Shown here piece by piece: positions 1 to 64,000 of a stretch of DNA of 64,000 nucleotides. Under the pieces are notes generated by a model. That model did not search any database. It worked only from the letters and a program-made list of their open reading frames with translations, and had not been told where the DNA came from. How positions within the stretch are numbered: position 1 is the stretch's first letter; every line of letters starts with the position of its first letter. The stretch comes from a virus. Location of the stretch: positions 1 to 64,000 of the IMG/VR virus record IMGVR_UViG_3300022821_000015; one strand, written 5' to 3'. The position numbers and the translations under genes are program-made.

Positions 1-556
1 GGACCAACTCATCAACCGTCTTCTTGTATGTGTCAATGGGCAGGATACCATCACTGTATCGGGTGTTTGCATTTAGTTTACATGCACCTTTTTCGGCAGC
101 AAGGTCTGCGCTTGCTTTGATAAGATAGTAACTCCACGCTTCGGCATACTCGTCAATCAACTCCAAGTTTGGTTCAGAATATGATGAGTCGTGCTTGGCA
201 AGGAAGTATGCTAGGTTGATGATCCCTACACCTAATGGTCTATAACCTTTTGAATGTAGTTCAGCAGCAAGCACTGGATACTTCTGGTAATCAAGTAATG
301 CGTCTAGTCCACGCACCGCAAGTTCACAAGGACGCTTGAAGTCTGATGGTTCTTTAACATTTCCCCAATTCATAGCCGACAATGTACATAAAGCAATCAA
401 TCCATCCTCGTCTTTTAAATCTATAAGTGGCTTAGTTGGTAGGGCAATCTCTTGACAGTTATGAACCAACACATCGTTAGCAAAAAAGTTTTCTGTGTCT
501 TTTACTGTTATGTCGTATACGGCTTCTCGTTTTGCTAATTTAGTTACTTTTGCCAT
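1..556 (-). CDS. nrdA: NrdA fragment C (partial): split-intein IntC (33 aa) + C-terminal extein of ribonucleotide reductase class Ia alpha
   Basis: Not in the ORF track. Hand translation from ATG 556: MAKVTKLAKREAVYDITVKDTENFFANDVLVHN|CQEIALPTKPL...IALCTLSAMNWG...RPLGVGIINLAYFLA; runs off the window edge. Confidence 0.93.
   Translation of the reverse strand, partial: MAKVTKLAKREAVYDITVKDTENFFANDVLVHNCQEIALPTKPLIDLKDEDGLIALCTLSAMNWGNVKEPSDFKRPCELAVRGLDALLDYQKYPVLAAELHSKGYRPLGVGIINLAYFLAKHDSSYSEPNLELIDEYAEAWSYYLIKASADLAAEKGACKLNANTRYSDGILPIDTYKKTVDELV
458..556 (-). mobile_element. Split intein C-half (NrdA site 3)
   Basis: VYDITV...NFFANDVLVHN followed by +1 Cys. Confidence 0.93.
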
Positions 557-2426
557 TTATCATTCTTCCTTGTTTCCATCCAGTTTCTAAATGTTTATTC
601 AACTTATCTTTATGAATTCTCTTGTTCTCATCGTCTTTAGTAACCCACGTATATTGCTTATTAGTATCCGAGGCATATTTATCCTTTATGTCTAGAAATG
701 ACAATAGAACATCAGTTTCCGTTAATTCCCTAGCAGCAACATACCCTCTGTTTTCTGTCCAAAACAAATGATCGCCCGTGCAGACAACTGACTGCATACC
801 ATCATCTGTTTCAACCTTATAAAGCTCCGCGTCTGGATTCGTCATACCAAACGCAGTTATAGATTGAAACTCAACGGTATTTGTCTTGGTATTATATGAC
901 TTAACCAAAACTGTTTCATATTTCTTAATGAATTTATCTACTTCGTGAATTTCGATTGAAAAGATTTCATTATCACATTTTACCGTTATCTTAGTATCTG
1001 CTACCAGACAAAGATTACTCATACGCACTGCGGCTACATCTGGTTTGAATGATGAATGGTCGTTGACGTTATCTACATTCATAAGATATATACGACCAGT
1101 ATTCTTTCGTTCTTCCATAAATGCAGAGAACAGTTCTGATGCTTTTACACGTTTCTTGCGAATGTAGTTATTCTTTTCAGCACGTTCGTATAGTTCTTTG
1201 AACTTATCTTGATCATTAAAGAAGGATTCGTATAGGCCCGGAACATCGCTTGGGCTGAATAATGTAATATCGGCATTTTGGATAAGGCGCTCATAAAACA
1301 ACTTACTGAACTGCACTGAGTAATCAATGTGGCGCACACGATTATCGTCGGTGCCTTTGTTGTTCTTTAGCACGAGTAGGTCTTCTACTTCATAATGCCA
1401 GATGGGATAATGAAGTGTTGCACTATTATGAACAACCATCATCTTATCTGGATTTTTCCCGGCGTAATAATTCTCGGTAACATCTACTGAAAAATCAGCA
1501 AATTCCGGGGTAATATTGGCAGGACGAAGTTTTGTGATTGTAGATTTTTCGGTGTTTGTCCAACAAATATCCCCAACTACAAGATGTTCGGCATCCACAT
1601 AATCCCAAATTTCGTTTCTAAAGACAAGGGTTGGATGAATCGTGCTTGTAATGACAGATGTGCCATTTTCAAGCATGATTTGTATTTGATTTGTTGATGG
1701 CACAAACGGTCGCATGGTGGCTTTAACAAAGTTATATTCATCCATGCCTGATTCAATATTTCGGGAGAGGACATACTCACCCTCACTGACATTTGTTATT
1801 TTTGTATTATTCGTTAATAAACGCATTTGCATTGATGCATTTTTTATTTCCTCATTTGTCATATTGGCCAATGTATCTATTAAATGTTTTACACTAACCT
1901 CATTGTTATTTATACGAATAGTGTCGGAAATATTATAAAATTTTCCTGCATGTTCTAACCCAGAACACGTTTTTACATAAGAATCTGCGCTAACACACCC
2001 ACCACGCACACCGCCTTGTGAATTATGAGTGAGTACCATTTCACCATCGTGTGTCTCGGACGCAAAGAAAGTGTGAGTGTCCTCTACTGTAATATCAATG
2101 TAATCTTCTGTTTGATTATCGTTTTCACATGAATAAAGATAGGTAACTCCGTTGTCAGTGATGATTTCATCAAGCTCTGTTATTTCATCTGGTTTCTTCT
2201 CTACCACATTGCTACCCAGTTGAATCATGATAGGGTGGTTTTCTGAACAGTGAATTACTGTTCCATTAGTAAATTCCAACTTTCGTTGGGCAGACTTTTG
2301 AACTATGGTGTTCCATACATCTGTAACTTGTTTGAAAACAATAATATCTTTATCTTTATCTTTTGTTTTTATTTTCATACCCGCCCGAAGGTCCGATAAT
2401 TTAATTCTCTTAGATTTTTTTGTCAT
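540..2426 (-). CDS. nrdA: NrdA fragment B: IntC(135 aa)-SQGGVRGG-cis intein(191 aa)-extein(138 aa)-IntN(156 aa)
   Basis: Exteins SQGGVRGG, SATLHYPIWH...LKNNKG...ERKNTGRIY...MSNL match class Ia NrdA; likely start is ATG 2426 (MTKKSK) rather than 2465. Confidence 0.93.
   Translation of the reverse strand: MTKKSKRIKLSDLRAGMKIKTKDKDKDIIVFKQVTDVWNTIVQKSAQRKLEFTNGTVIHCSENHPIMIQLGSNVVEKKPDEITELDEIITDNGVTYLYSCENDNQTEDYIDITVEDTHTFFASETHDGEMVLTHNSQGGVRGGCVSADSYVKTCSGLEHAGKFYNISDTIRINNNEVSVKHLIDTLANMTNEEIKNASMQMRLLTNNTKITNVSEGEYVLSRNIESGMDEYNFVKATMRPFVPSTNQIQIMLENGTSVITSTIHPTLVFRNEIWDYVDAEHLVVGDICWTNTEKSTITKLRPANITPEFADFSVDVTENYYAGKNPDKMMVVHNSATLHYPIWHYEVEDLLVLKNNKGTDDNRVRHIDYSVQFSKLFYERLIQNADITLFSPSDVPGLYESFFNDQDKFKELYERAEKNNYIRKKRVKASELFSAFMEERKNTGRIYLMNVDNVNDHSSFKPDVAAVRMSNLCLVADTKITVKCDNEIFSIEIHEVDKFIKKYETVLVKSYNTKTNTVEFQSITAFGMTNPDAELYKVETDDGMQSVVCTGDHLFWTENRGYVAARELTETDVLLSFLDIKDKYASDTNKQYTWVTKDDENKRIHKDKLNKHLETGWKQGRMINGKSN
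543..1010 (-). mobile_element. Split intein N-half (NrdA site 3, at SNL|C) with a C-terminal endonuclease remnant
   Basis: CLVADTKITV block A, CTGDHLFWT block B, no terminal HN; tail WVTKDDENKRIHKDKLNKHLETGWKQGR. Confidence 0.9.
1425..1997 (-). mobile_element. Contiguous intein without a recognisable endonuclease domain (NrdA site 2)
   Basis: CVSADSYV...TSTIHP...DFSVDVTENYYAG...VVHN|S. Confidence 0.9.
2022..2426 (-). mobile_element. Atypical split intein C-half (NrdA site 1)
   Basis: Has block B (CSENHP) and blocks F/G (YIDITVEDTHTFFA...LTHN|S) but no N-terminal Cys. Confidence 0.9.
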
Positions 2427-2574
2427 TTTTTTTATACCTTTTGATTTCTTCTGTAGTCCATTCATGAATTTTTGTCATATGATTAGTAAAATTTCCAGCC
2501 ATAAATTTGTGACCATCTTTGCATCCAAAGGGACATGATATTTTATGTTTCTCTTGAACTCCGGGCATATTCAT
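2410..2574 (-). CDS. 54-aa C2H2 zinc-finger-like protein between the NrdA site-1 intein halves (probable endonuclease remnant)
   Basis: Hand translation MNMPGVQEKHKISCPFGCKDGHKFMAGNFTNHMTKIHEWTTEEIKRYKKNDKKI; GGGAG SD upstream. Confidence 0.6.
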   Translation of the reverse strand: MNMPGVQEKHKISCPFGCKDGHKFMAGNFTNHMTKIHEWTTEEIKRYKKNDKKI

Positions 2575-2579
2575 TGCAC

Positions 2580-3518
2580 TTACTCCCCCTTGCGTTCCAA
2601 ATCATCAGTTTCATCAAGAATTTCCACATAAGTATCTGGTTTTAGACAACATGATTTTACTGCGGTTTGGAAATGCTTAAAGAACGGAATGACACCTGTA
2701 TGATATGCATCGCCATTACGAATAGACGCACCGATAGCACGAATACTACCAGCGCCGATACCGATGCCAGCCTTTTGTGATACATATTTCACAATAGCGG
2801 AAGATGACGCATTAATGGAATCCAATGAATCGCCTGTTTCGATTAACACACACGAACTGAATTGTCGTTGCGGTGTTCGTACACCAGCCATAATAGGTGT
2901 AGGCAACGAGATATCAAATGTTGATATAGCATCGTAATAATCTTTTACCCATTGTAGTCTGTCTTTTTCATAATGACTGAATAGGCTCATTGCTACTAGC
3001 ATATAGCACATTTGTGGTGTTTCGAAGATTTCTTTAGTGACACGGTTTTGGACAAGATACTTGCCTCTAAACTGTTCCATAGCGGCGTATGTTAGGTCAT
3101 TATCTCGGACGTGTCGGATGTATGAGTTTAGTAGTTCATATTCTTTTTCATCGTATGCAGATAGAAGTTCGGGGTCATAAAAACCACTCTTAACATTCTT
3201 CTCTACCAGTTGACGCAATGCCCACGGTTCATATTGTCCGTATACTTGTTTACGTAGATGATAGTTAATCAGACGACCGCCAACATATTGGTAGTTTGGT
3301 GTCTCTTCGGAGATTAAATCTGCTGCTGATTTGATTAATGTTTCTTGAATGTCGGTTGATTTAATGCCATTATAGAATTGGATTTGGGAACGAATTTCTA
3401 CTTCTGAAGGCGACACTCCTGTAATGCCATCACACGCATTGAATACTACCTTATGTAGTTTTTCAATATCAAGTGTTTCTTTATCCCCTGTGCGTTTTGT
3501 TACAGTTATGTCTGTCAT
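2580..3518 (-). CDS. nrdA: NrdA fragment A (ATP cone + N-terminal extein) ending in a 22-aa IntN
   Basis: VTKRTG ATP cone, ETPQ, PTPIMAGVRTPQRQFSSC, AGIG, AVKSC|CLKPDTYVEILDE. Confidence 0.95.
   Translation of the reverse strand: MTDITVTKRTGDKETLDIEKLHKVVFNACDGITGVSPSEVEIRSQIQFYNGIKSTDIQETLIKSAADLISEETPNYQYVGGRLINYHLRKQVYGQYEPWALRQLVEKNVKSGFYDPELLSAYDEKEYELLNSYIRHVRDNDLTYAAMEQFRGKYLVQNRVTKEIFETPQMCYMLVAMSLFSHYEKDRLQWVKDYYDAISTFDISLPTPIMAGVRTPQRQFSSCVLIETGDSLDSINASSSAIVKYVSQKAGIGIGAGSIRAIGASIRNGDAYHTGVIPFFKHFQTAVKSCCLKPDTYVEILDETDDLERKGE
2583..2648 (-). mobile_element. Atypical short split intein N-half (NrdA site 1)
   Basis: CLKPDTYVEILDETDDLERKGE then stop; block A only. Confidence 0.88.
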
Positions 3519-4321
3519 ATTAATCCTATCTTTTTATATCGTTCTATTGTCATATCCAAATACTCAAGAGAGTTATCAATTCCAATATATTTTCTACCAT
3601 TATTTACGGCGGCGATCCCTGTCGTGCCACTACCAGAAAACGGGTCAAGAATAGTATCCCCTTCTACTGATACCAGCTTCAACATCCATTCTGCCAATGG
3701 CACTGGATATGCTGCTGGATGGCTATGTTCTTTTTTGGCATTATTTGATACAGAGATTTCAACATAATCTTTACATCGGGTAAACCCTGCCTGTGGTTCT
3801 TTATCATCGGTGAACCCACTGCCCCATTGTTTTAGTGATTGTCCAACATCTTGTTTACGAAACGAGATATTTTTGGAGAATGTGCCGTTAGCCTTTGGGT
3901 ATGCGTTCGGTTTGCCTGTGTTAGAAAACCACAGAATTCTTTCCCATGATCGTCTTGGTCGGTTGATATTGCCGACAGGGGGGCCATCTGGTTTGATCCA
4001 AATAAGTTCTTCACATTCTTTCCATCCACTTTCTCTAACAGCCAGTCGTGTTCTCAAAACGTAATCTGATATTTCGCCTTTTGAAATATTTTCACGAATG
4101 TTAATCAAACAACTTCCTGTGTCGGAAATCAACGGCTTTACCTTACTCATCCAATCGGTTGTCCATGCTGGATATTTATCTTCACTCACTCCATTATAGA
4201 ATTTTTTGCGCTGTTCGGCATAAGGCGGCGACGTTACCAACGAAGTGAAACTTACATCACTGATATCAGTAACATCGCCATGATAAAGTGTTATATTGTC
4301 CGTTTCGAATACTTTTCTCAT
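3515..4321 (-). CDS. DNA amino-methyltransferase, beta class (N4-C/N6-A)
   Basis: TSPPY catalytic motif precedes HPA and ILDPFSGSGTTG SAM-binding motif. Confidence 0.92.
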   Translation of the reverse strand: MRKVFETDNITLYHGDVTDISDVSFTSLVTSPPYAEQRKKFYNGVSEDKYPAWTTDWMSKVKPLISDTGSCLINIRENISKGEISDYVLRTRLAVRESGWKECEELIWIKPDGPPVGNINRPRRSWERILWFSNTGKPNAYPKANGTFSKNISFRKQDVGQSLKQWGSGFTDDKEPQAGFTRCKDYVEISVSNNAKKEHSHPAAYPVPLAEWMLKLVSVEGDTILDPFSGSGTTGIAAVNNGRKYIGIDNSLEYLDMTIERYKKIGLI

Positions 4322-5082
4322 TATTTTTTCATCTTTGTTATAATCATTTTTAGATCATCTGGGTTGTCGAGATTGACGGTCGATTTATAGTTTTTCCAAT
4401 ATTTTTTGTCAGTAAGTCTATACTGAACCCTTAAACCGACTGACCGAACTTTTAAGTTTAATTTCTTGCTCAAGCGTGAACCACTAGGTCTTGTTTCAAT
4501 CTCAGATTTATTAGGACCATCAAAAAGCGGTGTCCCTAAATTTAATGTATCAGCACCGACGTGATACAGCCCAAGACCGCCGATTTGAATATAGTTATCG
4601 CCCTTTGACATCAAATAATTTCTGATGAATGTGCAATCTTCGTATTTCACGTGTGTAGTGCAATCTTTGCGAATTGGATTCTTATTGAACTTATCCCACG
4701 CTTCTACATCTACTGTAAACGGAAACCCGTCATTTTTGATTAGACTAACATCGTTGACGGATTCGACTAACTTTGCATAAGATTCAGTTTTATTATTTTC
4801 ATTAAGCACGGGCAACACGTTGTCACCAAGTGGATTGATTGCGTTTAATGAATTATCGCTGGTTTTGTATTGGATAGATGTTCCGCCCAACTGAGCATTC
4901 ATATTTAATTTAAGTTCTAGATTGAGAGCGTCGCCAGACTTGGTATTCATAATGGACAAGTCGTGGTTCTTAGAGTTGCCACCTGCGAGTATTGACATAT
5001 CGGTAGTTAAGCCCAAGCTAGAAATAAGCGAGGTGCCGCAAGCTACAACTGTATCTTCGTAAGTAAAACCTTTATTTTTCAT
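4321..5082 (-). CDS. Putative PD-(D/E)XK restriction-endonuclease-like protein
   Basis: GFTYE...HDLSI...NLELK pattern; TAATG overlap with the methyltransferase. Confidence 0.5.
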   Translation of the reverse strand: MKNKGFTYEDTVVACGTSLISSLGLTTDMSILAGGNSKNHDLSIMNTKSGDALNLELKLNMNAQLGGTSIQYKTSDNSLNAINPLGDNVLPVLNENNKTESYAKLVESVNDVSLIKNDGFPFTVDVEAWDKFNKNPIRKDCTTHVKYEDCTFIRNYLMSKGDNYIQIGGLGLYHVGADTLNLGTPLFDGPNKSEIETRPSGSRLSKKLNLKVRSVGLRVQYRLTDKKYWKNYKSTVNLDNPDDLKMIITKMKK

Positions 5083-5160
5083 TTTTATTTTCCTGTAATT
5101 ATTTAATATAGTTATTATACCACTCCTGATATACGTACTTCCATATAAAAATAAATTAGA

Positions 5161-5586
5161 TTATTGTTTGTCTATGTCTTTGGAATCGTATTGAAATAGT
5201 GGCAATATTTCAATTTGTTCTTTACTTATTACTTGCCCATAGTCATAATTTAGAACATAATCTTGAACCATTACTGTATTGGTTATTCCTTCTGGAAGCT
5301 TATAAACACTATATATTATATCATTTTTATCGAATAGTTCGCTATATAATATTGTATAAAATATACCAAGAGCCACGCCAACATCATCATAATGATTGTC
5401 ATTAATGAGTTCCCAAGCGGTTGGCCAAGTTTCTGGTAGGTCGCTTGCAAAGTATTGATTACTTAAAGGTGCGGTTGACCATAAAGTAGCAACATCCTGT
5501 AAGCATTGAAGTGTATCGGAGCCATCAAGGTCCATACGAAATCTACGCCAGTATTTAAGTCTTTCTTCCGAAGAAAGGTTGAACAT
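5161..5586 (-). CDS. Conserved hypothetical phage protein
   Basis: Clean ORF; TAAATA 5 nt before the ATG. Confidence 0.7.
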   Translation of the reverse strand: MFNLSSEERLKYWRRFRMDLDGSDTLQCLQDVATLWSTAPLSNQYFASDLPETWPTAWELINDNHYDDVGVALGIFYTILYSELFDKNDIIYSVYKLPEGITNTVMVQDYVLNYDYGQVISKEQIEILPLFQYDSKDIDKQ

Positions 5587-5614
5587 AAAGGTATTTAGAC
5601 TTGTTTAAATGCGG

Positions 5615-7174
5615 TTATACAAATGTGCGGATGCTGTATGTCATAGTCGCATCGGCACCCGTATCAGTGTAGTAATATAATGTTGTTGTGCCAGCGGCAT
5701 TAACAAGGCTGAAGTTAAATCCAACATCGCCATTGTTTTCGTCATATTCTTCACTAAGCACTTGGTTTGAACTATCGTGTGTGATACGAAGGACACCATT
5801 GCGCACGGCTGAACCTCGTGTAATAGTATATTCAATCTCGACATACTTTTCGTTGGTATCACTGAACGACAACCCTGCGGTTACGATAGCTGATGCTGTA
5901 TCAACTAATGATATAGTTGCGCCCGGTGTTCTTTCTAGTTTACCAAACTTCATACGCTCTTGGTCAAATGACAACGATGCTGCGCCATTGTTTTCAATGC
6001 GAGCAAAGGTAGCGTCATCTGCGTTCGAACGTTCAAATATATCACCGATACTATAGCAATCGCCAGAAAGGAAATCAATAACAGGCGTGGCTGGTGAGCC
6101 AGCACCTGCGCCACTATTGCCAACGTCATTAAAGAAGTTGAATGCGGTGGAAACCTTGCCGTCATAAACGTGGATACCACGGTCATACACATTATCAAAG
6201 GTTGAGTTAATGATTTTAACACCCTTTGGGGTTGTACTTGAATCATCAAGTCCAATCACTGCGCCTTTGAATAAGTTTTCAAAGCGACATCCAGAAAACA
6301 CAACTGAACGAACTTCATCATCGATTTGTGCACCATACGAGTTATTTTCAAAAATACAGTTGTTGAACTTAATATTAGTGGAATACTTTGCGCCAAGGCT
6401 TTCTATGCGCACACATGCTTTGCCTGTACCTAGTGTCGTTGGAATAGATGCTGATTTATCACCAATGAATGTGCAGTTATCGAAATGCATATTATTAACT
6501 TGGTCTACAAGGAAGCAATCTGTATCGGCACCAGCTTCAAATACCATATTCATAATGGTAATATCACGTGGTTGTGTCGCACCAGCAGTAGCGATGTTTG
6601 CACCTATTTGGTTTTTACTATCGGCGGTTTGTGCTACATTAGTGATAGCCGAACCAGTTCTCTTAATAATAGATGAACGTGTTCCTTCGCCTACGAGTGT
6701 AGCATATGCTGGTATTCTGATTGCATCGGTTTGCACAATATATGTTCCTGCGGGAAAGAACAATCTGCGGCGTGTGGCTTGGAATGTTTGCGTAACGAAT
6801 ATATCGGTTAATGCACGGTTAATCGCATCAGTGTCGTCGGTAGCACCATCGCCCAGTGCGCCATAATCACGAACGGTAACGAAGTCGTCTAGTTTATCCT
6901 GTAATGAACGCACGGTAGGAGAACTAGAGCTTACGCCAGTTTGTGCTGTATATCCAATATCACTATCGGCATAGGTGTAACTTGATGTTTCACCGACACT
7001 TGAGTTTTCTGTTAGGATTTGAATGTTTTGAATCGAAGGAGCATCGTCGCCGCCGTTACCAATATATAACTGTCGTGTGTCCACAGACCATCCGAACTCG
7101 CCAACGGCAAGTTGTGGAAGGTTTTCGTTTGTACCTTTCCGATGCGTAATTCTTGAAATTTGCGTAATAGCCAC
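5615..7174 (-). CDS. Virion fibre/spike protein with pectate-lyase-like beta-helix
   Basis: N-terminal LPQLAVGEFGWSVDTRQLYIGNG; VRDYGALGDGATDDTDAINRAL...LFFPAGTY; repetitive beta-helix pattern. Confidence 0.8.
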   Translation of the reverse strand: MAITQISRITHRKGTNENLPQLAVGEFGWSVDTRQLYIGNGGDDAPSIQNIQILTENSSVGETSSYTYADSDIGYTAQTGVSSSSPTVRSLQDKLDDFVTVRDYGALGDGATDDTDAINRALTDIFVTQTFQATRRRLFFPAGTYIVQTDAIRIPAYATLVGEGTRSSIIKRTGSAITNVAQTADSKNQIGANIATAGATQPRDITIMNMVFEAGADTDCFLVDQVNNMHFDNCTFIGDKSASIPTTLGTGKACVRIESLGAKYSTNIKFNNCIFENNSYGAQIDDEVRSVVFSGCRFENLFKGAVIGLDDSSTTPKGVKIINSTFDNVYDRGIHVYDGKVSTAFNFFNDVGNSGAGAGSPATPVIDFLSGDCYSIGDIFERSNADDATFARIENNGAASLSFDQERMKFGKLERTPGATISLVDTASAIVTAGLSFSDTNEKYVEIEYTITRGSAVRNGVLRITHDSSNQVLSEEYDENNGDVGFNFSLVNAAGTTTLYYYTDTGADATMTYSIRTFV

Positions 7175-7210
7175 TGATAAATCCTCGCTTTGAAGTATTT
7201 ATCAAAAAAG

Positions 7211-8000
7211 TTATTTAAAATCTGTATTTACTTTGCCAAATTTATAGTATGAAGGACACGACCCACATACCACAATAATCGCATTATGTATATGTGGTAT
7301 GAAAAACTCGCATACTTTTTATGATGGGAAACTATACAAGTGCGGGTTTATGCCATCAGTAACCAACTATTTTGAACAATACGGGTATGGCGAGGATGGG
7401 ATAAACTATATCAATACATCCCCCACACAAGTATTGATGATATTGATAGATTAAAGAAGCCCGAAGTCGTACGGCATAGGTTTGCCGTTTACCCACTCTT
7501 TTATTTGTATATTTTGGAAGGTGTGTGCGTCAGTTATTTGAATTATAAATCCTTCATCGCACATTAATTGAGAATTAGCTAATTCTATTTCATTGCCATC
7601 TCGGTCAGGAAATTTATTAATCGTGTGGATTGTTTGCCAGTTAGTTCCGTGACGTTTGAACTTTTCTATTTCATCCCATATATACGCATCAACTTTTTCT
7701 TCGTGAAAACTTATCTCTAGTACGGCATTGTTCTTAATACAAAAATCGAATAAATCAGGATGTTTGTTTATTTGAGTACCGTTACTAGTGATAAGAATAG
7801 ATGGTTCACGCCATAGAGAACGTATACCTTCTACCCAATGTTTTAAGTTTGGATGCAGTAATGGTTCGCCACCGATAATACCGATATGCCCAAAGCTGAT
7901 TTGTTCAGACCAAGGCTTATATAAGTCGTATGCAAACTCAACTCGACCCTTGACGTTATTATTATTGAAGCGATTGCAGTTTACGCAAGTGAGAGTAATA
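7211..8000 (-). pseudogene. Radical SAM gene with 5' deletion, internal 192-bp inversion (7274-7465) and frameshifts
   Basis: LTCVNCNRF and GGEPLLHP on minus; CGMKNSHTFYDGKLYKCG and WDKLYQY...KPE on plus; VVCGSCPSYY...DFK stop back on minus. Confidence 0.75.
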
Positions 8001-8696
8001 TTGATCCACTCTATCCCACCACATATGCATATACTTGTCGTATTCGGCACCTGTCAGATCAAATCGCTGAAACATCAAATCCTTTGTACACATTAGAATG
8101 ACACCACTGCGAATATTCGTCCCGAACATATCGTTGTGGGCTTCTCCGTATGCACATAGTTGCATAAAGTAGTCGTCAATCCATTCACGTTTCTTTGGTT
8201 TGTTTGATTGTTTGAAGTCAACAATAGATTCAGTTCCTTCAAATATACCGACAGCATCGGTTGTACCAGCATATAATCCACTGTAATATAATGGTGCCTC
8301 TACTGCCCAGCATTCATCTAGTTTATTCAAGCCCTCATCAATGACGATATTCGCCATCTTATATCCTTGTGATGTTAGGATTGTTTCACGTGGTGATTTT
8401 TGTTTCTTGATTGTTTCTTCGATGCTATCATTGATACAATATTCTTCAAGATATGTGTGCATTTTAGTTCCACGGTCTGCTGCTTCCTTGGTAATTTTTT
8501 GTGCAGTGCCTTTGCCGTGAATAGCATCGGTTCTTTTTTTCCAATCGTTTAGCTTCTTCCAATCCGCTTGTGGTTTGGTAGCTGATAAGATGGTAGTTAC
8601 TGATGCAACGGGAGTACCGTCAGGCGTCACATAATGCCGCTTGCCGTTTACTGTCTTCCTATTGATGGGTTTGTAATTGTAAATTGATTTTAACAT
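7962..8696 (-). CDS. PD-(D/E)XK exonuclease (T4-like phage exonuclease family)
   Basis: RHYVTPDG, SVTTILS, RGTKMH, YAGTTD, IVDFKQS, YFMQLCAY. Confidence 0.88.
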   Translation of the reverse strand: MLKSIYNYKPINRKTVNGKRHYVTPDGTPVASVTTILSATKPQADWKKLNDWKKRTDAIHGKGTAQKITKEAADRGTKMHTYLEEYCINDSIEETIKKQKSPRETILTSQGYKMANIVIDEGLNKLDECWAVEAPLYYSGLYAGTTDAVGIFEGTESIVDFKQSNKPKKREWIDDYFMQLCAYGEAHNDMFGTNIRSGVILMCTKDLMFQRFDLTGAEYDKYMHMWWDRVDQYYSHLRKLQSLQ

Positions 8697-8740
8697 AGAC
8701 TATTATACCATATTTGGATATAGTCAAGTCAATATAATAA

Positions 8741-9118
8741 TCACCACGTCAGCTGCCAATAGAATGTTGTGCTATTAGATGACTTACGAGAAATAGTGTA
8801 GCCCTTACCTTCGAACCATACAATCACTTCACGCATTTGCTCTGTCTTTGCTGCATCAGTAATCGTGCCTTTCCATACATTGTAGTATGATTGACCCGTA
8901 GCATTCTCTGCTGTCATTGTGCTTGCAGATACTGATGTTCCGCTAATGGTTGTGGCTGATACTGATGAATCGGTTAGTGCGCCGCCGAAATCAATGGTTA
9001 GATTTCCTGCGACAATAGCTTCAGTTACTGCGATTTCGAGAAGCATAACTTCTTCGAGTATTACTCGATTGCCTTGTCCACGTTCTCTTGCTTGTGCTGC
9101 TGTAGGGAAAAATGTCAT
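8741..9118 (-). CDS. Hypothetical, probably structural protein
   Basis: Clean ORF with AGGAAG SD. Confidence 0.65.
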   Translation of the reverse strand: MTFFPTAAQARERGQGNRVILEEVMLLEIAVTEAIVAGNLTIDFGGALTDSSVSATTISGTSVSASTMTAENATGQSYYNVWKGTITDAAKTEQMREVIVWFEGKGYTISRKSSNSTTFYWQLTW

Positions 9119-9121
9119 TGT

Positions 9122-9463
9122 TTACTTCCTTGATACTTCAAGAAAACTATTTACTGCGGATGCAATCTCTTGGTTTCCGAGTTCCATTGCGTATTTTTCA
9201 GCTTGCTCAAGGTGCCAGCGTAAGTTTGCGGCTGCTTCTTCATCGTCGCCAAACGCACTATCAGGTTTCATATTGCGAAAATCTGCTTCATCGATTTCTT
9301 CGTCGCACTTACACCCGTCCAACCCAAGCCCGCATTTAGGACATTCGTATTTGTCTTCACGTGATTTATAGAAATCACTGTCTCGCTTGTTGGATGCCGC
9401 AACATCTTCGTCGTGACCTTCTTCAATGTCATTAAATGATTCTAGTAGTTTTTTAAAGTTCAT
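9122..9463 (-). CDS. Hypothetical acidic protein, possible head-internal
   Basis: MNFKKLLESF start; CPKC...CKC. Confidence 0.6.
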   Translation of the reverse strand: MNFKKLLESFNDIEEGHDEDVAASNKRDSDFYKSREDKYECPKCGLGLDGCKCDEEIDEADFRNMKPDSAFGDDEEAAANLRWHLEQAEKYAMELGNQEIASAVNSFLEVSRK

Positions 9464-9936
9464 TATGTTCTCCTTGAGAGTGCACGTTTAGCCATATTGG
9501 GAACTGCATTTTGCGATGCACCAGCTGCGTTACCGCCTTGCATCATCGGGTCTTCAAAATCGTCGGTGGTTGCACCAACATCATCATCCATTCCCATATC
9601 CATTCCCATATCATCTACTGGCTCTTCGTCACCTAGTTCCATATCCAAGTCGCCCATATCATCATCCATACCCATATCCATATCTGGCTCTTCGCCAGTC
9701 ATATTGAGTGTAAGGTATTGGTCGTCAACGGAAGTGACAAGTTTACCAAATGCTGGATCGGTTCCGACAAGTGATTCGAGTCCTTGATTACTCATAGAGA
9801 TGCCCATATTCTTCAGCATTTTCTTGAACGAACCCATACGGATTTTAGCGGACTCTTTGCCTTCCGCTTTCCGTTGTAGTTGCGATACAAGACTGATTAT
9901 TCTTGCATTCTTTGAGTTAAACTCGAATAGTCTCAC
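9463..9936 (-). CDS. Hypothetical protein with Asp/Met/Gly-rich tail
   Basis: MRLFEF start; AGGAG SD. Confidence 0.65.
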   Translation of the reverse strand: MRLFEFNSKNARIISLVSQLQRKAEGKESAKIRMGSFKKMLKNMGISMSNQGLESLVGTDPAFGKLVTSVDDQYLTLNMTGEEPDMDMGMDDDMGDLDMELGDEEPVDDMGMDMGMDDDVGATTDDFEDPMMQGGNAAGASQNAVPNMAKRALSRRT

Positions 9937-9946
9937 GTGATGCTCC

Positions 9947-10687
9947 TTATAGACCCGAAAGGTCTAGTTCAACATCATCACGCTTTTCACGTCCACCAAC
10001 TGCTTCTGGCTCTGGTTCAATATCATCGGTTGGTGCCATTTCTGGCTCCATTCCCATTCCATCATCCATGCCGTCCATATCGTCCATGCCCATTTCGCCG
10101 CCCATTGTCTGGTCTGCGTCTGGTGCTGGATCGCCACTAAGAATACGTGATGCGCTGTCTGCTTCGGTACGTGCTGTGCGAACTGCGTCCATTGCTGAGT
10201 TAATAGCATTTTGCATCGTTGATTCGAATGACATAGCTGTTTCTTCGCCCATTGTTTGACGAACAGAATCAACGAGTGGCTGTAACTGTTCGTTTTGCAT
10301 TGCGCCAAGGTCTTCAATCATCTTCTGAATACGGTCAACCATATCCTTTGATGCTAGAAGAACTTCAGCTTCCTGTGCTTCGGCTTCGTTTAGCTTACGC
10401 TTTAGAAGTGAACGGCGTCGTTCGATAATAATTTTCGATTTCTTTTCGCCGACAAATGCCGAAAGTGTTTCGGAAATAAGTTTCTTTTCAGCATATGTTT
10501 TAGAAGTGCGGGCTTTTTCGCCTTGCTTCTTAACTGCTGCTGCTAGGCTTTCATTTACCGAGATAAGCATCTTTTGTGCTTTATCTAGTGGGAGTGTGTC
10601 CAAGTTAACACGGTATCCGAACTTCTCTTTCAAGGAGTTGTTAAGTGTTTCGCTTGTCATAGTCTTGTTAAAGTTTTTAAGTTTCAT
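9947..10687 (-). CDS. Conserved hypothetical coiled-coil protein, possible head core
   Basis: AEVLLASKDMVDRIQKMIEDL; late promoter and SD upstream. Confidence 0.7.
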   Translation of the reverse strand: MKLKNFNKTMTSETLNNSLKEKFGYRVNLDTLPLDKAQKMLISVNESLAAAVKKQGEKARTSKTYAEKKLISETLSAFVGEKKSKIIIERRRSLLKRKLNEAEAQEAEVLLASKDMVDRIQKMIEDLGAMQNEQLQPLVDSVRQTMGEETAMSFESTMQNAINSAMDAVRTARTEADSASRILSGDPAPDADQTMGGEMGMDDMDGMDDGMGMEPEMAPTDDIEPEPEAVGGREKRDDVELDLSGL

Positions 10688-10714
10688 TTGCAAAGAGTCC
10701 TCTGTTTTATATAT

Positions 10715-11149
10715 TTATGCGAAATCTATATTTTTTATTTCACGAAGCAATGATTGTTTTGCTCTGGCTAAGTCGGTAAATGCACTTTCTAGGCGATTCG
10801 CCATAACATCTTCCTTAAAGCTATCCTTGTGTTTTTGCGCATTAACGACGCCGCGGCGATAGAACATAATATCATCACGATATTTACCTATTTTAATGTC
10901 GTATTGTTTTATTGTATCTGATTTGGTCTTATGTTTGTTATAGATAGTAATGGCATATGCAATCGCCGCCTTCTTACTATTGAACTCGTCAAACACGATA
11001 TCATTGCGGGTGATGGCGAACATTGCATCATCTTCCTTGATTAGATAAGGTCCGACCTTAACCGTGTCACCAGTCTGACTAATAATAAGATAATCGCTTG
11101 CTTCCATAAGCAAACGTTGAATGACGTTATTCAGATTTGTTTCTGACAT
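10715..11149 (-). CDS. Hypothetical protein
   Basis: ORF in a packed operon. Confidence 0.65.
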   Translation of the reverse strand: MSETNLNNVIQRLLMEASDYLIISQTGDTVKVGPYLIKEDDAMFAITRNDIVFDEFNSKKAAIAYAITIYNKHKTKSDTIKQYDIKIGKYRDDIMFYRRGVVNAQKHKDSFKEDVMANRLESAFTDLARAKQSLLREIKNIDFA

Positions 11150-11339
11150 AGTAAACATCCTTTCCATTTCTGCGACGAGTTAATACATTTTTGCTAACCA
11201 AACGATTAACAACATCTAAATATTGCTCGCTTAATCCACTTTGAGTAACCTTTCCTAATCTGTCAACATCGGCTGACACACTAGCCTCTTCATTAGTTAT
11301 GTAAGCTGGAATCCCGTTTGAAATTTCCACGAAACGCAT
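11127..11339 (-). CDS. Hypothetical protein
   Basis: MRFVEISNG start with GGAG SD. Confidence 0.65.
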   Translation of the reverse strand: MRFVEISNGIPAYITNEEASVSADVDRLGKVTQSGLSEQYLDVVNRLVSKNVLTRRRNGKDVYYVRNKSE

Positions 11340-11340
11340 A

Positions 11341-11703
11341 TCATACTCCCGTGGTTGTAGATTGCTGTTGTGTTTGATTCTGCACTCGTCTGGCATTCAG
11401 CGTTGCTTTTTGTGCTTCACGCTCTTGTTCTTTCTTTTGCTTTTCAAGTTCGACTTGGACTTGCTTTTGCTTTTGCTCATCGCCATCGTCTACATTATCA
11501 TACTGTGCTTTATTGGCAGTTTGACCCGGCTCAATCACTTCTAACTTCTTTGTCTGTTTATTACGGACAAGCGTTGACGTTGATGGGTCATCCATATTAG
11601 TGTTGATTTCATTGCCATTCTGTTTCATAGTAGTTGTTTGTGTCGGCTGAAACTCGACATCATCCAAGCTTTCACGGAACTTTAACACTTCATTAATCTT
11701 CAT
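11341..11703 (-). CDS. Hypothetical Gln-rich protein
   Basis: MKINEV start. Confidence 0.6.
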   Translation of the reverse strand: MKINEVLKFRESLDDVEFQPTQTTTMKQNGNEINTNMDDPSTSTLVRNKQTKKLEVIEPGQTANKAQYDNVDDGDEQKQKQVQVELEKQKKEQEREAQKATLNARRVQNQTQQQSTTTGV

Positions 11704-11705
11704 TT

Positions 11706-12074
11706 TTAACCCCTATCGAACGGATATACTTGACCCGACAGACTATCATAAGATATTCCATCAAGTAGCTTAATCCACTCATCTACGTAAAACACTTTAT
11801 CAGCGCCTGTTTTGTGCATAATATGCGCAATCTGTTCTTTATTCTGCTGTGCCCATACGACCAACGCTTGCATGGCATCTTCGTCGCCCGTGATTGCAAC
11901 ATCAAGTGGTGACTTTTGTTGTGCTTTAAAAAATAATGTAGCCGCCTGTTCAGGGGTTGAAGCTTCAGGCGTACTGTATAAATCACTTACGCCACCGCCA
12001 ATCATAACCATATACGGCTCACGGTCTTCATTGATTCTATCCATACGTTCCATTAATTTTCTTAAATCACTCAT
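11706..12074 (-). CDS. Hypothetical protein
   Basis: MSDLRKLME start with SD. Confidence 0.6.
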   Translation of the reverse strand: MSDLRKLMERMDRINEDREPYMVMIGGGVSDLYSTPEASTPEQAATLFFKAQQKSPLDVAITGDEDAMQALVVWAQQNKEQIAHIMHKTGADKVFYVDEWIKLLDGISYDSLSGQVYPFDRG

Positions 12075-12082
12075 TGTATTTC

Positions 12083-12553
12083 CTATTTCTTATTTAATGC
12101 CTGTACTCGTTTTGATGCGGCGTTTGTTCTCATTGTTTTTTTACGCTTACGTGCCATCTTAGCACCTTTTGCAGCTCTTGTCTGCTTTAGTTTCATACGT
12201 TTCTTAATATCAGGTGGCGCAAAACATTGTGCTGGTTTACTTACAACCCGTCCGTGCCTTGGTCCACCAGTGCAACGAAACTTACGAACTACCTTGTTGC
12301 CACTTTTAGCCCAAGCCATTCCTTCATCAACACTACTAGATACTTCAGTATACCATTGTGCTAGACCTCGGCGGTCGTTGCGTAATAGTAAATCGGCTAG
12401 TTTTTCACCATCTACATCTTGTAAACGGTTAACCACGATGTGTGCTGCCTCTGCCGTCGTATTAAACATATCCACTACGGTCTTAACCATATCATAGTTA
12501 AAATCCTGTAACGCTTCATCTATGCGATATTCTAATAGTTGTCGTAATAACAT
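12083..12553 (-). CDS. Conserved hypothetical protein with basic C-terminus
   Basis: AWAKSGNKVVRKFRCTGGPRHGRVVS; TAAATA 5 nt before ATG 12553. Confidence 0.7.
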   Translation of the reverse strand: MLLRQLLEYRIDEALQDFNYDMVKTVVDMFNTTAEAAHIVVNRLQDVDGEKLADLLLRNDRRGLAQWYTEVSSSVDEGMAWAKSGNKVVRKFRCTGGPRHGRVVSKPAQCFAPPDIKKRMKLKQTRAAKGAKMARKRKKTMRTNAASKRVQALNKK

Positions 12554-12564
12554 ACTGGTATTTA

Positions 12565-13071
12565 TCAAAAAGAAACTTTTTCAAAATAGAGATTGATATT
12601 ACCACTTGTGTTGAACATCGGTACTGCAAAATCTACTGTTTCTTTTAATCCTACTACTACGGGTATTTTATGACACATTTCAGCCAATCGCCCTGCTGGA
12701 AACTTATTATCGAATACGCTCGTCTGCTCGGCACCAAGGATGAACTCCCATACCATCGCCGTCCCGTTATACGAAAATGAATGGGCAGATAAGTCTTGCA
12801 TCGACGAACTAGGTGTTTTGAGTATTGTTGGTTGGGTAATCATAGATGCCAACTGAACGAATGTTTCCCAGTTACGTTGTTGGTTTCTTGATCGTTCCCA
12901 CGACTCTTTCTCAGTGACTACCTGATTAGCATTATCCATAAACGCACCAGTTTTGCGATATTGCGCCAATACGCCAGTGTTAGTAATATCAACAAGCGTA
13001 TACCCACGTATATAATCACGCAATCCCTGCCGATTAGCTTCAGATAAGCCGTGCGATCTAGAATCATCCAT
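12565..13071 (-). CDS. Conserved hypothetical protein
   Basis: TLVDITNTG...RNQQRNWET; TAAATA 4 nt before ATG 13071. Confidence 0.65.
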   Translation of the reverse strand: MDDSRSHGLSEANRQGLRDYIRGYTLVDITNTGVLAQYRKTGAFMDNANQVVTEKESWERSRNQQRNWETFVQLASMITQPTILKTPSSSMQDLSAHSFSYNGTAMVWEFILGAEQTSVFDNKFPAGRLAEMCHKIPVVVGLKETVDFAVPMFNTSGNINLYFEKVSF

Positions 13072-13099
13072 ATCGTATTTATCGGACATTATATGGGTC

Positions 13100-13175
13100 T
13101 TCAGTTTTAATACGCTGATTGAACTCTATAAGGTCTTTCAGTTTTAATACGCTGATTGAACTCTATAAGGTCTTT
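13100..13175. repeat. 37-bp perfect tandem duplication
   Basis: ttcagttttaatacgctgattgaactctataaggtct at 13100 and 13137. Confidence 0.95.
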
Positions 13176-13523
13176 AAGGATTGGAAAGTATATGCCATCA
13201 ATAGCATCATACTCAAGATGCTCGGCTACCTGTATGCGATTATTACCGATACGAATCAAATAAATGAAACCATCCGAATGAATGGTAGGCGGATTAATGA
13301 ACTTCCAGTCTTCTCTGTAACTAAAGCAACCAGTAAATGTATTATCCCACCATTCAGGTGTCACTCGGTCGTACAATACGGGATACCACATACCATCATT
13401 TGTTATACTCGGAAGGTCACGATGTTTCCACCGTTCATCCATATGATAACTAGCCAATGATACTTGCGATAATGGAACAGGCTTTATATCGAGATGTTGG
13501 TAAAGACAATGAAGGGTTTTCAT
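13107..13523 (-). CDS. Hypothetical protein (ParB/Srx-like features); C-terminus altered by the duplication
   Basis: GMWYPVL...GNNRIQVAEHL. Confidence 0.55.
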   Translation of the reverse strand: MKTLHCLYQHLDIKPVPLSQVSLASYHMDERWKHRDLPSITNDGMWYPVLYDRVTPEWWDNTFTGCFSYREDWKFINPPTIHSDGFIYLIRIGNNRIQVAEHLEYDAIDGIYFPILKDLIEFNQRIKTERPYRVQSAY

Positions 13524-15265
13524 AAATTCAAAACCCACACACCGTTCCCACAGTCCCATATACGATCATACCCATGTGCCCTCATATTTTCCCATTCGGT
13601 TTGTGCTGGATTAAAGTTTGCTAATATATTTGACAATTTATGCTTTTGAAATACATGACGGCTGTATAGACTTTTATAATCATTTGTATATCTATAATTC
13701 GGCGATGAATTGTTAATAAATGTGAAGCCCAATGATTCATATAATCCACCATTAGACCATCTTCTATCACTATATGATATAATAGACTTAGGTGTATAAC
13801 TATTAATAAAGCTCTTTAAAAGCTTTCCCGCACCACCAACAACAGTCATATCACAAATTGTACAAAATCTCAGCATTTCATAATCATATTTTTTATTAAA
13901 CCTAGATTTACCAAAAGTCATCAATGATACAAGTTTGTCATCATAATACAGCCCAATACGTACTGATGATCTAACATTTCCCTGCAAATGATTATCGTTT
14001 AAAAAGACCTTTGACTCACGCGAAGATACTTGTTTAATATTGCATTTTCTCGCATATATAACACTCTGTCTCCCCATAATAGAATTTAATCTAGATTTAA
14101 CTATATGTTTATTGTCATTCCATTCATTGTCTAAAATATGAATAAGACGGATTCCTTTTTTGGAACATTCTTCAGTTTTGCTTAAATGATATTTTCTATT
14201 TTTGCCATTATTTTCAGAATGCCAGTATATACCATTGCATTCGATTGCTATATTATGTTCTGGGATAAAAATATCTATTTCCAATGGTGGTATTAAATAT
14301 CTATTGTTCAAACTACCATCCACAAATTCTCTTACTTCGGATTCCCACATAGATGATGTAATAGGAAAACATTGTGTACATCTTGGCATTTTACCAGAAA
14401 TTAAATTATCAACGAATATATTACTACATTCAATACATTCCCATTCATACTGATGATGCACCCCTTCAAATTCAGTAAACCGTGGGCGTAATTTACCTTT
14501 CACCCTATCACCAATAGTTGTCATGAAGTCAGATTTCTGTTTAGTTAAATATACATCTGATGAAAAATAGTTATCGGCATTATAACGATTATTGATTGTT
14601 TCTTTAATTTTATCTTGTATGGCGGGTGACTGACTTGGCCACATCGTTCCGAATCTTTCTTGATTAGTGTTCATACTCTTTTCTTGAACACTAATCAATG
14701 ATTGTGGATTTGGTATTCCGTATCTTTCAATGGATGTTTGTCGTTTTTTATTTTTAATAGTTTCGAGTTGCGATGGATTATTCACTCCGTGCGTGTCAAT
14801 AAATGATTTTTTAATTTTCTCTTTTATTTTTTCCGACTGAAAAGGGTTATCAACTCCATATTTAGATTGAACGGTCGCTGTTCGTTTTTGCTGAACGTCG
14901 ATAGATTTAGATGGATTATCAACCCCGTATTTTTCACGACATGACTTTAATCGTTTGTTTCGGGTTGGGGTCGCTGCCGCTCCGCATTTCACCGAACAAT
15001 AATCGTTAAATTTTTTTGATTTGAATTTAACGGGGGCGGCACATACCCCACATACCGGGCGGGTCGTTATATTATGTTCCACACAATATACCCGAACGGC
15101 AAGAGAATCATTGGATTCAAGAAATGAGGTTGCTGAATATATAGATTTATATAAATCGGTTTCCAGAAACGAACCTTTTGAAATATTCCCATTAATTTTA
15201 CCAGCGGCATTTATTAAACCGGGATATTCTTTTATTTTCTCTATCAAACTGGTTGATGGTGTCAT
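13520..15265 (-). CDS. Free-standing putative homing endonuclease (Vsr-like core, KYGVDNP repeats)
   Basis: YGVDNPS repeats; LEIDIFIPEHNIAIECNGIYWH; C-terminal ARKC...HLQG...SYSDRRWS...RIWDCG. Confidence 0.82.
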   Translation of the reverse strand: MTPSTSLIEKIKEYPGLINAAGKINGNISKGSFLETDLYKSIYSATSFLESNDSLAVRVYCVEHNITTRPVCGVCAAPVKFKSKKFNDYCSVKCGAAATPTRNKRLKSCREKYGVDNPSKSIDVQQKRTATVQSKYGVDNPFQSEKIKEKIKKSFIDTHGVNNPSQLETIKNKKRQTSIERYGIPNPQSLISVQEKSMNTNQERFGTMWPSQSPAIQDKIKETINNRYNADNYFSSDVYLTKQKSDFMTTIGDRVKGKLRPRFTEFEGVHHQYEWECIECSNIFVDNLISGKMPRCTQCFPITSSMWESEVREFVDGSLNNRYLIPPLEIDIFIPEHNIAIECNGIYWHSENNGKNRKYHLSKTEECSKKGIRLIHILDNEWNDNKHIVKSRLNSIMGRQSVIYARKCNIKQVSSRESKVFLNDNHLQGNVRSSVRIGLYYDDKLVSLMTFGKSRFNKKYDYEMLRFCTICDMTVVGGAGKLLKSFINSYTPKSIISYSDRRWSNGGLYESLGFTFINNSSPNYRYTNDYKSLYSRHVFQKHKLSNILANFNPAQTEWENMRAHGYDRIWDCGNGVWVLNL

Positions 15266-15297
15266 ATATTTTATCTGCTTCTTTGAAATGAACAAAC

Positions 15298-15320
15298 AAA
15301 AATCCCATTATGGGATTTTT
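15298..15320 (-). terminator. Intrinsic terminator hairpin
   Basis: AAAAATCCCA-TAA-TGGGATTTTT downstream of the 15338-15745 gene. Confidence 0.6.
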
Positions 15321-15337
15321 GCATGTTATAGTTAGAG

Positions 15338-15745
15338 TTAAGCTAGGTCAAAGCCCGGTGCTGTTACAAGCGCACCAGAAACGTCAAGCGAGTTCGGCGT
15401 TGTAGCACGAATTGCCGTCTGAAGTGCTGCTGCTGTCCAAGCACCTGTTGGGTAAACAGCTACTGAAATCTGACCAGTTGCGTCACCTTCAACTTGGTAC
15501 ATAGCAAGAGTACCTTTTGTTTGAACCGTGCGAAGAATATCTTCAACTGCTTCAGTTGCGCCCATTTCTCCAGTAATGTCGGTTACTGTATCAGAACCGT
15601 TTGCTACGATAACTTTGAAGAAGTCAAGTGCTGGACCTTCAAAGATTACTGTTTCGTCAGCTGTGATTGGATCAGCGCCTTTAGCGGACGTGTCCTTGTA
15701 TACTACTGCATATGCATCACCATTTGTACGTGTGATTGTTGCCAT
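15338..15745 (-). CDS. Small probable virion structural protein
   Basis: MATITRTNG start; Ala/Thr-rich; own late promoter and terminator. Confidence 0.65.
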   Translation of the reverse strand: MATITRTNGDAYAVVYKDTSAKGADPITADETVIFEGPALDFFKVIVANGSDTVTDITGEMGATEAVEDILRTVQTKGTLAMYQVEGDATGQISVAVYPTGAWTAAALQTAIRATTPNSLDVSGALVTAPGFDLA

Positions 15746-15834
15746 TTTATTAATTCCTATCTAAAATATATATATTGTGAAACACTTCGTTTCACTTACT
15801 TTTATTTATGCAAATAAGCAAAAAACTTATTTTT

Positions 15835-16629
15835 TTACATCATAATACTGCCAAGCTTATGCCCTACATAATAAGCACCAGCCATGGCGGCGGCGGTTTT
15901 AACCCATCCGGGGATTTTGTGACCTTGTTTTTCTGCTGATTTTACGGTTTCAGAACTTGGCACCATATTTTTAGTGGTTTCTTTCCAAGGCTTGAAAATA
16001 TCACTCATAAATCGTCTATCTTGACGAAAATGCAGTGTCAGTCGTGTCGCAATCATATTACGCTCAGAAGGGGTTGCCATCGTATAATCTTGTGCAATAC
16101 GACGCATACGTTTCAGAATACCGTTCTTAATACCAAGTGACTTTTCCATCTTCAAGAAGAACTGACGGTCTAAACCGGGATTGGCATTTCCTGCCTTAAC
16201 GTCACGCAAGTAACGCTTAAACGCTAGTTCAGGAATATTGATATTTTCGCCAGTACCCACGGTATCTGCAAATTTGGATGGATTCATAATAATAGATGCA
16301 ATATTATGAAGGTCGGTTGCGCCACTACGTACGTTACTAAAGTCAAAGAACTTCAGGGTTTCTTGTGCGTACTTTGCGGCAGCTTCTGGATTTTCGTACC
16401 GTAATTGTTGAAGCATGATCATATGTTCGAAGAATGTTTCGCCCATATCAGCCATAGTATGCCCAGCAGCGTTTCTAGGAATACGAATATAACGTGCTTC
16501 CTGTAACTCACCACCGATAAACTTTAGTTTACGGTCGTCTGTGATTTCAAGACTAGTGAAGGTGCGGTGTTCCAACCATTTGTCTTCTAGTCCTTCAAAA
16601 ATATCATTCTTCGGAAATACATAATCCAT
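15835..16629 (-). CDS. Conserved hypothetical protein with hydrophobic C-terminal helix
   Basis: LQEARYIR...AAKYAQETL...TDLHN. Confidence 0.65.
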   Translation of the reverse strand: MDYVFPKNDIFEGLEDKWLEHRTFTSLEITDDRKLKFIGGELQEARYIRIPRNAAGHTMADMGETFFEHMIMLQQLRYENPEAAAKYAQETLKFFDFSNVRSGATDLHNIASIIMNPSKFADTVGTGENINIPELAFKRYLRDVKAGNANPGLDRQFFLKMEKSLGIKNGILKRMRRIAQDYTMATPSERNMIATRLTLHFRQDRRFMSDIFKPWKETTKNMVPSSETVKSAEKQGHKIPGWVKTAAAMAGAYYVGHKLGSIMM

Positions 16630-16633
16630 AATA

Positions 16634-16870
16634 TTATCTACTTAGCTTATTCGAAATCGAACTTTTAATACTATCCAATGTATAAATTTCGTCGTTGATA
16701 TCAGATTGTAAATTGATATTATGCTTGTTCTTGATATAAAAATCAATGAAATCACTTAGCTTCACGGATAAATCTGCCCACTGCTCGCTCATCATATCGT
16801 TTTTGTCATACTGTGGATTTTCATTAATAATATCATCCATTTTGCCGATTAGGTCTGTCATTTCGCTCAT
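16634..16870 (-). CDS. Hypothetical protein
   Basis: ATGA overlap with the upstream gene. Confidence 0.55.
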   Translation of the reverse strand: MSEMTDLIGKMDDIINENPQYDKNDMMSEQWADLSVKLSDFIDFYIKNKHNINLQSDINDEIYTLDSIKSSISNKLSR

Positions 16871-17106
16871 TTCATTTTCCTTATACCACGTGTAAACTTT
16901 TTTGGATCGTGTGTGCGTATAGCATTTACAAGACGTTTCTCCAAATCTACTGCTGTTTCTTGATCGTAACTCTCGTGAATCATATTGATAAGGTTCATAG
17001 CCGAATCGATAATGTTAGTGGCACGATTCTCCAATACGTGAACTCTATCACGTGATGTAGCTAGTTGATCTAGTTCTTCTAAGATGCTTCTTGTTTTTTT
17101 ACGCAT
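16867..17106 (-). CDS. Conserved hypothetical protein
   Basis: MRKKTRSILEELD; TAAATA 4 nt before ATG 17106. Confidence 0.7.
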   Translation of the reverse strand: MRKKTRSILEELDQLATSRDRVHVLENRATNIIDSAMNLINMIHESYDQETAVDLEKRLVNAIRTHDPKKFTRGIRKMK

Positions 17107-17144
17107 ACAGTATTTATGGCTTTCAAACATTTATATAAACAAAA

Positions 17145-17987
17145 TCAAATAACATATACGGACTGAACATGATTGTATTTTGATAATGTGTCGAGGATGT
17201 CTTCTTGTGACTGTGTGGAATCTAGTTGTGCTATCTTTATGTTGCCCGTGGTTAGCCTAGGGTCGCCAATATCGTAACCTTTGTCTATAAAATACTCTGA
17301 GTTATCTATCTTATACTGTTCATACAAGGCTGAGTTATCCTTAGTATCTGAAAAGCTGATTATGAAATCGGAGCTATAGTGTAGGTTAGGAACAAAGTCA
17401 TGGTGATGATCGTCGTTGTCCTTTGCTAAACTCTCAACGTTCTTACCCACGTCTGCATACATAACGTATACACCGCCGAACTCTTTGGTGTTTTGGAACA
17501 GCTTATAATCTTCGATGTCATAGGTCTTTGTTTTTGGTAAATCAAACCACACAACCCTGATTCTTTTGTCGGCACCAAAGTTCTCTGCACGATGTACGAG
17601 TTGGTTTACCTTGCTCAGTCTTTGCTGTTCCTCTAATGTCAATCCACTTCCTTGCCATGCGTCTAAGCTACCATGGTAAATCTCAAATACGCTATGGATG
17701 TGATTTAGGGTGTCTTGATCGTCGGTGCTGCCTAGTTCGACGCCACCAAACATATTAGGCATCTGCCTAATCAACTCATTTATATTATCCAATATACGAT
17801 TTTCAGACCAATCCATATTGAGGTTGTAGAATGCATCCGGCTCGCTTATCGGATACCCACGCTGTTGTGCTTCTTTGTATCTTGATAACCACTTTTTCAC
17901 GAAGTGGTTACTCTCTAGCCTAAAGTTGAAATCACAGGTAGTCTCGTAATCATTGCGAGTGCTAAGTCTTACTTTTATTGTGTCCAT
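17145..17987 (-). CDS. Hypothetical protein
   Basis: QDTLNHIHSVFE...NQLVHRAE...YADVGK. Confidence 0.7.
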   Translation of the reverse strand: MDTIKVRLSTRNDYETTCDFNFRLESNHFVKKWLSRYKEAQQRGYPISEPDAFYNLNMDWSENRILDNINELIRQMPNMFGGVELGSTDDQDTLNHIHSVFEIYHGSLDAWQGSGLTLEEQQRLSKVNQLVHRAENFGADKRIRVVWFDLPKTKTYDIEDYKLFQNTKEFGGVYVMYADVGKNVESLAKDNDDHHHDFVPNLHYSSDFIISFSDTKDNSALYEQYKIDNSEYFIDKGYDIGDPRLTTGNIKIAQLDSTQSQEDILDTLSKYNHVQSVYVI

Positions 17988-17989
17988 CG

Positions 17990-18215
17990 TTATCGGTTCA
18001 ACTTCGATATCATATCTTTGAGTTCTTGACGCTTTGTATCGTCGTTTATCTTCATCGGTTCCATCGGTTCTGCTTCTTGTACACCGTCACCATTCTGTCG
18101 GCTCTTGATCTTCTTCAATCTTACAACGGATACATCCACTATGCCATGGTGAAATTTCACCAGACGGGGATATATCAATATTAGTCCATGGAGCAAAACA
18201 TTTAGGGGCTATCAT
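17990..18215 (-). pseudogene. Collapsed radical SAM/SPASM remnant joined to a second copy of a helicase C-terminal tail
   Basis: From ATG 18215: MIAPKCFAPWTNIDISPSGEISP|WHSGCIRCKIEED; another frame gives IKSRQ...EPMKINDDTKRQELKDMISKL. Confidence 0.6.
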
Positions 18216-19615
18216 TAACTTTTTCCACTCAGCGCTTGCAGCATATCTGTAAGTTTGGATGACTGAACATCCGCTTTGACATGCATTGGTTCTATTAACG
18301 TAGGTTCATCATTGTCCTCGTTGCCTTCTTGACGGGTTTTAATACGTTGCATGATGTCACTGGACGGCTCGGTTCCGAGGACTTGAGCTTCCTCGCCTAT
18401 GTCAGTAATGCGAAGTGTTTCGGTATCAAACCCAAGGTCAATCGTTTGCCCAACACCACCCGATGATCTTGTCTTCATAAGCTGGATTTGATAGCGTCCT
18501 AGTTCTCGCATTTTGCGTGTGGTACGAATACCAAACAGGTTGTCCGCCGTATTAATCTTTGAAATACCGCCCGAAATCATCGAATGATCGAATTCAACTT
18601 CATCGACCGCCGTGCGGTTTAGCTGGGATGCCGTAACAAATAATATATCAAGTTCCTTGGCAAAGTTGCGCAATTCTTCCGACACATACTTGTCCTTAAC
18701 AAACAAGTCACTAGGAGATACCTTTGCAGAAACCGGCATCAACAAATCAAGATAGTCAACCATAAGGAAGTCAATCTTTCGTCCCGTTCTTACTTGCAAC
18801 TCTTTAAGATACGAACGCATATTGTTGACAGTGCTTTGCGATGGCATATATTTGATCTGAAGACTACCTGATTTCGTACCCGCACTCTTAACTTTCCACT
18901 CAACGTCATCGAGGTTCCTGAAGATTTCACGCGAATGTGTGCCAGTGACCATACTATCAATACGCATCGCACATAGCTCTTCAGCCAATTCCAGCGATAT
19001 ATACACGCCATTCAAACCATTAAATACCCAGTTCACGGCAATATTCTGCATAAACAGTGACTTCCCCGATCCTGATCCACCAGCGAAAATGTTTAGTTCA
19101 CCTTTGTTAAATCCGCCATATAGGCGACGGTCAAGCGTCGGCCAGCCCGTAGAATTTTGTCCATTGCTATCTCTCAACTTCAGTAGGCGGGCGCGGGGAT
19201 TATCAAAATAATCCGTCCCAATATCCTTAGTCAATGATATTTGCACTGCGTCTTTAATTAGCTTTTCGATTGGCTCGTATTCTTGCTTTTCAATCATATC
19301 TGCTGCTGTCAAGATAGCACGATTCAACTCGCTAAATTTAGTGAATCCTTCAAATTCCTTCAAAAACCAATCGTAATGTTCCTCTGTTAGTTCTGGAACG
19401 GGTTCTAATTGTGTTCCGGTCTTAGCTTTGATTTGTTCTCTGGTAGGCAGTGTGCTATGCGCCTCTGCGTGTTCAGCCATAAACTCAGCAGCCTTGCGCA
19501 ATGATCTATCAAAGTTGCTTACATTGTAAATATCTTGTACTCGCACATAACTTTGTGCATCTTCTAGCATCATTTCTAAAAATAGTCGTTGTAAATCTGG
19601 TGTATATTCGCTCAA
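18215..19615 (-). CDS. Replicative DNA helicase (gp41/DnaB-like)
   Basis: AGGSGSGKSLF, YISLEL, VDYLDL, TASQLNR, KTR. Confidence 0.95.
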   Translation of the reverse strand: MSEYTPDLQRLFLEMMLEDAQSYVRVQDIYNVSNFDRSLRKAAEFMAEHAEAHSTLPTREQIKAKTGTQLEPVPELTEEHYDWFLKEFEGFTKFSELNRAILTAADMIEKQEYEPIEKLIKDAVQISLTKDIGTDYFDNPRARLLKLRDSNGQNSTGWPTLDRRLYGGFNKGELNIFAGGSGSGKSLFMQNIAVNWVFNGLNGVYISLELAEELCAMRIDSMVTGTHSREIFRNLDDVEWKVKSAGTKSGSLQIKYMPSQSTVNNMRSYLKELQVRTGRKIDFLMVDYLDLLMPVSAKVSPSDLFVKDKYVSEELRNFAKELDILFVTASQLNRTAVDEVEFDHSMISGGISKINTADNLFGIRTTRKMRELGRYQIQLMKTRSSGGVGQTIDLGFDTETLRITDIGEEAQVLGTEPSSDIMQRIKTRQEGNEDNDEPTLIEPMHVKADVQSSKLTDMLQALSGKS

Positions 19616-20649
19616 TACTTCTTCCTCGTCAATTCAATCTTCAATCTCGTATCATACTTATGTGCCATAATATGCTGGAATGTATATAGTTTTCCATACT
19701 TACATACAGCGGCATTGACATCATCGATATCGGGGTCTTCCCAATCTGGAAAGCTTACATTCCAGCCACATTCCAATGCCACGTCTACAAGCTTTTGTCC
19801 CGGTGCGCCCCGATCTGGCACCACTATAACTTCTCGGTTTAGCATATCGATGATTTCCGCTTTTGTTTCACTAACTTCATTACCAAGCATCGCCACCCCG
19901 TTAATAGCCAAAGCATCAAATGGACCCTCGGTAACAAGCACAACTTTTGCATCGGGCATCTGTGCGTCAGTATTGAATACATAGTTGGAATCCGATTTGT
20001 TGTAATATTTCATTTGCTTGTTGTCATCAATACAACGAGCAGTATATCCGATGATTTCATTATTCCACTTATACGGGATAATAAGTCGGCGATTCATTTT
20101 TTGTGCTATGGAAACTTTTTCAGGTGTCCAATACATATCAGAAACTTGTTCGTGTGTGAGTCCACGTTTTTCAACTGCGTATGCAACAACATCCATTAAA
20201 TCGTCGGGTATTGTTTCAAAGTCGGCGATAGCATAAAATGTCAATAGTTCTTCAATGCGTTTCGCCTTTTCTGGCAACGGTTCCGGTTCAAAGTGAATAT
20301 TGATTTCTTCCTTATCGGTTTCAACAACACCCTCTTCGTCACGAATGCGCATTGATTCAAAAACTAATCGCTTAATTACGCCTTCGTCGATACCAATCCA
20401 AGACATAAACTTCCGCATCTTGTAACTAAGATGCCATCCGGGTTGCCAACCAGTCTTAAAGTTGCAGTTAAAGCAATGATATGATACCATATCGCCATTA
20501 AGGATTAGTCCACCCCGACCTCGTTTGTCAGGAGTTTCCCCGTTATGGACACAACACACGCCATTTGACGTGATCCAACCTTTACTGGATTTACGTGTTT
20601 TGCGCCCCATTGTCCAAGCAGACGATACGGCATCTTGAATTTTATTCAT
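19612..20649 (-). CDS. DNA primase (gp61-like)
   Basis: Zn finger CVH...HCFNC; GYTAR; TOPRIM EGPFDA, PDRG. Confidence 0.9.
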   Translation of the reverse strand: MNKIQDAVSSAWTMGRKTRKSSKGWITSNGVCCVHNGETPDKRGRGGLILNGDMVSYHCFNCNFKTGWQPGWHLSYKMRKFMSWIGIDEGVIKRLVFESMRIRDEEGVVETDKEEINIHFEPEPLPEKAKRIEELLTFYAIADFETIPDDLMDVVAYAVEKRGLTHEQVSDMYWTPEKVSIAQKMNRRLIIPYKWNNEIIGYTARCIDDNKQMKYYNKSDSNYVFNTDAQMPDAKVVLVTEGPFDALAINGVAMLGNEVSETKAEIIDMLNREVIVVPDRGAPGQKLVDVALECGWNVSFPDWEDPDIDDVNAAVCKYGKLYTFQHIMAHKYDTRLKIELTRKKY

Positions 20650-20655
20650 AGTATA

Positions 20656-21294
20656 TTATATCAAATTGGGGTAAGCCGTGTCTATAAATTCTTTTACTCT
20701 TTCGGCTATCCATATATGACCTTCTTCATTCGGATGCCCGCCACTTGCGAAATGATTGGGCAATAGATGGTCTTTCATACAAGTGCCTGACCAAAACATA
20801 TTTTTATCATTGATTGAATAAGCGGGCAACGAATTGAAGCCAATATATTTGAAACCTTTTGCTTTCGCCGTGTTCATCATAGCTGATGCCATTGTTACAT
20901 ATTGCATACGTTCATATTCTTCTGACCACGTATGTGTAACATAATCTTTATACGAGTTATCGAAACGATTTACATTATTTGCATTTGTTCCGTTTGTTAT
21001 CCAAGATGAATGTTTCCATTCACGGTCAGTGCTATCGTACCAGCTTTCACGGGATGGGTCGGTGAATGCGAACACATAGAATGTATCAGGGGATGCTGTC
21101 TCGGCATGGTTCATAAACGCATAAAACATTGACTTCATTGTTCCGCCGGGGTGTGCTAAGTTTTCGTTTGGTCCAAGTAATCCAAGGAAACATTTATCGT
21201 GTTGATATTTTATTGTGTCGTGCCACGTGGTTGCATTAGGCGGTACAAGCTCTGAACCATACATCCAAGAGCAACCAAATCCTACATACTTCAT
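20656..21294 (-). CDS. SGNH-hydrolase-like protein
   Basis: FGCSWMYGSEL...GGHPNEEGH. Confidence 0.7.
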   Translation of the reverse strand: MKYVGFGCSWMYGSELVPPNATTWHDTIKYQHDKCFLGLLGPNENLAHPGGTMKSMFYAFMNHAETASPDTFYVFAFTDPSRESWYDSTDREWKHSSWITNGTNANNVNRFDNSYKDYVTHTWSEEYERMQYVTMASAMMNTAKAKGFKYIGFNSLPAYSINDKNMFWSGTCMKDHLLPNHFASGGHPNEEGHIWIAERVKEFIDTAYPNLI

Positions 21295-21300
21295 ACTCTA

Positions 21301-21654
21301 TTAATCTACCTCATCAACTTGTTCAACGTTTATCGCAGAAGAAGGAATATCCCCGTAATAAACACACTGGTCTGTCTCGGACAAGCTTTCAACCCAATCA
21401 TTAGCAGAGTTTGTATGGTCGTCGTCTGGTTGCATCAAACTCATATCAAGTTGGGTAATATCAATACTCAATAGATATATAACATCACTGCCAGTTCTTT
21501 CAGCATCAGTCATCGCGTATTCAAAAGCAAGGTCGGGGTTATCTGTAAGATAAACGCCATTTAGCCTACCACCCATACGAAGACCTTTAGATTTCACATC
21601 TGAAGAAGTTCCGTGCCATAATATAGTGTGATTCTCAAACTCATACAATCGCAT
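21301..21654 (-). CDS. Hypothetical protein with ADP-ribosyltransferase-like motifs
   Basis: LWHGT...GVYLTDN...YA; MRLYEF start. Confidence 0.5.
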   Translation of the reverse strand: MRLYEFENHTILWHGTSSDVKSKGLRMGGRLNGVYLTDNPDLAFEYAMTDAERTGSDVIYLLSIDITQLDMSLMQPDDDHTNSANDWVESLSETDQCVYYGDIPSSAINVEQVDEVD

Positions 21655-21659
21655 ATTAT

Positions 21660-22421
21660 TTAATGCCTATAAAGAACGCTGGATACCGTATTGGTTGTAT
21701 CTGCCTTAACGAATCTAATAGCACTAAAAACACCAGTCCAGTTAACATAAGCATTACCCGTCTGTGCAGTATAACTCACCGTATTAATATCAACCCAGTT
21801 GAATGTGGTTTGGTTAGCAACATCGTCCATTGTTCCTTGAATAGTCACGCTTCCCGTATATGGCTCAGTGAAATAGAACTGTGCGGTATGAAGTGCGTTA
21901 TTATTATTGTTCAAACGTGGATATGCTTGTGCTGCTGATGTTACTGTGCCGCCAGTGAATGCTAATGACACACTTTCACGAAACTCTGGAAATACACCGT
22001 GCTTAACTTGTAACTGACCTGCTGCACTATAGTTGTCGTCGGTATACGCTACGTGCTGAACGTTTTCGCCGTCCACCACTTTAACACTCCACGTGTAATA
22101 CTGCTCATTAATATCAAGTAAGTCGGATTCACTGATAACCAACTTGGCTATACCATTCGGACCATCTTCAAGTGTCATCGGTCGGGTAAGGTGTGTAATA
22201 TGGCTTTCGTTATCGATAATATTAAAAGTGATTACCTTATCTAACATATTCACCTTCTTTTGGTCGTTGTTTCTAAAGTTGAAGGAAACGGTGTTATCGA
22301 TTCCTCTATACAATGTCATATTTCTACTATACACGTTTTCCTGTCTCCCTGCTGTCAATACACTGGTAGTTAGATTGATATCCATAGTTTGTTTGTAAAG
22401 GTAAATGTATTGTTTATTCAT
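21660..22421 (-). CDS. Probable virion structural protein (BppU-like N-terminus)
   Basis: LYRGIDNTVSFNFRNNDQK; LHTAQFY...IQGTM. Confidence 0.6.
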   Translation of the reverse strand: MNKQYIYLYKQTMDINLTTSVLTAGRQENVYSRNMTLYRGIDNTVSFNFRNNDQKKVNMLDKVITFNIIDNESHITHLTRPMTLEDGPNGIAKLVISESDLLDINEQYYTWSVKVVDGENVQHVAYTDDNYSAAGQLQVKHGVFPEFRESVSLAFTGGTVTSAAQAYPRLNNNNNALHTAQFYFTEPYTGSVTIQGTMDDVANQTTFNWVDINTVSYTAQTGNAYVNWTGVFSAIRFVKADTTNTVSSVLYRH

Positions 22422-22445
22422 ATGGTATTTATACTAAATACTCGT

Positions 22446-22970
22446 ATGAAAGCATTTGAGATTATCGCCGCAATAGCCCAACAGAAATCCGAAAAGGATA
22501 GCCCAATGATGCAAGCTGATTGGAATAAGATTGATGATACGCTCATCAATGCCGATAATGGCTTCGTCAACCCTAAAAAAAGAATAAAAGAAAACGTACT
22601 GACCGAACTTCACGATAAGGTTTTACGATGGGAATGGGGCGATACAAATAATGACGGCGAGGTTAGTGCCTACTTCCACACCCCGAAAGGTCAGGAAATA
22701 ATAGTAGTGTTCTCCGAAACGAATGAAGGAGATTGGGATGCTACGTTTACTACCGGTGAAAGTTACGAGGTAACCGGCGATGGTGAGAACTTCATTATTT
22801 TCTCCACGGTACTTAGAATATTGAAAGACTTTGCTTATGGCTATCAGCCAACATATATAAGGTTTGAGGCTGACGAACCAAATAGACAGAGACTATATGC
22901 AAAGATGCTGGACAGACAGCACATACGATATGATAACGACAATGGTACATTTAAATTGCATCTGATGTGA
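22446..22970 (+). CDS. Hypothetical protein, possible head-internal
   Basis: MKAFEI start 5 nt after TAAATA; TGDGENFIIFSTV...RQRLY. Confidence 0.6.
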   Translation: MKAFEIIAAIAQQKSEKDSPMMQADWNKIDDTLINADNGFVNPKKRIKENVLTELHDKVLRWEWGDTNNDGEVSAYFHTPKGQEIIVVFSETNEGDWDATFTTGESYEVTGDGENFIIFSTVLRILKDFAYGYQPTYIRFEADEPNRQRLYAKMLDRQHIRYDNDNGTFKLHLM

Positions 22971-22986
22971 TACACTAAATAAACCT

Positions 22987-23370
22987 ATGGAAGATGCAAA
23001 TCTATTCGCTAAAATCGCAAAAAAGTATCCATTTATCAGTCATATAACCTATGGCGGGAATGAGTTCATCGGTATTATTCAAAATAAGGATAAGATGATA
23101 ACATCATTATATGATTATTCCAAGATTAAATCTATGGAAGAAAAGACATCGTTTATCGAACTGGGCGATACTTGGTGGTGGGAATCGAATCGTCAAATCC
23201 CAATAAATATCTTTCTCAAGAATCTATGGGATTTTAAAGACGTTCTAGTAACTATGAATAGCAAGGACTGTGACATTATCAACGGTCCATACGTAAGTCT
23301 ATCCGAAATATCATCAAAGCGTATTAAACGCACCAACATTCAGCTGGTGCGCCGTGTCAAGCCGAAATAG
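22987..23370 (+). CDS. Conserved hypothetical protein
   Basis: KYPFIS...WWWESNRQIPINIFL. Confidence 0.75.
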   Translation: MEDANLFAKIAKKYPFISHITYGGNEFIGIIQNKDKMITSLYDYSKIKSMEEKTSFIELGDTWWWESNRQIPINIFLKNLWDFKDVLVTMNSKDCDIINGPYVSLSEISSKRIKRTNIQLVRRVKPK

Positions 23371-23941
23371 TTTCATCAAGCAAGTTCATGTGCACTTTAA
23401 CCAGTTCTGCGTAACTGATTGCGTGACTATGTTTAAATGCATAGCCATCGTCTGTCTTATCCCATACCGTTTGTGATATTTCTTTCCAAGGTTTATCTTG
23501 AAGATGTTTCTTTCCGGGACGAATAACTGATATAAACATAGCCATTCGGGCTACGCTATCTGGTTTCATTTTGATAAGTAAATCAAAGTAGTTACCAATA
23601 TGTATTATTTTACCACAAAAGTCTTTGTCAGTCCATATTCTTTTCCAGTTAGGTTCACGTGCCATCAACTCGTTCAAGTGTTCTTCATCTCGCACAAGTT
23701 CATATACATGCACGTTCAGAATATCAAGCTTGATATAGCCAAGGGTTTCTGCTTCTTTATAATCAATCGCCGCCATTTTCGTGCGGGGGTCGAAGCCAAT
23801 ATCGGTGACGTATATACCAGTATTGTGCTTGACCATTTTCCCTTCACGATTGATAGAAGCGTTGACATAGGAAATATGCTCTAGAACTTTTGTTCTGTCG
23901 GCTGTATCTATGTCAACGTCTGGTAAATCAAAGTGTGCCAT
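23357..23941 (-). CDS. Miniature DNA polymerase III alpha (family C) catalytic-core protein, 194 aa
   Basis: PDVDID, KHNTGIYV, KLDILNV, IRPG, GYAFKHSHAISYA. Confidence 0.82.
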   Translation of the reverse strand: MAHFDLPDVDIDTADRTKVLEHISYVNASINREGKMVKHNTGIYVTDIGFDPRTKMAAIDYKEAETLGYIKLDILNVHVYELVRDEEHLNELMAREPNWKRIWTDKDFCGKIIHIGNYFDLLIKMKPDSVARMAMFISVIRPGKKHLQDKPWKEISQTVWDKTDDGYAFKHSHAISYAELVKVHMNLLDETISA

Positions 23942-24299
23942 CTTTACGCATTTGTTCCCTGATTTTGGTTGCACTGATTTCTTGGGTTGCTTCATCTAAT
24001 ACTTCTTCGGTAATAGCATACCCTACCCCACGACCATAAACGATTTCTGTAATATTCGGCACTAACATAATATCATATTGCTTACCGATATGAAAACTGT
24101 GACTATTCAAACCTTCAATAATATTTGCCTTAACGGTATTGAAATCAAATGGGTTGTCTTCGACACCGTTCACATCACGTATTTGAATCATTACCTGACC
24201 CGTCTTGGCATAGGCTCGCTTGAATAGTTCAAGGTGACCATCATGCCATGGCTGAAATCTCCCCAATAGTTGCACTGTCGGCTTTTTCCAATCAAACAT
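23928..24299 (-). CDS. Cytidylyltransferase-like nucleotidyltransferase domain protein
   Basis: GRFQPWHDGH...NPF...ISATKIR. Confidence 0.85.
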   Translation of the reverse strand: MFDWKKPTVQLLGRFQPWHDGHLELFKRAYAKTGQVMIQIRDVNGVEDNPFDFNTVKANIIEGLNSHSFHIGKQYDIMLVPNITEIVYGRGVGYAITEEVLDEATQEISATKIREQMRKDGTL

Positions 24300-24465
24300 T
24301 TTTTGTTTCCTCGTACATCCGTATTACTACCTCGTGTGTTTCACGTACACGATAGTCAACGCCTTGCGTGCGTACAAGCGTGTTTGCCCCTAAGTGTTCA
24401 ATCGATTGGATATGCTCGGGTATCACATAAACTTCTACATTTGTTTCTGATAAGTGTAATCTCAT
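24292..24465 (-). CDS. Small hypothetical protein (57 aa)
   Basis: Hand translation MRLHLSETNVEVYVIPEHIQSIE...VRET; overlaps both neighbours. Confidence 0.55.
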   Translation of the reverse strand: MRLHLSETNVEVYVIPEHIQSIEHLGANTLVRTQGVDYRVRETHEVVIRMYEETKNV

Positions 24466-25154
24466 AATCTTGCTTCCTTTAACATTGTCTTCATATATTC
24501 TACATCTGATATGTAGTTATCAAATCGTTTCATCCAATAATCTGGATCAATATAACGAAACACCATTCCAACGTGGTCTGCATTAAAACTTCCCAAACAT
24601 TCCTGTCCACTATCACAGTTATATAATACCCACGGCGATATATCACCACGTAATATATCATTACAAATAACCGATGGTGCCGCATATTTAAAATAGTGAT
24701 ACCATTCACCTTCGTGCGTATCTGCCCATCTAATCATAGTCTCAAATGCCCGATGTAAGGTATCGCTTGGATTTTCTTTACGAAGCATATCAATAAGATA
24801 GTCTTCATATAATGCATCACTACACCATTTGTCTAATTTTTTTCCACTGTTGATTACGAAATCAATATACTTCTCTGGCTTTTTAGCACTAATCATTTTG
24901 ATATGGCGTCCAAATTTTACGAACGCTATGTAGAATTGTGACTCCATAAATTCCTGATAGGTTGGCGGGGTTTGCTTGTTTTGCTTTATCTTATAAAATC
25001 GCAGATAGGTTCGATAACCAAGCTGGACACCTCGCTCGTTTTCTTGTTCTTTGCGACGTTTCTTTTCACAGGAATGCGCAAATAATGTTGTTTCCCTGCG
25101 GTATGATTTACCACAAAAGTTGCACTTAAATTGCGGACTTAATTCGCTTTGCAT
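24462..25154 (-). CDS. Conserved replication-module protein with N-terminal zinc finger
   Basis: CNFCGKSY...HSC. Confidence 0.7.
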   Translation of the reverse strand: MQSELSPQFKCNFCGKSYRRETTLFAHSCEKKRRKEQENERGVQLGYRTYLRFYKIKQNKQTPPTYQEFMESQFYIAFVKFGRHIKMISAKKPEKYIDFVINSGKKLDKWCSDALYEDYLIDMLRKENPSDTLHRAFETMIRWADTHEGEWYHYFKYAAPSVICNDILRGDISPWVLYNCDSGQECLGSFNADHVGMVFRYIDPDYWMKRFDNYISDVEYMKTMLKEARL

Positions 25155-25587
25155 CCCATCCCCTATCTAGTAGCATCTGTTTAACATCTTCCTTAGTATA
25201 TATCACATCTAGCGTTTCCAATTCCATGTCACCCAGATTGGGAAATATTTCTTCAAGGACTGCAATTTTCTTGTTCTTAGTCTTCTTCGCCATAGGCACC
25301 CATTCGTGAAATTGTTTACCCATATTCGGACTAATATCACATAGCATATTCCACATTAACTTCTTGTGTTTGCTATTCAAATCCCAAAATCCTGTATTCA
25401 CAAACTCATTGGTAGCACGGAAATACCATTCTTTAAGGTCTTTGCCGCCACCTTTACAAAATGCCATATACCGTATTAGCACATACGGCTGGATTTCCTT
25501 TTGTTCTTCTTCGTTCAGATTATCAAAGAACGCTCGGTCTTTACGATCCAGTGCGGATAATACTGATGATAATGCTAGTTTAGCCAT
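25126..25587 (-). CDS. Putative clamp-loader small subunit (gp62-like)
   Basis: PYVLIRYM...N...H.KLMW...HEWVP; sits in the replication module. Confidence 0.55.
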   Translation of the reverse strand: MAKLALSSVLSALDRKDRAFFDNLNEEEQKEIQPYVLIRYMAFCKGGGKDLKEWYFRATNEFVNTGFWDLNSKHKKLMWNMLCDISPNMGKQFHEWVPMAKKTKNKKIAVLEEIFPNLGDMELETLDVIYTKEDVKQMLLDRGWDAKRIKSAI

Positions 25588-25846
25588 AGTTGTCGTATAC
25601 CTGTTTAATTTCATTTGCGAACATAAGATCGAAAAAGAACGTATCTTTTAGTTCCTTAAAGTGTAACACATAAATGGTAGTAGAATTAATTTTCATAACT
25701 ACTATTTCAGTTCTGAATTCAATCCGTTCAATCATTCCCGACCGTTTAATGAATTCACTTATCTCGTCAACTATTTGGGTGTTGCGTAGATTATAGTGAT
25801 AAACTCTCGGCTCCACTTTTAAAATCGTTGCTGTATTACTGCTCAT
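25580..25846 (-). CDS. Hypothetical protein
   Basis: ORF in a packed operon. Confidence 0.55.
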   Translation of the reverse strand: MSSNTATILKVEPRVYHYNLRNTQIVDEISEFIKRSGMIERIEFRTEIVVMKINSTTIYVLHFKELKDTFFFDLMFANEIKQVYDNYG

Positions 25847-26234
25847 ACTTTTGTTCGGTTGCGTAAACCTTGTCGTCATCTGGACCTACATAGGCGTGAT
25901 TGATTAGGGCACGATTAGTAGACTTGGATAACCCATCAATCATTGCTTGTTTGTCAAACTCAACGAACTCTTTTTTATCTACTTTAATACCTTTTGATTG
26001 TAACTTGCCAATCACGTCATTATATTCTTCTACTAAAAGCTTATAGATTTCCGAAGCGATAATATATTCAACTCGATTAATAGAATCGTGAATAGCCTTG
26101 CGACATTTTAATCTACCTGATACTTTTACAGACGCACATCTAAATTCATTAAAATTAAGATTATCAAGTGATTTCATAATCGCAAGTCGTTCGTCTAATA
26201 AGTCGTCAATCTCTTTTATGTCGCACAATTCCAT
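25836..26234 (-). CDS. Hypothetical protein
   Basis: ORF in a packed operon. Confidence 0.55.
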   Translation of the reverse strand: MELCDIKEIDDLLDERLAIMKSLDNLNFNEFRCASVKVSGRLKCRKAIHDSINRVEYIIASEIYKLLVEEYNDVIGKLQSKGIKVDKKEFVEFDKQAMIDGLSKSTNRALINHAYVGPDDDKVYATEQKYEQ

Positions 26235-26735
26235 CTACCATACCTTACTGATATCTACGACTTCACATTGTCTCGTAATATCTTTAACGAAGTATACACA
26301 ATCTGGACTGTCGCCACCTTCAAGTGGTATAGCTAATAGTTGACCCGGCTTTAACTTCGGAAAGAACCAGCGGACTTCAGTATATACATCTGCCAACTCA
26401 ATAAGATGATATTGCGGTGTCTTTTTGCCGATAGGATTAAAGACAAATGCTTTGAATCCACGGTCATTGATGCTGGTTAATGGCACAACTTCAAGGTCGC
26501 CGAAATCTGGTTCACCGATTAATATTTGCCAATCCACTGGCATCTTGATACGCTTGTCGCCAATCTGCATAACTAGTGCGGGGGCGTTGAATGATTCAAG
26601 AAAGATTAGTGGTGAAAAGTAATAGTCAGGGTCGGACGGATCACTGTTATCAAGGACACAAAAACGCATATCATCGATTTCTTCTGGTAGCTCATCAATC
26701 TCAAATGTGCTATTTTCGTTTGTTAAAATTCTCAT
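26235..26735 (-). CDS. Conserved hypothetical protein
   Basis: MRILT...PLIFLESFNAPA...WFFPKLK. Confidence 0.75.
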   Translation of the reverse strand: MRILTNENSTFEIDELPEEIDDMRFCVLDNSDPSDPDYYFSPLIFLESFNAPALVMQIGDKRIKMPVDWQILIGEPDFGDLEVVPLTSINDRGFKAFVFNPIGKKTPQYHLIELADVYTEVRWFFPKLKPGQLLAIPLEGGDSPDCVYFVKDITRQCEVVDISKVW

Positions 26736-27196
26736 TTGTTATCCTTTTTATATGGATTATCACTATCAGCACACATTTCCAATGTAAACTGATAGTGTTC
26801 CCATGCTTTCTGTGCCACTGGATAGTTTGCTCTTGTCCACGTTTCGAACCGTTCGTTTGCAAGAACTTCTTCTGCTCGGCGTTTTCTATCGTATTCTTGA
26901 TATTGATCAAAGTCGCTGCGCTTTTTATCAATTTCTAACATAATATTTTCACGATCTAATTCGGAAATATATAATAAAGCATCGAGTGGCATTGTTGCCC
27001 TAACATTAGACACTTCTTCAACTTCGTGTTCGATCATAACAGACGCATCCATTGGGTTGACCGCATAAAAATTTTCTGGAAGCGTGGCTCGGATATATTT
27101 ACGAGTATCATCCATGCGAATATTTGTTATGGAATTTCGATGAAAAAATTCTTCGAGTTTGAATTTGTCCCGTGATCGTAGTTTTTCAAAAATCAT
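26732..27196 (-). CDS. Hypothetical protein (YPAxxKAWEHYQF family)
   Basis: C-terminal RANYPVAQKAWEHYQFTL. Confidence 0.65.
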   Translation of the reverse strand: MIFEKLRSRDKFKLEEFFHRNSITNIRMDDTRKYIRATLPENFYAVNPMDASVMIEHEVEEVSNVRATMPLDALLYISELDRENIMLEIDKKRSDFDQYQEYDRKRRAEEVLANERFETWTRANYPVAQKAWEHYQFTLEMCADSDNPYKKDNK

Positions 27197-27492
27197 TTAC
27201 TTACCATTTGTTTTGTGAATTGATAATGTTCCCACGCTTTTTGTGCTGCTGGAAAATCTTCACGGATTTTATTTTCTTCTTCTTTTTCAGCTTTCAATAT
27301 GCTAATTTCTGTCGCCAATCTTTTAATTTCGTCTTGCATCATTGTTAACTGATATCCGATATGGTTATTGCCAAGTTCTTTCGGTTGGGAGTTTCCACTT
27401 GAAATATAGCAATCCGTAATATAATTACGATTTGAATAATCATCGGGGTCATAATAAATGTTAGATGCTTGTAGTGTTGTTACTGGTTTCAT
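27193..27492 (-). CDS. Hypothetical protein (YPAxxKAWEHYQF family)
   Basis: REDFPAAQKAWEHYQFTK. Confidence 0.6.
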   Translation of the reverse strand: MKPVTTLQASNIYYDPDDYSNRNYITDCYISSGNSQPKELGNNHIGYQLTMMQDEIKRLATEISILKAEKEEENKIREDFPAAQKAWEHYQFTKQMVSK

Positions 27493-27709
27493 TACATAAT
27501 CCTTTTACAAATTCATATTTCTTATGTGCTTCTTCAACAGCTGGATACTCTGTTCGCATTCGTTGATCTTCTTTAATATCTTCAATCAATGGCATTATAT
27601 AGTTTATTGCCGCAATCATATGATTGATTTGTTCAATGTCTATTCGGTCGTGGGGGCTGATGTGCGGAATAGGGACAAACGGTTTACCATAAGTGGATAT
27701 TGCTGTCAT
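27461..27709 (-). CDS. Hypothetical protein (YPAxxKAWEHYQF family)
   Basis: RTEYPAVEEAHKKYEFVK. Confidence 0.6.
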   Translation of the reverse strand: MTAISTYGKPFVPIPHISPHDRIDIEQINHMIAAINYIMPLIEDIKEDQRMRTEYPAVEEAHKKYEFVKGLCNETSNNTTSI

Positions 27710-27719
27710 TTACTTAAAC

Positions 27720-28571
27720 CTATTGCCAGTCCACTTTTTCGATTGAATATTCATATTGCGCTTCTTTGTAGAATTTCTTCCTTTGGGTAAGATGCCGCTT
27801 CGCAAACTTACACGTTGACGTAACGTCCCAAATCTGCACGAAATCCTTGTCTTCCGCTTTACGGATACCCCGCCCAATACTCTGGATAACACGAATGAAA
27901 CTCTTGCCCGGTTCCAACAACATAAGATTAAAGATGCGAGGTATGTTGATACCCACAGCAGCAACGCCATAGGTGGCAACGATAATCTTATTAGTTCCTG
28001 TTTTAATCTCGTCATAGGTTTCCTTTCGCTTATCGCCTTTTGTAGCACCACTTACGAACATAGCATCAAAGCCGTTATCGTTTAGTTTTACTACAATATC
28101 TTTACCCGCCTGAACACGGTCTACAAGGACAAGCATATTACCACTTTTACTTACCGTTGCAATAAGACCCGCCAAATAGTTCTGACGTTCGTTATCTGTT
28201 AACAAATATTTCAGTTCGCTTTGGTAGTTCGGGTATTCTTTAATGTCTATTAATTGTACCACATTTACATGGCAATTTGCAAGCACTCCTTTCTCCTGAA
28301 GTGATTTTGCTGATACCTCATTCAATACAGGACCGATAGCACATAGGATACCAGCCTTTGCTAACTCTTCTTTCGGAACGGTTCCCGTCAATCCCCAACG
28401 AACAGGAATATGTGCCATTGGACCCGTTAGAATATTTTTCAGCATATCAGCTTTTGCACCGTGACAGTTCGATACGACTACGTTGTTCGCCACATAATTG
28501 TGGTTATTCTCCACATGAAGATTGTATGTTATTGCTGGCTTTTTTATTATTATCTTAGATTTCATTTTCAT
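27720..28571 (-). CDS. uvsW: UvsW helicase C-part: IntC (35 aa, 28467-28571) + C-extein
   Basis: TYNLHVENNHNYVANNVVVSN|CHGAKA...GLTGT...IQSIGRGIR. Confidence 0.92.
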   Translation of the reverse strand: MKMKSKIIIKKPAITYNLHVENNHNYVANNVVVSNCHGAKADMLKNILTGPMAHIPVRWGLTGTVPKEELAKAGILCAIGPVLNEVSAKSLQEKGVLANCHVNVVQLIDIKEYPNYQSELKYLLTDNERQNYLAGLIATVSKSGNMLVLVDRVQAGKDIVVKLNDNGFDAMFVSGATKGDKRKETYDEIKTGTNKIIVATYGVAAVGINIPRIFNLMLLEPGKSFIRVIQSIGRGIRKAEDKDFVQIWDVTSTCKFAKRHLTQRKKFYKEAQYEYSIEKVDWQ

Positions 28572-29440
28572 CGTATATTACTCACCTTATCCTTTATGCT
28601 GTCTGGTAAATCAGTTAGCATTATCTCATCTATATTATGCTTGAACCACGACTGCGATACAATAGCGTATCCCCATCCCATCTGATTAGCCCATTCCGTA
28701 GCATATTTTTCCTTGGCACGGGATTTATCATTCATACACTCGGTAGGCTTTATCTCTATCAGTATACCAAGTGCTTCATTGTGAAAGTCAACTATGTAAA
28801 TGTGCTCTACACCATCATGCATATATGGTATTCTAATTTTCTCGTATTCATAATCACTGTTAATCGAGTGCCATGCAGCCTCCCACGATGATCTATATTT
28901 CATTCCGTTGTATTCTACTTGCCAGTGTGTCCAACTATTATGAATATTAGGAGTGAATTTCCCAGTCCTAATATTTTCCTTGACGCGAACAGATGATGCG
29001 TGTCGCTGTGCGATGGTAGGTGAAATACCGTACATCGGATTACCTTTCCCGATTCTATCGGTGGATAATTTCATCAACCTATCATCATTCTCCTTCGTCA
29101 ATCCTTTATTCCACGGAACAGTCCCGGTATGGCTATCCTTATTCCACGGCGTACCAGTGTTAAGGTTTTTTCTTATCTTGTCGCCGTGCTGTCTCTGACA
29201 TTCACTTCCGCCAAGGTTTGCCGCCGAAGACTTGCGTTTAGAAATATATTCGGCACGCAATGTTTGATTTTGGTGATATGCAATATCAATGTCCCAACCT
29301 GCTCGGAATCTATTCCATAGCAGGTAACCCTTCTCTACAATACCGGTGGACGTTTCGAACAACCCATCTGCCATCTGTGTCACTGTAATCTCAAATCCTG
29401 CGTCTTCCAACCTTTTGTTCCAATCAACTTTTTTTGCCAT
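28568..29440 (-). CDS. Putative homing endonuclease between the UvsW intein halves (NUMOD3-like repeats + TnsA-like PD-(D/E)XK)
   Basis: PWNK repeats, GKGNPMYG; YRSSWE...YIVDF...LIEIKP. Confidence 0.85.
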   Translation of the reverse strand: MAKKVDWNKRLEDAGFEITVTQMADGLFETSTGIVEKGYLLWNRFRAGWDIDIAYHQNQTLRAEYISKRKSSAANLGGSECQRQHGDKIRKNLNTGTPWNKDSHTGTVPWNKGLTKENDDRLMKLSTDRIGKGNPMYGISPTIAQRHASSVRVKENIRTGKFTPNIHNSWTHWQVEYNGMKYRSSWEAAWHSINSDYEYEKIRIPYMHDGVEHIYIVDFHNEALGILIEIKPTECMNDKSRAKEKYATEWANQMGWGYAIVSQSWFKHNIDEIMLTDLPDSIKDKVSNIR

Positions 29441-29496
29441 CTAAATATCCCATAAATACACCCGCTTTAGTGCGGTGTGTTCATAGTATTTATGCA
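29441..29496 (-). promoter_or_regulatory. Late promoter within an inverted repeat upstream of the endonuclease
   Basis: CATAAATAC...ACAC-A-CCGC-ACTAAA-GCGG-GT-GTATTTATG then GGATATTTAGATG. Confidence 0.55.
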
Positions 29497-30512
29497 AAGT
29501 ACGAAATTATATCATGATTAATAGTCAGATGCTTCGCCTGAACCCATCCTTCAGTAGTTTTTATTTTATGATTACCAGTTATCTCCAACACGGTATCATC
29601 GTCCATCGTAATCTCGTACATGTCTTCCGCATTAGACGATGCGAGGTTCTCGTGTCGTTTCATAACGCGATTGTACTCCATGGCACCGGTTTGTTCGTTG
29701 AGTGTCAGCACAATATCGCCTACGCTAATATCTTTAATCATCACATTCCCCTTCGATGTGCTCACTAATGTTTTTTCATCCAAACATTCATCAACAATAA
29801 CCGCCACTACCCCGTATAAAAACTCTTCGATAGTAATGCCTTCGGTTTTGGCAGCTGTCTTCTTCATAAGTGCACCAAGGCTTTGCCAAGTGCATATAGT
29901 ATGCTGAAATCCGATGTCTTTACGATCACCGTAATAGACGCCCACGTTTAGACCCATATTGATATAGTCTTCTTCCGTTTGCGTGACCAATGACTTATTC
30001 GGGACAATAACAATGGTTCGCCCTCGGTCTTCACACTTATGCGATAGAATAGCGGTTATAAGCGTTTTTCCAGCCCCTGTGGCGATTTCTTGGACACCTT
30101 GGGGGTTTTCTAGGAAACCATTGATAATCTCTACCTGATAGTCACGAACCGCCACGGGTGTTCCAGCTACGGGATGACCCTCTGGCCAGATGAAATCTTT
30201 ATATGAATCTTCTTTTACTTTTTCAAATGGTTCAACATATGAATCGTATTTGCGGCGGTCATCAAGATCGACTGTATATCCTTCTTTCTCAATATCTTCA
30301 AGAATATCAGGAAGCAGATTGATATATGTTCCGCCACCCATTTGAAAGAATGCAATCTTCCCATCCCACCGACCTAGTTTGACCGAAGGGATATGGAACG
30401 CACCCGGTACTTCATATTTGAACTTGTTGTATAACTTTTTTCGTATAGAGGTATCTAAACCAGTAACCTTACAATTGCATTCATCGTTTACTATAATTTT
30501 CGCTTTTGGCAT
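29490..30512 (-). CDS. uvsW: UvsW helicase N-part + IntN (98 aa, 29493-29786)
   Basis: RDYQ, ATGAGKT, IVDE|CLDEKTLV...ITGNHKI. Confidence 0.92.
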   Translation of the reverse strand: MPKAKIIVNDECNCKVTGLDTSIRKKLYNKFKYEVPGAFHIPSVKLGRWDGKIAFFQMGGGTYINLLPDILEDIEKEGYTVDLDDRRKYDSYVEPFEKVKEDSYKDFIWPEGHPVAGTPVAVRDYQVEIINGFLENPQGVQEIATGAGKTLITAILSHKCEDRGRTIVIVPNKSLVTQTEEDYINMGLNVGVYYGDRKDIGFQHTICTWQSLGALMKKTAAKTEGITIEEFLYGVVAVIVDECLDEKTLVSTSKGNVMIKDISVGDIVLTLNEQTGAMEYNRVMKRHENLASSNAEDMYEITMDDDTVLEITGNHKIKTTEGWVQAKHLTINHDIISYFA

Positions 30513-31173
30513 TTAAATCCTTGTATATCAAATCTGTCCAGACTGTATGCCCTTCGATATCAGGATGCCCGTAATCATCGGCTTTTGGATATGTCTCTAA
30601 GTATTGCTCCATACTTGAACCCCACATTAACCACTTATCATTGTTTATCTTATCGATGCCCATATAAGGTGGTTGCATTTGTTTAGTAATAGGATGATTA
30701 TCATCTTCAAACTGATGCAAGTAGTCATTTTCTAAAGCATTAAACATCAGATAATGGATATCTCTGTCTTCTAACATACGCTGTACAGTCCTTATATAAT
30801 ACACGGTTTGGTATAGTAAAGTCAAGTTATTATAACAGTTTTTATAATAAAACTCACGCATCTCAACTATATCGCCAAATGCTTCTCTCTCCGGTAATGC
30901 CATTGAATGCATAATGCGTATCATATCCCCATCGTGATACGGTAGCTCATATCTTTCGTGCTGTGTCCATCCGATAACAACCATATCGGGATCATTATCC
31001 AAAAGATATTCAATCGTTGTTCTAAATATTCGGGCGTTTGAACCACCGCCTTTTGCTAGTTGGTCTAAATCGCAATCATATTTTCGCTGTAACTGATATG
31101 GCCATGAATCCGATTTATTAAAGTTATCATAAACCCCTTCGGTAAAACTACAACCGTTTGTCATTAAAAGCAT
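30481..31173 (-). CDS. SGNH-hydrolase-like protein
   Basis: NGCSFT...GGSNARIFRTT...GHPDIEGH. Confidence 0.72.
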   Translation of the reverse strand: MLLMTNGCSFTEGVYDNFNKSDSWPYQLQRKYDCDLDQLAKGGGSNARIFRTTIEYLLDNDPDMVVIGWTQHERYELPYHDGDMIRIMHSMALPEREAFGDIVEMREFYYKNCYNNLTLLYQTVYYIRTVQRMLEDRDIHYLMFNALENDYLHQFEDDNHPITKQMQPPYMGIDKINNDKWLMWGSSMEQYLETYPKADDYGHPDIEGHTVWTDLIYKDLNAKSENYSKR

Positions 31174-32204
31174 TGGATTTCCATCCCTTGCTCAACGCCA
31201 CCCGTGCCATCCGCACACCGACCGCACTCATGCCCACACCGTGTAAGTGATTTTGAATCCCATGCATTATTAATCTTTAAAAACTCATTCATTATTTCTA
31301 CCATCGATCTTTTATATCCATTGATATTAAGTTTCAAATCCTTTAATTCATATCCAAAGTCGCTGTCGTATGTATGCGGGAATGATCCACCAAGCCAACA
31401 GCAAGGCCACACGTCACCGTTCGCCGCCACATATATCATTTTACTATCGATTGATTTGCATTGGATTGTTTCATAGTCAACCGATGTTGACAATATCATT
31501 TGATTGTCTATTTCGTAGTTTTGTTGCATTTGTTTTTCTAGTTTAAGATATTCATCTAGTGGAACAAGTGGTTCGGGATTGTCGCCAATCCAAAAAGGTT
31601 CACCCATGGGCGTATATGCCGCACCTTCGTTTCGGTTATCATCAAACACTTTGAATTCACTGAACCCATATTTCTCTGCTAATATTTTACAATCATTGCG
31701 TTGGTGTCGATTATGGGCAAACTCAATAAACTGCCAAGTTGCATATCCGCCAGCATCATTGAACGCACGTGCATTTTCAATGATTTTATTCCAGAATGTT
31801 TGCTGTCTATAAATCTTATGAGTATCTTCAAGCCCATCGATACCAAATGTCACTTTAAGGTTTTTACTGGCTAAGTTTTTCCACCAGTCAGGCGAACGTA
31901 ACGATCCATTGGTATGAACTTCTATTTCAACATGCGGATATTTTTCGTTTACATATTCCACAATCTCCACAAAATATGGCGATACACATGGATCGCCGTA
32001 TGTTCCACACATATCCAATACCATATTTTCATTGGAAAGTATCTGATCGAATATTGTTTTAAATTGATCCAATGTCATATCCATTATAGGGAAACCATCT
32101 CGAACACCGTATCCATTAAAGTTACGGGGGCAAAATGGACAGGCTGCATTGCACCTTGATGTTATCTCAACGTTGGCGTATTTAATATTTTGTACTGGGA
32201 ACAT
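31164..32204 (-). CDS. Radical SAM protein with SPASM/twitch domain
   Basis: CNAACPFC, YGDP, TNG, GDVWPCC; start at ATG 32204 after TAAATA. Confidence 0.9.
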   Translation of the reverse strand: MFPVQNIKYANVEITSRCNAACPFCPRNFNGYGVRDGFPIMDMTLDQFKTIFDQILSNENMVLDMCGTYGDPCVSPYFVEIVEYVNEKYPHVEIEVHTNGSLRSPDWWKNLASKNLKVTFGIDGLEDTHKIYRQQTFWNKIIENARAFNDAGGYATWQFIEFAHNRHQRNDCKILAEKYGFSEFKVFDDNRNEGAAYTPMGEPFWIGDNPEPLVPLDEYLKLEKQMQQNYEIDNQMILSTSVDYETIQCKSIDSKMIYVAANGDVWPCCWLGGSFPHTYDSDFGYELKDLKLNINGYKRSMVEIMNEFLKINNAWDSKSLTRCGHECGRCADGTGGVEQGMEIQCF

Positions 32205-32223
32205 ATAGTATTTACCATACATA

Positions 32224-32252
32224 AGAAAGGGGCAGCATTTCTGCCACCCCCT
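32224..32252 (-). terminator. Intrinsic terminator
   Basis: AGGGG(T)GGCAG-AAATG-CTGCCCCT followed by TTCTT, after the AAA ATPase. Confidence 0.5.
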
Positions 32253-32276
32253 CAAGGCTCAGTGTAAGTTGACGCC

Positions 32277-33329
32277 TTAATCCCTCATACAAGTGTTACG
32301 AACGAATGTTGTCCAATCCTTGTCACTGGTTTCCGCAAGGATGCGGCAATCTGCGATTTTCAAAGCCATCCGAAGTGAAACCTCACGTAGTTTATCTTTA
32401 TTCTCATACATAAACTCTAAGATTTCGTTTTGTTCTTCTTCAGTCAGCGTATACTTGGCTGGATTAAACAACTTGCCCGTTGCGGCGATTTGCTTTACCC
32501 GCAAGATTTTGTCTCGCATCGTGTTCAGCGTCAGGTCAAGATAATGGCACCGTGACATAAGCGCATCAAGGTGTGGCTTGATTTTTGGTGCTTTGACTTT
32601 CTCGAAGTTGACGTTCGTAATAAACATAACCGAACCTTGAAACTTGAACTTCGATGGTGCTTCTGCTTTATCCTTGCGCCCCATACGGTCACTATTCCAA
32701 GACAACCAACGTGCATCACTTGAGTCCAGTGCGGCTTTCAAGAGGTTCAACGCTTGTACATCTTCGAGAACGGTATCACAATCATCAAATACCAGAACCG
32801 AACCTTTGTCTGAGAACTCATAAAGTTTCTCGTAAAGACCTCGTGGCGACATTGCACCCTTTACCATTTCGGCTTTATGGGTTGCACCAAGATCAGTGAA
32901 CATTTGCATCTTGGATAACTCACGCTCAACACCGTATGACTTACCAACGCCCGGTGGTCCCGACACAACCACGCCGCGGATTTTACGTGCCATCATTGCT
33001 TTGGTCATTGAATCCAGCATTTCAAAGCGGGTGCTGATTTCTTCGATGCGTTCTTCATCAGTTTTATCTAGAACGATTTTCTTGTTTGGTGTGGATGCAC
33101 CAGAAAAGGCAACAGTTGAATGATACTCGTCTTCATCAACGAACTGCACATTATCGGGGGCAGTATACAAGCGGACCTTACCGAAGCTTGCGCCCAATAC
33201 TTGTGTTGCATCAACGGTTAGGAATGTTCCTTGTGTACCGTTATTAAAATTCTTTATGACAGGGAAAACCTTGTCGCTGATAATGGTCTGGCGAACCCGA
33301 CCTGTAGATACTCTTGCGTATGCAGTCAT
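32277..33329 (-). CDS. AAA+ ATPase
   Basis: GPPGVGKS, VLVFDDCD, LLKAALDS, ALMSR. Confidence 0.88.
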   Translation of the reverse strand: MTAYARVSTGRVRQTIISDKVFPVIKNFNNGTQGTFLTVDATQVLGASFGKVRLYTAPDNVQFVDEDEYHSTVAFSGASTPNKKIVLDKTDEERIEEISTRFEMLDSMTKAMMARKIRGVVVSGPPGVGKSYGVERELSKMQMFTDLGATHKAEMVKGAMSPRGLYEKLYEFSDKGSVLVFDDCDTVLEDVQALNLLKAALDSSDARWLSWNSDRMGRKDKAEAPSKFKFQGSVMFITNVNFEKVKAPKIKPHLDALMSRCHYLDLTLNTMRDKILRVKQIAATGKLFNPAKYTLTEEEQNEILEFMYENKDKLREVSLRMALKIADCRILAETSDKDWTTFVRNTCMRD

Positions 33330-33365
33330 TTGTAAACTCCGTGTATGTATTGACTTACTTTAAGC

Positions 33366-33394
33366 ATATTAAACGAAACGATTGGGTTTGTCAA
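33366..33394 (-). promoter_or_regulatory. Sigma70-type early promoter
   Basis: TTGACA-17-TAATAT. Confidence 0.65.
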
Positions 33395-33570
33395 CTGTTA
33401 TTTCGAAATTTGTCCAGTTCAATGCTGATTCCTTCACAAAGTGTTGCACACGTTAGCACCACCGCAAGTCCTAACATTACTCCAGTAGCCGTACCTGATG
33501 CACCCGTATCATGCATACCATAAAACATTGTCCAACTAATAATCGTGGTTATCATATATACATATATCAT
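33391..33570 (-). CDS. Small membrane protein (59 aa)
   Basis: Hand translation MIYVYMITTIISWTMFYG...GVMLGLAVVLTCATLCEG. Confidence 0.5.
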   Translation of the reverse strand: MIYVYMITTIISWTMFYGMHDTGASGTATGVMLGLAVVLTCATLCEGISIELDKFRNNS

Positions 33571-33884
33571 GATACAAGTATTCCTTTTTCTTTGATTAGT
33601 TTTCGACCTTCAGCGGTCATTGCAAATTCTTCAAACTCTTTTTCAGTGAACATATCACGTTCTGTGGTCAATGCATATAATCCGTGATTGTCAGGCGAAT
33701 ATCTGCCCCGCATCAACATAGCGTTAACCATATGTTCAATGCTCTTCCATTGTGCAGTGGATCGTAGTTCATCACCAGTCAGAGTATCCCAAAAATCGTC
33801 CTTCGGGTCTGGAAGGTCAATCTTGACCAGCATATCAATACCGAACGAAATCACTTCAGTATCGTAGTCAACTTTCGGTCGCAT
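33567..33884 (-). CDS. Hypothetical protein; 5' end possibly frameshifted from ATG 33931
   Basis: ORF; upstream MKIPTVLPNTDYFLIA is in another frame. Confidence 0.5.
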   Translation of the reverse strand: MRPKVDYDTEVISFGIDMLVKIDLPDPKDDFWDTLTGDELRSTAQWKSIEHMVNAMLMRGRYSPDNHGLYALTTERDMFTEKEFEEFAMTAEGRKLIKEKGILVS

Positions 33885-33971
33885 GCTATCAAGAAATAAT
33901 CAGTGTTAGGAAGAACAGTAGGTATTTTCATTTTAATACTCGGTCAATGACGCTAGGATTGCTGTTAATGT

Positions 33972-33999
33972 ATTCTACCATACCTTCCACATTTGTCAA
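33972..33999 (-). promoter_or_regulatory. Sigma70-type promoter
   Basis: TTGACA-16-TAGAAT with TG extension. Confidence 0.55.
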
Positions 34000-34011
34000 G
34001 ATAAATATTAT

Positions 34012-35004
34012 GTGTTCATAGAAAAAATAAGACAAATATTCCCCGACAGTCTAATAGTAGACGCCGCACTGAAGTATCCAATCACCGAAGATGGATGGGA
34101 AGTCGATATGCCCGAAATAGAAGATTGTCGGTTTCATTTAAAAGACTTTCGACTTATATTAATATTACAAGATATGCTTACTATAGATGACACAAGTTTA
34201 TTTCCACGTGAACTAACCCAAATACACAGTCATTATTTTAACAAGGTTGATTTAAATCAACTCATTGTGATTACTTGGCCATGTGGGTTAGCTGCCGATT
34301 GGAACCAAACAAACAGCTTTACAGTCGTGGAGTTTAGTTCGCACCAATATAACTTATGGGAAGCATATAAGCAATCTGAAGATGTATTACGTGAAGAATT
34401 CAAACACAAAGATTATGAAGATAATTTCCTTTGCATGAATAGGATTGATAAGCCTCATCGACGAGCGATATACGGTGCGATTAAAGATTGTCCCGGCAAT
34501 AGTAGCTATCAGCATATGGGAATCGAGTTAAAGTATCCCGGCTTTTCCTATACCGAATACAACAAGCATTACGATAATCTATTGAACTTACTCACGTTAA
34601 AGAAGAACTTCAATACCAGTCTATTCAGTATCATTTGTGAATCACAATACTATGAACGCTACGGTATTATTACTGAAAAAACTTTTAATGCTATGGTGGC
34701 GGGTCATCCATTTATTATGATAGGTCACCAATCCGCATTACAAGATATAAAGAGTTACGGGTTTAAAACGTTTGACAATATGTTCAATGAAGATTATGAT
34801 GCTGAAGATAATAGCAAACGTGGGGTCGATGCGCTTCACGCTAACTGGCTGATGATTGGCAAAACGATGGCAGCGAAGTCTATGTATGAACTACAGCACT
34901 ATTGCCATGATGATATTGAATATAACCGTGACTATTTCTTTAACGAGTTTGGAAACTATCTTATCAATAGTCTTCAACAGCAGTTACTCAAATCTTGGTC
35001 TTAA
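34012..35004 (+). CDS. Glycosyltransferase-like protein
   Basis: FLCMNR..KPHR...SIICES...ITEKTF...HPF...GFKTF. Confidence 0.65.
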   Translation: MFIEKIRQIFPDSLIVDAALKYPITEDGWEVDMPEIEDCRFHLKDFRLILILQDMLTIDDTSLFPRELTQIHSHYFNKVDLNQLIVITWPCGLAADWNQTNSFTVVEFSSHQYNLWEAYKQSEDVLREEFKHKDYEDNFLCMNRIDKPHRRAIYGAIKDCPGNSSYQHMGIELKYPGFSYTEYNKHYDNLLNLLTLKKNFNTSLFSIICESQYYERYGIITEKTFNAMVAGHPFIMIGHQSALQDIKSYGFKTFDNMFNEDYDAEDNSKRGVDALHANWLMIGKTMAAKSMYELQHYCHDDIEYNRDYFFNEFGNYLINSLQQQLLKSWS

Positions 35005-35420
35005 ACGGCATTGTAATCATATGGTGTGGTAAACGTAAACTTAGCTTCGGCGTTGTGGGTAATAACAAACTTCCACCAGCTCCCAGTAGCTTCATTATCA
35101 ATATCAGCCGTATGAATAACACCGCCAAAATCAATAGTTCTCCAACGCATAGCATTGCCATCGATTCGGGTTCCAAGCCATTCCACATTTCTGTCGTTAT
35201 CGGAATCGGTATACTCATCATTCATAAATGTGACTGCAAGGGTATGTGCGCCATCCGCCAAATCAAGCGTAATGGAAATAGTGGTTGGATTTAACGGATC
35301 AATCGAGGTGATATCCGTGTTCAGTGAATGCCACACATCGTCAATCATAACACATACCATTGGATTGGTTGCATCTATTTTAACGGCGGTGAAGTCAAGT
35401 TCAAAAGTGTGTTCGGTCAT
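35001..35420 (-). CDS. Carbohydrate-binding-module-like protein
   Basis: GAHTLAVTFMND...DRNV motif. Confidence 0.5.
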   Translation of the reverse strand: MTEHTFELDFTAVKIDATNPMVCVMIDDVWHSLNTDITSIDPLNPTTISITLDLADGAHTLAVTFMNDEYTDSDNDRNVEWLGTRIDGNAMRWRTIDFGGVIHTADIDNEATGSWWKFVITHNAEAKFTFTTPYDYNAV

Positions 35421-35435
35421 TATAATATCCTTCTT

Positions 35436-36200
35436 TTACTTATTTATCCAATACTTTTTTATTTTTTCATCAATCTCGTGGGGTTTTGGGTCGCCATGAC
35501 ACACGACAACAGCACAATCTTCTGGTAATATGAAAGGAATATCTGGCTGCAAATACGACGAACGTTCAGTTCCGTTGTTTATCTTGCCGCCTTTTTCAAG
35601 TTCCCATTTCCAAGACATTGCCCATTCACGTGGCCACCACGCCTTTTGATCTGGATTATTGTCAAAATATTGTGTTAGAAAATCTTGGTCGCCTCGGAAT
35701 CGGGTTATGATTCCTTGAATATTATTGCTCCATTCTTTCCATATACCCGTAACTTGTTCTGGACTAAACTTCATAATAGAACTGTTGCTTACCCGATAGT
35801 CACTAACATACTGGCGATTGAAGTCTTGGCAAATACTAAACTTATCTTGTTGATGATCGAAGAACTTATCGATGCTATTAATGATTACTAAATCTAGATC
35901 AAAATATAAAGTATTATCACCAAAGCCATTGGTGGGATCGAACATACACATTTTGAACCACCACGCCTTACGATGATCAAACATCTTGATACCGATATTA
36001 GACCAGTCGGGAATAGGAATAACACGACAAGGTATTTTACTTGCAATGCTGCTGTTATCAGTTATTACATTAAATCTTATTTCGTGTGTTGTATTACGAA
36101 CGACAGCGTTGTAAAGATTGATTACATAATCTTCACTGTATTTGTCGCCAACCCATACACAAACAACGTCAAGGGTCTTAATCGGGTGTTCCGCCAACAT
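35436..36200 (-). CDS. Glycosyltransferase (GT-A)
   Basis: CVWVGDKYSEDYV, WWFKM, LYFDLD, NSSIM, GDQD, HGDPKP. Confidence 0.85.
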   Translation of the reverse strand: MLAEHPIKTLDVVCVWVGDKYSEDYVINLYNAVVRNTTHEIRFNVITDNSSIASKIPCRVIPIPDWSNIGIKMFDHRKAWWFKMCMFDPTNGFGDNTLYFDLDLVIINSIDKFFDHQQDKFSICQDFNRQYVSDYRVSNSSIMKFSPEQVTGIWKEWSNNIQGIITRFRGDQDFLTQYFDNNPDQKAWWPREWAMSWKWELEKGGKINNGTERSSYLQPDIPFILPEDCAVVVCHGDPKPHEIDEKIKKYWINK

Positions 36201-36528
36201 CTTTTCTTTGAATATCTGCTGATAAAGGTTCTGGGTAATATACTTCAAAACATACTACATCGGTTAGTGCCCTGAACCGATGATACTCGTTCGGCTTGCA
36301 TATAGTGATGTCGCCAGCTTTTAATAAGGTAGTATCAACTAAGTCATAATCATTCTTATGAACTTCAATCTCAAGCTCGCCTTCTACTACATAAAAAGCA
36401 TTATGTTTATACGAGTGTTTATGCAGTGAACAGAATCCACCAGCCTTAATATCAATGCGGTGAAACTCCACAAATGGCGTTTCTAACAGGAGTTCAGTCT
36501 GACCCCATACTTTTCCTTGCTTGCTCAT
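36178..36528 (-). CDS. Cupin-domain protein
   Basis: GKVWG...SLHKH...FYV..G...HRF. Confidence 0.85.
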   Translation of the reverse strand: MSKQGKVWGQTELLLETPFVEFHRIDIKAGGFCSLHKHSYKHNAFYVVEGELEIEVHKNDYDLVDTTLLKAGDITICKPNEYHRFRALTDVVCFEVYYPEPLSADIQRKDVGGTPD

Positions 36529-36662
36529 TTTTTATTCTTTTTCATTTGCTTCTTTACAAAGGATACCGATTTCTCCGGTGGCATATTACCAACATCAATA
36601 TAATAAACCTTACGTGTCGGGGCACTCTGAATACGCTTTACAATAATATCATCTTCGCTCAT
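36525..36662 (-). CDS. 45-aa protein resembling the T4 gp20 portal clip segment
   Basis: Hand translation MSEDDIIVKRIQSAPTRKVYYIDVGNMPPEKSVSFVKKQMKKNKK; AGGA SD; ATGA overlap with the cupin gene. Confidence 0.7.
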   Translation of the reverse strand: MSEDDIIVKRIQSAPTRKVYYIDVGNMPPEKSVSFVKKQMKKNKK

Positions 36663-36671
36663 TTTTATTTC

Positions 36672-36992
36672 CTATCTATATGGTTGATAATATTCATACC
36701 CGTATCCCCAACGCCAAGGAAATGGTAATCGTGGATGCCCGCCTATACGAACACCGTAATACATTAATGCGGCGATTATTGGATAACCTTGACGGGTAAC
36801 AGATGATGCCAATATTAAATCAGCACGTTTTCTTTCTTCTGCTGTGCCGCCAGCCCAATAGGATTTATCATGTTCAACACAATGTCCTTCCCATGGTGGC
36901 GGGCGTCTAAGAAACGTTTTCCAAAACCAAGACATTCCGCCAGAACATCCATCGGTCGTAAAGGGTTTAGATGGTAAGTTGCTATTATTCAT
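36672..36992 (-). CDS. Hypothetical protein (phospholipase-A2-like TDGCS...CxxHD motif)
   Basis: FTTDGCSGG...CVEHDKSYWAGG...RWGYG. Confidence 0.7.
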   Translation of the reverse strand: MNNSNLPSKPFTTDGCSGGMSWFWKTFLRRPPPWEGHCVEHDKSYWAGGTAEERKRADLILASSVTRQGYPIIAALMYYGVRIGGHPRLPFPWRWGYGYEYYQPYR

Positions 36993-37047
36993 AGTTATAT
37001 TTATATGTGTATATTACTAGGATATTATTTTCCTGTATAAATACATT

Positions 37048-37800
37048 ATGTCCACATATTATTTTGATAGATTAGAAGAAGCAAAAGACGCAGAATACGT
37101 GGTTTTCATCGGGTATGACCCACTCGAAGACCAATGCGCCAAAATGTTAGCACATAGCATTCGTTCCAAAACCACAATGGATTTAAAAATCATTCCGATT
37201 GTGCGTGACGAACTGTTAGCGTATGGTATATTTGAACGTCCCGTTGATCCGAATGGTTCTACACAGTTTTCAATCACACGGTTCATGGTGCCAACATTAA
37301 TGGGATTTACAGGTATCGGGATTTTCTTTGATTGTGATATGCTGATTACACGTGATATTCATGAAATGTTTAACTTATATGATTCAAACTATGCAGTGCA
37401 ATGCGTCCGACACGATTACATACCGAAAGCTGATCCGAAGATGGGTGGCAAACCGCAGTCAACATATCCACGTAAAAACTGGTCAAGTGCGGTTATATAT
37501 AACTGCGCACATCCGTCCAATAGTGTGTTAACGAAAGGCAGCGTAGAACAATCAACGCCGCAGTTCCTTCATCGTTTTGAATGGTTAGAGGATTCCGAGA
37601 TTGGTGCATTGCCGATTGAGTTTAACTTTTTAGTTGAAGAATACGAGTTGGCTAAATCAATGCCATTCAATCTTCATCATACGTTGGGTCCGATGATATA
37701 CCGTGAAAAACTTTATGCGGATTACTCAGAGTATTGGAAGGCTCAATACCATCACACGTTCGGGAAGCCGTTTGATCCAGACATTGACTGCGTTGGGTAA
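37048..37800 (+). CDS. Glycosyltransferase (GT-A)
   Basis: VFIGYD, STQFSITRF, FFDCDM, YPRKNWSS, LHRFEWL, HHTLG. Confidence 0.85.
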   Translation: MSTYYFDRLEEAKDAEYVVFIGYDPLEDQCAKMLAHSIRSKTTMDLKIIPIVRDELLAYGIFERPVDPNGSTQFSITRFMVPTLMGFTGIGIFFDCDMLITRDIHEMFNLYDSNYAVQCVRHDYIPKADPKMGGKPQSTYPRKNWSSAVIYNCAHPSNSVLTKGSVEQSTPQFLHRFEWLEDSEIGALPIEFNFLVEEYELAKSMPFNLHHTLGPMIYREKLYADYSEYWKAQYHHTFGKPFDPDIDCVG

Positions 37801-37926
37801 TAATATCATTGCCACGATTGTTTGTTCCAAGCTTTACGGGCGTTTTCAATATATCGTCCATAGTCTGTCGCCATGATCGGGGTGGCGGGGCTTTTAACGC
37901 ATCCCAAAACTTTTCTTTATCTTTAT

Positions 37927-38739
37927 TCATCGGATTCCGCACATTTCATATGCAAATCCACTATACATTTCCTTTGACGTAAACTGTGAATATGCCAACG
38001 TATTACATATATTTTTAGCTTCATCGGGATACCAGTCAACAGCTTCAATGCATGATATCCCTAAACTAGTAACTGGATTATGATTAGACGTAGTTACCAC
38101 CGGCACACCATTAATGATGGCTTCAACGCTTGCCATGCTTGCTGATGCTACTACACAATATGCGTTTTTTATATCCTCTGCAAATGGAATATCAGCGACG
38201 TGCGGACCACTAGTTCCGTTCTTACGTGGCTTATGCCGCACACGGATTGGTCTATCTGTAATCTTTTGTATAGTTTCGATAGTTGATAATATCCAATCCC
38301 GTTGGGTCATATTACCGACCAGTATATGCATATTATTAGAACTTGGGCAAAGTATTATTTCATCGCCTTTTACTCTTTTCTTAGCAATACTAATACCAAA
38401 CTTGTCAAATCGATCAGGTGGATCATTTCGGAAAATATCTCGTTGATGAACTGAGTTTTTGCAAATGCGCCAATAACATTCATCATCAGGTCTATGTGGA
38501 TTCCAGCGTCCGAAATATGGCATATCACTGAACAGCCAAGAACCATGTTTTGCATCATAAGTCTTAATCATCTGATGATTTTGACCGACCAATCCCCAAA
38601 ACATACCCATTCCGCCCTGATATTCGTAATCGTGTTCGATATGCGTGTCACCACCTTTCCAGCCCTGCATAAAGGGTGAAAAAACGTGCCAACACTTACT
38701 ATCTTCTTTGTTTCGGGGAACGTATATATTTAAATTCAT
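37927..38739 (-). CDS. Capsule-biosynthesis (KpsC/KpsS-like) GT-B paralogue
   Basis: ILCPSS...RPIRVRHKP...SMASVEAIINGVP...LAYSQFT..EM. Confidence 0.65.
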   Translation of the reverse strand: MNLNIYVPRNKEDSKCWHVFSPFMQGWKGGDTHIEHDYEYQGGMGMFWGLVGQNHQMIKTYDAKHGSWLFSDMPYFGRWNPHRPDDECYWRICKNSVHQRDIFRNDPPDRFDKFGISIAKKRVKGDEIILCPSSNNMHILVGNMTQRDWILSTIETIQKITDRPIRVRHKPRKNGTSGPHVADIPFAEDIKNAYCVVASASMASVEAIINGVPVVTTSNHNPVTSLGISCIEAVDWYPDEAKNICNTLAYSQFTSKEMYSGFAYEMCGIR

Positions 38740-38773
38740 ACGTAATATTAAATCATCTTAATCATTTTGTCAA

Positions 38774-39562
38774 CTATAAAATGTTATGCAGAATGCCTTC
38801 GTCCATTTCACGAACACTGTATTGGTCGTATGCCACCGATTGAAGCCACGCTTGATATAGATTATCGTCGGGATATTTCAATGGTTGTGTGAAGTCTGTT
38901 TGAAATACAGGGGCGGCGGCATTTTCTGGGTCTACATAACAAGCAACGCCTTCTAATGCTGCTTCGACTGCCACACCACCAGCAAACGATGCGATGGCAA
39001 ATACATCATTATCAGCGATAGATTTTTGCAATGTATCGCCCGCAAATCTTTCATCCTTTGGTGGTTTTGGTCGCAACACGATATTCTTTGTTGGATGGGT
39101 TTCCTTTAGCTGTTGCATCGTGCGGTCGGTCCATTCAGGGGATGTGATATCATACGAAAGCATTGTTTTATCGGTAGGCGGGCATACCATAATGGTTGAG
39201 CCATCCTTTTTCCAAGGCTTTGCTTCGATGCCATTCTGTTGAAACATTTTCCATCTGTCGTCTGGTCGGTCAATGATTTTATTGTTTTGATAATGGTTTA
39301 ATGTTACCCGATGATAAAACTTACTTGCAGGACGATTAAAGTATCCCGTATCAATAAAGATAAAGTCTGTGCTTTTATTCCAACACGATCTTACGTGGTG
39401 ACAAATCTTACGTGAACGTGACCTAAAAACATAATAATCATTTATACCGATTGTTGGCATAGGGTCTTCAAATGTCAAATCTATTTTTGTGCTTCTTCGA
39501 AACATAGCTTCGTAAATAGCTGTCGTATTTTTGTTATCATTATTCAGGCAATAAAATGTCAT
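38774..39562 (-). CDS. Capsule-biosynthesis-like GT-B paralogue
   Basis: IDTGYF...PWKKDG...LRPKP...AVEAALEG...AYDQYS..EM. Confidence 0.65.
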   Translation of the reverse strand: MTFYCLNNDNKNTTAIYEAMFRRSTKIDLTFEDPMPTIGINDYYVFRSRSRKICHHVRSCWNKSTDFIFIDTGYFNRPASKFYHRVTLNHYQNNKIIDRPDDRWKMFQQNGIEAKPWKKDGSTIMVCPPTDKTMLSYDITSPEWTDRTMQQLKETHPTKNIVLRPKPPKDERFAGDTLQKSIADNDVFAIASFAGGVAVEAALEGVACYVDPENAAAPVFQTDFTQPLKYPDDNLYQAWLQSVAYDQYSVREMDEGILHNIL

Positions 39563-40509
39563 GCGTTATATTCCTTAAATCTATTCCATAGTTCACCAGT
39601 TGCCAGTTCGTTGGCTGACCACATCGTATGCGACAAGTCGTGTATCCACTGATTACGGTCAAAGATTTCATAGTTTGATACTGCGTTGTTTACATTATTA
39701 TGGCACACGGGATAAGCGTGTGACAAGCTATCCATTGCTATCGTCGGGATTCCATATAACGCACTTTCTACTGCTACGGTAGAGTTGAATGTTACCGTAA
39801 GACATACATCATCAAACGTTTCATATAACGGCGTTTCTTTTGGGATTAACGTTATTTTTTTAGTATCACAAAACTTACTAATCTCATCATATTCAGCACG
39901 TTTGGTATTGGGGTGCGGTTTTATTTGAACTTGTTTGCCTAGTTTTTGAAACAACGTTACGGGTCTTTCAAAAATGTCGGTCATTTTTACCATATTCATC
40001 GAGAAGCCTTCGAACGGTTGTGCCAAAATAAGAACACGATTGCCACTACGACGATCCATATTATATGGAATATTGAACTCTTTCTGTAGCATATTCCAGC
40101 GGTCAGGTGTGCTATTTTCATTTAAGAACACGCCGTTACGCAGCGGACTATTCATTCCAAATCTAAAATACTTGAAGTTGCGTAGGCTTTTAAAAAATCC
40201 ACCATCCCAACAAAAAACCTTACCGCCGCGTGCTTCTACTTTAGTGATGATACTGTGCTTCCAGTTTTGTAACCAATGCTTGGGATTATTATCTTCTCGT
40301 CTACCGTATCCAAATATAACTACATTATTTTCTTGTGGAATAATAAACTTATCGTCGTATATAACGGGGGTATCGCCCGCTGCTTTAATCCCATCTTCAA
40401 TACCTTGAAATACTTCTTCGATAATATTTCCTGCGTGAACTTTCCATATTCCTTGATGTTTGGAATCTTTCGGTTTACCCGTTCGTCGCATTATGGCTAC
40501 CTTTGCCAT
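39559..40509 (-). CDS. Capsule-biosynthesis-like GT-B paralogue
   Basis: LILAQ...IKPHP...TFNSTVAVESALYGIP. Confidence 0.65.
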   Translation of the reverse strand: MAKVAIMRRTGKPKDSKHQGIWKVHAGNIIEEVFQGIEDGIKAAGDTPVIYDDKFIIPQENNVVIFGYGRREDNNPKHWLQNWKHSIITKVEARGGKVFCWDGGFFKSLRNFKYFRFGMNSPLRNGVFLNENSTPDRWNMLQKEFNIPYNMDRRSGNRVLILAQPFEGFSMNMVKMTDIFERPVTLFQKLGKQVQIKPHPNTKRAEYDEISKFCDTKKITLIPKETPLYETFDDVCLTVTFNSTVAVESALYGIPTIAMDSLSHAYPVCHNNVNNAVSNYEIFDRNQWIHDLSHTMWSANELATGELWNRFKEYNA

Positions 40510-41165
40510 TAACCTCTCCGATATAAATGATCGCTGCCTTTTTTAATAGCGTGTTCGTATCCCCAAGATTTTAACAGTTGAAGCGGGTCATCGCCGCCGA
40601 AACGGTTAATAAGTTTTACCTTATATTCGATCATAATATATGGATTGCTTTTTGCGGTTTCTTTTAATCCCACAAGTGTTCTATATTCATAACCCTCAAC
40701 ATCAAGTTTAATAAATGATGCGTCTTTGATTTCCATTGAATCAACAGGAACAACATCAAGGTCACCTTCGCAACCTACATTGACGTGATATGATCCAGTG
40801 CATTCATTCCATATATCATCTTTTGTGATTGATACTTGCTCGTTAACGTCGCCGACGCCTTTGTTTAATAACGTCACATTGGTTAATCCCCAATCTGTAA
40901 TATTACGTTCAAGACATTCAAATGTATCGGGGTTCAACTCGAATGCGTATACATGGTCAAAGTTCTCTGCCAACACTTTTGTCCAAGAACCAACGTGTGC
41001 GCCGCAATCGATGGCTACTTTAAATGGGGCATTGTTAGCTTTCATAGTGTCTATAAATAGATGTAGTTTATTCAACTGCCATCCACCTTTATTCTCAAAC
41101 TCGGTTAAAAAATGTGGGGTATTTTCCTCATCGGGCATCCAATAGTTACCAACTCTTTTCATCAT
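40509..41165 (-). CDS. FkbM-family methyltransferase
   Basis: IDCGAHVG, AFE, FIKLDVEGYE. Confidence 0.9.
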   Translation of the reverse strand: MMKRVGNYWMPDEENTPHFLTEFENKGGWQLNKLHLFIDTMKANNAPFKVAIDCGAHVGSWTKVLAENFDHVYAFELNPDTFECLERNITDWGLTNVTLLNKGVGDVNEQVSITKDDIWNECTGSYHVNVGCEGDLDVVPVDSMEIKDASFIKLDVEGYEYRTLVGLKETAKSNPYIMIEYKVKLINRFGGDDPLQLLKSWGYEHAIKKGSDHLYRRG

Positions 41166-41170
41166 ATCTC

Positions 41171-41807
41171 CTAAAACTTAAAATCAAATCGTTCTATATC
41201 TTTGGCGTAATACTTTTCGATAAAACGCTTACTATTGTCGTTATATTCATCTCGGTATGGCTTCAGCTTACGGGATCGGTTAGCCGTTGTCATATTAGTA
41301 AGATTATATTCATTATTCGTAATCATATTTAGGTAATCAATAATTCCATCCATTTTATCCATTTGGAATATTTGCTTAATATGGATATTACCATCTCGGC
41401 TACGTAGATTATCACACTGACTTATACGTGTTTCTGAAACTGTTTCGTGTACATTATTTGGATTAATATAGTTGGATTGAACTAACCAATCGGAAAAACT
41501 TAGGCGTTTGGCTTCTTCGTATTGTTTCGCATAAAATACGTTTAGACTGCCCCGTGCCGTTAATCGTTGCAAATCTTGTATGAATATCACAATACAATGA
41601 ATACATACGTTCCCACGGATTTCTCACTACCGTAAAACTATTCTTAAACTTACTAACATCGTATTCATATTCAATCATCGAAACCTTCGAATGTTTATAC
41701 AATCGATATTTCTCTACGCCTGTTCCTGCCAACATTTCACGGATGCTTGTGCCGCCGCATTTCATCATATGATAAAAAAAGAAATCGTGATGTCGATTAA
41801 CAATCAT
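41171..41807 (-). pseudogene. Sulfotransferase-family gene split by a frameshift near 41590
   Basis: HMMKCGGTSI and VRNPWERMYSLY in one frame; YY..DIERFDFKF C-terminus in another. Confidence 0.7.
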
Positions 41808-42628
41808 TTCCAGTAATCCTGTTTTTTAGCGGCAACAATATCATTCTTATGTGATTTACCATTTTGCTTACGCTTACCTTTTAGATGGTCAACATAGTCA
41901 CCGATAATACTATTCACAAATGGATGTCCTTTTACATTGTCTGGATTCAAATCGAAGTTGACAATCTTTTCTTCTGCTTCCATTTCATTACGGACAAGAT
42001 CAAATGCATGACAATCCGTCCACTGACGAACATCAAAAATAGCATCGGACGTATACAATAACTCAAACCTATTCATAAACTCACGAAAGTATGGATGGTT
42101 CATATCGTATCCAAGGAATCCACATTCCGAATATGTAATACGTCCAAGATATGAACAGAAGTAATCCGTTGGTAATAGTTTTTTCATTGCGGATTCATTA
42201 ACAGGCGCAAATGTAACGGTATCGGCATCGAACCAAAACATAACATCGCCATCGACCACTGTGGCTGCGTGTGTCTGTGCAAATACCTTATGACAAAATC
42301 TTACAGCATTCCATAAGTAACTTTCGCTTTGTTCCCATTTCGGCTTGATAATACCTTTGCGTTCAACGCCGCCTTCAATCTTATGCGTGTTAGGCATACC
42401 ATTAGCAACTGGATCGTTTTGGTGACGGTGCTTGAAATCAATTATTTTATCATACGCCATTAAGTCGTGATACACAACGTTATCATAATCGATGGTTGGT
42501 CGTGTGCCTTCGTAATATGCGTGAATAGTTACATCACCTTTCCAGTTTGCGGCAAATGTTTCAATCATTCGTTTGCCATATACATTATATCCATCGTCGT
42601 TAAATGTTGTTACAATATTATATTTCAT
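41804..42628 (-). CDS. Glycosyltransferase-like protein
   Basis: VTTF, AVRFCHKVFA, WFDADT, SECGF, DHLKG. Confidence 0.75.
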   Translation of the reverse strand: MKYNIVTTFNDDGYNVYGKRMIETFAANWKGDVTIHAYYEGTRPTIDYDNVVYHDLMAYDKIIDFKHRHQNDPVANGMPNTHKIEGGVERKGIIKPKWEQSESYLWNAVRFCHKVFAQTHAATVVDGDVMFWFDADTVTFAPVNESAMKKLLPTDYFCSYLGRITYSECGFLGYDMNHPYFREFMNRFELLYTSDAIFDVRQWTDCHAFDLVRNEMEAEEKIVNFDLNPDNVKGHPFVNSIIGDYVDHLKGKRKQNGKSHKNDIVAAKKQDYWK

Positions 42629-43481
42629 TTTTCATTCTTTCCCAAGGTAATCCCTGTTTCATTTCTTCCATTGTCCACTGCATATACGATACCTTTTGAA
42701 ATAATGCTAATCTATCGGTATCCGACATACTCGGATTTTCTATATTATTCAAATCGGTGTTTCCTAACTCCCAACTGAATGATCGTTCATTCGTTACAAA
42801 TACAGGATATCCCAACTGTATTATTTTTAAGTCAACCGTCGATATTATAGCCACACCAGCCCAACAGTTTTGAAGGTCTTCTTCTAATGTATTCTTCCTT
42901 GATATGGTCACACCAGTTAATGTGTCTAAAAATACATTCATTTCAAGGTCGTCTGGTTTTGGTCTGACTACTATATCACGGTCAGTAACTGATTTTATTT
43001 TTGATATTGTTTTGTTTATCCATTGATATTTATCAAAATCCAAAGCCGAAAAAGCATTTGCTCGTTGTAGACATAATAGTATATGATTGCCATTTTTACG
43101 CCAAGGTTTCATATTCAAATGAAGTCGGCTACCATCAATATTGCCCAACGCAAAGTTTCCTAGATTGGGTAAATGACTGGATAACGATACTCGATAATGG
43201 TCTTCACCTATTAATGGCGATTCGATAATGATTACGTTTTTATGCTTTTCTTGAACTCGCAATCTTTCGGATTTCAATGTATTGGCAATAAATCCATCAC
43301 GATTACCCGTAGGCATTGCCCCTAGAATAATCGCACATGCATTGGGGTCGCCGTCGCCTACGTCATCACATACAGTGAAATCATCACCGCATTTAATGAT
43401 ACCTTGTTTAAAAGATTCTACGATTTCTTGCTTTCGTTTTTTTATTCCAATAGTTTTGCGATAAAACACGGCTTTATTCAT
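42618..43481 (-). CDS. Capsule-biosynthesis-like GT-B paralogue
   Basis: KPWRKNGNHILLCLQ...VRPKP...QWTMEEMKQG. Confidence 0.65.
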   Translation of the reverse strand: MNKAVFYRKTIGIKKRKQEIVESFKQGIIKCGDDFTVCDDVGDGDPNACAIILGAMPTGNRDGFIANTLKSERLRVQEKHKNVIIIESPLIGEDHYRVSLSSHLPNLGNFALGNIDGSRLHLNMKPWRKNGNHILLCLQRANAFSALDFDKYQWINKTISKIKSVTDRDIVVRPKPDDLEMNVFLDTLTGVTISRKNTLEEDLQNCWAGVAIISTVDLKIIQLGYPVFVTNERSFSWELGNTDLNNIENPSMSDTDRLALFQKVSYMQWTMEEMKQGLPWERMKNEI

Positions 43482-43509
43482 ATGATATTTATTTGAAATA
43501 AATACCTTT
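43482..43509. promoter_or_regulatory. Back-to-back divergent T4-type late promoters
   Basis: TAAATA on both strands, 4 and 5 nt from the two ATGs. Confidence 0.7.
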
Positions 43510-44358
43510 ATGAAAATAGCAGTATTCCCTGAACACTCAAGTATGGCTGGGCGACCAGTATTTGACGCATTTATTAAGTCGCTAAAAGGCGAAGATGTCG
43601 TTCATAACAATATGGATGCGGACGTTGCTGTTATATGGTCGCAACTATGGAACGGCAGAATGAAACCAAATGAACAGATTTGGAAACATTATCGTTCACA
43701 GAAAAAGCCGGTTATTGTATTGGAAGTCGGGTGCTTGAAACGTAATGAAACGTGGAAGGTCGGGATTAATGGCATTAATGCCGATGCTATTTGGGCTACG
43801 GCTAATGGACCAACACGCCTTGGACTTGAAGCCAAACCTTGGTCAACTGGCGACAATATTATTATTTGTGGTCAGCACGGGTTTAGTGAACAATGGAAAG
43901 GTATGCCGCCTATGGACGAATGGATGATTAGTATATGTCGCAAGGTTCGTGCACATACTGACCGCAAGATTATACTACGACCCCATCCACGTTTTCACGT
44001 ATCACCACATTATATAAAAGAGTTTAACGATGTTATTATTGATAAACCGAAACATTTAAAAGGATCGTATGATGACTTTGATTTTGAAGATACTTTGGGC
44101 AATGCTCACTGTGTCATTTGCCATAGTAGTGGTCCTGCTGTGGTTAGTGTTCTTAATGGTGTTCCCGCTTTTGTCTCACATCATAATATGGCTTATCCTG
44201 TCGCTATGGATATTACTGAGTTGGAACACATAGAGACACCGTTATTGTTTCCACGTGATAAGTGGATAAATAAGATTAGTTACACTGAGTGGACAATAGA
44301 CGAGATTGCTGCTGGTGAACCTTGGAATCGATTAAAGGAAAAACTATGCACGGATTAG
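43510..44358 (+). CDS. Capsule-biosynthesis-like GT-B paralogue
   Basis: LEVG...IICGQ...LRPHP...SSGPAVVSVLNGVP...EWTIDEI. Confidence 0.68.
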   Translation: MKIAVFPEHSSMAGRPVFDAFIKSLKGEDVVHNNMDADVAVIWSQLWNGRMKPNEQIWKHYRSQKKPVIVLEVGCLKRNETWKVGINGINADAIWATANGPTRLGLEAKPWSTGDNIIICGQHGFSEQWKGMPPMDEWMISICRKVRAHTDRKIILRPHPRFHVSPHYIKEFNDVIIDKPKHLKGSYDDFDFEDTLGNAHCVICHSSGPAVVSVLNGVPAFVSHHNMAYPVAMDITELEHIETPLLFPRDKWINKISYTEWTIDEIAAGEPWNRLKEKLCTD

Positions 44359-44471
44359 ACCCTGTTATGATATTATCAATGCTTGCTGGCGTAGCTGCTA
44401 TCGGATTGGCTGCACTTGGCGCATTGGCTTGGTTTGGATATTATATTTGGAAAAAGAATATCAAACGTTAA
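44346..44471 (+). CDS. Small membrane protein (41 aa)
   Basis: Hand translation MHGLDPVMILSMLAGVAAIGLAALGALAWFGYYIWKKNIKR; AAGGA SD. Confidence 0.55.
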   Translation: MHGLDPVMILSMLAGVAAIGLAALGALAWFGYYIWKKNIKR

Positions 44472-44695
44472 TCGCTAACTTCGTTCCATTCCCATAGACA
44501 TTCTGCGTCATTGCTAACGTTCACGTTAATATTACACACGTCTATCGGCGGGAAGTGTACCCTGCACACGGTATGTATATACTCTGGATTATCATGGTGG
44601 TGTGAATAGCTGAACGCCTGATATCCCATACTATGCTTGCAGTTATCACACGATTTTTCTTGTGAAAGTAGAAACCAAAATTCGTCTTTATCCAT
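44468..44695 (-). CDS. Small Cys-rich protein (FW...CxxCxH...WEW family)
   Basis: EFWFLL...CDNCKH...WEW. Confidence 0.55.
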   Translation of the reverse strand: MDKDEFWFLLSQEKSCDNCKHSMGYQAFSYSHHHDNPEYIHTVCRVHFPPIDVCNINVNVSNDAECLWEWNEVSD

Positions 44696-44999
44696 CGATA
44701 TGTCGCCAATATTTATAGTTATTCATAACACATCGAAACTCACTGGCATCGGAAGGCAGTTCGCCTTCCGCAGAAAATGGTATTAAGCATTTTGTTTTAT
44801 TACGTAGTTCAAGTGTGTCACTATTCGGTTCGTGATACTTACAGGTTTTGCAACTTTTTTTTGAGATATCATATTTGATACTTATCCAGAACTCTTCTTT
44901 GGCTTTTTCTTCATCAGTCATTCTTCCCATTCCCAATAATCTGCTTGCAGTTGCCGCAATGTCTTTTGACTGGTTCACGCAAACTATTCCAAAAGTCAT
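44688..44999 (-). CDS. Small Cys-rich protein (same family)
   Basis: EFWISI...CKTCKY. Confidence 0.55.
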   Translation of the reverse strand: MTFGIVCVNQSKDIAATASRLLGMGRMTDEEKAKEEFWISIKYDISKKSCKTCKYHEPNSDTLELRNKTKCLIPFSAEGELPSDASEFRCVMNNYKYWRHIDG

Positions 45000-45007
45000 C
45001 TTTATCC

Positions 45008-45397
45008 TTATGTAAGGATTTTCTTACCTGTTCCAAAATCTTTGCCTTCGTTAATAATAGCGTGGGAGAACGCTTCCTTGGAATCGCCTAGCACCTTATA
45101 TGCACTTACCTTCGTGCCGTTAAGTCGATACATCGGTTTTCCATTTTTGTCAAAAGATGCAGGACCATCTTCACGATGTAGCATACCGTTACGATAATAC
45201 TTTTCAACACCATTTTTGATAGTGGCTGGACCGTCTTCTCGGTGCGTTTTCCACGATGCCCAACTCCAGTTGCCGCCGACTAGAGCAGTATATCGAACAT
45301 CGTTACCACCCTCTTTTACGGTAACCTTTTTGTTACCATCTTCTGATGTATATGTTGCTTCGGTTAACGTGTAACCTTTTTCAATCTTGTAATCCAT
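45008..45397 (-). CDS. HREDGPA-repeat protein
   Basis: Two HREDGPA motifs. Confidence 0.65.
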   Translation of the reverse strand: MDYKIEKGYTLTEATYTSEDGNKKVTVKEGGNDVRYTALVGGNWSWASWKTHREDGPATIKNGVEKYYRNGMLHREDGPASFDKNGKPMYRLNGTKVSAYKVLGDSKEAFSHAIINEGKDFGTGKKILT

Positions 45398-45674
45398 TTT
45401 TATCCCTTACTATAATATAAACGTTCCCCAGTTCTGTGGGCTGATATCGGTATACACCAGATGGTGAAAGACGTTTAATGATGTGAATAATATCTACTAC
45501 CACAACTTCCCATATTCTACAAAAATTCGGTTTATCTTTTTCCACAGCCTGTATTTCATCGGGCTTATCGATCCATAAAGTTTCACCGATGCGTGGAATA
45601 ACCGAATGGAAATATTGACCAAGATCAATATCTTCGTTATCTTCGTATTCTAACTGTATTCTTACTTCGTTCAT
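45381..45674 (-). CDS. Hypothetical protein
   Basis: ORF in a packed operon; PRIGE motif. Confidence 0.55.
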   Translation of the reverse strand: MNEVRIQLEYEDNEDIDLGQYFHSVIPRIGETLWIDKPDEIQAVEKDKPNFCRIWEVVVVDIIHIIKRLSPSGVYRYQPTELGNVYIIVRDKNGLQD

Positions 45675-46012
45675 AATCCCATTAATCCCGCCATCATGAT
45701 ATGTTTACCCAGCGTTTCTTTTGCTTCTTCAAATCGTTTATATAAATGCGGCTGACGTTTCTTAAACCGCAATGACGCCGATGAATATTCAATCCACGTC
45801 CGTTGAACATTTTCAAAAAGTATCTTCAAGTCTTTACGGGTATTGATATCGTGAACGTGTTCAATCGTTTCCCGTACTTCATAGAAGTATCGCTGCCACT
45901 CCCCATAATCAACTATTCCGGGACCAGCGGCGACTGTTGACGACGATTTTGGAAATGCTGCTTTTAACTCGGTGCGAACTGCTTTTGCGTCGTCTTTGGT
46001 GAAATATGCCAT
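45671..46012 (-). CDS. Probable deletion-fusion of two phage genes
   Basis: MAYFTKDDAKAVRTELKAAFPK N-terminus joined to an unrelated helical C-terminus. Confidence 0.5.
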   Translation of the reverse strand: MAYFTKDDAKAVRTELKAAFPKSSSTVAAGPGIVDYGEWQRYFYEVRETIEHVHDINTRKDLKILFENVQRTWIEYSSASLRFKKRQPHLYKRFEEAKETLGKHIMMAGLMGL

Positions 46013-46048
46013 TTGTATAAACTCCTGTTTGAATCAACTTACAAATAC

Positions 46049-46077
46049 AATATACCCCATCAGTCAGGATATGTCAA
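46049..46077 (-). promoter_or_regulatory. Sigma70-type early promoter
   Basis: TTGACA-17-TATATT; AGGAG SD downstream. Confidence 0.7.
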
Positions 46078-46286
46078 CTGTTATTCCATTCCCAATGCCG
46101 TGGTTGAATATCATTACCATAATCATCCGAACAATCACTGTATATGCTATCGGCATAATATTTACTATCGTTTCCGTTGGATTCACAACCTTCATTGGAA
46201 TGAAGACAGTTGTTACATACACGGGTTTTCAATGCGGGTAGCGATAGACTGTCCCAAAACTGTTGTTTATCAATCATCTTCGGCAT
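46074..46286 (-). CDS. Small Cys-rich protein (same family)
   Basis: QFWDSL...CNNCLH...WEW. Confidence 0.55.
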   Translation of the reverse strand: MPKMIDKQQFWDSLSLPALKTRVCNNCLHSNEGCESNGNDSKYYADSIYSDCSDDYGNDIQPRHWEWNNS

Positions 46287-46387
46287 CGGCGGTTACGGCA
46301 AATCCTTCACGATCAGTATCGGCTTCGGTGCGTGTGCCAAATGTCGTGTCTACTGACGCAATAAAAATACCATCTTCTAATGATACG

Positions 46388-46555
46388 TCATACAGTGTAT
46401 AGTGACATTCCGCTTCGTTTATCAGGACTATCCGTGCTATCAGTTCCGGTAAATGGACCGAACACCGTATCAACGACCACGACCAAACACACAATACCCA
46501 CAATCATCATCATTCGATTAAGCGTCTGGGCTAACTTCTCTACTTCACTCATCAT
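46388..46555 (-). CDS. Small membrane protein, apparently truncated
   Basis: Hydrophobic helix, then DSTDS...RSGMSLYT and an abrupt stop. Confidence 0.45.
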   Translation of the reverse strand: MMSEVEKLAQTLNRMMMIVGIVCLVVVVDTVFGPFTGTDSTDSPDKRSGMSLYTV

Positions 46556-46559
46556 TTTT

Positions 46560-46635
46560 CTCCTTTTGTTATGATGCATAGTAGCACATCCAAAGGACTC
46601 CTTTTGTTATGATGCATAGTAGCACATCCAAAGGA
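46560..46635. repeat. 38-bp perfect tandem duplication of a -10/SD segment
   Basis: ctccttttgttatgatgcatagtagcacatccaaagga at 46560 and 46598. Confidence 0.95.
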
Positions 46636-46643
46636 TATGTCAA
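46616..46643 (-). promoter_or_regulatory. Sigma70-type early promoter
   Basis: TTGACA-16-TACTAT with TG extension. Confidence 0.6.
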
Positions 46644-47104
46644 TAGGTTTTTTGAATCTCTACATCTTCCATCCCTGCGCTGCGCAGTCGGGTAATATGA
46701 CCAAGCATAAAGTTCTTTGATTCCAATGCTTTCATAATACTAAGGAACTTATTTCTGATAAGGGCAACCTCGTTGATTACCATATCCATTTCAGTTACAT
46801 CATCCTCGCCATCAACATATTTTTCAATCTCTCGGGATGATAATGCTTTTTGGTATCGTTCATATTTGATGTATTCACCCTTGCGGATTTTTCTCATTTC
46901 GATATTAAGAAGGTTTAGCACAGCCTCAACTTCTTGAAGCTGGCTAAATCTTACTTCGGTAATAGCTGGAAGTTGGGCTAGATTCTTTTCCAAGTTACCA
47001 GATGTGTCAATGTCTTCCCTTGCTTCAAGGAGTTCTTTTTCACAATATCTGATAAAACCGGGGATTTCCCCGAGGTCTTTTGTAATACGTCCATACCAAC
47101 TCAT
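46640..47104 (-). CDS. uvsY: UvsY-like recombination mediator
   Basis: Helical; ALSSREIEKYVDGE; located near uvsX. Confidence 0.72.
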   Translation of the reverse strand: MSWYGRITKDLGEIPGFIRYCEKELLEAREDIDTSGNLEKNLAQLPAITEVRFSQLQEVEAVLNLLNIEMRKIRKGEYIKYERYQKALSSREIEKYVDGEDDVTEMDMVINEVALIRNKFLSIMKALESKNFMLGHITRLRSAGMEDVEIQKTY

Positions 47105-47107
47105 ATT

Positions 47108-47332
47108 CTATTCCCAATCTTCGTCTTCGGTTTCGTCTTCATCTTCGGGGAAATGGTCTAACACAGCGTCCTTCATATGTGAATCCAATGCTTTTAATAC
47201 CATTGCAGTTTCTTCATCCAATCCGGAATCAATCAAGTTTGTAACAACGTGGTCCGCTGCGACTTGACGATCCTTGGCTGGAACATATTCTTTAACTGTT
47301 TCCCAAAAGATTTCTAGTAGTTCTGTATCCAT
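47108..47332 (-). CDS. Acidic hypothetical protein
   Basis: GAGGA SD. Confidence 0.65.
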   Translation of the reverse strand: MDTELLEIFWETVKEYVPAKDRQVAADHVVTNLIDSGLDEETAMVLKALDSHMKDAVLDHFPEDEDETEDEDWE

Positions 47333-47354
47333 TTGTTATCCTCGTTTCGTGTAT

Positions 47355-48608
47355 TTATTCAACTTCTTCTACGACGACTTCTTCTGGTTCGATTTCTTCA
47401 ACCACCGGCTCTGGATTATCAAGTGTATCCATATACTCGTTCATAACGATTTGAAGTTTATCGTTAGACCAGTTTTTACGGAACTCAATGATTTCTTCAC
47501 CAGCTTTGGTTTCATATTTAAGGCGATTTCCTTGCTTAACAAGAATACCCTTTTCCTCAAACATATCCAACATACCCGAATACGGGTCCATGCCTGTTTC
47601 GTATGGGATTTGAAGTTCTGCATCCTCAAAAGGTTTGTTGTATCGTGTTTTCATAATCTTACACTTAGCACGAATACCGTGAACCTTTGAAGTCTTTACG
47701 CCATCAGCATCAGTTTTCAACTTCAGCTTTTTCATAGCGATAACAATAGATGCCGCATAGATTGGACCTGAACCGCCACTGATTTTATCATCTGGATCAA
47801 ACATATCCTGTGATGCATATGTGTGGTTTGTAGCCACTAGACCGACATTGTAGTTACCGAACATATTAACACAGTTCATAACCAATGACTTTAATGCACG
47901 TGGTTTGTGTCCAAAGTCACCTTTCATATTACCAGCAGTAAACTGGTCAATCTGAATGTCAGTAAGCAATGCACCTAAAGAATCAATAACAAATAGAATC
48001 TTCGGACGTTCTGCTTCATCCATTTCTTTATAATCTTTCATAAACGATGCGATAGTTTTTGCTACATCGTCTACTTTACTCATTGACAAACGTAGTAGTT
48101 TATCTTCACTTGTATCTACGTTTAGTGCGTGTAGCCAAGATTCATCAAGTGCGTTTTCGCTGTCAATAAGGACAACATAGATGCCTTGATCTTGTGCATT
48201 TTTTACTACGTTACCCGATGCGATAAATGATTTACCAGAATTATGACTGGAAATGCCATCTCCCCAATATCGATGATTAGCATGATTGACCTCAAAATCA
48301 AAACATTCAGCATCATCAATTGTGGATACTAAGATAATTTTCTCGGGGCCTGAAGTAGTCAAAATCACATCACCATAGCTTAATTCAGACGCAAGTAACC
48401 ATTTACCGCTTTCAAGCTGAACTAAATGGTTTTCAGCACACTCAGTCTGATGATTTTCAGTTCCAATTTTAACCATCCCCATAACGCCCTTATCAAACCA
48501 GCTGACTATTGATTGATAACCGTCCGGTGTATCAATCTCAATATCATAACTATTTGACTTATACAGCTGTTCTAATTCTTCAACTGATACTGTTTTTTCA
48601 GTAAACAT
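47355..48608 (-). CDS. uvsX: UvsX/RecA C-part: atypical IntC (123 aa, 48240-48608) + C-extein
   Basis: IDTPDGY, CAENHL, CFDFEV...ISSHN|SGKS...IDSENAL...VIDSLG. Confidence 0.93.
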   Translation of the reverse strand: MFTEKTVSVEELEQLYKSNSYDIEIDTPDGYQSIVSWFDKGVMGMVKIGTENHQTECAENHLVQLESGKWLLASELSYGDVILTTSGPEKIILVSTIDDAECFDFEVNHANHRYWGDGISSHNSGKSFIASGNVVKNAQDQGIYVVLIDSENALDESWLHALNVDTSEDKLLRLSMSKVDDVAKTIASFMKDYKEMDEAERPKILFVIDSLGALLTDIQIDQFTAGNMKGDFGHKPRALKSLVMNCVNMFGNYNVGLVATNHTYASQDMFDPDDKISGGSGPIYAASIVIAMKKLKLKTDADGVKTSKVHGIRAKCKIMKTRYNKPFEDAELQIPYETGMDPYSGMLDMFEEKGILVKQGNRLKYETKAGEEIIEFRKNWSNDKLQIVMNEYMDTLDNPEPVVEEIEPEEVVVEEVE

Positions 48609-48609
48609 A

Positions 48610-49737
48610 TTATTCTCCTATTTCAGTTACGCATTTTTTAATAATTATATCAGGGGTTGATCGGTATTCTGATTCCCAAATAATAACTAATTTTTTTACT
48701 AGTTCGCAATCTCGTATTCTATTTTCCCGGATAAAATCCGAGTCCCATTTCTCTTTGGACGTATACCCGAATGACTTCATATCTGCTTCATACATTAATG
48801 GATTACGATGAAAGTAATCACCATGAAATTCAATAACCGTCCCTGAATCTTTATGAAAGAAATCAACACGCAAGCCATCAATTAAATATTCATAATTTCT
48901 CGTTTCATAATACATATTTCCCTGAACATACTTCGTTATAGCATCAAATAAATGCTGGGAAATCTTTGAAAACCGTTGCGTTGGTTTACTTTTCATTTTT
49001 TCACAATAATCATTGTATTTATTTAAAGCTTCCTCATATGATAAACCACGGGCCATGCCCCCTTTTATACTATGTGATTTTTTTAAATTAAAGAGAGCGT
49101 TATCTTCTTTTGATTTATTTGAAAGAGTTTGTTGCCATTGTTTAATTCTAGCTTCGTATTTTACACGCCCTATATCTTCGCCATATTTCTTTGTATAATA
49201 TATCAATCCGTTGGTTGTTTGAATATTTGAAACCTCTGCTTTAGCTTCAAGCTCAGTATAACCTTGTTTTAGCCAAAAAGCTACTGACCTACATGTATAT
49301 TCACTAGTTCCTTTTGTTTTCTCAACTGACAACATATTTCGGGCTTTCTGTATTTTAATTACTTCCTGCTTGGCGGCTTCTTCAGTATATCCAAGATTAA
49401 TCCAGTATTCTGAGCAATTTTTAAACCCTGCTTTCTTCCGGGTTGTTTGCGTTTTATATATTTCTTTAAAATTAGCTTTGCCATAACGCAAGACTTGCGT
49501 ATATATTGAAGTGCCTGAAATCCCTTTGAGCCGCCTATATCTCCCTTTATAATTATTCAAATCATATAACACAAAACATGCAATAGTGGCTAACATATTT
49601 TCTACTTTTTTCGGGGTTCCATAATGATCAAAGAAATCATTCAGTCGTTCATAATGACATGAAGTTAAAACCTTACTTAATAAAATATCCCTTACGTGCT
49701 TTCTTTTTAAAAATCGCTCTGTTTGTTTGGTTATCAT
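48610..49737 (-). CDS. Putative homing endonuclease between the UvsX intein halves (Vsr-like EDxHD family)
   Basis: W..(L/Q)GYT..EA repeats; VDFF...VIEFHGDYFH...IWESE. Confidence 0.85.
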   Translation of the reverse strand: MITKQTERFLKRKHVRDILLSKVLTSCHYERLNDFFDHYGTPKKVENMLATIACFVLYDLNNYKGRYRRLKGISGTSIYTQVLRYGKANFKEIYKTQTTRKKAGFKNCSEYWINLGYTEEAAKQEVIKIQKARNMLSVEKTKGTSEYTCRSVAFWLKQGYTELEAKAEVSNIQTTNGLIYYTKKYGEDIGRVKYEARIKQWQQTLSNKSKEDNALFNLKKSHSIKGGMARGLSYEEALNKYNDYCEKMKSKPTQRFSKISQHLFDAITKYVQGNMYYETRNYEYLIDGLRVDFFHKDSGTVIEFHGDYFHRNPLMYEADMKSFGYTSKEKWDSDFIRENRIRDCELVKKLVIIWESEYRSTPDIIIKKCVTEIGE

Positions 49738-49739
49738 TA

Positions 49740-49780
49740 TACCAGTCTCCTTTTATAGTATTTAGCATAGAAGACTGGTA
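49740..49780 (-). promoter_or_regulatory. SD-sequestering hairpin with a late promoter in the loop
   Basis: TACCAGTCTTCT-atgCTAAATActataaa-AGGAGACTGGTA then TAATG. Confidence 0.75.
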
Positions 49781-49788
49781 AGATACAT

Positions 49789-50028
49789 TTATTTCGGCTT
49801 ATATCTGATTTTTATTGATGCGGTTTTAGGCAAGCACCCAGATTCACCGGCAAGAATGGTTACTTTACCAAGCGGGATACCTTTATTGAAATCACCACTA
49901 ATACGATAGTTTAGTAGATAGTTTCCTGTTGAAATCCAATCGGTAGGATCGTGGAAACCAAAGCTGATTCCCTCAATAGATTTAGTTAAGTCTTTTCGAA
50001 ATTTGCTCACATCGAAGGGACGGGGCAT
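49789..50028 (-). CDS. uvsX: UvsX/RecA N-part + 15-aa IntN (49792-49836)
   Basis: WISTGNYLLN..ISG...GIPLGKVTILAGESG|CLPKTASIKIRYKPK. Confidence 0.93.
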   Translation of the reverse strand: MPRPFDVSKFRKDLTKSIEGISFGFHDPTDWISTGNYLLNYRISGDFNKGIPLGKVTILAGESGCLPKTASIKIRYKPK

Positions 50029-50166
50029 TATTATTCTCCTAAAAAAGATGTGATGCTATCCCTGCATTCGCATCACTATTGGACTCTGTAACGCTATATC
50101 TAATAGCGAAAAGATATATCGGCGGGGTCCAAAAAGATTACTTAAACGTCACAGCCACGTGGGGGT

Positions 50167-51195
50167 TTAAGCTTCCTGTTGTTTACGTGAACGAATTTTT
50201 GATAGAATGTCCGCCGCACGATCAGATGAGTCGCCTTTAGATTCAGCTACTGGAGCTTCTTTCTTTGGTTCTTCAACGTCGAACGGTGGCTTTTCGTCAT
50301 CATTCGTAGTTTTTGTTGGAGTTGATGTTGTCGTTGATGATGTTGTATCATCACGTGTCGCACCTTCTGGTTTGTCTACTCCCCAAGGACGGTAATATGC
50401 CGCCCACTTTTCTGGGTCATATTTTTCACCGTCAACTGACGCTTCAAACATTTCCATAATAACCTTCAAATCAACATCAGAAGGTTTGCGTGGTAGGAAG
50501 TCACTTAGTGTACTCAAACCGTATTCTTCAATAGCCGCAAGTTGCTCTGCTGTTAATGCAGATTCCTTACGTGCCCACGAAGATTGATCGTAAGAAGCCC
50601 ATTTACCATCCTGTGTTTTGCGGATGTTAAAATCAAGACCTGCTTCATAATCATCTGGCCACGCATCCAAGTCGTCTAAAAGAATAGAACGTGCTTTTTT
50701 GTGTAAGCCGGGGTTCATTACAAACCTACGGATTGGGTTTTCTGGGGTATTATCTTCCATCGCATTGTTGTTGCGATCAACAAATCCCGGATGCTCAAGT
50801 ACAAATCCCTGATAGATATAAGAACGCTTCTTCCAGTATTTATTAGCTTGCGCTTCCATTGCTGGGTCTTTATACCAAGGCTTGATTTCAGCCTGAACCG
50901 GGCAGCTAGACCCATCGTTATACATCTCCACGCAAGGAACTTGTAGTTTTACAAACTCTTTGGTTGGATCGCCCACAACGCCTGAAAACTCAAGATTGAT
51001 CATAAGACGCTCAACGTGAAAACCTTCAACGTTAGCTTCGTCGCCGTCTGGGCAAAATCTTACTTTTGCTGTGGTATCTACTGGGATTTGCCAAAATGGA
51101 TAACTTGCGTTATCGTTCACAAAGGTTGATTTACCTTCGTTTGCTGCTTCTTTTTTTAGTTGGTCGCGGATGTCCGCTAATGATTTACGTGCCAT
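50167..51195 (-). CDS. Single-stranded DNA-binding protein (gp32-like)
   Basis: VRFCPD, PCVE...CP, KYWKKRSY, GLDF, SYDQS.W, acidic tail. Confidence 0.88.
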   Translation of the reverse strand: MARKSLADIRDQLKKEAANEGKSTFVNDNASYPFWQIPVDTTAKVRFCPDGDEANVEGFHVERLMINLEFSGVVGDPTKEFVKLQVPCVEMYNDGSSCPVQAEIKPWYKDPAMEAQANKYWKKRSYIYQGFVLEHPGFVDRNNNAMEDNTPENPIRRFVMNPGLHKKARSILLDDLDAWPDDYEAGLDFNIRKTQDGKWASYDQSSWARKESALTAEQLAAIEEYGLSTLSDFLPRKPSDVDLKVIMEMFEASVDGEKYDPEKWAAYYRPWGVDKPEGATRDDTTSSTTTSTPTKTTNDDEKPPFDVEEPKKEAPVAESKGDSSDRAADILSKIRSRKQQEA

Positions 51196-51370
51196 GTTTA
51201 TGCTCCTATGCCTTTATGCCGTATATGCCTTGGCTACTATGTGTAGCCTATTGTAGTCTATGCCTTGATCACTTTGTGCGATCTATCGTTGCAATGCTTA
51301 TTCAATATAACCATTATAACGCATTGTATTTATCAAATACTATATAAAAATAAAAAAAGTTTGGGTATTA

Positions 51371-51604
51371 TTACTTACTGGTTACTGGTTTTTTCAACCA
51401 TCCGTAACCATCGATCTTCGGTGGGGGTAGTTCCGTTACAGTATGCTGTTCGACTTCCGACATTTTTTGACGCATTTCTTCAGCTGCTACTTTACGTGCA
51501 TTCAATGAACGGGGGGTTGTATCCGTGAATGATGCTGGTAGTTGTCCATTAACCGTTGGTTCACCGATCCCAGCCAGTTTTCTCATATAATCCAAATCAT
51601 TCAT
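51371..51604 (-). CDS. Hypothetical protein
   Basis: YMRKLAGI motif. Confidence 0.6.
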   Translation of the reverse strand: MNDLDYMRKLAGIGEPTVNGQLPASFTDTTPRSLNARKVAAEEMRQKMSEVEQHTVTELPPPKIDGYGWLKKPVTSK

Positions 51605-53536
51605 TTATTTTAATCCTGCAATCTTTTTCATATATTCCATGTCGTCGTCCGCTTCGTCACTTTCGTTAAAGCGTTCAGGTTTATCGTGGGCGAAATAGTC
51701 TTCGTCACTCATAAAGAAATCACTATCTGGGTCATAGTATTTTCCTGCTTGCTTGTCATAATAAACAAACTTGCCTGACTTCAATCGGAATGGACCTTCA
51801 AGACCTTCTGCGTCACGATTTTTATAGCGTTCTTTCTCGTGGTCAGTAAGTTCTGGGAATACAGTATAGCCTTCTTCGACATCCATATCTTCATCACCTG
51901 TTTCTACGTCAGCTTCTGGATCATTTTCCCAAGCCTGAACCATATCAGAAAGATTTGTTCCAGCGTCCATCATGACATCGATAGCTTTGTCTCGTGCTTC
52001 TTCATCTGCACTCATTACATAATCTTCTAGTGCATCAAACTCATTGTCACGTAGTAGCTCACCCGTGTGCATGATAAAATCATAATGTGCGTGTGTGTTA
52101 CCAATATCGTAACCGAACTGCATTAGTTCGTCGGCAGCATTTTCGGTTTCTGATGAAATATCATCGTCGTTGCCGCCCAGTTCGTCAACCCAGTTTTCAA
52201 ATACACCAAGTTCACTTTCCGTTACAGTAGGTTGATTGTATCCAACCGAACCATTATTCCATAGCATAAACATATGCTTCGCCATGCCTTCGTCAACACG
52301 GTTTTCAAGGTCCAATGCTTCATTGAACTCATCCGTGCGTGATAATACGTTTTCATTAAAGAACTCAAGGACGGTCTTTTGTGTTTCTTTTACTGCTGTT
52401 TTTTTAGCATCCTCTGATTCAAACTGCATCATTTGCATTTCTTCAATCATTTCGGATACCTGTGCACGTAGGCTTTCGTCAATATCTGGATTACCGTCTA
52501 GTGTTAGGCTTTCCATACGCAATACGTTTTGCGCTCTTTCTTCGATTTTCTTTTCGTTTTCAGCAACATCCATTTCTTGTTTTTCTGCGATTGCACGATT
52601 AAGATATGGAAGAACATCATCAAACTCTTCATTGTATATTTTCTTTGTAAGTGTGTCACGAAGACTTTCGAATGTGTCTTCTTCGTCTAGCTGTGAACTT
52701 ACTGCAAAACTTTCGGCGAATGTTGAATACCCTTTTTGCTTCTGGAGAGATTCTAGTGTATTCTTTACTTTTTTGTAACGGCATTTAGATGCTTCAAGAA
52801 CTTCGGCTGCGCCTTCCATCATATTTGATGTGTCACGAGCTTTGCGATTAAACTTACTAAGCGCCTTCATTTCGTCGTGCATTTCAACGATTGCTTCCGC
52901 AATATCATCATTGATTGCTCCTTCATTTGCTACATGTCGTGCCATTGCACGGGCGGTAGGCATATGATTACGAGGCACCAAGAAACGTTCACCAGCAGCA
53001 TTCTCAATATAAATGCTTTTGATATTTCTTGAACGTGAACCTTGAACTTCTTCATCAATCGGTCTATTATGACGAACGATTAATCGTGTATTTGCTTGTT
53101 CTGTATAAGAACTGCGTCTTGAACCGTACATTTTACTCTCCATTCTTGCATCTTTATGATCATAGGTGCTGTTGTTACGTTTTAAATCAAAATCGTTCTT
53201 ATCAAATCGAGCCTTGGTGTATGGCTCAACAGTCCAGTTCATCATTCTTGTATTAGCAAAGTCGCGCATTTCGTCTACAAAGCTATAGAATTTTTTACGT
53301 TCATCGCCTCGCATACCATCAGTAATATTATCACTATATAGCATTTCAAGAACTTCTGGATCAAACATATTAAATGTGATGATTTTGGTATTAGTGGTTG
53401 TTCCGTAGTTTACTTCAAAGATTACAGCTTCATCGATAGTATCAGTAACATTACCTTCACTATCCATCATATGTAGGTCTGCAAACTTACTCAGCTTATA
53501 ATAAAGTTCGTCGGCGATTGTTTCTCTGTTTTTCAT
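51605..53536 (-). CDS. Conserved large acidic protein, probably virion/head-associated
   Basis: RSRNIKSIYIENAAGERF...ARAMARHV; GLEGPF...YYD; ends MKKIAGL. Confidence 0.7.
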   Translation of the reverse strand: MKNRETIADELYYKLSKFADLHMMDSEGNVTDTIDEAVIFEVNYGTTTNTKIITFNMFDPEVLEMLYSDNITDGMRGDERKKFYSFVDEMRDFANTRMMNWTVEPYTKARFDKNDFDLKRNNSTYDHKDARMESKMYGSRRSSYTEQANTRLIVRHNRPIDEEVQGSRSRNIKSIYIENAAGERFLVPRNHMPTARAMARHVANEGAINDDIAEAIVEMHDEMKALSKFNRKARDTSNMMEGAAEVLEASKCRYKKVKNTLESLQKQKGYSTFAESFAVSSQLDEEDTFESLRDTLTKKIYNEEFDDVLPYLNRAIAEKQEMDVAENEKKIEERAQNVLRMESLTLDGNPDIDESLRAQVSEMIEEMQMMQFESEDAKKTAVKETQKTVLEFFNENVLSRTDEFNEALDLENRVDEGMAKHMFMLWNNGSVGYNQPTVTESELGVFENWVDELGGNDDDISSETENAADELMQFGYDIGNTHAHYDFIMHTGELLRDNEFDALEDYVMSADEEARDKAIDVMMDAGTNLSDMVQAWENDPEADVETGDEDMDVEEGYTVFPELTDHEKERYKNRDAEGLEGPFRLKSGKFVYYDKQAGKYYDPDSDFFMSDEDYFAHDKPERFNESDEADDDMEYMKKIAGLK

Positions 53537-53588
53537 AGCGCACCTTTTCTATTAATGGTATTTATCACTGACAGATTATTAAGTCAGC

Positions 53589-54689
53589 TTATCTCCAGCC
53601 ACTCATTCCAGATATAGATGAGAAAAACGGCAATGGTGCCACCATTTGCTCATTATGGTCCCGCATATGCTTTTCTAACGTGGGATTATAGTCTTTTAAT
53701 ACCGTTGCCATACGCACTACAAGCAATGAAGCCATTACCAAGTCGTCGTTTTCACCTTCCTTTGATGAATATGACCGTCCCTTTGCAACAAACGTTTTCA
53801 TTTCAGATATAAGTGGTTTGCTATAAACAATCATTCGTTCTGATTCAATCATTACTTTAAACTTAGCGCAAGCCGCAATCTTAGAGTTCTCAGTCGTGTT
53901 AAATCCTTTGCGGAACTTCCTAACATTACCAAGTTTCTTCGGTTCTGACAGGAATATACCATCGATATTTTCCTCACCAAGTTCGGCAATATTGATTAAT
54001 GCAGCTTCTCCGATTGAGTTATTTTCAACAGAATAATATACATCATTTTTTGTCCCTGTAACATCGGTTAGGTGGGCACAAATAGATTTCATTACTCTCA
54101 CTTGTGTTGGAATATCGGACTTATTATGCATCCATTCACCGCATTGAATCATTTCAGGTAGTTCATATATTTGGATGGCTGCGTTGTCGCCGCCTGTTCC
54201 CATAGCGGGGTCCAATCCAACAAGATATACATGACCTTTTGATGGTTCTTTATACCATCGCACCTGACCATCCACTCTTACTGGCGTAACACCTTCCATA
54301 TCAACTAGCTTCAACCCGCTAATCAAAGTTTCTTCGTGAATAATAAACTCACAGTTTGATGCCAATACTGTATTAGCATAATATCGGTGGCCATCTTCGA
54401 CTTCTACCAAATCAAACACAGCCCGAACACCAATATATTCTCGTGCAATAAGTGCAAGATGTCCCTCTGAACTTAATACCACATCTCCTATATCAAAATC
54501 CTTTGCCTCTTTATAGTCAATCAAGTTTTGATATAATTTATGATCTTCTGTGCATTCCAATATTACACCTTGTTCAAAAGTCAGCTTCCATACTGCCTTA
54601 TCTCCCATAAAAGATACTCCGGAAAAATCCTTATAGCCATCCGGCGTCAATACTTTATAGTTTTTTATGTTTGGAGCTAAATCACCCAT
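53589..54689 (-). CDS. terL: Terminase large subunit C-part: atypical IntC (112 aa, 54354-54689) + nuclease domain
   Basis: VLTPDGY, CTEDHKL, VFDLVEV...VLASN|CEF...LDPAMGTGGD...ENN...DDLVM. Confidence 0.93.
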   Translation of the reverse strand: MGDLAPNIKNYKVLTPDGYKDFSGVSFMGDKAVWKLTFEQGVILECTEDHKLYQNLIDYKEAKDFDIGDVVLSSEGHLALIAREYIGVRAVFDLVEVEDGHRYYANTVLASNCEFIIHEETLISGLKLVDMEGVTPVRVDGQVRWYKEPSKGHVYLVGLDPAMGTGGDNAAIQIYELPEMIQCGEWMHNKSDIPTQVRVMKSICAHLTDVTGTKNDVYYSVENNSIGEAALINIAELGEENIDGIFLSEPKKLGNVRKFRKGFNTTENSKIAACAKFKVMIESERMIVYSKPLISEMKTFVAKGRSYSSKEGENDDLVMASLLVVRMATVLKDYNPTLEKHMRDHNEQMVAPLPFFSSISGMSGWR

Positions 54690-55702
54690 TTTTCAAAATC
54701 ATCCTTCGTTTTTAGTATTTGATAATTGGTTTTAGTCGTGAAGAGCCATACCTCATACGAATATCCTTGTTTTATAACTGCTTCCCTTTTACGAAGATTA
54801 TTTACTATTCTACCATCATAACCATCACGGCCATTGGCATTCCACCACCACATTGATTTAACTTCAATGATACGATTTTCATCTGGAATAAAAATATCTG
54901 GATAATATTTCTTTACTCGGTTTTTTTCATATGAATTATATTGAAAGACTTCTATTACATATTCTTCATAATCGTTATGTACACTAATAGAATCTTCTGT
55001 ATATGTTTCTAGTAAAGCATCGATCACCATATTTTCATAGCCTCGAATACCAATAATTTTACCGCTCGGGAGTTCATAATCTTTTACCGAAGAGTTACCT
55101 TTTCCAGACTTTTTTGAAATGTTTGGAAGTAAAAAGGTATTACCCACACCGAACTTTTCAATGTTTGTCTTGCGACGTTTTTCATTTATTTCATTCTGTT
55201 CGTCAGAAGATTTGGCCCCATTGGTCGCCGCCGATGCTTTCCAGTTAGAATAGTATTCATTGCCATATCTATCCAGTTTGGTCTTCTTGGCCTTATCCTT
55301 AAATTCGTCGCTTTGTGTCGCCCATTCTGTGCCATATTTTGCACGGAAGGTTTCTCTGGATTTTTCCACTTGTTCTTGGATTTGCTCGGGTGTTCTCTTT
55401 GATGCAGCATTGGATTTGTTCTCAGAATCCGAGTGTCGTTGCTCATCTGTCCAGTTTTGTTTGGTTTCCGACACACTTTTTCCAACACATTTTGGTGCGC
55501 CACAACTATTAGCATATGTATGTGTATGTTGATAAAATGTTAAAGATAATCCACATCTACATTTTGGAGAAATACCCGTGATGTATTCTTCATAATAGGA
55601 CTGATATGTATAACTATGTTGTTTAAGATGTTTCGTGAATTGCCCATTTGATTTACAATATTTTTCATTGTCAATTTTTGATGTTTCGTATGTAGCACTC
55701 AT
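54677..55702 (-). CDS. Putative homing endonuclease between the TerL intein halves (PD-(D/E)XK)
   Basis: CRCG, KYG repeats, RGYE...YYPDIFIP...IIEVKS. Confidence 0.85.
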   Translation of the reverse strand: MSATYETSKIDNEKYCKSNGQFTKHLKQHSYTYQSYYEEYITGISPKCRCGLSLTFYQHTHTYANSCGAPKCVGKSVSETKQNWTDEQRHSDSENKSNAASKRTPEQIQEQVEKSRETFRAKYGTEWATQSDEFKDKAKKTKLDRYGNEYYSNWKASAATNGAKSSDEQNEINEKRRKTNIEKFGVGNTFLLPNISKKSGKGNSSVKDYELPSGKIIGIRGYENMVIDALLETYTEDSISVHNDYEEYVIEVFQYNSYEKNRVKKYYPDIFIPDENRIIEVKSMWWWNANGRDGYDGRIVNNLRKREAVIKQGYSYEVWLFTTKTNYQILKTKDDFEKWVI

Positions 55703-55708
55703 TTATAT

Positions 55709-55746
55709 TCTCCTTGAAATCGTTTCATACTTATTTATCAAGGAAA
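55709..55746 (-). promoter_or_regulatory. SD-sequestering hairpin with a late promoter in the loop
   Basis: TTTCCTTGA-TAAATAagtatgaaacgatt-TCAAGGAGA before the endonuclease ATG. Confidence 0.65.
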
Positions 55747-56657
55747 TCATCATCTCTAAATTTTTTATACAGTGTTCCTATATCAACAATACTAGTGGCA
55801 CCATTTTCATCTTGAATAGTTATCAAAGAAGAGTGTACCACGCAACAGTGTTCCCGCCTGAATTTTTCAGTACCAATAGCCTGTTCTTCGTCGTCTGCCC
55901 ATTTTTGGTCACGGTCTGGATGTTCGTGCCAGAATGATCTGAATGCTTTAAATCCATTCGTTCCAATACCCGTATCATTTCCAAAATCATCTACAGTTTT
56001 GTTTGCCATTTTCCATTCTAGGGCAAACTGATCTTCATCGGAGTTTGGCGTTGATGTGATAATACATTTACCACCTGTTGCTAACGTAGGACGCATTGAA
56101 GTCCAGAATTCACTGGCGATTGTATTACGAACGAATGCAAATTCGTCTAGATATAATAACGTGATTGACATACCACGACCCGTGTTTTCTGTCGTAGCTT
56201 GTGCCACCAATCTTGAACCGTTATCAAACTCCAATGAGTTTTTGTTATATGTAGTTGCGCCGCATCTAATGAAATCGGGACATAGTTCGTAAGCGTATCG
56301 CACACGTTGCATAATCTCAGCTGCACCTGATTGTTTATGTGCTGCTACAAGAATAATACTATCAGGCTTGAACATAGCAAACCATAATAGGTATCCCGCT
56401 GCTGTTGTCGATTTTCCCGTCTGTCGTGGCATAAGCGCAATGGCAAAACGATTGTGGTGATATGTATCCACCAGTCTTTCTTGAAACTCGAACGGTGAAT
56501 ATTTAAGTTGACCCTTGGTAGGGTGCTGAATATAGAAATAATTTTCCAGAAAATATTTATGACCAGTTATCGGATCAGCACATTTTGCAAACTCTATCAT
56601 TTGCTCACGTGTATATACCATTTTCATATTTGGTTTTTTAACTAGTTCTTCTGACAT
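55731..56657 (-). CDS. terL: Terminase large subunit N-part (ATPase) + 37-aa IntN (55734-55844)
   Basis: PRQTGKST, GRG, LYLDEFAF, ITSTP, FRREHC|CVVHSSLITI. Confidence 0.95.
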   Translation of the reverse strand: MSEELVKKPNMKMVYTREQMIEFAKCADPITGHKYFLENYFYIQHPTKGQLKYSPFEFQERLVDTYHHNRFAIALMPRQTGKSTTAAGYLLWFAMFKPDSIILVAAHKQSGAAEIMQRVRYAYELCPDFIRCGATTYNKNSLEFDNGSRLVAQATTENTGRGMSITLLYLDEFAFVRNTIASEFWTSMRPTLATGGKCIITSTPNSDEDQFALEWKMANKTVDDFGNDTGIGTNGFKAFRSFWHEHPDRDQKWADDEEQAIGTEKFRREHCCVVHSSLITIQDENGATSIVDIGTLYKKFRDDDFLDK

Positions 56658-56666
56658 TTTATCTCC

Positions 56667-56918
56667 CTATCTAGGCTGAAACCAATCAACCCGTTGTATT
56701 TTTTCTGCACCATATTTAGTAGTGTGGGCGAGTAAAATTTCAGAAATAACGGCGTCGATGTTGATGTGCCAATAATTGAGAAATTGGTGTGTTCGTGGGT
56801 ATTGTGGCTGACAGTCTTCATATTGCCAGACAAACTCTTGGATTAACGAAGTGTAATCCGGCACATAATAATATATTTGCAAGGTGGTTAATCGGTTATT
56901 GGTGTATTCAACCGTCAT
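56667..56918 (-). CDS. Usg-family protein
   Basis: LTTLQIYYYVPD..SLIQEFVWQ..D..P.YP..HQFLNYW. Confidence 0.75.
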   Translation of the reverse strand: MTVEYTNNRLTTLQIYYYVPDYTSLIQEFVWQYEDCQPQYPRTHQFLNYWHINIDAVISEILLAHTTKYGAEKIQRVDWFQPR

Positions 56919-56937
56919 ATGATATTTATCTTTTATA

Positions 56938-56965
56938 TTGACTTTAAGTTATATTATGATATAAT
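56938..56965 (+). promoter_or_regulatory. Sigma70-type promoter for the HNH gene
   Basis: TTGACT-16-TATAAT; a late-type ATAAATA also follows. Confidence 0.55.
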
Positions 56966-57004
56966 AGCAGACGGGGCATAAATACCCTTAATAGGAGAAA
57001 GAAA

Positions 57005-57550
57005 ATGACCGATTGTTTGGTCCTTAACGCATCATATGAGCCAATGTCAGTAATACCACTGAGCGCAATTTCGTGGCAACGTGTAATGAAACTGCTCGTC
57101 CTAGATCGTGTCAAAACAATAGCACACTATGACGATTGGGTTGTGCACAGTCAAAAGCTTGCATTCCCTGTACCAGCGTTGGTTATCACTACTGAATACT
57201 TTGATTTCAAGAAGGCTGTTAGATACAGCAAGGATAATATTTTCTTGCGTGATCTATATCAGTGTCAGTATTGCAGTGATACTTTTGAAAAAGGCGAACT
57301 AACGATTGACCACGTGCGTCCTCGTGCGTTGGGTGGGAAAACATCGTGGGAAAACTGTGCCACTGCATGTAAGATGTGTAATGAACAGAAGGCTGACCGT
57401 ATGGAAATGCATCCTATTCGTGAACCTTATAAACCTGATCCACATCAGATGATGTTCGCTATGCGTGATAAGCCACTGATGATTAAGCATCCTAGTTGGG
57501 CTAAGTATCTTGAACCATACCGAAAGGTGGTTTATAAAAAAGCTGTTTAA
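57005..57550 (+). CDS. HNH endonuclease (McrA-like)
   Basis: LVLNASYEP, RD..CQYC, TIDHV.P...GG...WEN...C..CN..K. Confidence 0.92.
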   Translation: MTDCLVLNASYEPMSVIPLSAISWQRVMKLLVLDRVKTIAHYDDWVVHSQKLAFPVPALVITTEYFDFKKAVRYSKDNIFLRDLYQCQYCSDTFEKGELTIDHVRPRALGGKTSWENCATACKMCNEQKADRMEMHPIREPYKPDPHQMMFAMRDKPLMIKHPSWAKYLEPYRKVVYKKAV

Positions 57551-57552
57551 AG

Positions 57553-57586
57553 AAAAAACCCCAGACTTCAAAATCTGGGGTTTTTT
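57553..57586. terminator. Bidirectional intrinsic terminator
   Basis: AAAAAACCCCAGA-cttcaaaa-TCTGGGGTTTTTT between convergent genes. Confidence 0.85.
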
Positions 57587-57610
57587 ATTGATTATATTTT
57601 TTTAGTAACG

Positions 57611-59572
57611 TTATTTATGATTAACAGTTGCTTTCATTTGATTTAGAATAGCATGGTAATGTGATTCTTCAATTTTAGCACCTTGTGCGAAAAAATCGGC
57701 CATTGCCTGTGCATCAGAAAAGAACTCTTGTCCTTGCTGACCATCAATATTCATAAACCAGCCATCGGCTCCTCGATCAAAATCACCAGTAGAAATTACG
57801 TTATCTCTAAATGTAACAGTTGTAATACGGCTTCCGTCAGATGAAGGTCCAGAACTAACTACATACTGGCCATTAGTGGCAAGAATCTTTTGTTCATGAG
57901 ATTCGTTAGTTTCTTCTTTAGATTTTTGATCTCTTAACTTTTTAGAATGATCGCGTGCATACTGGCGTTTTTGCGCATCCATTCCGTCAGGGTCTTCTTC
58001 GAATGCCTCGTCTACTTCTTCTTTATCATCATCGGAATCGTCTTTTTTGTCAGATTTCTTACCGAAGAACTCTTTTTGCTTATCGGTCATTTCTGCTTCT
58101 TCAAGCTTATCTTCCTCTTCCTCTTCTGAATTTTTGGTTCTATAGGAATCGGAATCATCTTTCTTGGTCCATTGTTTGCGGGACCATGCTTCTTTTGCCT
58201 TATCGGTCATTTCTGCTTCGTCAAGTTCAACTTCTTCAATCGTTGTTTCTTGTTCTTCAATAGCTTCCGCTTCAAGAGTATCGATAGCTTCCATTAATTT
58301 TTTAATATCGCTCATAGTGTATGTATCCTTATAGTTTTTTAGTTTATTGCGCAAAGAGTTTGCACGTTCTACAACTTTAACTGCGTGTGGTGCACCAGCT
58401 CGCTTAGACTTCTTCATATTTGGTCCGCCGCTAGGCATATTACTATATTCGCTTGATGTTTCTTCGTCTGGCTCATTATCCCAAACTTTTTCATCTTCGG
58501 GTAGTCTTTCCATTCCAGCAAGTTGAAGAAGATCGTTCATATTGAAATCATCTTCTAGTTCTTCTGGACTATCCATTTCTCCATCCATTTCAGCTGAATC
58601 ATTATCCCATGTGTTGGCAACAGCCATATCATCGTCTGCTGACATTGGACCCAAATCATCTAATGGTTCAATCTCCATACCAGCATCATCAGCACCCATT
58701 TCGGCATCAAATCCACCTTCATAATCACCGCCAATTTCTGGTTCCATGCCCATTTCTGGTTCCATGCCCATTTCTGGTTCCATGCCCATTTCTGGTTCCA
58801 TGTCCATTTCTGGTTCTTGATCAAGTGCAGCCATATCATCAACACCGATAGTATCTCCGCCCATTGGTGGAAGATCGCCGGGAACTCCACCTATAGGTTC
58901 CATTCCCATATCATCGCCACCCATTGGATCACCCATTGGATCGCCCATCATATCATCTACTGGCTGGTCAAAACTAACGCTTTTTGTCTGTGCAATACCA
59001 GCAAGGTGCAGTAGTTGCGACAATGATTCTGCATCAGTTGACGACAAATCCGTAATAGATAGATTAATCTGAGCTTCTTCATAAAGTTTGCTGTTTTTTC
59101 TTTTCATCTTTGCTGACTCTGGAATCTGTTCTGCCCATTTACGTGATTGTTCTGGGTATTGCTTATAATATTTGCTCAATAGTTGGTTGATAGCAGTCTT
59201 GATTTTCGTGCTTGGTAGCTGCTGAACGATTTCAGCATCGCTATACTTGCCAGTTTTTTCTAGCTCACGATATGACTGTCTACGAGTTTCCTGTGCTTTC
59301 TTATACTTCTGAATCAACTCCACAAGTTCTGGTGGCATCTTACTACTGTTTTCGGAAACTTTTTCGCCCGATTTGCCCGAACCCTTACGTTCGTCTGCAA
59401 AATAGGATTCGTTAGTTTTATTACCAGTGTTATCACCGCATTCACAAGGGCAGTTACCGTCGCCGCATTTGCCGCCACATTTACCGCCGCACTTACATTC
59501 AGGTCCACATTCACAGCCTTCGCCTTCAGTTTCTAGAAGTGCAATCTTCTTATATACGTCATTAAAGTTCAT
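57611..59572 (-). CDS. Large acidic low-complexity protein, possible prohead core/internal protein
   Basis: Cys-rich N-terminus, MEPEMG repeats, LLQLAG motifs, EEAEMTDK repeats. Confidence 0.65.
   Translation of the reverse strand: MNFNDVYKKIALLETEGEGCECGPECKCGGKCGGKCGDGNCPCECGDNTGNKTNESYFADERKGSGKSGEKVSENSSKMPPELVELIQKYKKAQETRRQSYRELEKTGKYSDAEIVQQLPSTKIKTAINQLLSKYYKQYPEQSRKWAEQIPESAKMKRKNSKLYEEAQINLSITDLSSTDAESLSQLLHLAGIAQTKSVSFDQPVDDMMGDPMGDPMGGDDMGMEPIGGVPGDLPPMGGDTIGVDDMAALDQEPEMDMEPEMGMEPEMGMEPEMGMEPEIGGDYEGGFDAEMGADDAGMEIEPLDDLGPMSADDDMAVANTWDNDSAEMDGEMDSPEELEDDFNMNDLLQLAGMERLPEDEKVWDNEPDEETSSEYSNMPSGGPNMKKSKRAGAPHAVKVVERANSLRNKLKNYKDTYTMSDIKKLMEAIDTLEAEAIEEQETTIEEVELDEAEMTDKAKEAWSRKQWTKKDDSDSYRTKNSEEEEEDKLEEAEMTDKQKEFFGKKSDKKDDSDDDKEEVDEAFEEDPDGMDAQKRQYARDHSKKLRDQKSKEETNESHEQKILATNGQYVVSSGPSSDGSRITTVTFRDNVISTGDFDRGADGWFMNIDGQQGQEFFSDAQAMADFFAQGAKIEESHYHAILNQMKATVNHK
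58734..58816. repeat. 18-bp coding tandem repeat (MEPEMG, about 4.5 copies)
   Basis: atttctggttccatgccc units. Confidence 0.9.
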
Positions 59573-60150
59573 TATTTTTTCCCCGAGTTGTATTCGCCAC
59601 GATCACTCATAACTGCTTTTGTATTTATAGGATCATCGTTAGTTGTTTTTGCTGCTGGTGTTTTACCTGCATCGAATTCATACTGACGGGTTTCAAGCTC
59701 TTTCAACATATTACCATTATATGCATCACCATATTCAATCTCATATGCATCTTGTTCATATTCTGAATCCAATAATGGCACATAAGGCTCTTCACCTTTG
59801 GAAATTTTTTCTTCACGTGAAATTTCTTCTGGATGAGATGAATTAATCACAACAACCTGCTTACCCGTAAGCCCTGATTGTTCTTGAATGTAATGGTAAA
59901 GTTCATTTGAAGTTACTGGGTAATCAAAAGATACTTCTGAAATATATACATCACTATTTGTGATATTATAAAAGTCCATCGGGTGTTCCTGAATTGGGGT
60001 TTGTTTGAAATTTGACATGCTTTTCAAGCCATACTTCTCAAACATTGTCTCAAAATGGTCCATATCCGGCGCTTCATCAAGCCCAGCTAATTTTACACAG
60101 AAGTTATATTCTTTAACACTTTCTGTTAAATAGTTCTTAAAGGTTTTCAT
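59572..60150 (-). CDS. Conserved hypothetical protein with capsid-targeting-like N-terminus
   Basis: MKTFKNYLTES; TPIQEHPMDF. Confidence 0.7.
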   Translation of the reverse strand: MKTFKNYLTESVKEYNFCVKLAGLDEAPDMDHFETMFEKYGLKSMSNFKQTPIQEHPMDFYNITNSDVYISEVSFDYPVTSNELYHYIQEQSGLTGKQVVVINSSHPEEISREEKISKGEEPYVPLLDSEYEQDAYEIEYGDAYNGNMLKELETRQYEFDAGKTPAAKTTNDDPINTKAVMSDRGEYNSGKK

Positions 60151-60178
60151 TTAACGATATCCTCACTTATTGTATTTA

Positions 60179-60670
60179 TCATTGTTCGTCTTTTTTATTA
60201 GCTAACAACTCACGCAGAAACTCATTACGATCTACTACTTCACCGCTTGACTTAATAGTATCATCATCGATACCAGCATCACGGTCTTGTTTTTGCTTTT
60301 TAAGCTGTAAATCAAGCATTTTTAGCTTCTTATCAATCTTACTATTCTTTGCAGAAATAGAATGACCTAGCATAGATGCCGCAATCTCAAAAATACGCCC
60401 CGATGAACGTGTATCTACATTCATTCCAAGGTTTATTAGATCGTCATATGCCTCTTCTGCTTTTTTTGCCAAACTATCCATTTCTCTGGCGTGTTCATCA
60501 AGACCATCTACTGGCGGTAATGCTGCATCAATATGGTCGGCATTGCCCGATGCTTTTTGGTATTCTTCAATGTCGTGTTTTGCTTTTTCCGTATCAACTT
60601 CTACGTATTCTTCGATATCATCATCGGCTTCGGCAGGGGCAAGGTTCAAAATATCTTCTAACTGTTTCAT
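60179..60670 (-). CDS. Conserved helical protein, possible terminase small subunit
   Basis: LINLGMNV...KIDKKLKMLDLQLKK...DRNEFL; function inferred only from fold and position. Confidence 0.5.
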   Translation of the reverse strand: MKQLEDILNLAPAEADDDIEEYVEVDTEKAKHDIEEYQKASGNADHIDAALPPVDGLDEHAREMDSLAKKAEEAYDDLINLGMNVDTRSSGRIFEIAASMLGHSISAKNSKIDKKLKMLDLQLKKQKQDRDAGIDDDTIKSSGEVVDRNEFLRELLANKKDEQ

Positions 60671-60677
60671 ATTATAT

Positions 60678-61118
60678 TTATTTACGTTTTTTTCCGTTAA
60701 GAAATAAATCATCCTCTGTTAAAATGCGGAATATAATACCCATTCTATCACAAAATGCGACTGCACTTTTCCATTTGGCTTCGTTAAGTATAACGGCTTC
60801 CTGTGCTTTCTTAGAACGACCAGCTTCTTTCAAGGTTGTTTGTTTCTTTGGTTTTATTTCAATCAGTTCAGTATGCGCTTTACCGTTTTTATCGTGATAT
60901 TGTATTAAGAAATCTGGAATGTATTTTCTGCGGCGACCATCGATTGGATCAAGGTATGGTATTTTTATAGACTCACTAGCCCACTGAACAATATGCGGAT
61001 TTTGGTCGCAGAAACCCATAAAACTCATTTCCCATGATGATCTATACGTAGGGACTTTATTACCTACATATTTTTGTGGATTTTTGGGATAAAACTTACC
61101 TCTTGCAAAGTTAGGCAT
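60678..61118 (-). CDS. Head completion nuclease (T4 gp4-like)
   Basis: PKNPQKYVG, YRSSWE, WASE, YIPDF, IEIKP, NEAKW. Confidence 0.9.
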   Translation of the reverse strand: MPNFARGKFYPKNPQKYVGNKVPTYRSSWEMSFMGFCDQNPHIVQWASESIKIPYLDPIDGRRRKYIPDFLIQYHDKNGKAHTELIEIKPKKQTTLKEAGRSKKAQEAVILNEAKWKSAVAFCDRMGIIFRILTEDDLFLNGKKRK

Positions 61119-61497
61119 CTATATTTCGTGATACATATTTATTGGGAACGATAGGGTTGGAATAACCTAATAAACTTGTGCCCCTGCGTGTTTCATTGAA
61201 ATACAATGCCAGCACTTGATCCAAATGTAAACTATCGTATTTTTTTAACTCATTGATTACATCGGTTGTATTAACTTCCTGTGCATCAGCACTAGCAATG
61301 ATAGCTTCCGATAACGATGTTGCTTGATCTTCATTTCCTGTTTTATTAAGAGAAAATGCATATACCACATCCCATTCTGCACCAGTAATAGTTACCGACT
61401 GTTCAAAATATCCGTCAAAGAATGTTCTGGTTTTATCTTCCTGTGATTGTTCAACAGATAAGTCTGTATTTGGTAAGTTTGTATATCGGACTGCCAT
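61111..61497 (-). CDS. Hypothetical structural-module protein
   Basis: ORF in the tail operon. Confidence 0.65.
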   Translation of the reverse strand: MAVRYTNLPNTDLSVEQSQEDKTRTFFDGYFEQSVTITGAEWDVVYAFSLNKTGNEDQATSLSEAIIASADAQEVNTTDVINELKKYDSLHLDQVLALYFNETRRGTSLLGYSNPIVPNKYVSRNIDA

Positions 61498-62705
61498 TAA
61501 AAACTCCCTTCAGTATCGCTCAAGTTTCTATTAGGAGTATTTATAAGTGTAACTTTAGACCGCCCTCTATTTATAGGTGGCATAGTAGATACAGGAGTTG
61601 AACGTTTCTGGATTACTTGCTTTTGAGATATCACTGTATTACTATTTACCGTTCTATTGGGCGGCGGTGAGTTTCCTTGGGCACTATTAGATTTTACTAT
61701 ATTCGACATTCTTGGAAATACAGAGTTTGAAAGTGGATTTTTACCACGTAAAAAATCTTTTCCAGCTTGTTTCAGTTCATCAGTGATAATGCTTTTAAAA
61801 TCCGAGTTACGATTATTAAATACTGTTCTACCAAGACCAAATATTCCACCGAGTATATTGCCCGATGAAAATGATTCAACAACACCAAGACCGGCATCGA
61901 GTAATCCACCTTGCCCGAATACAGAATTAGTTCCGCCGCCCAATGGAGTTATTGGACTAGGTGTTCTATCATAATGATCAATGGCGAAGTTTTTAGGAGA
62001 ATCATCATTGACAAGACCCGTGGCATACACCACTGTTTCATACTGGACTTGCATATTATGTTCCATAAATGTTCCATCTGCATAATCGTGTCTGTCGTGA
62101 CCGAAAGATGTAATAACAGGATTAACCAATGTATGTTCAACAAATTTCTTCTGCCACATAGAATATACACGAATATCAGTAAAAAACTGTTTTGCGGATG
62201 ATGCATTACGTGGTCCACGATCCATACCCCATGAAATATGTTCACGATTTGAATAAACATCATTCACCGTATACGCACGGTCCAATGTTGATGAATTTGT
62301 TGAATATTCAGGGTCTTGATAAAAGAAGCTATAATATGCATACCAAAGTTTACGAATAATGTCACTCTGATCATCATGAAATGTTATTCCAACTGGCTGA
62401 TAGTTTATTCTATGCTGTGTTGTTCTATGTCGGTTGTACTGATTGCGGTCTTCGATATCAATGTTGAACTGCGGTAAGTCGCATCCTTTTACAAATAAAT
62501 GCAAGTCGCCTTTTTCGTTGGTGGTGATTTTACCATCAAGGTATGGTTTAGCTTCAGGAGAAAAGTTAAACACAACATGAAACAGATGCTTATATCTGGG
62601 TTGATAAGCATATGTATCAGCAACGAAAGCTTGGGAGCCGTGAGCATAATCCCTCACGGTATCTCCCTGCACAATCTGCTTTAGGAATTTGTTTACACTA
62701 CTCAT
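61497..62705 (-). CDS. Tail-tube-fold baseplate/tube initiator-like protein
   Basis: VKGCDLPQF...NQYNR...YQPVGITFHDD. Confidence 0.65.
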   Translation of the reverse strand: MSSVNKFLKQIVQGDTVRDYAHGSQAFVADTYAYQPRYKHLFHVVFNFSPEAKPYLDGKITTNEKGDLHLFVKGCDLPQFNIDIEDRNQYNRHRTTQHRINYQPVGITFHDDQSDIIRKLWYAYYSFFYQDPEYSTNSSTLDRAYTVNDVYSNREHISWGMDRGPRNASSAKQFFTDIRVYSMWQKKFVEHTLVNPVITSFGHDRHDYADGTFMEHNMQVQYETVVYATGLVNDDSPKNFAIDHYDRTPSPITPLGGGTNSVFGQGGLLDAGLGVVESFSSGNILGGIFGLGRTVFNNRNSDFKSIITDELKQAGKDFLRGKNPLSNSVFPRMSNIVKSNSAQGNSPPPNRTVNSNTVISQKQVIQKRSTPVSTMPPINRGRSKVTLINTPNRNLSDTEGSF

Positions 62706-62717
62706 ACGAGTATCCTA

Positions 62718-63335
62718 TTAGCCTGTAAAGACTGTTCCGAGTGTTCTACCGATATCCACACCAACTCCAGTGCCAAGTGGTGTTTGAACTGCGTTATCAA
62801 AACGAAGTGTAACATCAACTGTCATTGGTTCAGATGAAGCATAATCACCGTCACTATAAGCAACGTTTGTGATAAAGCAACCATACATTTCCCAAGTTTC
62901 AAGAACGTTGGCATCGAACTGTCCGTTACCACCATCAAGAACTTCGAAGCGGGAAATAAACTTATAGTCAATACCAGAAGAAGCACGGCTTTGTTCCATC
63001 ATATCAAACTGCTTTTGAACCTGTTCACCAACCAAGCGTGTTACTGCACCAGATACATCATCACGGAATGATACTGTGATATCTTCCCAAGTGTGCTTAC
63101 CAGCAAAGTGTACCTTTGAGTTGTATACATCAACTGTTAGTGGTTCAAATGCTAGCTTCGGACGAGCAAATGTTTTGATTTGTTTTGTTAGTTCGGTTCT
63201 TGGAGAACTGATACCAAAGTTTTCAAATGTAGCACGAAAACCGTATGCTAATTTTGGGAATAGTAATCCCTGTTGATTTGCGCTTTGGTCATTATCCAAA
63301 GGAACTGTGAATTTGTTCAATGAAGAAACTGACAT
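62718..63335 (-). CDS. Tail tube protein (gp19-like)
   Basis: RPKL.FE...YNS...AGKHTW...ETWEMYGC...LRFDNA; follows the sheath gene. Confidence 0.82.
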   Translation of the reverse strand: MSVSSLNKFTVPLDNDQSANQQGLLFPKLAYGFRATFENFGISSPRTELTKQIKTFARPKLAFEPLTVDVYNSKVHFAGKHTWEDITVSFRDDVSGAVTRLVGEQVQKQFDMMEQSRASSGIDYKFISRFEVLDGGNGQFDANVLETWEMYGCFITNVAYSDGDYASSEPMTVDVTLRFDNAVQTPLGTGVGVDIGRTLGTVFTG

Positions 63336-63380
63336 ATTATATAACTCCTGTTTGTTATTAGTATTTATTAAATTTTAGAC

Positions 63381-63410
63381 AAAAAAACGGGGGTATAAAA
63401 CCCCCATTTC
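63381..63410 (-). terminator. Intrinsic terminator after the sheath gene
   Basis: TGGGGGT-TTTAT-ACCCCCG followed by TTTTTTT. Confidence 0.75.
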
Positions 63411-63429
63411 TTCATTTATAATGGCTATA

Positions 63430-64000
63430 TTAGCCGTTTGCCGCTGCTACATTTCCAGAAGATATTTCACCAGTGTTTTTCAAGCGAACTGGAACAAATA
63501 TAAATTCAGCTGCTTTAACTGGCTCAATCGCCACATCAACGTAAAGTTCATTACGATCAATGCGTGTTGGTGTGTTATTAGTCGTATCACATACAACCAA
63601 GTAGTCATAGATACCACGTTTTGCAACCAAATCATTCATTAACTGTTCAACTGCTTGCTTTAGTTCATCACGTGTGATCTTATCATTTGGTTCAAATACG
63701 AACGGCTTTGATATTGCATCAAGTTCTCTACGAACATATGCCATCAAACGTGCCACGTTAATGCGATCAAGGGCGGATGATGTACTATGGCGTGTTTTGT
63801 TACCATAGTTAACAAGACCTGTTCCATTAATGAATGTCAATGCGTTGATGTCATTTTCATACAATGTGTCACGGGTTCCTTTACCAACGTTAGTTCCTAC
63901 GAACTCGCCATTGATATCCACATAACCTAGACCAGATGCATTGTCGATCTGTCCACGCTGAACACCAGCTGGTGCCATCCAAGGATATGAACGATCATCT
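63430..64000 (-). CDS. Tail sheath protein, C-terminal part (gp18-like)
   Basis: WMAPAGVQRG, ALDRINVARL, FEPND, VVCDTTNNTP, PVKAAEFI. Confidence 0.95.
   Translation of the reverse strand, partial: DDRSYPWMAPAGVQRGQIDNASGLGYVDINGEFVGTNVGKGTRDTLYENDINALTFINGTGLVNYGNKTRHSTSSALDRINVARLMAYVRRELDAISKPFVFEPNDKITRDELKQAVEQLMNDLVAKRGIYDYLVVCDTTNNTPTRIDRNELYVDVAIEPVKAAEFIFVPVRLKNTGEISSGNVAAANG

Follow-up and report, generated by a model that had tools for sequence, protein, structure and literature searches.

Probable repeated invasion of conserved genes by independent mobile inteins in a T4-like jumbo phage

Are the fractured genes of this phage served by split inteins selected to work side by side, or have unrelated inteins entered them one by one? 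We addressed this question in a 64,000-nt stretch of viral DNA (the window) by reading fragments from its translated minus strand and checking the pieces against Pfam. All fragments of the ribonucleotide reductase NrdA, the recombination proteins UvsW and UvsX and the DNA-packaging motor TerL were recovered at the positions listed below, and RNR, ResIII/helicase_C/UvsW_N, RecA, Terminase_6N/6C and Intein/HINT domains each fell in the expected pieces. The translation bears out the five split inteins of an earlier sequence-only reading, with IntN/IntC lengths of 22/135 (NrdA-a), 156/33 (NrdA-c), 98/35 (UvsW), 15/123 (UvsX) and 37/112 aa (TerL), and the Pfam Intein/HINT matches agree with its assignment of the halves. 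Its five junctions (KSC-SQGG, SNL-CQE, VDE-CHG, GESG-SGKS and REHC-CEF, hyphens marking the joins here and below) equal those of intein-free homologues with gap 0. Its count holds for split inteins in the window but omits the contiguous NrdA-b (1425–1997) and further inteins on overlapping contigs. All six window inteins retain Cys1, the block-B histidine, blocks F and G, the terminal Asn and a +1 Cys or Ser; the residue preceding the terminal Asn is Ser instead of His in the UvsW and TerL inteins. Three split topologies are represented, namely S1 (NrdA-a and UvsX), S2 (TerL) and canonical (NrdA-c and UvsW).

NrdA carries inteins a, b and c:

2649–3518, minus: NrdA extein 1, 290 aa; ATP-cone, all-alpha domain and barrel start, ends ...AVKSC (Pfam PF03477, PF00317, PF02867)
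2580–2648, minus: NrdA-a IntN, 22 aa CLKPDTYVEILDETDDLERKGE, then a stop; S1-like atypical split close to the N end
2410–2574, minus: 54-aa ORF with a C-x4-C-x12-H-x4-H pattern, occupying the NrdA-a IntN–IntC gap
2022–2426, minus: NrdA-a IntC, 135 aa counted from the second ATG, ends ...MVLTHN; +1 Ser
1998–2021, minus: NrdA extein 2, only 8 aa (SQGGVRGG), between two inteins
1425–1997, minus: NrdA-b contiguous mini-intein, 191 aa, CVSADS...MVVHN-S (Pfam PT-HINT, residues 222–347)
1011–1424, minus: NrdA extein 3, 138 aa, ends ...RMSNL (PF02867 positions 80–212)
540–1010, minus: NrdA-c IntN, 156 aa, then a stop; canonical split
458–556, minus: NrdA-c IntC, 33 aa, MAKVTK...VLVHN (PF14890 positions 121–155)
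2–457, minus: NrdA extein 4, starts CQEIALPT and continues past the window start

Extein 1 aligns with residues 5–293 of E. coli NrdA (E 1e-114), and extein 4 is entire, at 363 aa, on contigs L005 and L006. The NrdA-a and UvsW inteins belong to large metagenomic families for which a literature search found no description. In the NrdA-a family, the IntN pattern CVTPDTWVE(V/I)LDE... recurs in 34 split IMG/VR loci, and blocks B (CSxNHP), F (DITV..HTFFA) and G (THN-SQGG) are invariant in 31 members with a mean identity of about 41%. The IntC would be 148 aa long if counted from the first ATG; the 135-aa form is favoured by the MxKTKKIQIKDL start typical of the family and by a better ribosome-binding site. 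The NrdA-a IntN is predicted to dock on its IntC, a result to which model memory of solved inteins may contribute in part: the predicted complex has an ipSAE of 0.73 (best control, 0.01), three runs agree in 81% or more of their contacts, partner pLDDT is no lower than 48, and the contacts start at Cys1, follow the first strands and extend to blocks B, F and G. Of 80 solved complexes, 58 attain the mark reached by this complex, as do 2 of 110 mismatched pairs. The NrdA-a site takes a contiguous form in 2 cases and a split form in others, 4 without an endonuclease and 30 with one. The 54-aa ORF is a possible endonuclease remnant; it has no match in Pfam or PHROG, and its similarity to a zinc-finger ORF of the related contig L004 is not significant. 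In L004, NrdA reads KSCSQGGVRGG uninterrupted, without the NrdA-a intein, and NrdA-b, contiguous in the window, is split at NASMQ-MRLL by that 131-aa zinc-finger ORF. The NrdA-c IntC is preceded by the ribosome-binding site AAGGAAG, and the +1 Cys of this intein aligns with C439 of E. coli NrdA.

UvsW is broken once, within its DECH motif:

29787–30512, minus: UvsW extein 1, 242 aa, ends ...VIVDE (Pfam ResIII, DEAD, UvsW_N)
29490–29786, minus: UvsW IntN, 98 aa, then a stop; canonical split, PT-HINT/Hint matches
28568–29440, minus: free-standing homing-endonuclease gene, 290 aa, PD-(D/E)xK / TnsA-like (Pfam PF08722)
28467–28571, minus: UvsW IntC, 35 aa, ...NNVVVSN; overlaps the endonuclease stop (ATGA)
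27720–28466, minus: UvsW extein 2, starts CHGAKAD; top PDB match T4 UvsW 2OCA (E 2e-17)

Alignment with 2OCA identifies the +1 Cys as the C of the DECH motif. A homologous intein occupies the identical site in 22 IMG/VR loci, the site forms being 3 contiguous, 5 split without an endonuclease and 14 split with one; about 65 intein-free loci read VDE-(V/A/C)H.AKAD with gap 0. PHROG matches of the endonuclease are 'endonuclease' families, and it has homologues in 14 UvsW cassettes.

In UvsX the break falls within GESGSGKS:

49837–50028, minus: UvsX extein 1, 64 aa, ends ...ILAGESG (PDB UvsX matches 9GBG, 7Z3M)
49789–49836, minus: UvsX IntN, 15 aa CLPKTASIKIRYKPK, then a stop; split atypically at S1
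48610–49737, minus: free-standing endonuclease-like gene, 375 aa; EFHGDYFH motif, Vsr-like by eye
48240–48608, minus: UvsX IntC, 123 aa, ...DGISSHN; VidaL-type
47355–48239, minus: UvsX extein 2, starts SGKSFIASG (Pfam RecA)

Across 72 intein-free UvsX loci the junction reads GESG-(A/S)GKS with gap 0, and UvsX is intact in the relatives L001 and L002. The endonuclease-like gene has no Pfam match and matches only phrog_22677, of unknown function, in PHROG.

The TerL locus has the same order of parts:

55845–56657, minus: TerL extein 1, 271 aa, ends ...FRREHC (Pfam Terminase_6N)
55731–55844, minus: TerL IntN, 37 aa, then a stop; atypical S2 split, following the first helix
54677–55702, minus: free-standing homing-endonuclease gene, 341 aa, DUF7487 (Pfam PF24308; PHROG 'homing endonuclease')
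54354–54689, minus: TerL IntC, 112 aa, ...NTVLASN; GOS/AceL/Cat-TerL type
53589–54353, minus: TerL extein 2, starts CEFIIHEETLISG; nuclease domain (Pfam Terminase_6C)

Intein-free TerL loci (n=21) read FRRE(Y/F/H)x-CEF with gap 0. The endonuclease gene, the IntN end and most of IntC are 93–100% identical in DNA to L001, whereas the exteins are 60–84% identical, which indicates recent homing of the cassette. The endonuclease itself is 98.5% identical to its L001 counterpart in amino acids, and IntC is 95.5% identical to those of L001 and L002. Overall identity of IntN to that of L001 is 46%, with the last 13 residues identical and the first 24 diverged; the halves are therefore not tightly co-evolved.

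We put at roughly 85% the probability that the window is a portion of a ~350-kb T4-like jumbo phage of salt-lake metagenomes, whose conserved genes have been repeatedly invaded by independent mobile inteins. The window makes up only about 22% of that genome. Overlapping contigs, apparently from the same phage and joined to the window by a 1,444-nt overlap of 100% identity lying partly inside a mobile intein, hold more split inteins in PolB and in a UDP-glucose-dehydrogenase-like gene and a contiguous intein in the portal gene, bringing the phage to at least nine inteins, seven of them split. A second copy of NrdA, TerL or RecA was not found in 198 kb. The phage is present in at least nine runs from separate studies and therefore represents a persisting population.

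Because the source is a metagenomic contig, the stops and inserts might be assembly or chimera artefacts, a reading that we regard as vanishingly improbable. In three other samples, Logan contigs span both the UvsX and TerL cassettes without indels, the NrdA-c region is 100% identical in IMG/VR contigs L005 and L006 and 97% identical in L004, the architecture is repeated in IMG/VR contigs of other metagenomes, and the break points are common to dozens of related loci. At the contig level, independent assemblies rule out assembly error. It is somewhat less far-fetched, though still very improbable, that the fragments assemble non-covalently and function without ligation, as in phage Aeh1 NrdA or split gp43, or that certain of these genes are pseudogenes undergoing decay. 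Intein-free fractured genes exist, as in Aeh1 nrdA (PMC3045599) and in gp43 (as cited in PMC2677866), and the first PolB break of apparently this same phage lacks an intein. However, the catalytic intein residues are all intact and kept across families, the exteins have no frameshifts and are 77–97% identical to relatives at the protein level, and the 8-aa NrdA extein 2 is unable to assemble non-covalently.

In the mechanism that we propose, three polypeptides would make up NrdA and two each would make up UvsW, UvsX and TerL, with a class-1 HINT intein contributing one of its complementary halves to either side of every break. These halves would associate and the exteins be ligated by protein trans-splicing, with the sixth intein, NrdA-b, splicing in cis. 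The free-standing homing-endonuclease genes retained at the UvsW, UvsX and TerL breaks would move the cassettes into intein-free alleles at co-infection; the NrdA-a and NrdA-c breaks have no intact endonuclease gene. A predicted hairpin would hide the endonuclease ribosome-binding site in the UvsX leader (12 bp, z -4.6) and in the structured UvsW leader (z -4.9); the TerL leader hairpin is not significant (z -1.3). We infer that splicing takes place, and orthogonally, and that the endonucleases are active.

The sequence-only reading had also proposed that the pairs form a co-selected, mutually orthogonal set and that splicing regulates dNTP supply, recombination and packaging at the post-translational level, which we consider unlikely. 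Its premise is sound, as one cytoplasm must accommodate all pairs with little non-cognate splicing. In its favour, the charge polarity of NrdA-a (IntN -5, IntC start +7) is the reverse of that of UvsX (IntN +5, IntC net -15), the other S1-type pair. Yet the acidic IntN and basic IntC start of NrdA-a are a family trait, present in members from other phages, and are therefore no adaptation arising in this genome. The UvsX and NrdA-a inteins are missing from near relatives, one of which has NrdA-b in split form, and the loose co-evolution of the TerL halves likewise speaks against co-selection. Orthogonality between unrelated split inteins usually needs no selection (15 of 16 in PMC7090010), as illustrated by the mutually orthogonal gp41-1, gp41-8, NrdJ-1 and IMPDH-1 (PMC11766414), and intein–intein pairwise identity in the window is at most 31%. 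As for regulation, two inteins sit at functional cysteines (NrdA C439 and the UvsW DECH C), the Cys-Cys junctions KSC-C and REHC-C could in principle give redox-sensitive disulfides, and conditional inteins are known (PMC4760082). Against this, the analysis yielded nothing in support of such control and no sensor feature, and relatives carry intein-free alleles, which argues that the inteins are dispensable. Calling the host genes essential was an overstatement: T4 nrdA, uvsX and uvsW are not needed in the laboratory. Cross-splicing would be avoided passively: the inteins have unrelated origins and are split at three positions of the fold, and the two whose architectures are most alike, NrdA-a and UvsX, are of opposite charge polarity. 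Short IntN peptides are, however, the class likeliest to cross-talk (PMC7090010), so orthogonality of the three atypical pairs cannot be assumed. The evidence points to independently acquired selfish elements, a transient collection and not a co-designed control system.

Fractured genes, correctly described in the sequence-only reading as known from phage metagenomes, place an N-extein–IntN gene, a free-standing homing endonuclease and an IntC–C-extein gene in succession, as reported from marine phage metagenomes (Dassa et al. 2009, PMC2677866). The window is an example of this known arrangement with a high intein load: its UvsW, UvsX and TerL loci have the identical three-gene order on one strand, NrdA-c shares the insertion point of NrdA-1 to -7, immediately ahead of the thiyl-radical Cys, and the long TerL IntC has a counterpart in the 2009 terminase locus. 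In contrast, UvsW and UvsX are missing from the 2009 host list, NrdA-a and NrdA-c lack an intact endonuclease gene, and many loci share one phage genome, whereas the 2009 loci lay on short unlinked scaffolds (PMC2677866).

By sequence, the UvsX, TerL and NrdA-c inteins classify as members of the characterised VidaL, GOS/AceL/Cat-TerL and NrdJ-1/NrdA families and are thereby related to actively trans-splicing inteins (6VGV, 6DSL and 8UBS). The UvsX IntC, of a family of 192 proteins, aligns with VidaL (6VGV/6VGW) over 122 of its 123 residues (E 8e-42 to 6VGV), with about one-third of residues different. The names UvsX-2 / T4Lh-1 may be associated with VidaL and its host gene. The window intein and VidaL share the S1 split that follows the second strand, which leaves a very short IntN of 15 aa here and 16 aa in VidaL (PMC13014065). 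Atypical TerL split inteins, another background statement of the earlier reading that stands (PMC11766414, PMC13014065), share with the window intein a T4-type TerL host, the S2 split after the first helix and a +1 Cys; lengths are 37/112 here and 37/115 in GOS-TerL (PMC11766414). Position 1 is Cys here and in AceL-TerL but Ser in GOS-TerL (PMC11766414), the window intein differs from all three in having Ser before the terminal Asn, and its relation to this group is distant (CatC 6DSL, E 3e-8). NrdA-c resembles NrdJ-1/NrdA-2 (8UBS; IntN E 1e-13) in its canonical split, 33-aa IntC and insertion at the RNR radical cysteine. It differs in that its 156-aa IntN has a ~45-aa extra C-terminal tail, missing from the L004 reading frame, and that no endonuclease gene separates the halves, whose ORFs overlap by 17 nt. 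As in engineered orthogonal sets (PMC7090010, PMC11766414), several divergent pairs would be expected to function side by side without cross-reaction, and relatives of three window pairs (VidaL, Cat and NrdJ-1) are already used in tandem splicing designs. Those sets are man-made from unlinked sources, whereas the window combines its putative pairs naturally in a single virus.

Translation of the window placed every gene fragment where the sequence-only reading had put it and bore out five split inteins, whose N- and C-terminal halves (IntN/IntC) measure 22/135 (if the second ATG is the start), 156/33, 98/35, 15/123 and 37/112 aa. With a contiguous mini-intein they are arranged as follows, the three successive NrdA inteins being called NrdA-a, NrdA-b and NrdA-c.

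2580-3518 (-): NrdA piece 1, ending ...AVKSC followed by CLKPDTYVEILDETDDLERKGE and a stop (NrdA-a IntN)
540-2465 (-): NrdA piece 2, comprising an IntC (...MVLTHN), SQGGVRGG, a 191-aa mini-intein, 138 aa of ribonucleotide reductase (RNR; ...MSNL) and a 156-aa IntN
Within piece 2: NrdA-b, contiguous mini-intein, 191 aa (CVSADS...MVVHN)
2-556 (-): NrdA piece 3, a 33-aa IntC, then CQEIALPT
UvsW: 242 aa plus IntN of 98 aa; endonuclease gene; IntC of 35 aa plus CHGAKAD
UvsX: 64 aa plus IntN of 15 aa; endonuclease-like gene; IntC of 123 aa plus SGKSF
TerL: 271 aa plus IntN of 37 aa; endonuclease gene; IntC of 112 aa plus CEFII

Cys occupies position 1 of all five split inteins and of the contiguous one, the first residues after the intein (+1) are, in order, S, S, C, C, S and C, and the terminal residue is Asn throughout. 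Alignment recovers block B (SENH, STIH, TGDH, TGNH, AENH and TEDH) together with blocks F and G; the UvsW and TerL inteins carry Ser instead of His ahead of the terminal Asn. Pfam assigned the expected host and HINT domains to each piece, and the RNR barrel profile is covered piece by piece (positions 1-70, 80-212 and 212-523). Consistent with class-1 HINT elements, removal of the UvsX, TerL, UvsW, NrdA-a and NrdA-c inteins leaves a host protein without gap or overlap. The claim that joining the exteins restores conserved motifs thus holds, with zero gap relative to intein-free UvsX (72), TerL (21) and UvsW (~65) loci, to L004 (an IMG/VR contig of a relative) and to E. coli NrdA. All 72 UvsX relatives read GESG↓(A/S)GKS (arrows mark junctions), the TerL relatives read FRRE(Y/F/H)x↓CEF for FRREHC↓CEF in the window, and the UvsW relatives read VDE↓(V/A/C)H.AKAD, the window's UvsW +1 Cys aligning to the C of DECH in T4 UvsW.

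Assembly error is contradicted by contigs from elsewhere: Logan contigs from other samples cross the UvsX and TerL cassettes with no indel, and further IMG/VR contigs repeat NrdA-c (L005 and L006, both at 100% identity) and, in the relatives L001 and L002, the TerL cassette. At UvsX, contigs from three samples run from the stop of the N-piece across the endonuclease gene to the IntC start, and one record covers 47793-50027 with no differences; at TerL, the junctions are bridged. At least nine salt-lake metagenome runs, spread over separate studies, contain the window's DNA, and the phage persists across samples. Contigs of runs X5, X6 and X8 part from the window's sequence at the borders of the UvsX cassette (47828 and 50040). 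One loose contig end from one lake sample encodes the start of an intein-free UvsX allele (MENIMGKPF...), so both UvsX alleles coexist in the lake.

An alignment of eight inteins, all with their catalytic blocks, yields three split positions: S1, right after the first strands (NrdA-a and UvsX); S2, after the first helix (TerL); and the canonical site (NrdA-c and UvsW, with PolB and dehydrogenase inteins from contigs of the same phage). As in fractured genes, a free-standing homing-endonuclease gene lies between the halves on the same strand at UvsW (PF08722), TerL (PF24308/DUF7487, PHROG homing endonuclease) and UvsX (phrog_22677, with a Vsr-like motif recognised by eye); NrdA-a has just a 54-aa ORF there, and NrdA-c has overlapping ORFs. 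Each C-terminal piece has a ribosome-binding site of its own and overlaps or adjoins the endonuclease stop. For the endonuclease genes of UvsX and UvsW, the leader is predicted to form a hairpin in which the ribosome-binding site is buried (z -4.6 and -4.9, respectively), and the stem in the TerL endonuclease leader is not significant (z -1.3). Such buried sites resemble how T4 intron endonucleases are held back.

At NrdA-a, the second ATG is favoured as the IntC start because family members begin MxKTKKIQIKDL and AAAGG lies upstream of that ATG alone. L004, whose NrdA is 97% identical to the window's, reads an unbroken KSCSQGGVRGG and lacks NrdA-a. The NrdA-a IntC gave no match in the PDB and still comes from a big environmental family, with 195 protein-cluster relatives at 50-57% identity; family IntN halves are ~19-22 aa, and the catalytic blocks are invariant. 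A degenerate DNA pattern search of IMG/VR surveyed the gene surroundings of NrdA-a relatives, recovering 30 loci split with a ~1.1-kb insert, four split with a short gap like the window's and two contiguous. We predicted the complex of the cognate NrdA-a pair only, IntN (+28 extein residues) with IntC, which scored an ipSAE of 0.73 against 0.01 for the best control in a model that may lean on solved inteins; contacts agreed by at least 81% between runs, with partner pLDDT of at least 48. Among solved complexes 58 of 80 attained that mark, as did 2 of 110 mismatched pairs. In the prediction, Cys1 to Glu13 would touch the IntC at its first strand and at blocks B, F and G. The 54-aa ORF (2410-2574, -; C-x4-C-x12-H-x4-H) spans from the IntN stop to the IntC start, overlapping IntC by 17 nt; it has no Pfam or PHROG match and no significant similarity to the L004 zinc-finger ORF, and we can only guess that it may be a remnant of a zinc-finger endonuclease. 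The Cys of KSC was considered as the redox-active C225 of E. coli NrdA and rejected, as it aligns near residue 292 and C225 lies in FSSCVLIE.

The NrdA-c +1 Cys aligns to E. coli C439, the radical cysteine, the IntN is related to NrdJ-1 (E 1e-13), and the intein lies where Dassa et al. place their NrdA insertion point (PMC2677866). The last ~45 of the 156 IntN residues (...YASDTNKQYTWVTKDDENKRIHKDKLNKHLETGWKQGRMINGKSN; window 540-1010, -) are out of frame in L004:1845-2287, where the IntN ends earlier, which suggests that this tail is probably dispensable; it is similar to the C-terminal tail of a homing endonuclease. NrdA-b, contiguous in the window, is split in L004 (L004:476-1430, +) exactly at NASMQ↓MRLL by a ROS/MucR-type zinc-finger ORF of 131 aa. 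That ORF matches just the N-terminal part of a 324-aa PHROG, the C-terminal part of which matches UvsW-type endonucleases. Directly upstream, and overlapping the nrdA start, is an N6/N4 DNA methyltransferase gene (3515-4321, -).

The UvsX IntC matches solved VidaL over 122 aa (E 8e-42), and the split, after an IntN of 15 aa, follows the second strand; homology, split position and an IntN of ~15-16 aa are all those of the VidaL-type S1 group, and on this sequence evidence the IntC is a close relative of VidaL. VidaL's short IntN was not among the PDB matches of the 79-aa UvsX N-piece. Judged by length only, the VidaL-type family includes split (~415 aa) and apparently contiguous (~495 aa) forms. 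The UvsW IntN has only weak PDB matches yet belongs to a big environmental family; at its site, relatives include 3 contiguous, 5 split without an endonuclease and 14 split with one.

The TerL intein has the features of the S2 group: it interrupts a T4-type TerL before CxF, its IntN falls within 25-37 aa and ends past the first helix, and its IntC matches CatC, the consensus TerL intein (E 3e-8), of which it is a distant relative. Between the window and L001, the TerL exteins share 60-84% DNA identity, and the stretch from the last 13 IntN codons through the endonuclease gene into most of IntC shares 93-100%. This mosaic reads as the footprint of a recent homing event, with the edges of the conversion tract within both intein halves, and hence the IntC is 95.5% but the IntN just 46% identical between the two. 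The TerL of L001 (L001:664-2592, +) has a second, contiguous intein in the P-loop, RQTGK↓ALPLDT...IPTHN↓STSAAG, with LAGLIDADG-like motifs and Ala, not Cys or Ser, as its first residue; the same site is uninterrupted in the window. Immediately upstream of TerL, the opposite strand holds an HNH endonuclease gene (57005-57550, +). A 591-aa free-standing homing endonuclease (13520-15295, -; DUF7487 repeats, Mom-like C-terminal part, PHROG 'homing endonuclease' E 3e-139) is of the same family as the TerL endonuclease, yet stands outside any gene.

The window makes up the beginning of a linear IMG/VR virus record of 77,972 bp (22% complete by CheckV). Nearly all its genes are on the minus strand, and their content is T4-like (gp41-type helicase, primase, gp32-like protein, UvsW, UvsX, TerL and tail sheath). 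Megablast against GenBank phages gave no match to the UvsX-TerL region, and no exact-match extension was found at the far end of the window's record. At the near end, window bases 1-1444 overlap a 121.5-kb record (G001) and agree with it at every base; this overlap is short and partly within a mobile intein, and it contains 870 nt of extein that differs in the 97%-identical L004. A 230-kb record (G002), 99.98% identical to G001 over 5.9 kb, lengthens G001, bringing the apparent phage to ~321 kb, with the whole estimated at 350 kb. A 212-aa protein (23357-23995, -) encoded near the primase and helicase genes has DnaE (Pol III alpha)-like motifs (PDVDIDT...), with no Pfam match and no intein ends.

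All five pairs of the sequence-only reading are in the window, but as a count for one genome five is incomplete. The added contigs contribute a split PolB intein (119/44, Ser1/Ser+1) after a DTD motif, a split intein (103/46) that interrupts a UDP-glucose-dehydrogenase-like gene at its GGxC motif and comes with an endonuclease gene, and a large contiguous intein in the portal gene gp20, so that the sequences point to at least nine inteins in the same phage, seven of them split. An HMM built from eight inteins, searched against all ORFs in the extra 124 kb, gave one more match, the portal, and divergent inteins could escape it; Pfam Intein_splicing and PT-HINT genome scans missed the TerL intein and barely detected that of UvsX. 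PolB itself (L159:2064-6097, -, in G001) is in three pieces: break 1 (...KDLIDD and stop; a 118-aa ORF; MWNINVYG...) is without intein halves, and break 2 is the cysteine-less split intein. In gp20 (L217:15123-18074, +, in G002), the intein of ~400 aa reads NPL↓CLDLSTR...GIYVKN↓STNE and has an inserted domain with an HHKD...N...H motif.

That the pairs must avoid much cross-splicing stands as logic; the phage persists, and no second NrdA, TerL or RecA was found in 198 kb. The further step, that they form a co-selected orthogonal set, is unneeded. Pairwise identities do not exceed 31%, 15- and 22-aa IntN halves cannot complete 33- and 35-aa IntC halves, the two S1 pairs (NrdA-a and UvsX) are oppositely charged, and orthogonality is the default among unrelated inteins, as for 15 of 16 in PMC7090010 and for gp41-1, gp41-8, NrdJ-1 and IMPDH-1 in PMC11766414. 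Nor do interface features seem to have arisen in this genome: family members in other phages share the acidic IntN and the basic IntC start of NrdA-a, so the polarity is older than co-residence, and the TerL IntC is nearly the same in a phage with a very different IntN. The residual cross-talk in the published set involved short-peptide halves (PMC7090010), which calls for caution over the orthogonality of the three atypical pairs.

Post-translational control, also suggested by the sequence-only reading, found no supporting evidence. Retention across all relatives fails: UvsX is intact and intein-free in L001 and L002, as in the 72 related loci, and the NrdA-a site is empty in L004. Such intein-free alleles argue against a regulatory role. 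T4 genetics makes 'essential' too strong a word for nrdA, uvsX and uvsW. In the fullest reading, a ~350-kb phage would run at least seven trans- and two cis-splicing reactions per infection, including a three-polypeptide ribonucleotide reductase with an 8-residue middle extein; in a stronger form, splicing order or timing, or the Cys-Cys junctions KSC↓C and REHC↓C, would gate activity. We place the probability of the fullest reading at roughly 0.15. If the seven pairs were mutually orthogonal and fast, this genome would hold the largest orthogonal set of split inteins to co-reside naturally, three of its pairs having a short IntN (15, 22 and 37 aa), and the NrdA-a S1 family would form a new and abundant class among atypical split inteins.

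We found no specific report of a natural genome with several split inteins or of a natural three-piece protein, an absence that is not proven, and no description of the NrdA-a family (at least 34 split IMG/VR loci, 195 protein clusters) or the UvsW VDE↓C family. Relatives offer snapshots of a whole life cycle, from contiguous intein through endonuclease invasion and split intein with endonuclease to endonuclease loss; among them are NrdA-b, contiguous here and split in L004, and the TerL homing tract. Split inteins serve as key tools in protein ligation and labelling; among naturally split pairs, those with a short N-half are rare and in demand (PMC13014065). One genome here offers relatives of three proven tool inteins and two large families, NrdA-a and UvsW VDE↓C, and, with the pairs co-resident, a small matrix can test natural orthogonality directly; the case is useful as a resource and natural test bed. 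The window is a real, well-supported instance of a known phenomenon, with an unusually high intein load for one virus and no new mechanism. The UvsX IntN has 15 aa and that of VidaL, an ultra-fast, atypically split tool intein, has 16 (PMC13014065), and the TerL halves of 37/112 aa compare with 37/115 in GOS-TerL (PMC11766414).

Follow-up and report, generated by a model that had tools for sequence, protein, structure and literature searches.

A three-piece phage nrdA interrupted by two split inteins and one contiguous intein and predicted to be assembled by protein splicing

The gene for the ribonucleotide reductase large subunit (nrdA) within the 64,000-nt stretch of viral DNA analysed here (the window) is split across three open reading frames, fragments A, B and C, all on the minus strand. 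A pair of split inteins, together with an ordinary one, very probably joins the three proteins into a single NrdA chain. We place a probability of roughly 0.8 on the locus being the functional class Ia nrdA of an uncultured large phage, colonised by three inteins.

Organization of the locus and its exteins

A preliminary description had proposed a ribonucleotide reductase alpha made as three polypeptides, and its features are indeed all found on the minus strand, at the positions given below. Fragment A (3518-2580) encodes 312 aa and ends in a 22-aa intein N-half (IntN1). Fragment B (2426 or 2465 to 540) has the makeup described for it, consisting of a 135-aa IntC1, the extein SQGGVRGG, a 191-aa cis intein, a 138-aa extein and IntN3, and measures 641 aa in the exact form found on several contigs. 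Fragment C starts at ATG 556, as proposed, with the matching 33-aa IntC3, after which comes a Cys that aligns to E. coli C439 and so bears out its assignment as the thiyl-radical Cys. This fragment runs to the window edge and is cut at base 2, where the record begins; the remainder of its 363 aa was read from a 100%-identical contig, L005 (positions 889-1980).

The gap between A and B contains three in-frame stops (TAA, TGA, TGA), which indicates that the split is real. Read-through or an alternative genetic code linking A and B, which share a frame, was considered and rejected, as the three stops are of two kinds and the intervening frame is without any intein sequence. The fragment C ATG 556 overlaps the stop of fragment B by 17 nt and has a Shine-Dalgarno sequence (SD), AAGGAAG, 8 nt upstream. 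The start of fragment B is ambiguous, with a good SD at neither 2465 nor 2426; gene callers choose ATG 2465, which lengthens IntC1 by 13 basic residues relative to ATG 2426. No minus-strand terminator was found in 1-4400, and a promoter scan returned sites no more numerous than in shuffled sequence. Given that A, B and C share a strand, that their stop and start codons overlap or abut and that no terminator lies between them, they are probably co-transcribed and partly coupled in translation.

The exteins together correspond to NrdA. The N-extein (2649..3518, minus) supplies NrdA residues 1-290, including the ATP cone, the all-alpha domain and the start of the barrel, with Pfam matches to PF03477, PF00317 and PF02867; it matches E. 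coli NrdA 5-292 (phmmer, E 1e-114), and the Cys of its FSSCVLIE segment is E. coli C225. The 8-residue extein SQGGVRGG (1998..2021, minus) corresponds by colinearity to E. coli NrdA S293-G300, the core of allosteric specificity loop 2 (S293, Q294, R298; loop 2 residues according to bioRxiv 10.1101/2021.07.31.454598). The middle extein (1011..1424, minus; 138 aa, SATLHYP...RMSNL) is equivalent to E. coli NrdA 301-438, with a phmmer match to 299-441 (E 3e-56). The part of the C-extein within the window (2..457, minus) comprises the first 152 of 330 residues, begins CQEIALPTKP and matches E. coli NrdA 438-590 (E 3e-44). The NL|CQE junction retains N437, C439 and E441 (E. coli numbering), and the Cys of LCTLSA is C462. 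The L005 copy of fragment C further contains LYYFNT and CDAC, which we take to be the C-terminal Tyr-Tyr and Cys pair of E. coli NrdA. The features of class Ia NrdA are all present, namely the Pfam domains, Cys225, Asn437/Cys439/Glu441, Cys462, the Tyr-Tyr and the Cys pair.

Removal of the inteins in silico gives a 766-aa NrdA with no stops or frameshifts in its 766 extein codons. Colinearity with NrdA, on which the preliminary description had staked its proposal, holds at two levels: the extein pieces align in order to E. coli NrdA 5-292, 301-438 and 439-590, and residues 1-766 of the spliced product form a single ungapped HSP against the uninterrupted nrdA of related phages. This held for 76 of the 80 IMG/VR loci closest to it, and the rows inspected showed roughly 70-75% identity. 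The possibility of an intact nrdA elsewhere in the genome had also been raised; no second class I/II RNR large subunit occurs in the 78-kb record or the overlapping 121.5-kb contig, whose CheckV completeness is 22% and 34%, respectively (~56% of the genome combined).

The exteins are under purifying selection, with dN/dS of 0.02-0.03 and dS above 1.3 against a sister allele, L004, although this signal is mostly older than the arrival of inteins 2 and 3, which are 99-100% identical in DNA to those of the diverged allele and are thus recent arrivals. These data bear on the possibility that selfish elements have taken over a non-functional nrdA that is in decay, in a phage that uses the host's or another RNR. 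The endonuclease genes are visibly in decay, the genome is incomplete and contigs end inside the locus in three assemblies, all of which such decay would account for. Yet the extein codons are intact, each catalytic residue checked is there, the dN/dS is low, nrdB lies just downstream of fragment C in L005, and identical proteins recur on many contigs, so that we consider this explanation unlikely.

Structure of the three inteins

Intein 1, inserted after the residue equivalent to E. coli C292, is atypically split: the break lies N-terminal to block B, and the 22-aa IntN, well below the ~40 aa that bounds this type, faces a long IntC of 135 aa. IntN1 (2583..2648, minus; stop codon at 2582-2580) consists of Cys1 and the first beta strand (CLKPDTYVEIL), followed by an acidic tail (DETDDLERKGE). 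Its counterparts by alignment are residues 1-11 of the contiguous inteins in Shewanella phage Thanatos-2 and Vibrio phage SUMAE, as well as the IntN of Acinetobacter phage KARL-1, which is 12 aa long. IntC1 (2022..2426, minus; 135 aa from ATG 2426) has a basic head, block B within it (CSENHP), block F (YIDITVEDTHTFFA) and a THN end; a similar basic head (M-x-K-T-K-K-I-Q-I-K-D-L) opens most of the 98 clusters that start with an IntC1-type half. Taken together, IntN1 and IntC1 correspond residue for residue to the contiguous inteins of SUMAE and Thanatos-2, with blocks A, B, F and G kept. The class 1 features are present (C1 in CLKPD, CSENHP, YIDITVEDTHTFFA, THN and +1 Ser), and alignment with its relatives, both split and contiguous, shows all of these columns to be conserved.

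Between the halves of intein 1 lies a 54-aa ORF (2410..2574, minus) with a strong SD, AAGGGGGAG, which overlaps ATG 2426 by 17 nt. It is 56% identical (E 1e-18) to residues 231-278 of a 281-aa endonuclease-like ORF that occupies the same intein 1 gap in contig L102 and is related to the KARL-1 homing endonuclease, and 52% identical to the C-terminus of that endonuclease itself, KARL1_59 (PHROG 3339). By these comparisons the ORF is the predicted zinc-finger tail of a decayed homing endonuclease, and we rejected its being an independent small gene. It has no match in Pfam or PHROGs; the exact ORF is found on 4 contigs and a 52-aa form on 8. An intact 591-aa homing endonuclease (13520-15295) was examined as a trans partner of intein 1 and discarded, as only a repeat region is shared and there is no zinc-finger match.

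Intein 2 (1425..1997, minus) is a contiguous 191-aa mini-intein, CVSAD...MMVVHN, followed by +1 Ser. The AlphaFold2 model (pLDDT 84.5) matches inteins at probability 1.0 in Foldseek, and intein 2 is accordingly modelled as a HINT domain. Its class 1 features are C1 in CVSAD, the His of STIHP, the block F Asp, VVHN and +1 Ser; across the family alignment, the block B His, the block F Asp and the terminal HN show no variation or almost none.

Intein 3, at the thiyl-radical site, has the canonical type of split, for which an IntN near 100 aa and an IntC near 35 aa are usual. The IntN3 core (681..1010, minus; 110 aa, CLVADTK...SFLDIKD) matches the PDB entry of the NrdJ-1 split intein (E 6e-13) and is 100% identical in nucleotides to L004, while IntC3 (458..556, minus; 33 aa, MAKVTKL...NDVLVHN) matches Pfam PF14890 positions 125-155; IntN3 matches the same Pfam family. 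The class 1 features are again present (C1 in CLVADTK, CTGDH, DITVKDTENFFA, LVHN and +1 Cys). A 46-aa tail (543..680, minus), which includes GWKQGR, is fused in frame to the IntN3 core; in L004 the tail DNA is the same except that 29 nt are deleted and 4 nt inserted, and the frame ends early there. We read the tail as unconstrained leftover sequence, possibly an endonuclease remnant. Its sole family match is a weak one, to phrog_29145 (E 8e-5), and it has no significant match among phages, so we do not regard it as a recognisable endonuclease domain.

Predicted splicing and its alternatives

The two trans-splicing events and one cis event put forward in the preliminary description fit the arrangement of the halves, which match, stand in the right order and have all catalytic residues. 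Cys1 and the block B His are retained throughout the three inteins, as are the terminal His-Asn and a +1 residue that is either Ser or Cys. In the proposed scheme, the 22-aa IntN1 of A, one beta strand with an acidic tail, would dock into the near-complete, basic-headed 135-aa IntC1 of B. Intein 1 would then follow the class 1 route, in which a Cys1 thioester is attacked by Ser+1 and Asn cyclisation completes the reaction, joining ...AVKSC to SQGGVRGG. Self-excision of intein 2 would join ...VRGG to SATLHYP, and IntN3 of B together with the 33-aa IntC3 of C would join ...RMSNL to CQEIAL. Specificity loop 2 and the NLC-x-E thiyl-radical motif would thus be rebuilt in the 766-aa NrdA solely through splicing. 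We infer that the three reactions all take place in the infected cell; the two closely spaced inteins may, as the preliminary description suggested, have to splice in a fixed order. The HINT domain located 8 residues from the intein 1 +1 Ser might hinder or prevent one of the two reactions. With inteins at both ends of the allosteric specificity loop, the enzyme would be a clean case in which to ask whether the order or timing of splicing can gate its function.

Alternatively, the fragments may assemble non-covalently, with the intein halves serving as docking modules and no peptide bonds formed, in the manner of NrdA-a and NrdA-b of phage Aeh1, whose split nrdA is reported to work without splicing (PMC2677866, PMC3045599). 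The Aeh1 break, however, is away from any intein site. Here the breaks fall inside loop 2 and immediately before the thiyl Cys, and ~150-190 unexcised intein residues would occupy the active site and the specificity site; block F and a nucleophilic +1 residue are moreover kept in all three inteins along with the residues named above. Docking alone is therefore a very improbable account. Assembly as a chimera of co-existing alleles is scarcely credible: no fewer than three alleles are present together (that of the window, P0124 and L004/P0125) and contigs end within the locus, but identical proteins on independent assemblies count against an artefact, with exact fragment A on 10 contigs, the exact 641-aa B spanning IntC1, the 8-aa extein, intein 2 and IntN3 on 4 (JGI, Logan, ENA, MetaClust), and an identical B/C junction in L005 and L006.

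Returning to joining by splicing, the co-existing alleles record a homing cycle. The exteins of L004 are 82% identical and its inteins 99-100% identical to those of the window, intein 1 is missing from it, and the presence or absence of intein 1 between alleles is accompanied by a 32-residue flanking conversion tract. Intein 2 is fused in the window and split in L004, exactly at the Q57/M58 joint, with a truncated endonuclease gene at the break; the same joint is the split point in relatives. The cis intein 2 is thus probably a re-fused split intein. Specifically, its decayed endonuclease gene may have been lost between ATGCAA and ATGTAA, fusing IntN and IntC in frame and leaving the former start codon as Met58. 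In the textbook direction a mini-intein becomes a split intein, and this fusion would run the opposite way; a step from split to contiguous is absent from current homing-cycle models.

In a relative from the Ga0136588 metagenome, both inteins flanking loop 2 are split, and the specificity loop is apparently carried alone on a ~215-aa polypeptide, IntC1-SQGGVRGG-IntN2. We lean towards the view that intein 2 is a healed split intein and that loop 2 of this relative stands alone and is inserted by two trans-splicing reactions, which, if true, would amount to a naturally occurring parallel to the insertion of peptides by engineered tandem trans-splicing. More generally, relatives suggest that every split intein here once had a free-standing homing endonuclease gene between its halves. 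The site 1 endonuclease would have decayed to the 54-aa zinc-finger ORF, the site 2 gene would have been wholly deleted, with re-fusion of the halves as a cis intein, and the site 3 endonuclease probably decayed to the in-frame tail, an origin that is purely inferential.

Related split genes and inteins

The three-piece layout is not unique, and such middle fragments are common in metagenomes. Among the best 120 database clusters, middle pieces of the IntC-extein-IntN form that use both split sites seen here account for 44, and 46 are two-piece clusters at those sites. No published natural case was found in the literature searched. Ligation of three segments by two orthogonal split inteins is known from engineering, as tandem protein trans-splicing or 'protein transposition' (PMC7210297, PMC12707363, PMC11185735), and appears here to be natural and common in phage metagenomes. 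Like the engineered systems, the present locus has a middle IntC(A)-insert-IntN(B) piece to be joined between its flanks, with the N side taken by an atypically split intein and the C side by a canonical one; unlike them, it is natural and its middle piece has an additional cis intein.

The fractured genes of the GOS data include NrdA-1 to NrdA-7 (Dassa, London, Stoddard, Schueler-Furman, Pietrokovski 2009; PMC2677866). As in fractured GOS nrdA, a split intein interrupts a phage-type gene immediately N-terminal to the thiyl-radical Cys, and the pieces keep the same strand and order with an endonuclease gene, here what appear to be its remains, between the halves. In contrast to those two-piece genes with one split intein, the present gene has two split inteins, a cis intein and three polypeptides, and one of the split inteins has its break close to the N-terminus instead of at the canonical site. 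The endonuclease genes between the split halves appear as remnants only (the zinc-finger tail at site 1 and the unconstrained tail at site 3). In L102 and KARL-1 the equivalent gaps are occupied by full-length genes; gp41-7 is a GOS fractured locus without an endonuclease (PMC2677866).

Atypical inteins with a short IntN include AceL-TerL (25 aa), GOS-TerL (37 aa), VidaL and PolB16 OarG, whose 15-aa IntN is the 'shortest characterized' (PMC11766414, PMC10189870). Intein 1 resembles the AceL-TerL type in its short IntN with block A only and long IntC with blocks B, F and G, but differs in its host gene and insertion site, lying in NrdA after E. coli C292. No report of the intein 1 family was found in the literature searched. 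The family is abundant, and its natural IntN halves span 12-25 residues, against 15 aa for the shortest characterised; halves of 12-13 aa occur in KARL-1 and 9 metagenome clusters. It may therefore be a source of candidate peptide-sized tags adjoining a second intein.

Cultured phages occupy some of the same sites. The NrdA of Vibrio phage SUMAE has two cis inteins, at the sites of inteins 1 and 3, within one open ORF, unlike the three-piece gene. That of Campylobacter phage IBB_35 has three annotated inteins and is occupied at or adjoining the intein 2 and 3 sites, the intein in the thiyl region possibly one residue further C-terminal than intein 3; its nrdA has stops after the start of the second intein, and only the first intein is readable as contiguous. 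Neither phage has both loop-2-flanking sites occupied, unlike the present gene. The nrdA of Acinetobacter phage KARL-1 (KARL1_58 / 59 / 60), annotated merely as two NDP reductase genes and a hypothetical protein, contains an intein of the intein 1 family whose break falls at the same structural position; a homing endonuclease separates its halves, and the zinc-finger tail of this enzyme matches the 54-aa ORF. KARL-1 differs in having two pieces, an intact endonuclease and a 12-aa IntN, and its insertion point is displaced by one residue relative to intein 1 (S|C...N|C, +1 Cys).

Three ORFs and one predicted spliced product

The record from which the window derives (IMG/VR virus, 78 kb, CheckV completeness 22%) supplies its first 64 kb as the window, in which RNR large-subunit domains fall on three ORFs, with all relevant genes on the minus strand. 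Fragment A (3518–2580, minus strand; 312 aa) contains the ATP cone, the all-alpha domain and the start of the barrel. Its residues 4–290 align to E. coli NrdA 5–292 (E 1e-114), and its end reads ...AVKSC, followed by CLKPDTYVEIL, an acidic tail and a stop. Three in-frame stops (TAA, TGA and TGA) lie in the gap before fragment B (minus strand), which starts at 2465 according to gene callers or at 2426, as the starts of its relatives favour, and ends at 540. Fragment B comprises, in order, 135 aa ending in THN (IntC1, the C-terminal half of intein 1), the octapeptide SQGGVRGG, a 191-aa intein (CVSAD...MMVVHN; intein 2), 138 extein residues corresponding to E. coli NrdA 301–438 (E 3e-56), and a block beginning with CLVADTK (IntN3, the N-terminal half of intein 3). 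Fragment C runs on the minus strand from ATG 556 to the window edge, overlaps the fragment B stop by 17 nt and is preceded by an AAGGAAG Shine-Dalgarno sequence; it opens with 33 residues ending in VLVHN, followed by CQEIALPTKP. The Cys of this motif aligns to E. coli C439, in agreement with its earlier assignment as the thiyl-radical Cys at the +1 position. Fragment C is cut at the window edge because the record begins there; on L005, a contig 100% identical to the window, the full protein has 363 aa and nrdB lies downstream, at 3700–4803. L005 also carries, between fragment C and nrdB, a 407-aa Cys-rich ORF (1987–3210) that by eye is radical-SAM/SPASM-like and is not at the corresponding position of the sister allele contig L004.

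The preliminary description proposed that NrdA is made from three polypeptides by two trans-splicing events and one cis-splicing event, with an 8-residue extein between two inteins. The three-piece layout and the short extein are confirmed by the ORF anatomy, the intein boundaries and the stops, and the predicted inteins, two split into matched halves and one cis, all contain their catalytic blocks. Cutting in silico at the intein boundaries gives an NrdA of 290 + 8 + 138 + 330 = 766 residues with a mass of about 87 kDa. A tblastn search with this product covered the 80 IMG/VR loci nearest by fragment A, 76 of which have an uninterrupted nrdA. In the rows inspected, residues 1–766 align to the uninterrupted genes in a single HSP with ~70–75% identity, indicating that there is no gap or duplication at the splice junctions. 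The sole scar is a Ser, the +1 nucleophile of intein 2, in place of E. coli NrdA Ala301, and the NrdA motifs are all present, including FSSCVLIE (C225), SNL|CQE (N437, C439 and E441), LCTLSA (C462), LYYFNT and the C-terminal CxxC. Judged from sequence, the observation and its main inference thus hold, and the locus is read as an nrdA with three inteins.

Several observations favour a working gene. The exact proteins recur on independent assemblies from several sources (fragment A on 10 contigs, fragment B on 4, a 54-aa ORF of the A/B gap on 4 and a 52-aa form of it on 8). The exteins of the window and L004 share 81–83% DNA identity, with dS >1.3, dN/dS of 0.02–0.03 and no frameshifts, a selection signal that largely predates the present inteins. 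Furthermore, a PF02867 search for an intact second nrdA returned no further match in the record (CheckV 22%) or in an overlapping 121.5-kb contig, and no minus-strand terminator was found within the nrdA locus. Three assemblies break at the locus, G000 beginning in fragment C, G001 ending in intein 2 and G003 ending in the middle extein, consistent with assembly-graph forks at allelic intein polymorphisms.

Three inteins at the specificity loop and the radical Cys

Intein 1 has an atypical split. Joined end to end, its halves IntN1 and IntC1 match, in every column, the contiguous 144–146-aa inteins that Vibrio phage SUMAE and Shewanella phage Thanatos-2 carry in nrdA. IntN1 contributes nothing beyond Cys1 and the first strand; block B (CS-x-NHP), block F and THN all come from IntC1. 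IntN1 ends in an acidic stretch and IntC1 opens with a strongly basic one, the kind of charge pairing commonly seen between split-intein halves. Intein 2, by type a mini-intein, is contiguous, and its AlphaFold2 model (pLDDT 84.5) matches solved inteins at a probability of 1.0; across 20 relatives there is little or no variation at the block B His, the block F Asp or the His-Asn terminus. Intein 3 is split canonically, its IntN having a core of 110 aa and its IntC 33 aa, and matches the solved NrdJ-1 split intein. It sits immediately before the thiyl-radical Cys, a site used by NrdA-1 to NrdA-7 and termed the commonest RNR intein site (Dassa et al. 2009, PMC2677866).

SQGGVRGG corresponds to E. 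coli NrdA S293–G300. Loop 2, including S293, Q294 and R298, relays the signal for allosteric specificity to the active site (bioRxiv 10.1101/2021.07.31.454598). The specificity loop is thus flanked by inteins 1 and 2, and the radical Cys comes directly after intein 3; before all three inteins are removed, neither the loop nor the radical-Cys site could exist.

Allelic exchange, endonuclease remnants and the probable origin of intein 2

In L004 (IMGVR_UViG_3300031269_000767), the exteins are diverged and inteins 2 and 3 share 99.4–100% DNA identity with the window copies, the shift in identity falling exactly at the splice junctions, indicating recent movement of inteins between diverged nrdA genes. 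L004 is without intein 1, AVKSC|SQGG being continuous, and its intein 2 is split: 376 nt inserted after GCAA and before ATGCG hold the IntN2 stop, a 131-aa Ros/MucR-type zinc-finger ORF and a GGAGG before the IntC2 ATG. The L004 nrdA is thus also in three pieces, but by another pair of split inteins than in the window. In a third allele, P0124, intein 1 is absent and intein 2 is split; its residues 1–258 are identical to fragment A and residues 259–290 carry four L004-type substitutions, a pattern that looks like a conversion tract beside the intein 1 site.

A strong Shine-Dalgarno sequence precedes the 54-aa ORF between IntN1 and IntC1 (2574–2410, minus strand), which encodes a C-x3-C...H-x4-H motif. 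Its product shares 56% identity (E 1e-18) with the final 48 residues of the 281-aa endonuclease found in this gap in the nrdA contig L102, and 52% with the C-terminal end of KARL1_59, the homing endonuclease (by PHROG) that occupies the gap in Acinetobacter phage KARL-1, which identifies the ORF as the 3′ remnant of an endonuclease gene. Through its 17-nt overlap with ATG 2426, the ORF may still couple fragment B translation. The 46-aa IntN3 tail is not under constraint; in the L004 copy, which has lost 29 nt and gained 4 nt, the frame ends early. That this tail, too, came from an endonuclease we only infer. Elsewhere in the window (13520–15295, minus strand), a homing endonuclease of 591 aa is encoded intact (phrog_3339, E 3e-139, and phrog_559 HNH); it belongs to the same PHROG as the decayed gene of intein 1 and is without the zinc-finger tail.

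For intein 2, 57 relatives were found in 1.84 billion representatives. The best matches are mostly IntC halves that start at query residue 57–66, with a Met where the window's intein has Met58; this Met is missing from the few contiguous relatives, and the closest relatives (60–64% identity) are split at the same point. In addition, the ORF between the halves decays from 296 aa in the nrdA contig L106 to 131 aa in L004, which corresponds to the first 126 residues of the former (44% identity, E 7e-39), and is absent in the window, where the deletion joint shows ATGCAA/ATGTAA microhomology. Parsimony therefore favours a split ancestor over the alternative that cis and split forms co-existed for long with gene conversion between them; the window's intein 2 is probably a pair of split halves fused by deletion in the window's lineage.

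Distribution of the layout

Among the best 120 clusters (90% identity) retrieved with IntC1 and intein 2, 98 begin with an IntC1-type half. In 44 of these 98, the other end is an intein N-half located at the thiyl site, which makes them middle pieces of nrdA genes divided into three or more, and one of the 44 is present on 73 contigs; 46 of the 98 continue uninterrupted to the C-terminus and represent two-piece genes. Furthermore, 47 metagenomic NrdA N-fragments (P0132–P0198) have AVKSC or AVKS followed by an IntN of the C[LV]-x-P-[DE]-T-x-V-E type with an acidic end, 13–37 aa long, the commonest lengths being 13 (nine clusters) and 14 aa. Four-piece genes also occur: L102 (IMGVR_UViG_3300025425_001250, 4124–10592) has three split inteins, each gap with a full-length endonuclease-like ORF (281, 304 and 327 aa, the 304-aa one with a weak HNH match), and L032 (4917–9069) has a contiguous intein 1 and further breaks. 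Together with the 44 middle pieces, these genes indicate that the three-piece principle is widespread. In cultured, T4-like KARL-1 (MH713599.1, 1222–4941), nrdA lies in two genes with an intein of the intein 1 family, a 12-aa IntN (CLTPDTKVEILV) and a 299-aa homing endonuclease between the halves; the record names these ORFs two NDP reductase genes plus a hypothetical protein. Among characterised IntNs in print, the shortest has 15 aa (PMC10189870).

Inteins on both sides of loop 2 are rarer than the three-piece layout, with three cases: the window, P0094, in which site 2 holds an unrelated cis intein, and the Ga0136588 phage. In the last, pieces from one metagenome (L107 4642–4776, P0268 and L106 2–280) overlap at 100% identity, rather than lying on a single contig, and give an ORF IntC1-SQGGVRGG-IntN2 of which the loop would be the sole extein; a 296-aa zinc-finger ORF and then IntC2 follow downstream.

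The three-piece design as such is therefore not unique to this genome, and the locus represents a variation on fractured genes and split inteins rather than a new type of system. In the searchable literature we found no natural three-piece NrdA ligation and met the scheme only as an engineered method. The value of the locus lies in the intein pair bracketing the specificity loop, the NrdA intein family with an atypical split, the co-existing alleles showing intein gain and endonuclease decay, and a split intein that has probably re-fused. At 28467–28640 (minus strand), in the area of a previously described UvsW split intein, the window carries another intein C-terminal half (PF14890 positions 98–155, E 6.5e-6), indicating that the genome has fractured genes beyond nrdA.

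Follow-up and report, generated by a model that had tools for sequence, protein, structure and literature searches.

A gene of 45 codons in the viral DNA studied here encodes a stand-alone homologue of one piece of the T4-type portal protein; its product is not a portal. The DNA analysed, called the window below, comprises 64,000 nucleotides of an IMG/VR virus record. Judged by its gene structure, from which we infer expression, the mini-gene is a real, expressed-looking accessory gene, and together with its relatives it forms a small, apparently undescribed family. We suggest, with a probability of roughly 0.4 and by analogy with phage T4, that the mini-protein is a selected mimic of the portal clip tip which would compete for a partner docking at the clip, most likely the large terminase.

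The mini-gene and its surroundings

The mini-gene is the middle member of a tightly packed string of genes on the minus strand, and the surrounding region is rich in glycosyltransferase-like genes. The features of this string are:

36525..36662, minus strand: gene of the 45-aa mini-protein, ATG start, recognized from the list of open reading frames and by Portal_T4 homology
36670..36673, minus strand: Shine–Dalgarno-like AGGA, 7 nt before the ATG of the mini-gene and partly within the stop codon of the 106-aa gene
36525..36528, minus strand: ATGA overlap formed by the TGA of the mini-gene (36527-36525) and the ATG of the cupin gene (36528-36526)
36672..36992, minus strand: upstream gene of the string, 106 aa, Cys-rich with a His-Asp motif, PHROG 6098, function unknown
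36178..36528, minus strand: downstream gene of the string, 116-aa cupin, Pfam Cupin_2 with E = 8.5e-11
36998..37005, minus strand: TATAAATA, core motif of T4 late promoters, located 5 nt before the 106-aa gene begins
37036-37043, opposite orientation: second copy of TATAAATA, within the 55-bp divergent spacer 36993-37047

The original prediction had described an open reading frame with a Shine–Dalgarno sequence and ATGA coupling, and this description is correct in both respects (AGGA at 36673-36670 for the frame at 36525-36662 on the minus strand). An ATGA overlap of stop and start codon is the arrangement typical of translational coupling. On the upstream side, a spacer of 9 nt lies between the TAG stop codon of the 106-aa gene and the mini-gene. 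The GC content of the mini-gene is 0.35 compared to 0.39 in the window, its skew is unremarkable, and the composition is uniform across the region. Identical copies of the reading frame are present on 9 contigs, and no diverged copy is known. As the mini-gene is in frame with the 106-aa gene across a single TAG, we considered a read-through fusion of the two proteins but rejected it. TAG is an ordinary stop codon in the window, where it terminates 10 of the 71 long open reading frames, and the homologues of the 106-aa protein stop at the same place.

The 106-aa protein displays the Cys-rich motif T-D-G-C-S-G-G ... H-D-x-x-Y-W and belongs to no Pfam family. A homologue is encoded in a complete 64-kb high-GC phage (L083, 5998-6303) between the portal gene and a 401-aa open reading frame; this position beside the portal gene suggests a head-associated role, which is striking for the neighbour of a portal fragment. 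The cupin is conserved in many contigs of marine T4-like phages which do not have the mini-gene. The spacer of 55 bp separates the 106-aa gene from a GT8-like gene, and each of the two copies of TATAAATA is located 4-5 nt from a start codon. The motif occurs 9 times in the window where 8.3 instances are expected, which is not significant, and only the paired placement is suggestive; the copy upstream of the 106-aa gene may be a candidate late promoter of the mini-gene string. Scans for sigma-70 promoters and terminators gave results at chance level, and Rfam yielded no matches.

The source record is a 78-kb fragment in IMG/VR with an estimated completeness of 22%. It encodes a gp41-type helicase, a UvsX-type recombinase, a gp32-type SSB, an RNR with inteins and an interrupted large terminase. 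The source is a large T4-type phage, and the terminases closest to its own are found in the 440-490 kb phages Atu_ph07, SCTP-2 and Phosso. The terminase region is organized as follows:

55731-56657, minus strand: N-terminal ATPase part of the large terminase
54677-55702: 341-aa homing-endonuclease-like open reading frame separating the two terminase frames
53589-54689, minus strand: C-terminal part of the large terminase

The mini-gene had been predicted to lie far from the head genes. This claim has to be qualified: the large terminase is situated 17 kb away within the window (53.6-56.7 kb), and a full portal gene that could serve as a reference was not found in the phage's own 78-kb record. 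A portal search in the syntenic 90-kb relative and in other cupin-linked contigs found none except on one distant 154-kb contig, and the search was also negative in the contigs with a mini-gene after regA and in the contigs with the closest terminase. Fragments of other virion proteins (Gp23, prohead protease and gp19 tube) were searched for in the record, and none were found.

The first ~112 residues of the C-terminal terminase frame do not match the terminases of the relatives, and none of the group I intron models of Rfam matched at the interruption. Candidate readings of the interruption are an intron, a split without an intein and a genuine terminase of two pieces. A fragment of the RNR large subunit (540-2465, minus strand) carries Hint/intein domains, with matches to Intein_splicing and PT-HINT. 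Because of the RNR inteins and the insertion in the terminase we regard the genome as rich in selfish elements.

Homology to the stem end and clip tip of the portal

The mini-protein is recognized by the Pfam profile Portal_T4 (PF07230) with E = 3.7e-11 and 42.9 bits (cut-off 22.9), residues 1-44 of the reading frame aligning to positions 190-233 of the 433 positions of the profile. A search with Portal_T4 over the phage's own genome record detected the mini-gene at 41.2 bits. The portal family PHROG 213 matches with E = 6.5e-11 (positions 255-298 of 528), and with phmmer against the PDB residues 3-40 of the reading frame align to residues 268-305 of T4 gp20 (E = 1.4e-5). The matching segment is the conserved ED..IYR..RAPERR.FYIDVGN(M/L)P which had been recognized in the original prediction. 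When the mini-protein was used as a tblastn query against 50,697 phage records, 1,896 records had matches; those listed fall in the portal gene with at most 46% identity, and two records have a second matching place. A search of the ESM Atlas with the mini-protein gave no usable match.

In the numbering of T4 gp20 the mini-protein corresponds to residues ~266-310. This stretch begins with the end of helix alpha5 in the stem and continues through the first strand of the clip and the GNMP tip to helix alpha6. The mini-protein thus contains 13 residues of helix alpha5 and approximately the first 32 of the 80 residues of the clip. The earlier designation as a portal clip segment is therefore apt as far as the homology to the stem end and the clip tip is concerned, but the whole clip is not covered. 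The full architecture of a portal, with wing, two stem helices, complete clip and crown, is absent from the 45-aa protein. Neither the cupin nor the 106-aa protein in the flanks is related to portals, so that the copy is cleanly trimmed; that the reading frame is diverged, trimmed and equipped with its own start and stop had been predicted correctly.

An AF2 model built from an alignment of 20 sequences has a mean pLDDT of 83 and predicts helices at residues 3-13 and 15-18, an extended stretch at residues 19-28 and a further helix at residues 29-43. The order of the elements, helix, extended strand, tip loop and helix, is the same as in the portal, and the clip strand is unpaired in the model. 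Foldseek with this model returned 3JA7 as the sole match, which agrees with the portal homology but is not significant (E = 4.4).

A family of stand-alone clip-tip proteins

Other short open reading frames with this motif, for which a search had been proposed, do exist. We searched 1.84 billion representative proteins exhaustively with HMMER and found homologues of 45-60 aa which match the query from end to end (P0007, P0011, P0027, P0030, P0036, P0037, P0038 and P0045); a profile search added P0136. Altogether there are about ten clusters of stand-alone homologues of 45-60 aa with a common start point, and in addition tandem-double forms. The family is spread sparsely over uncultured T4-like phages. 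Residues 1-44 of the query match residues 1-44 of P0007, P0038 and P0045 (alignment A1, ten members). The members start at the Met before an E/D-D motif and end soon after alpha6 with a Lys-rich tail, and so does the query. Several of the mini-genes sit on long contigs of 125 kb (P0036), 109 kb (P0038) and 33 kb, which argues that they are not fragments from contig ends.

In two longer proteins, P0003 and P0006 (92-103 aa), two copies of the strand-tip-helix unit matched the profile, and in P0006 the stem-helix part is missing from both copies. P0019, of the same size range (92-103 aa), resembles a third tandem double, with only one half matching the profile. Since the tandem doubles repeat mainly the strand-tip-helix unit, this unit is probably the part to which they point as the functional core.

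The profile search returned 214 short matches. Of the 120 that were listed, we excluded the majority, which are broken portal genes or fragments of reads. The broken-gene fragments (P0055-P0163) start at the conserved internal Met of the portal and continue into portal sequence or frameshift debris. We therefore caution that most of the short PF07230 proteins in public metagenome sets are frameshifted or truncated portals, which can be mistaken for true minis. A few short public "portal" proteins end in an adapter-derived peptide.

At the DNA level, an exact 26-mer scan for more mini-genes found nothing. A degenerate pattern specific for the minis (K-R) identified the viral loci L087 and L088 and, among metagenome contigs, L091 together with two chance matches on eukaryote-like contigs; in 185,579 prokaryote genomes it was not found. 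A looser pattern was swamped by true portals. For cultured phages, tblastn with three minis against the 50,697 records gave only portal genes among the matches listed. A T4-like contig bearing regA (L265, 572-967, plus strand) contains a 132-aa frame with a weak clip-like C-terminal segment (P-E-R-R-V-W-Y-I-N ... helix; E = 0.006 with the mini profile); this frame may encode a longer protein whose tail resembles the clip. In the literature we found no published description of natural stand-alone portal-clip proteins.

Distribution and genomic contexts

In the window and in L087, L088 and L091 the mini-gene is encoded outside of a portal gene and within an intact string of phage genes. In the latter three loci it directly follows regA in a gp44-gp62-regA string and overlaps the end of regA. 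In the syntenic relative L003 the genes to either side of the slot are shared with the window at 68-78% nucleotide identity, and the slot itself is filled by 2.4 kb of unrelated genes with no mini-gene. The L003 segment taking the place of the 106-aa gene and the mini-gene (3559-6004) holds a KdsA-like gene of 271 aa and four other open reading frames. From this comparison of the two sequences, the position upstream of the cupin is seen to be a swap site for accessory cassettes.

Among cupin-linked viral loci, of which 172 were found, none of the 80 examined has a mini-gene. Similarly, 80 viral contigs were retrieved with the regA protein of L087, and the mini-gene is present only on L087's own contig and absent from the other 79. 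As L003, the cupin-linked loci and the relatives of regA do not carry it, the mini-gene is a sporadic accessory gene and not a part of the core packaging apparatus.

Selection, sequence changes and origin

According to the original prediction, neutral divergence would have spoken against it. Instead, the sole orthologous pair with DNA sequence indicates purifying selection. The two orthologous mini-genes follow regA:

L087, 9744-9884
L091, 9079-9228

For this pair, which represents a different member of the family from the query, pN is 0.30 and pS is 0.74 (Fisher p = 9e-5), and the identities at the three codon positions are 0.57, 0.82 and 0.45. As pN is well below pS, the frame is under purifying selection in this pair. 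The two mini-proteins are 51% identical compared with 89-97% for the flanking genes, and at the DNA level the identity is 61% compared with 84-92% in the flanks. Synonymous sites are saturated in the mini-gene, and dS of the flanks is 0.5-1.2. The divergence of the mini-genes beyond that of their neighbours suggests either fast evolution or replacement of alleles. In L091 an extra 41-aa open reading frame follows the mini-gene.

We also compared the ten minis with 103 portals. At the position equivalent to gp20 274, 95% of the portals have Tyr or His, and the minis have Lys (six), Glu (three) or Asp (one). Position 278 is Arg in 96% of the portals and variable in the ten minis. The query has Lys at the equivalent of 274 and Ser at the equivalent of 278. 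Kept in the ten minis are the strand F/Y-Y-I/V-D-V-G as well as G290, M/L292, P293, K296 and A297. The residues at 274 and 278 which were lost in the minis presumably pack inside the full portal. Such a resurfacing would fit a protein that has long existed free in solution and continues to expose the strand and the tip.

In a tree of 38 columns the minis fall into two groups of seven and three members, not beside different lineages of portals, and cluster far beyond what is obtained with shuffled labels (0/500 shuffles). With AU tests neither a single clade of all minis (p = 0.37) nor a grouping of the query with jumbo-type portals (p = 0.17) is rejected. The sequence most similar to the query is a portal fragment of 119 aa (P0002, 57% identity), whose segment groups with the portals of jumbo phages.

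Discussion

The T4 portal protein gp20 has its stem at residues 255-278 and 359-377 and its clip at residues 279-358 (PMC4493910). The clip protrudes outside the capsid and is the attachment site for gp17 and later for gp13. The tip residues N291, M292, R295 and K296 face gp17; packaging is abolished in the mutants N291A-M292A and R295A-K296A, and M292I is cold-sensitive (PMC4493910). The statement of the original prediction that the terminase docks at this segment thus has its basis in T4 gp17. Moreover, a peptide of 24 aa, gp20 288-311, binds gp17 and inhibits packaging in vitro (Lin, Rao and Black 1999, cited in PMC4493910). In the portal ring one subunit contributes a single strand to the clip sheet and its neighbour two, and this sheet is the only main-chain to main-chain contact of the ring (PMC4493910). 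The C-terminal arm of gp13 docks between two adjacent alpha6 helices and a clip strand (PMC12929587).

We suggest that the mini-protein could act in the following way. The free mini-protein would present the clip strand, the tip and helix alpha6. With these elements it could occupy the site by which a partner protein otherwise attaches to the portal clip. This partner would most likely be the large terminase, the packaging ATPase of the gp17 type, and the binding would interfere with or modulate the docking of the motor to the portal. We rank the terminase first because for no other partner is such a small fragment known to be sufficient; the case in point is the T4 peptide in the account cited above. 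Since the gene is sporadic and fast-evolving, the target would more probably be the motor of a co-infecting related phage, or the effect a conditional tuning, than an essential step in the phage's own packaging. Both the binding to a terminase and the choice of the terminase as partner are inferred. Several points speak against this mode of action. With a self-made terminase inhibitor the phage could harm its own packaging, and a mechanism of immunity is not apparent. The tip of the mini-protein, G-N-M-P-P-E-K, resembles the tip of P0002, which argues against a specialization on foreign motors. The best-conserved part, the beta-strand, pairs in the ring with the neighbouring subunit and not with gp17 (PMC4493910), and the result with the T4 peptide, as cited there, was obtained in vitro and with a distant phage. 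Finally, the terminase is not the sole candidate, as gp13 uses the same surface of the clip (PMC12929587).

It has to be asked whether the mini-gene has a function at all. It could be a leftover, that is a duplicated or recombined portal fragment which starts at a conserved internal Met, is open by chance and is neither made nor used. Portals indeed have a conserved Met just before E-D, many short database "portals" are broken genes starting there, the query frame has no known divergent orthologue with DNA sequence, and neither a single origin of the minis (AU p = 0.37) nor a jumbo-type descent (p = 0.17) is rejected. However, no further portal sequence flanks the reading frame, which has a Shine–Dalgarno sequence and is tightly coupled in a gene string. 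Family members elsewhere (L087/L091) are under purifying selection, all ten minis are substituted away from the portal consensus at presumably buried positions, and they cluster on the tree beyond shuffled labels (0/500). In addition all minis end soon after alpha6, whereas broken fragments run on into portal sequence or debris. A non-functional leftover is therefore in our view very unlikely. Just as improbable is a direct action on the portal or the neck. Here the free strand and the helix would insert into the portal clip or bind the C-terminal arm of a gp13-type adaptor, and the formation of the portal ring or the joining of head and tail would be capped or poisoned, either in a competitor or as a timing device. 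In favour of this the clip sheet is formed between subunits as the only main-chain contact of the ring (PMC4493910), and the clip strand is the most conserved element of the minis and unpaired in the AF2 model. The docking of the gp13 arm between two alpha6 helices and a clip strand (PMC12929587) also points in this direction, but gp13 needs two adjacent alpha6 helices, which a monomeric mini-protein cannot offer. There is further no experimental precedent for a dominant-negative fragment of such a kind, and it would be as costly for the phage's own assembly as a terminase inhibitor.

A different partner would be a sensor of the host immunity. The mini-protein might present the part of the portal monomer that is recognized by the sensor and occupy Avs4, Avs11 or another sensor acting at the level of the motif without activating it, in a manner similar to DSAD1. 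The premise of the original prediction that Avs4 senses portals is sound (PMC12642450) and extends to Avs11 (PMC12803255): portals trigger both directly, and Avs4 recognizes portal monomers. Avs sensors frequently bind virion proteins at the surfaces used for assembly (PMC12803255), and the strand which is strongly conserved and unpaired in the minis serves as such a surface in the portal ring (PMC4493910). With DSAD1 and DSR2 there is also a precedent for a phage protein which mimics a virion protein in order to trap a sensor (PMC10973363), and a sporadic distribution, variable gene strings and fast divergence are typical of counter-defence genes. On the other hand, the Avs proteins are described as readers of whole folds by extended interfaces and not of short motifs (PMC12803255). 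Because the recognition is fold-wide, a piece of 45 residues should compete poorly with the full portal, or it might even trigger the sensor. Moreover, the known anti-Avs proteins of the EVADES survey (ORF55 and ORF83) are not portal mimics. Overall we consider an immune decoy rather unlikely, but it is the strongest rival of the terminase reading.

We therefore prefer, tentatively, competition for the large terminase. To our knowledge, mutants and one synthetic peptide are the only tools with which the docking step between portal and motor has been studied until now. If the minis bind a terminase, they would be natural evolved inhibitors of this step, and their variants could be used for mapping the interface and for studies on competition in co-infections. 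If they bind a sensor, they would be the first portal-derived counter-defence proteins and would reveal the part that immunity detects in the unassembled portal. We give even odds to the more general view that the clip-tip minis are a new class of phage accessory genes acting as free competitive mimics, be it as weapons against the motors of co-infecting phages or as bait for host sensors. They may also be one instance of a wider "self-mimic" habit of mini-genes in giant phages. With a gene of 45 codons and about ten natural variants the question is directly testable by ordinary assays.

Comparison with known systems

DSAD1 of the SPbeta-like phages is a small phage protein which imitates a virion protein, the tail tube, and occupies the binding site on its partner DSR2 (PMC10973363). 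DSAD1 acts on a known immune effector, and the structure of their complex has been solved, whereas the mini-protein is likened to it by logic only. In contrast to DSAD1, the mini-protein is a recognizable sequence homologue of a piece of a virion protein.

The likeness to the clip of gp20 itself (PF07230; PDB 3JA7 and 6UZC) lies in the sequence over gp20 268-305 with the conserved strand motif and the G-N-M-P tip. Unlike gp20, the mini-protein covers 44 of the 433 profile positions. The wing, the crown, the tunnel loop, the second stem helix and the clip hairpin are all missing, and it therefore cannot form a ring or a channel. It further differs from gp20 in that it has other residues in place of the presumably buried Tyr/His 274 and Arg 278 and that it is encoded apart from any portal gene.

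The closest parallel in size is the gp20 288-311 peptide described in the work cited above. Its whole equivalent is present in the mini-protein as residues 23-45, including N26-M27 and K31 at the places which correspond to the N-M and K residues where mutations abolish T4 packaging, and the tandem-double minis repeat mainly the unit equivalent to this peptide. Unlike the synthetic peptide, the mini-protein is natural, encoded in a genome and presumably selected, and it adds the clip strand and a part of the stem helix. Its phage is only distantly related to T4, and the binding to the terminase is here a prediction. With this qualification we propose that the mini-protein is a mimic of a virion protein and possibly the natural counterpart of the gp20 peptide inhibitor.
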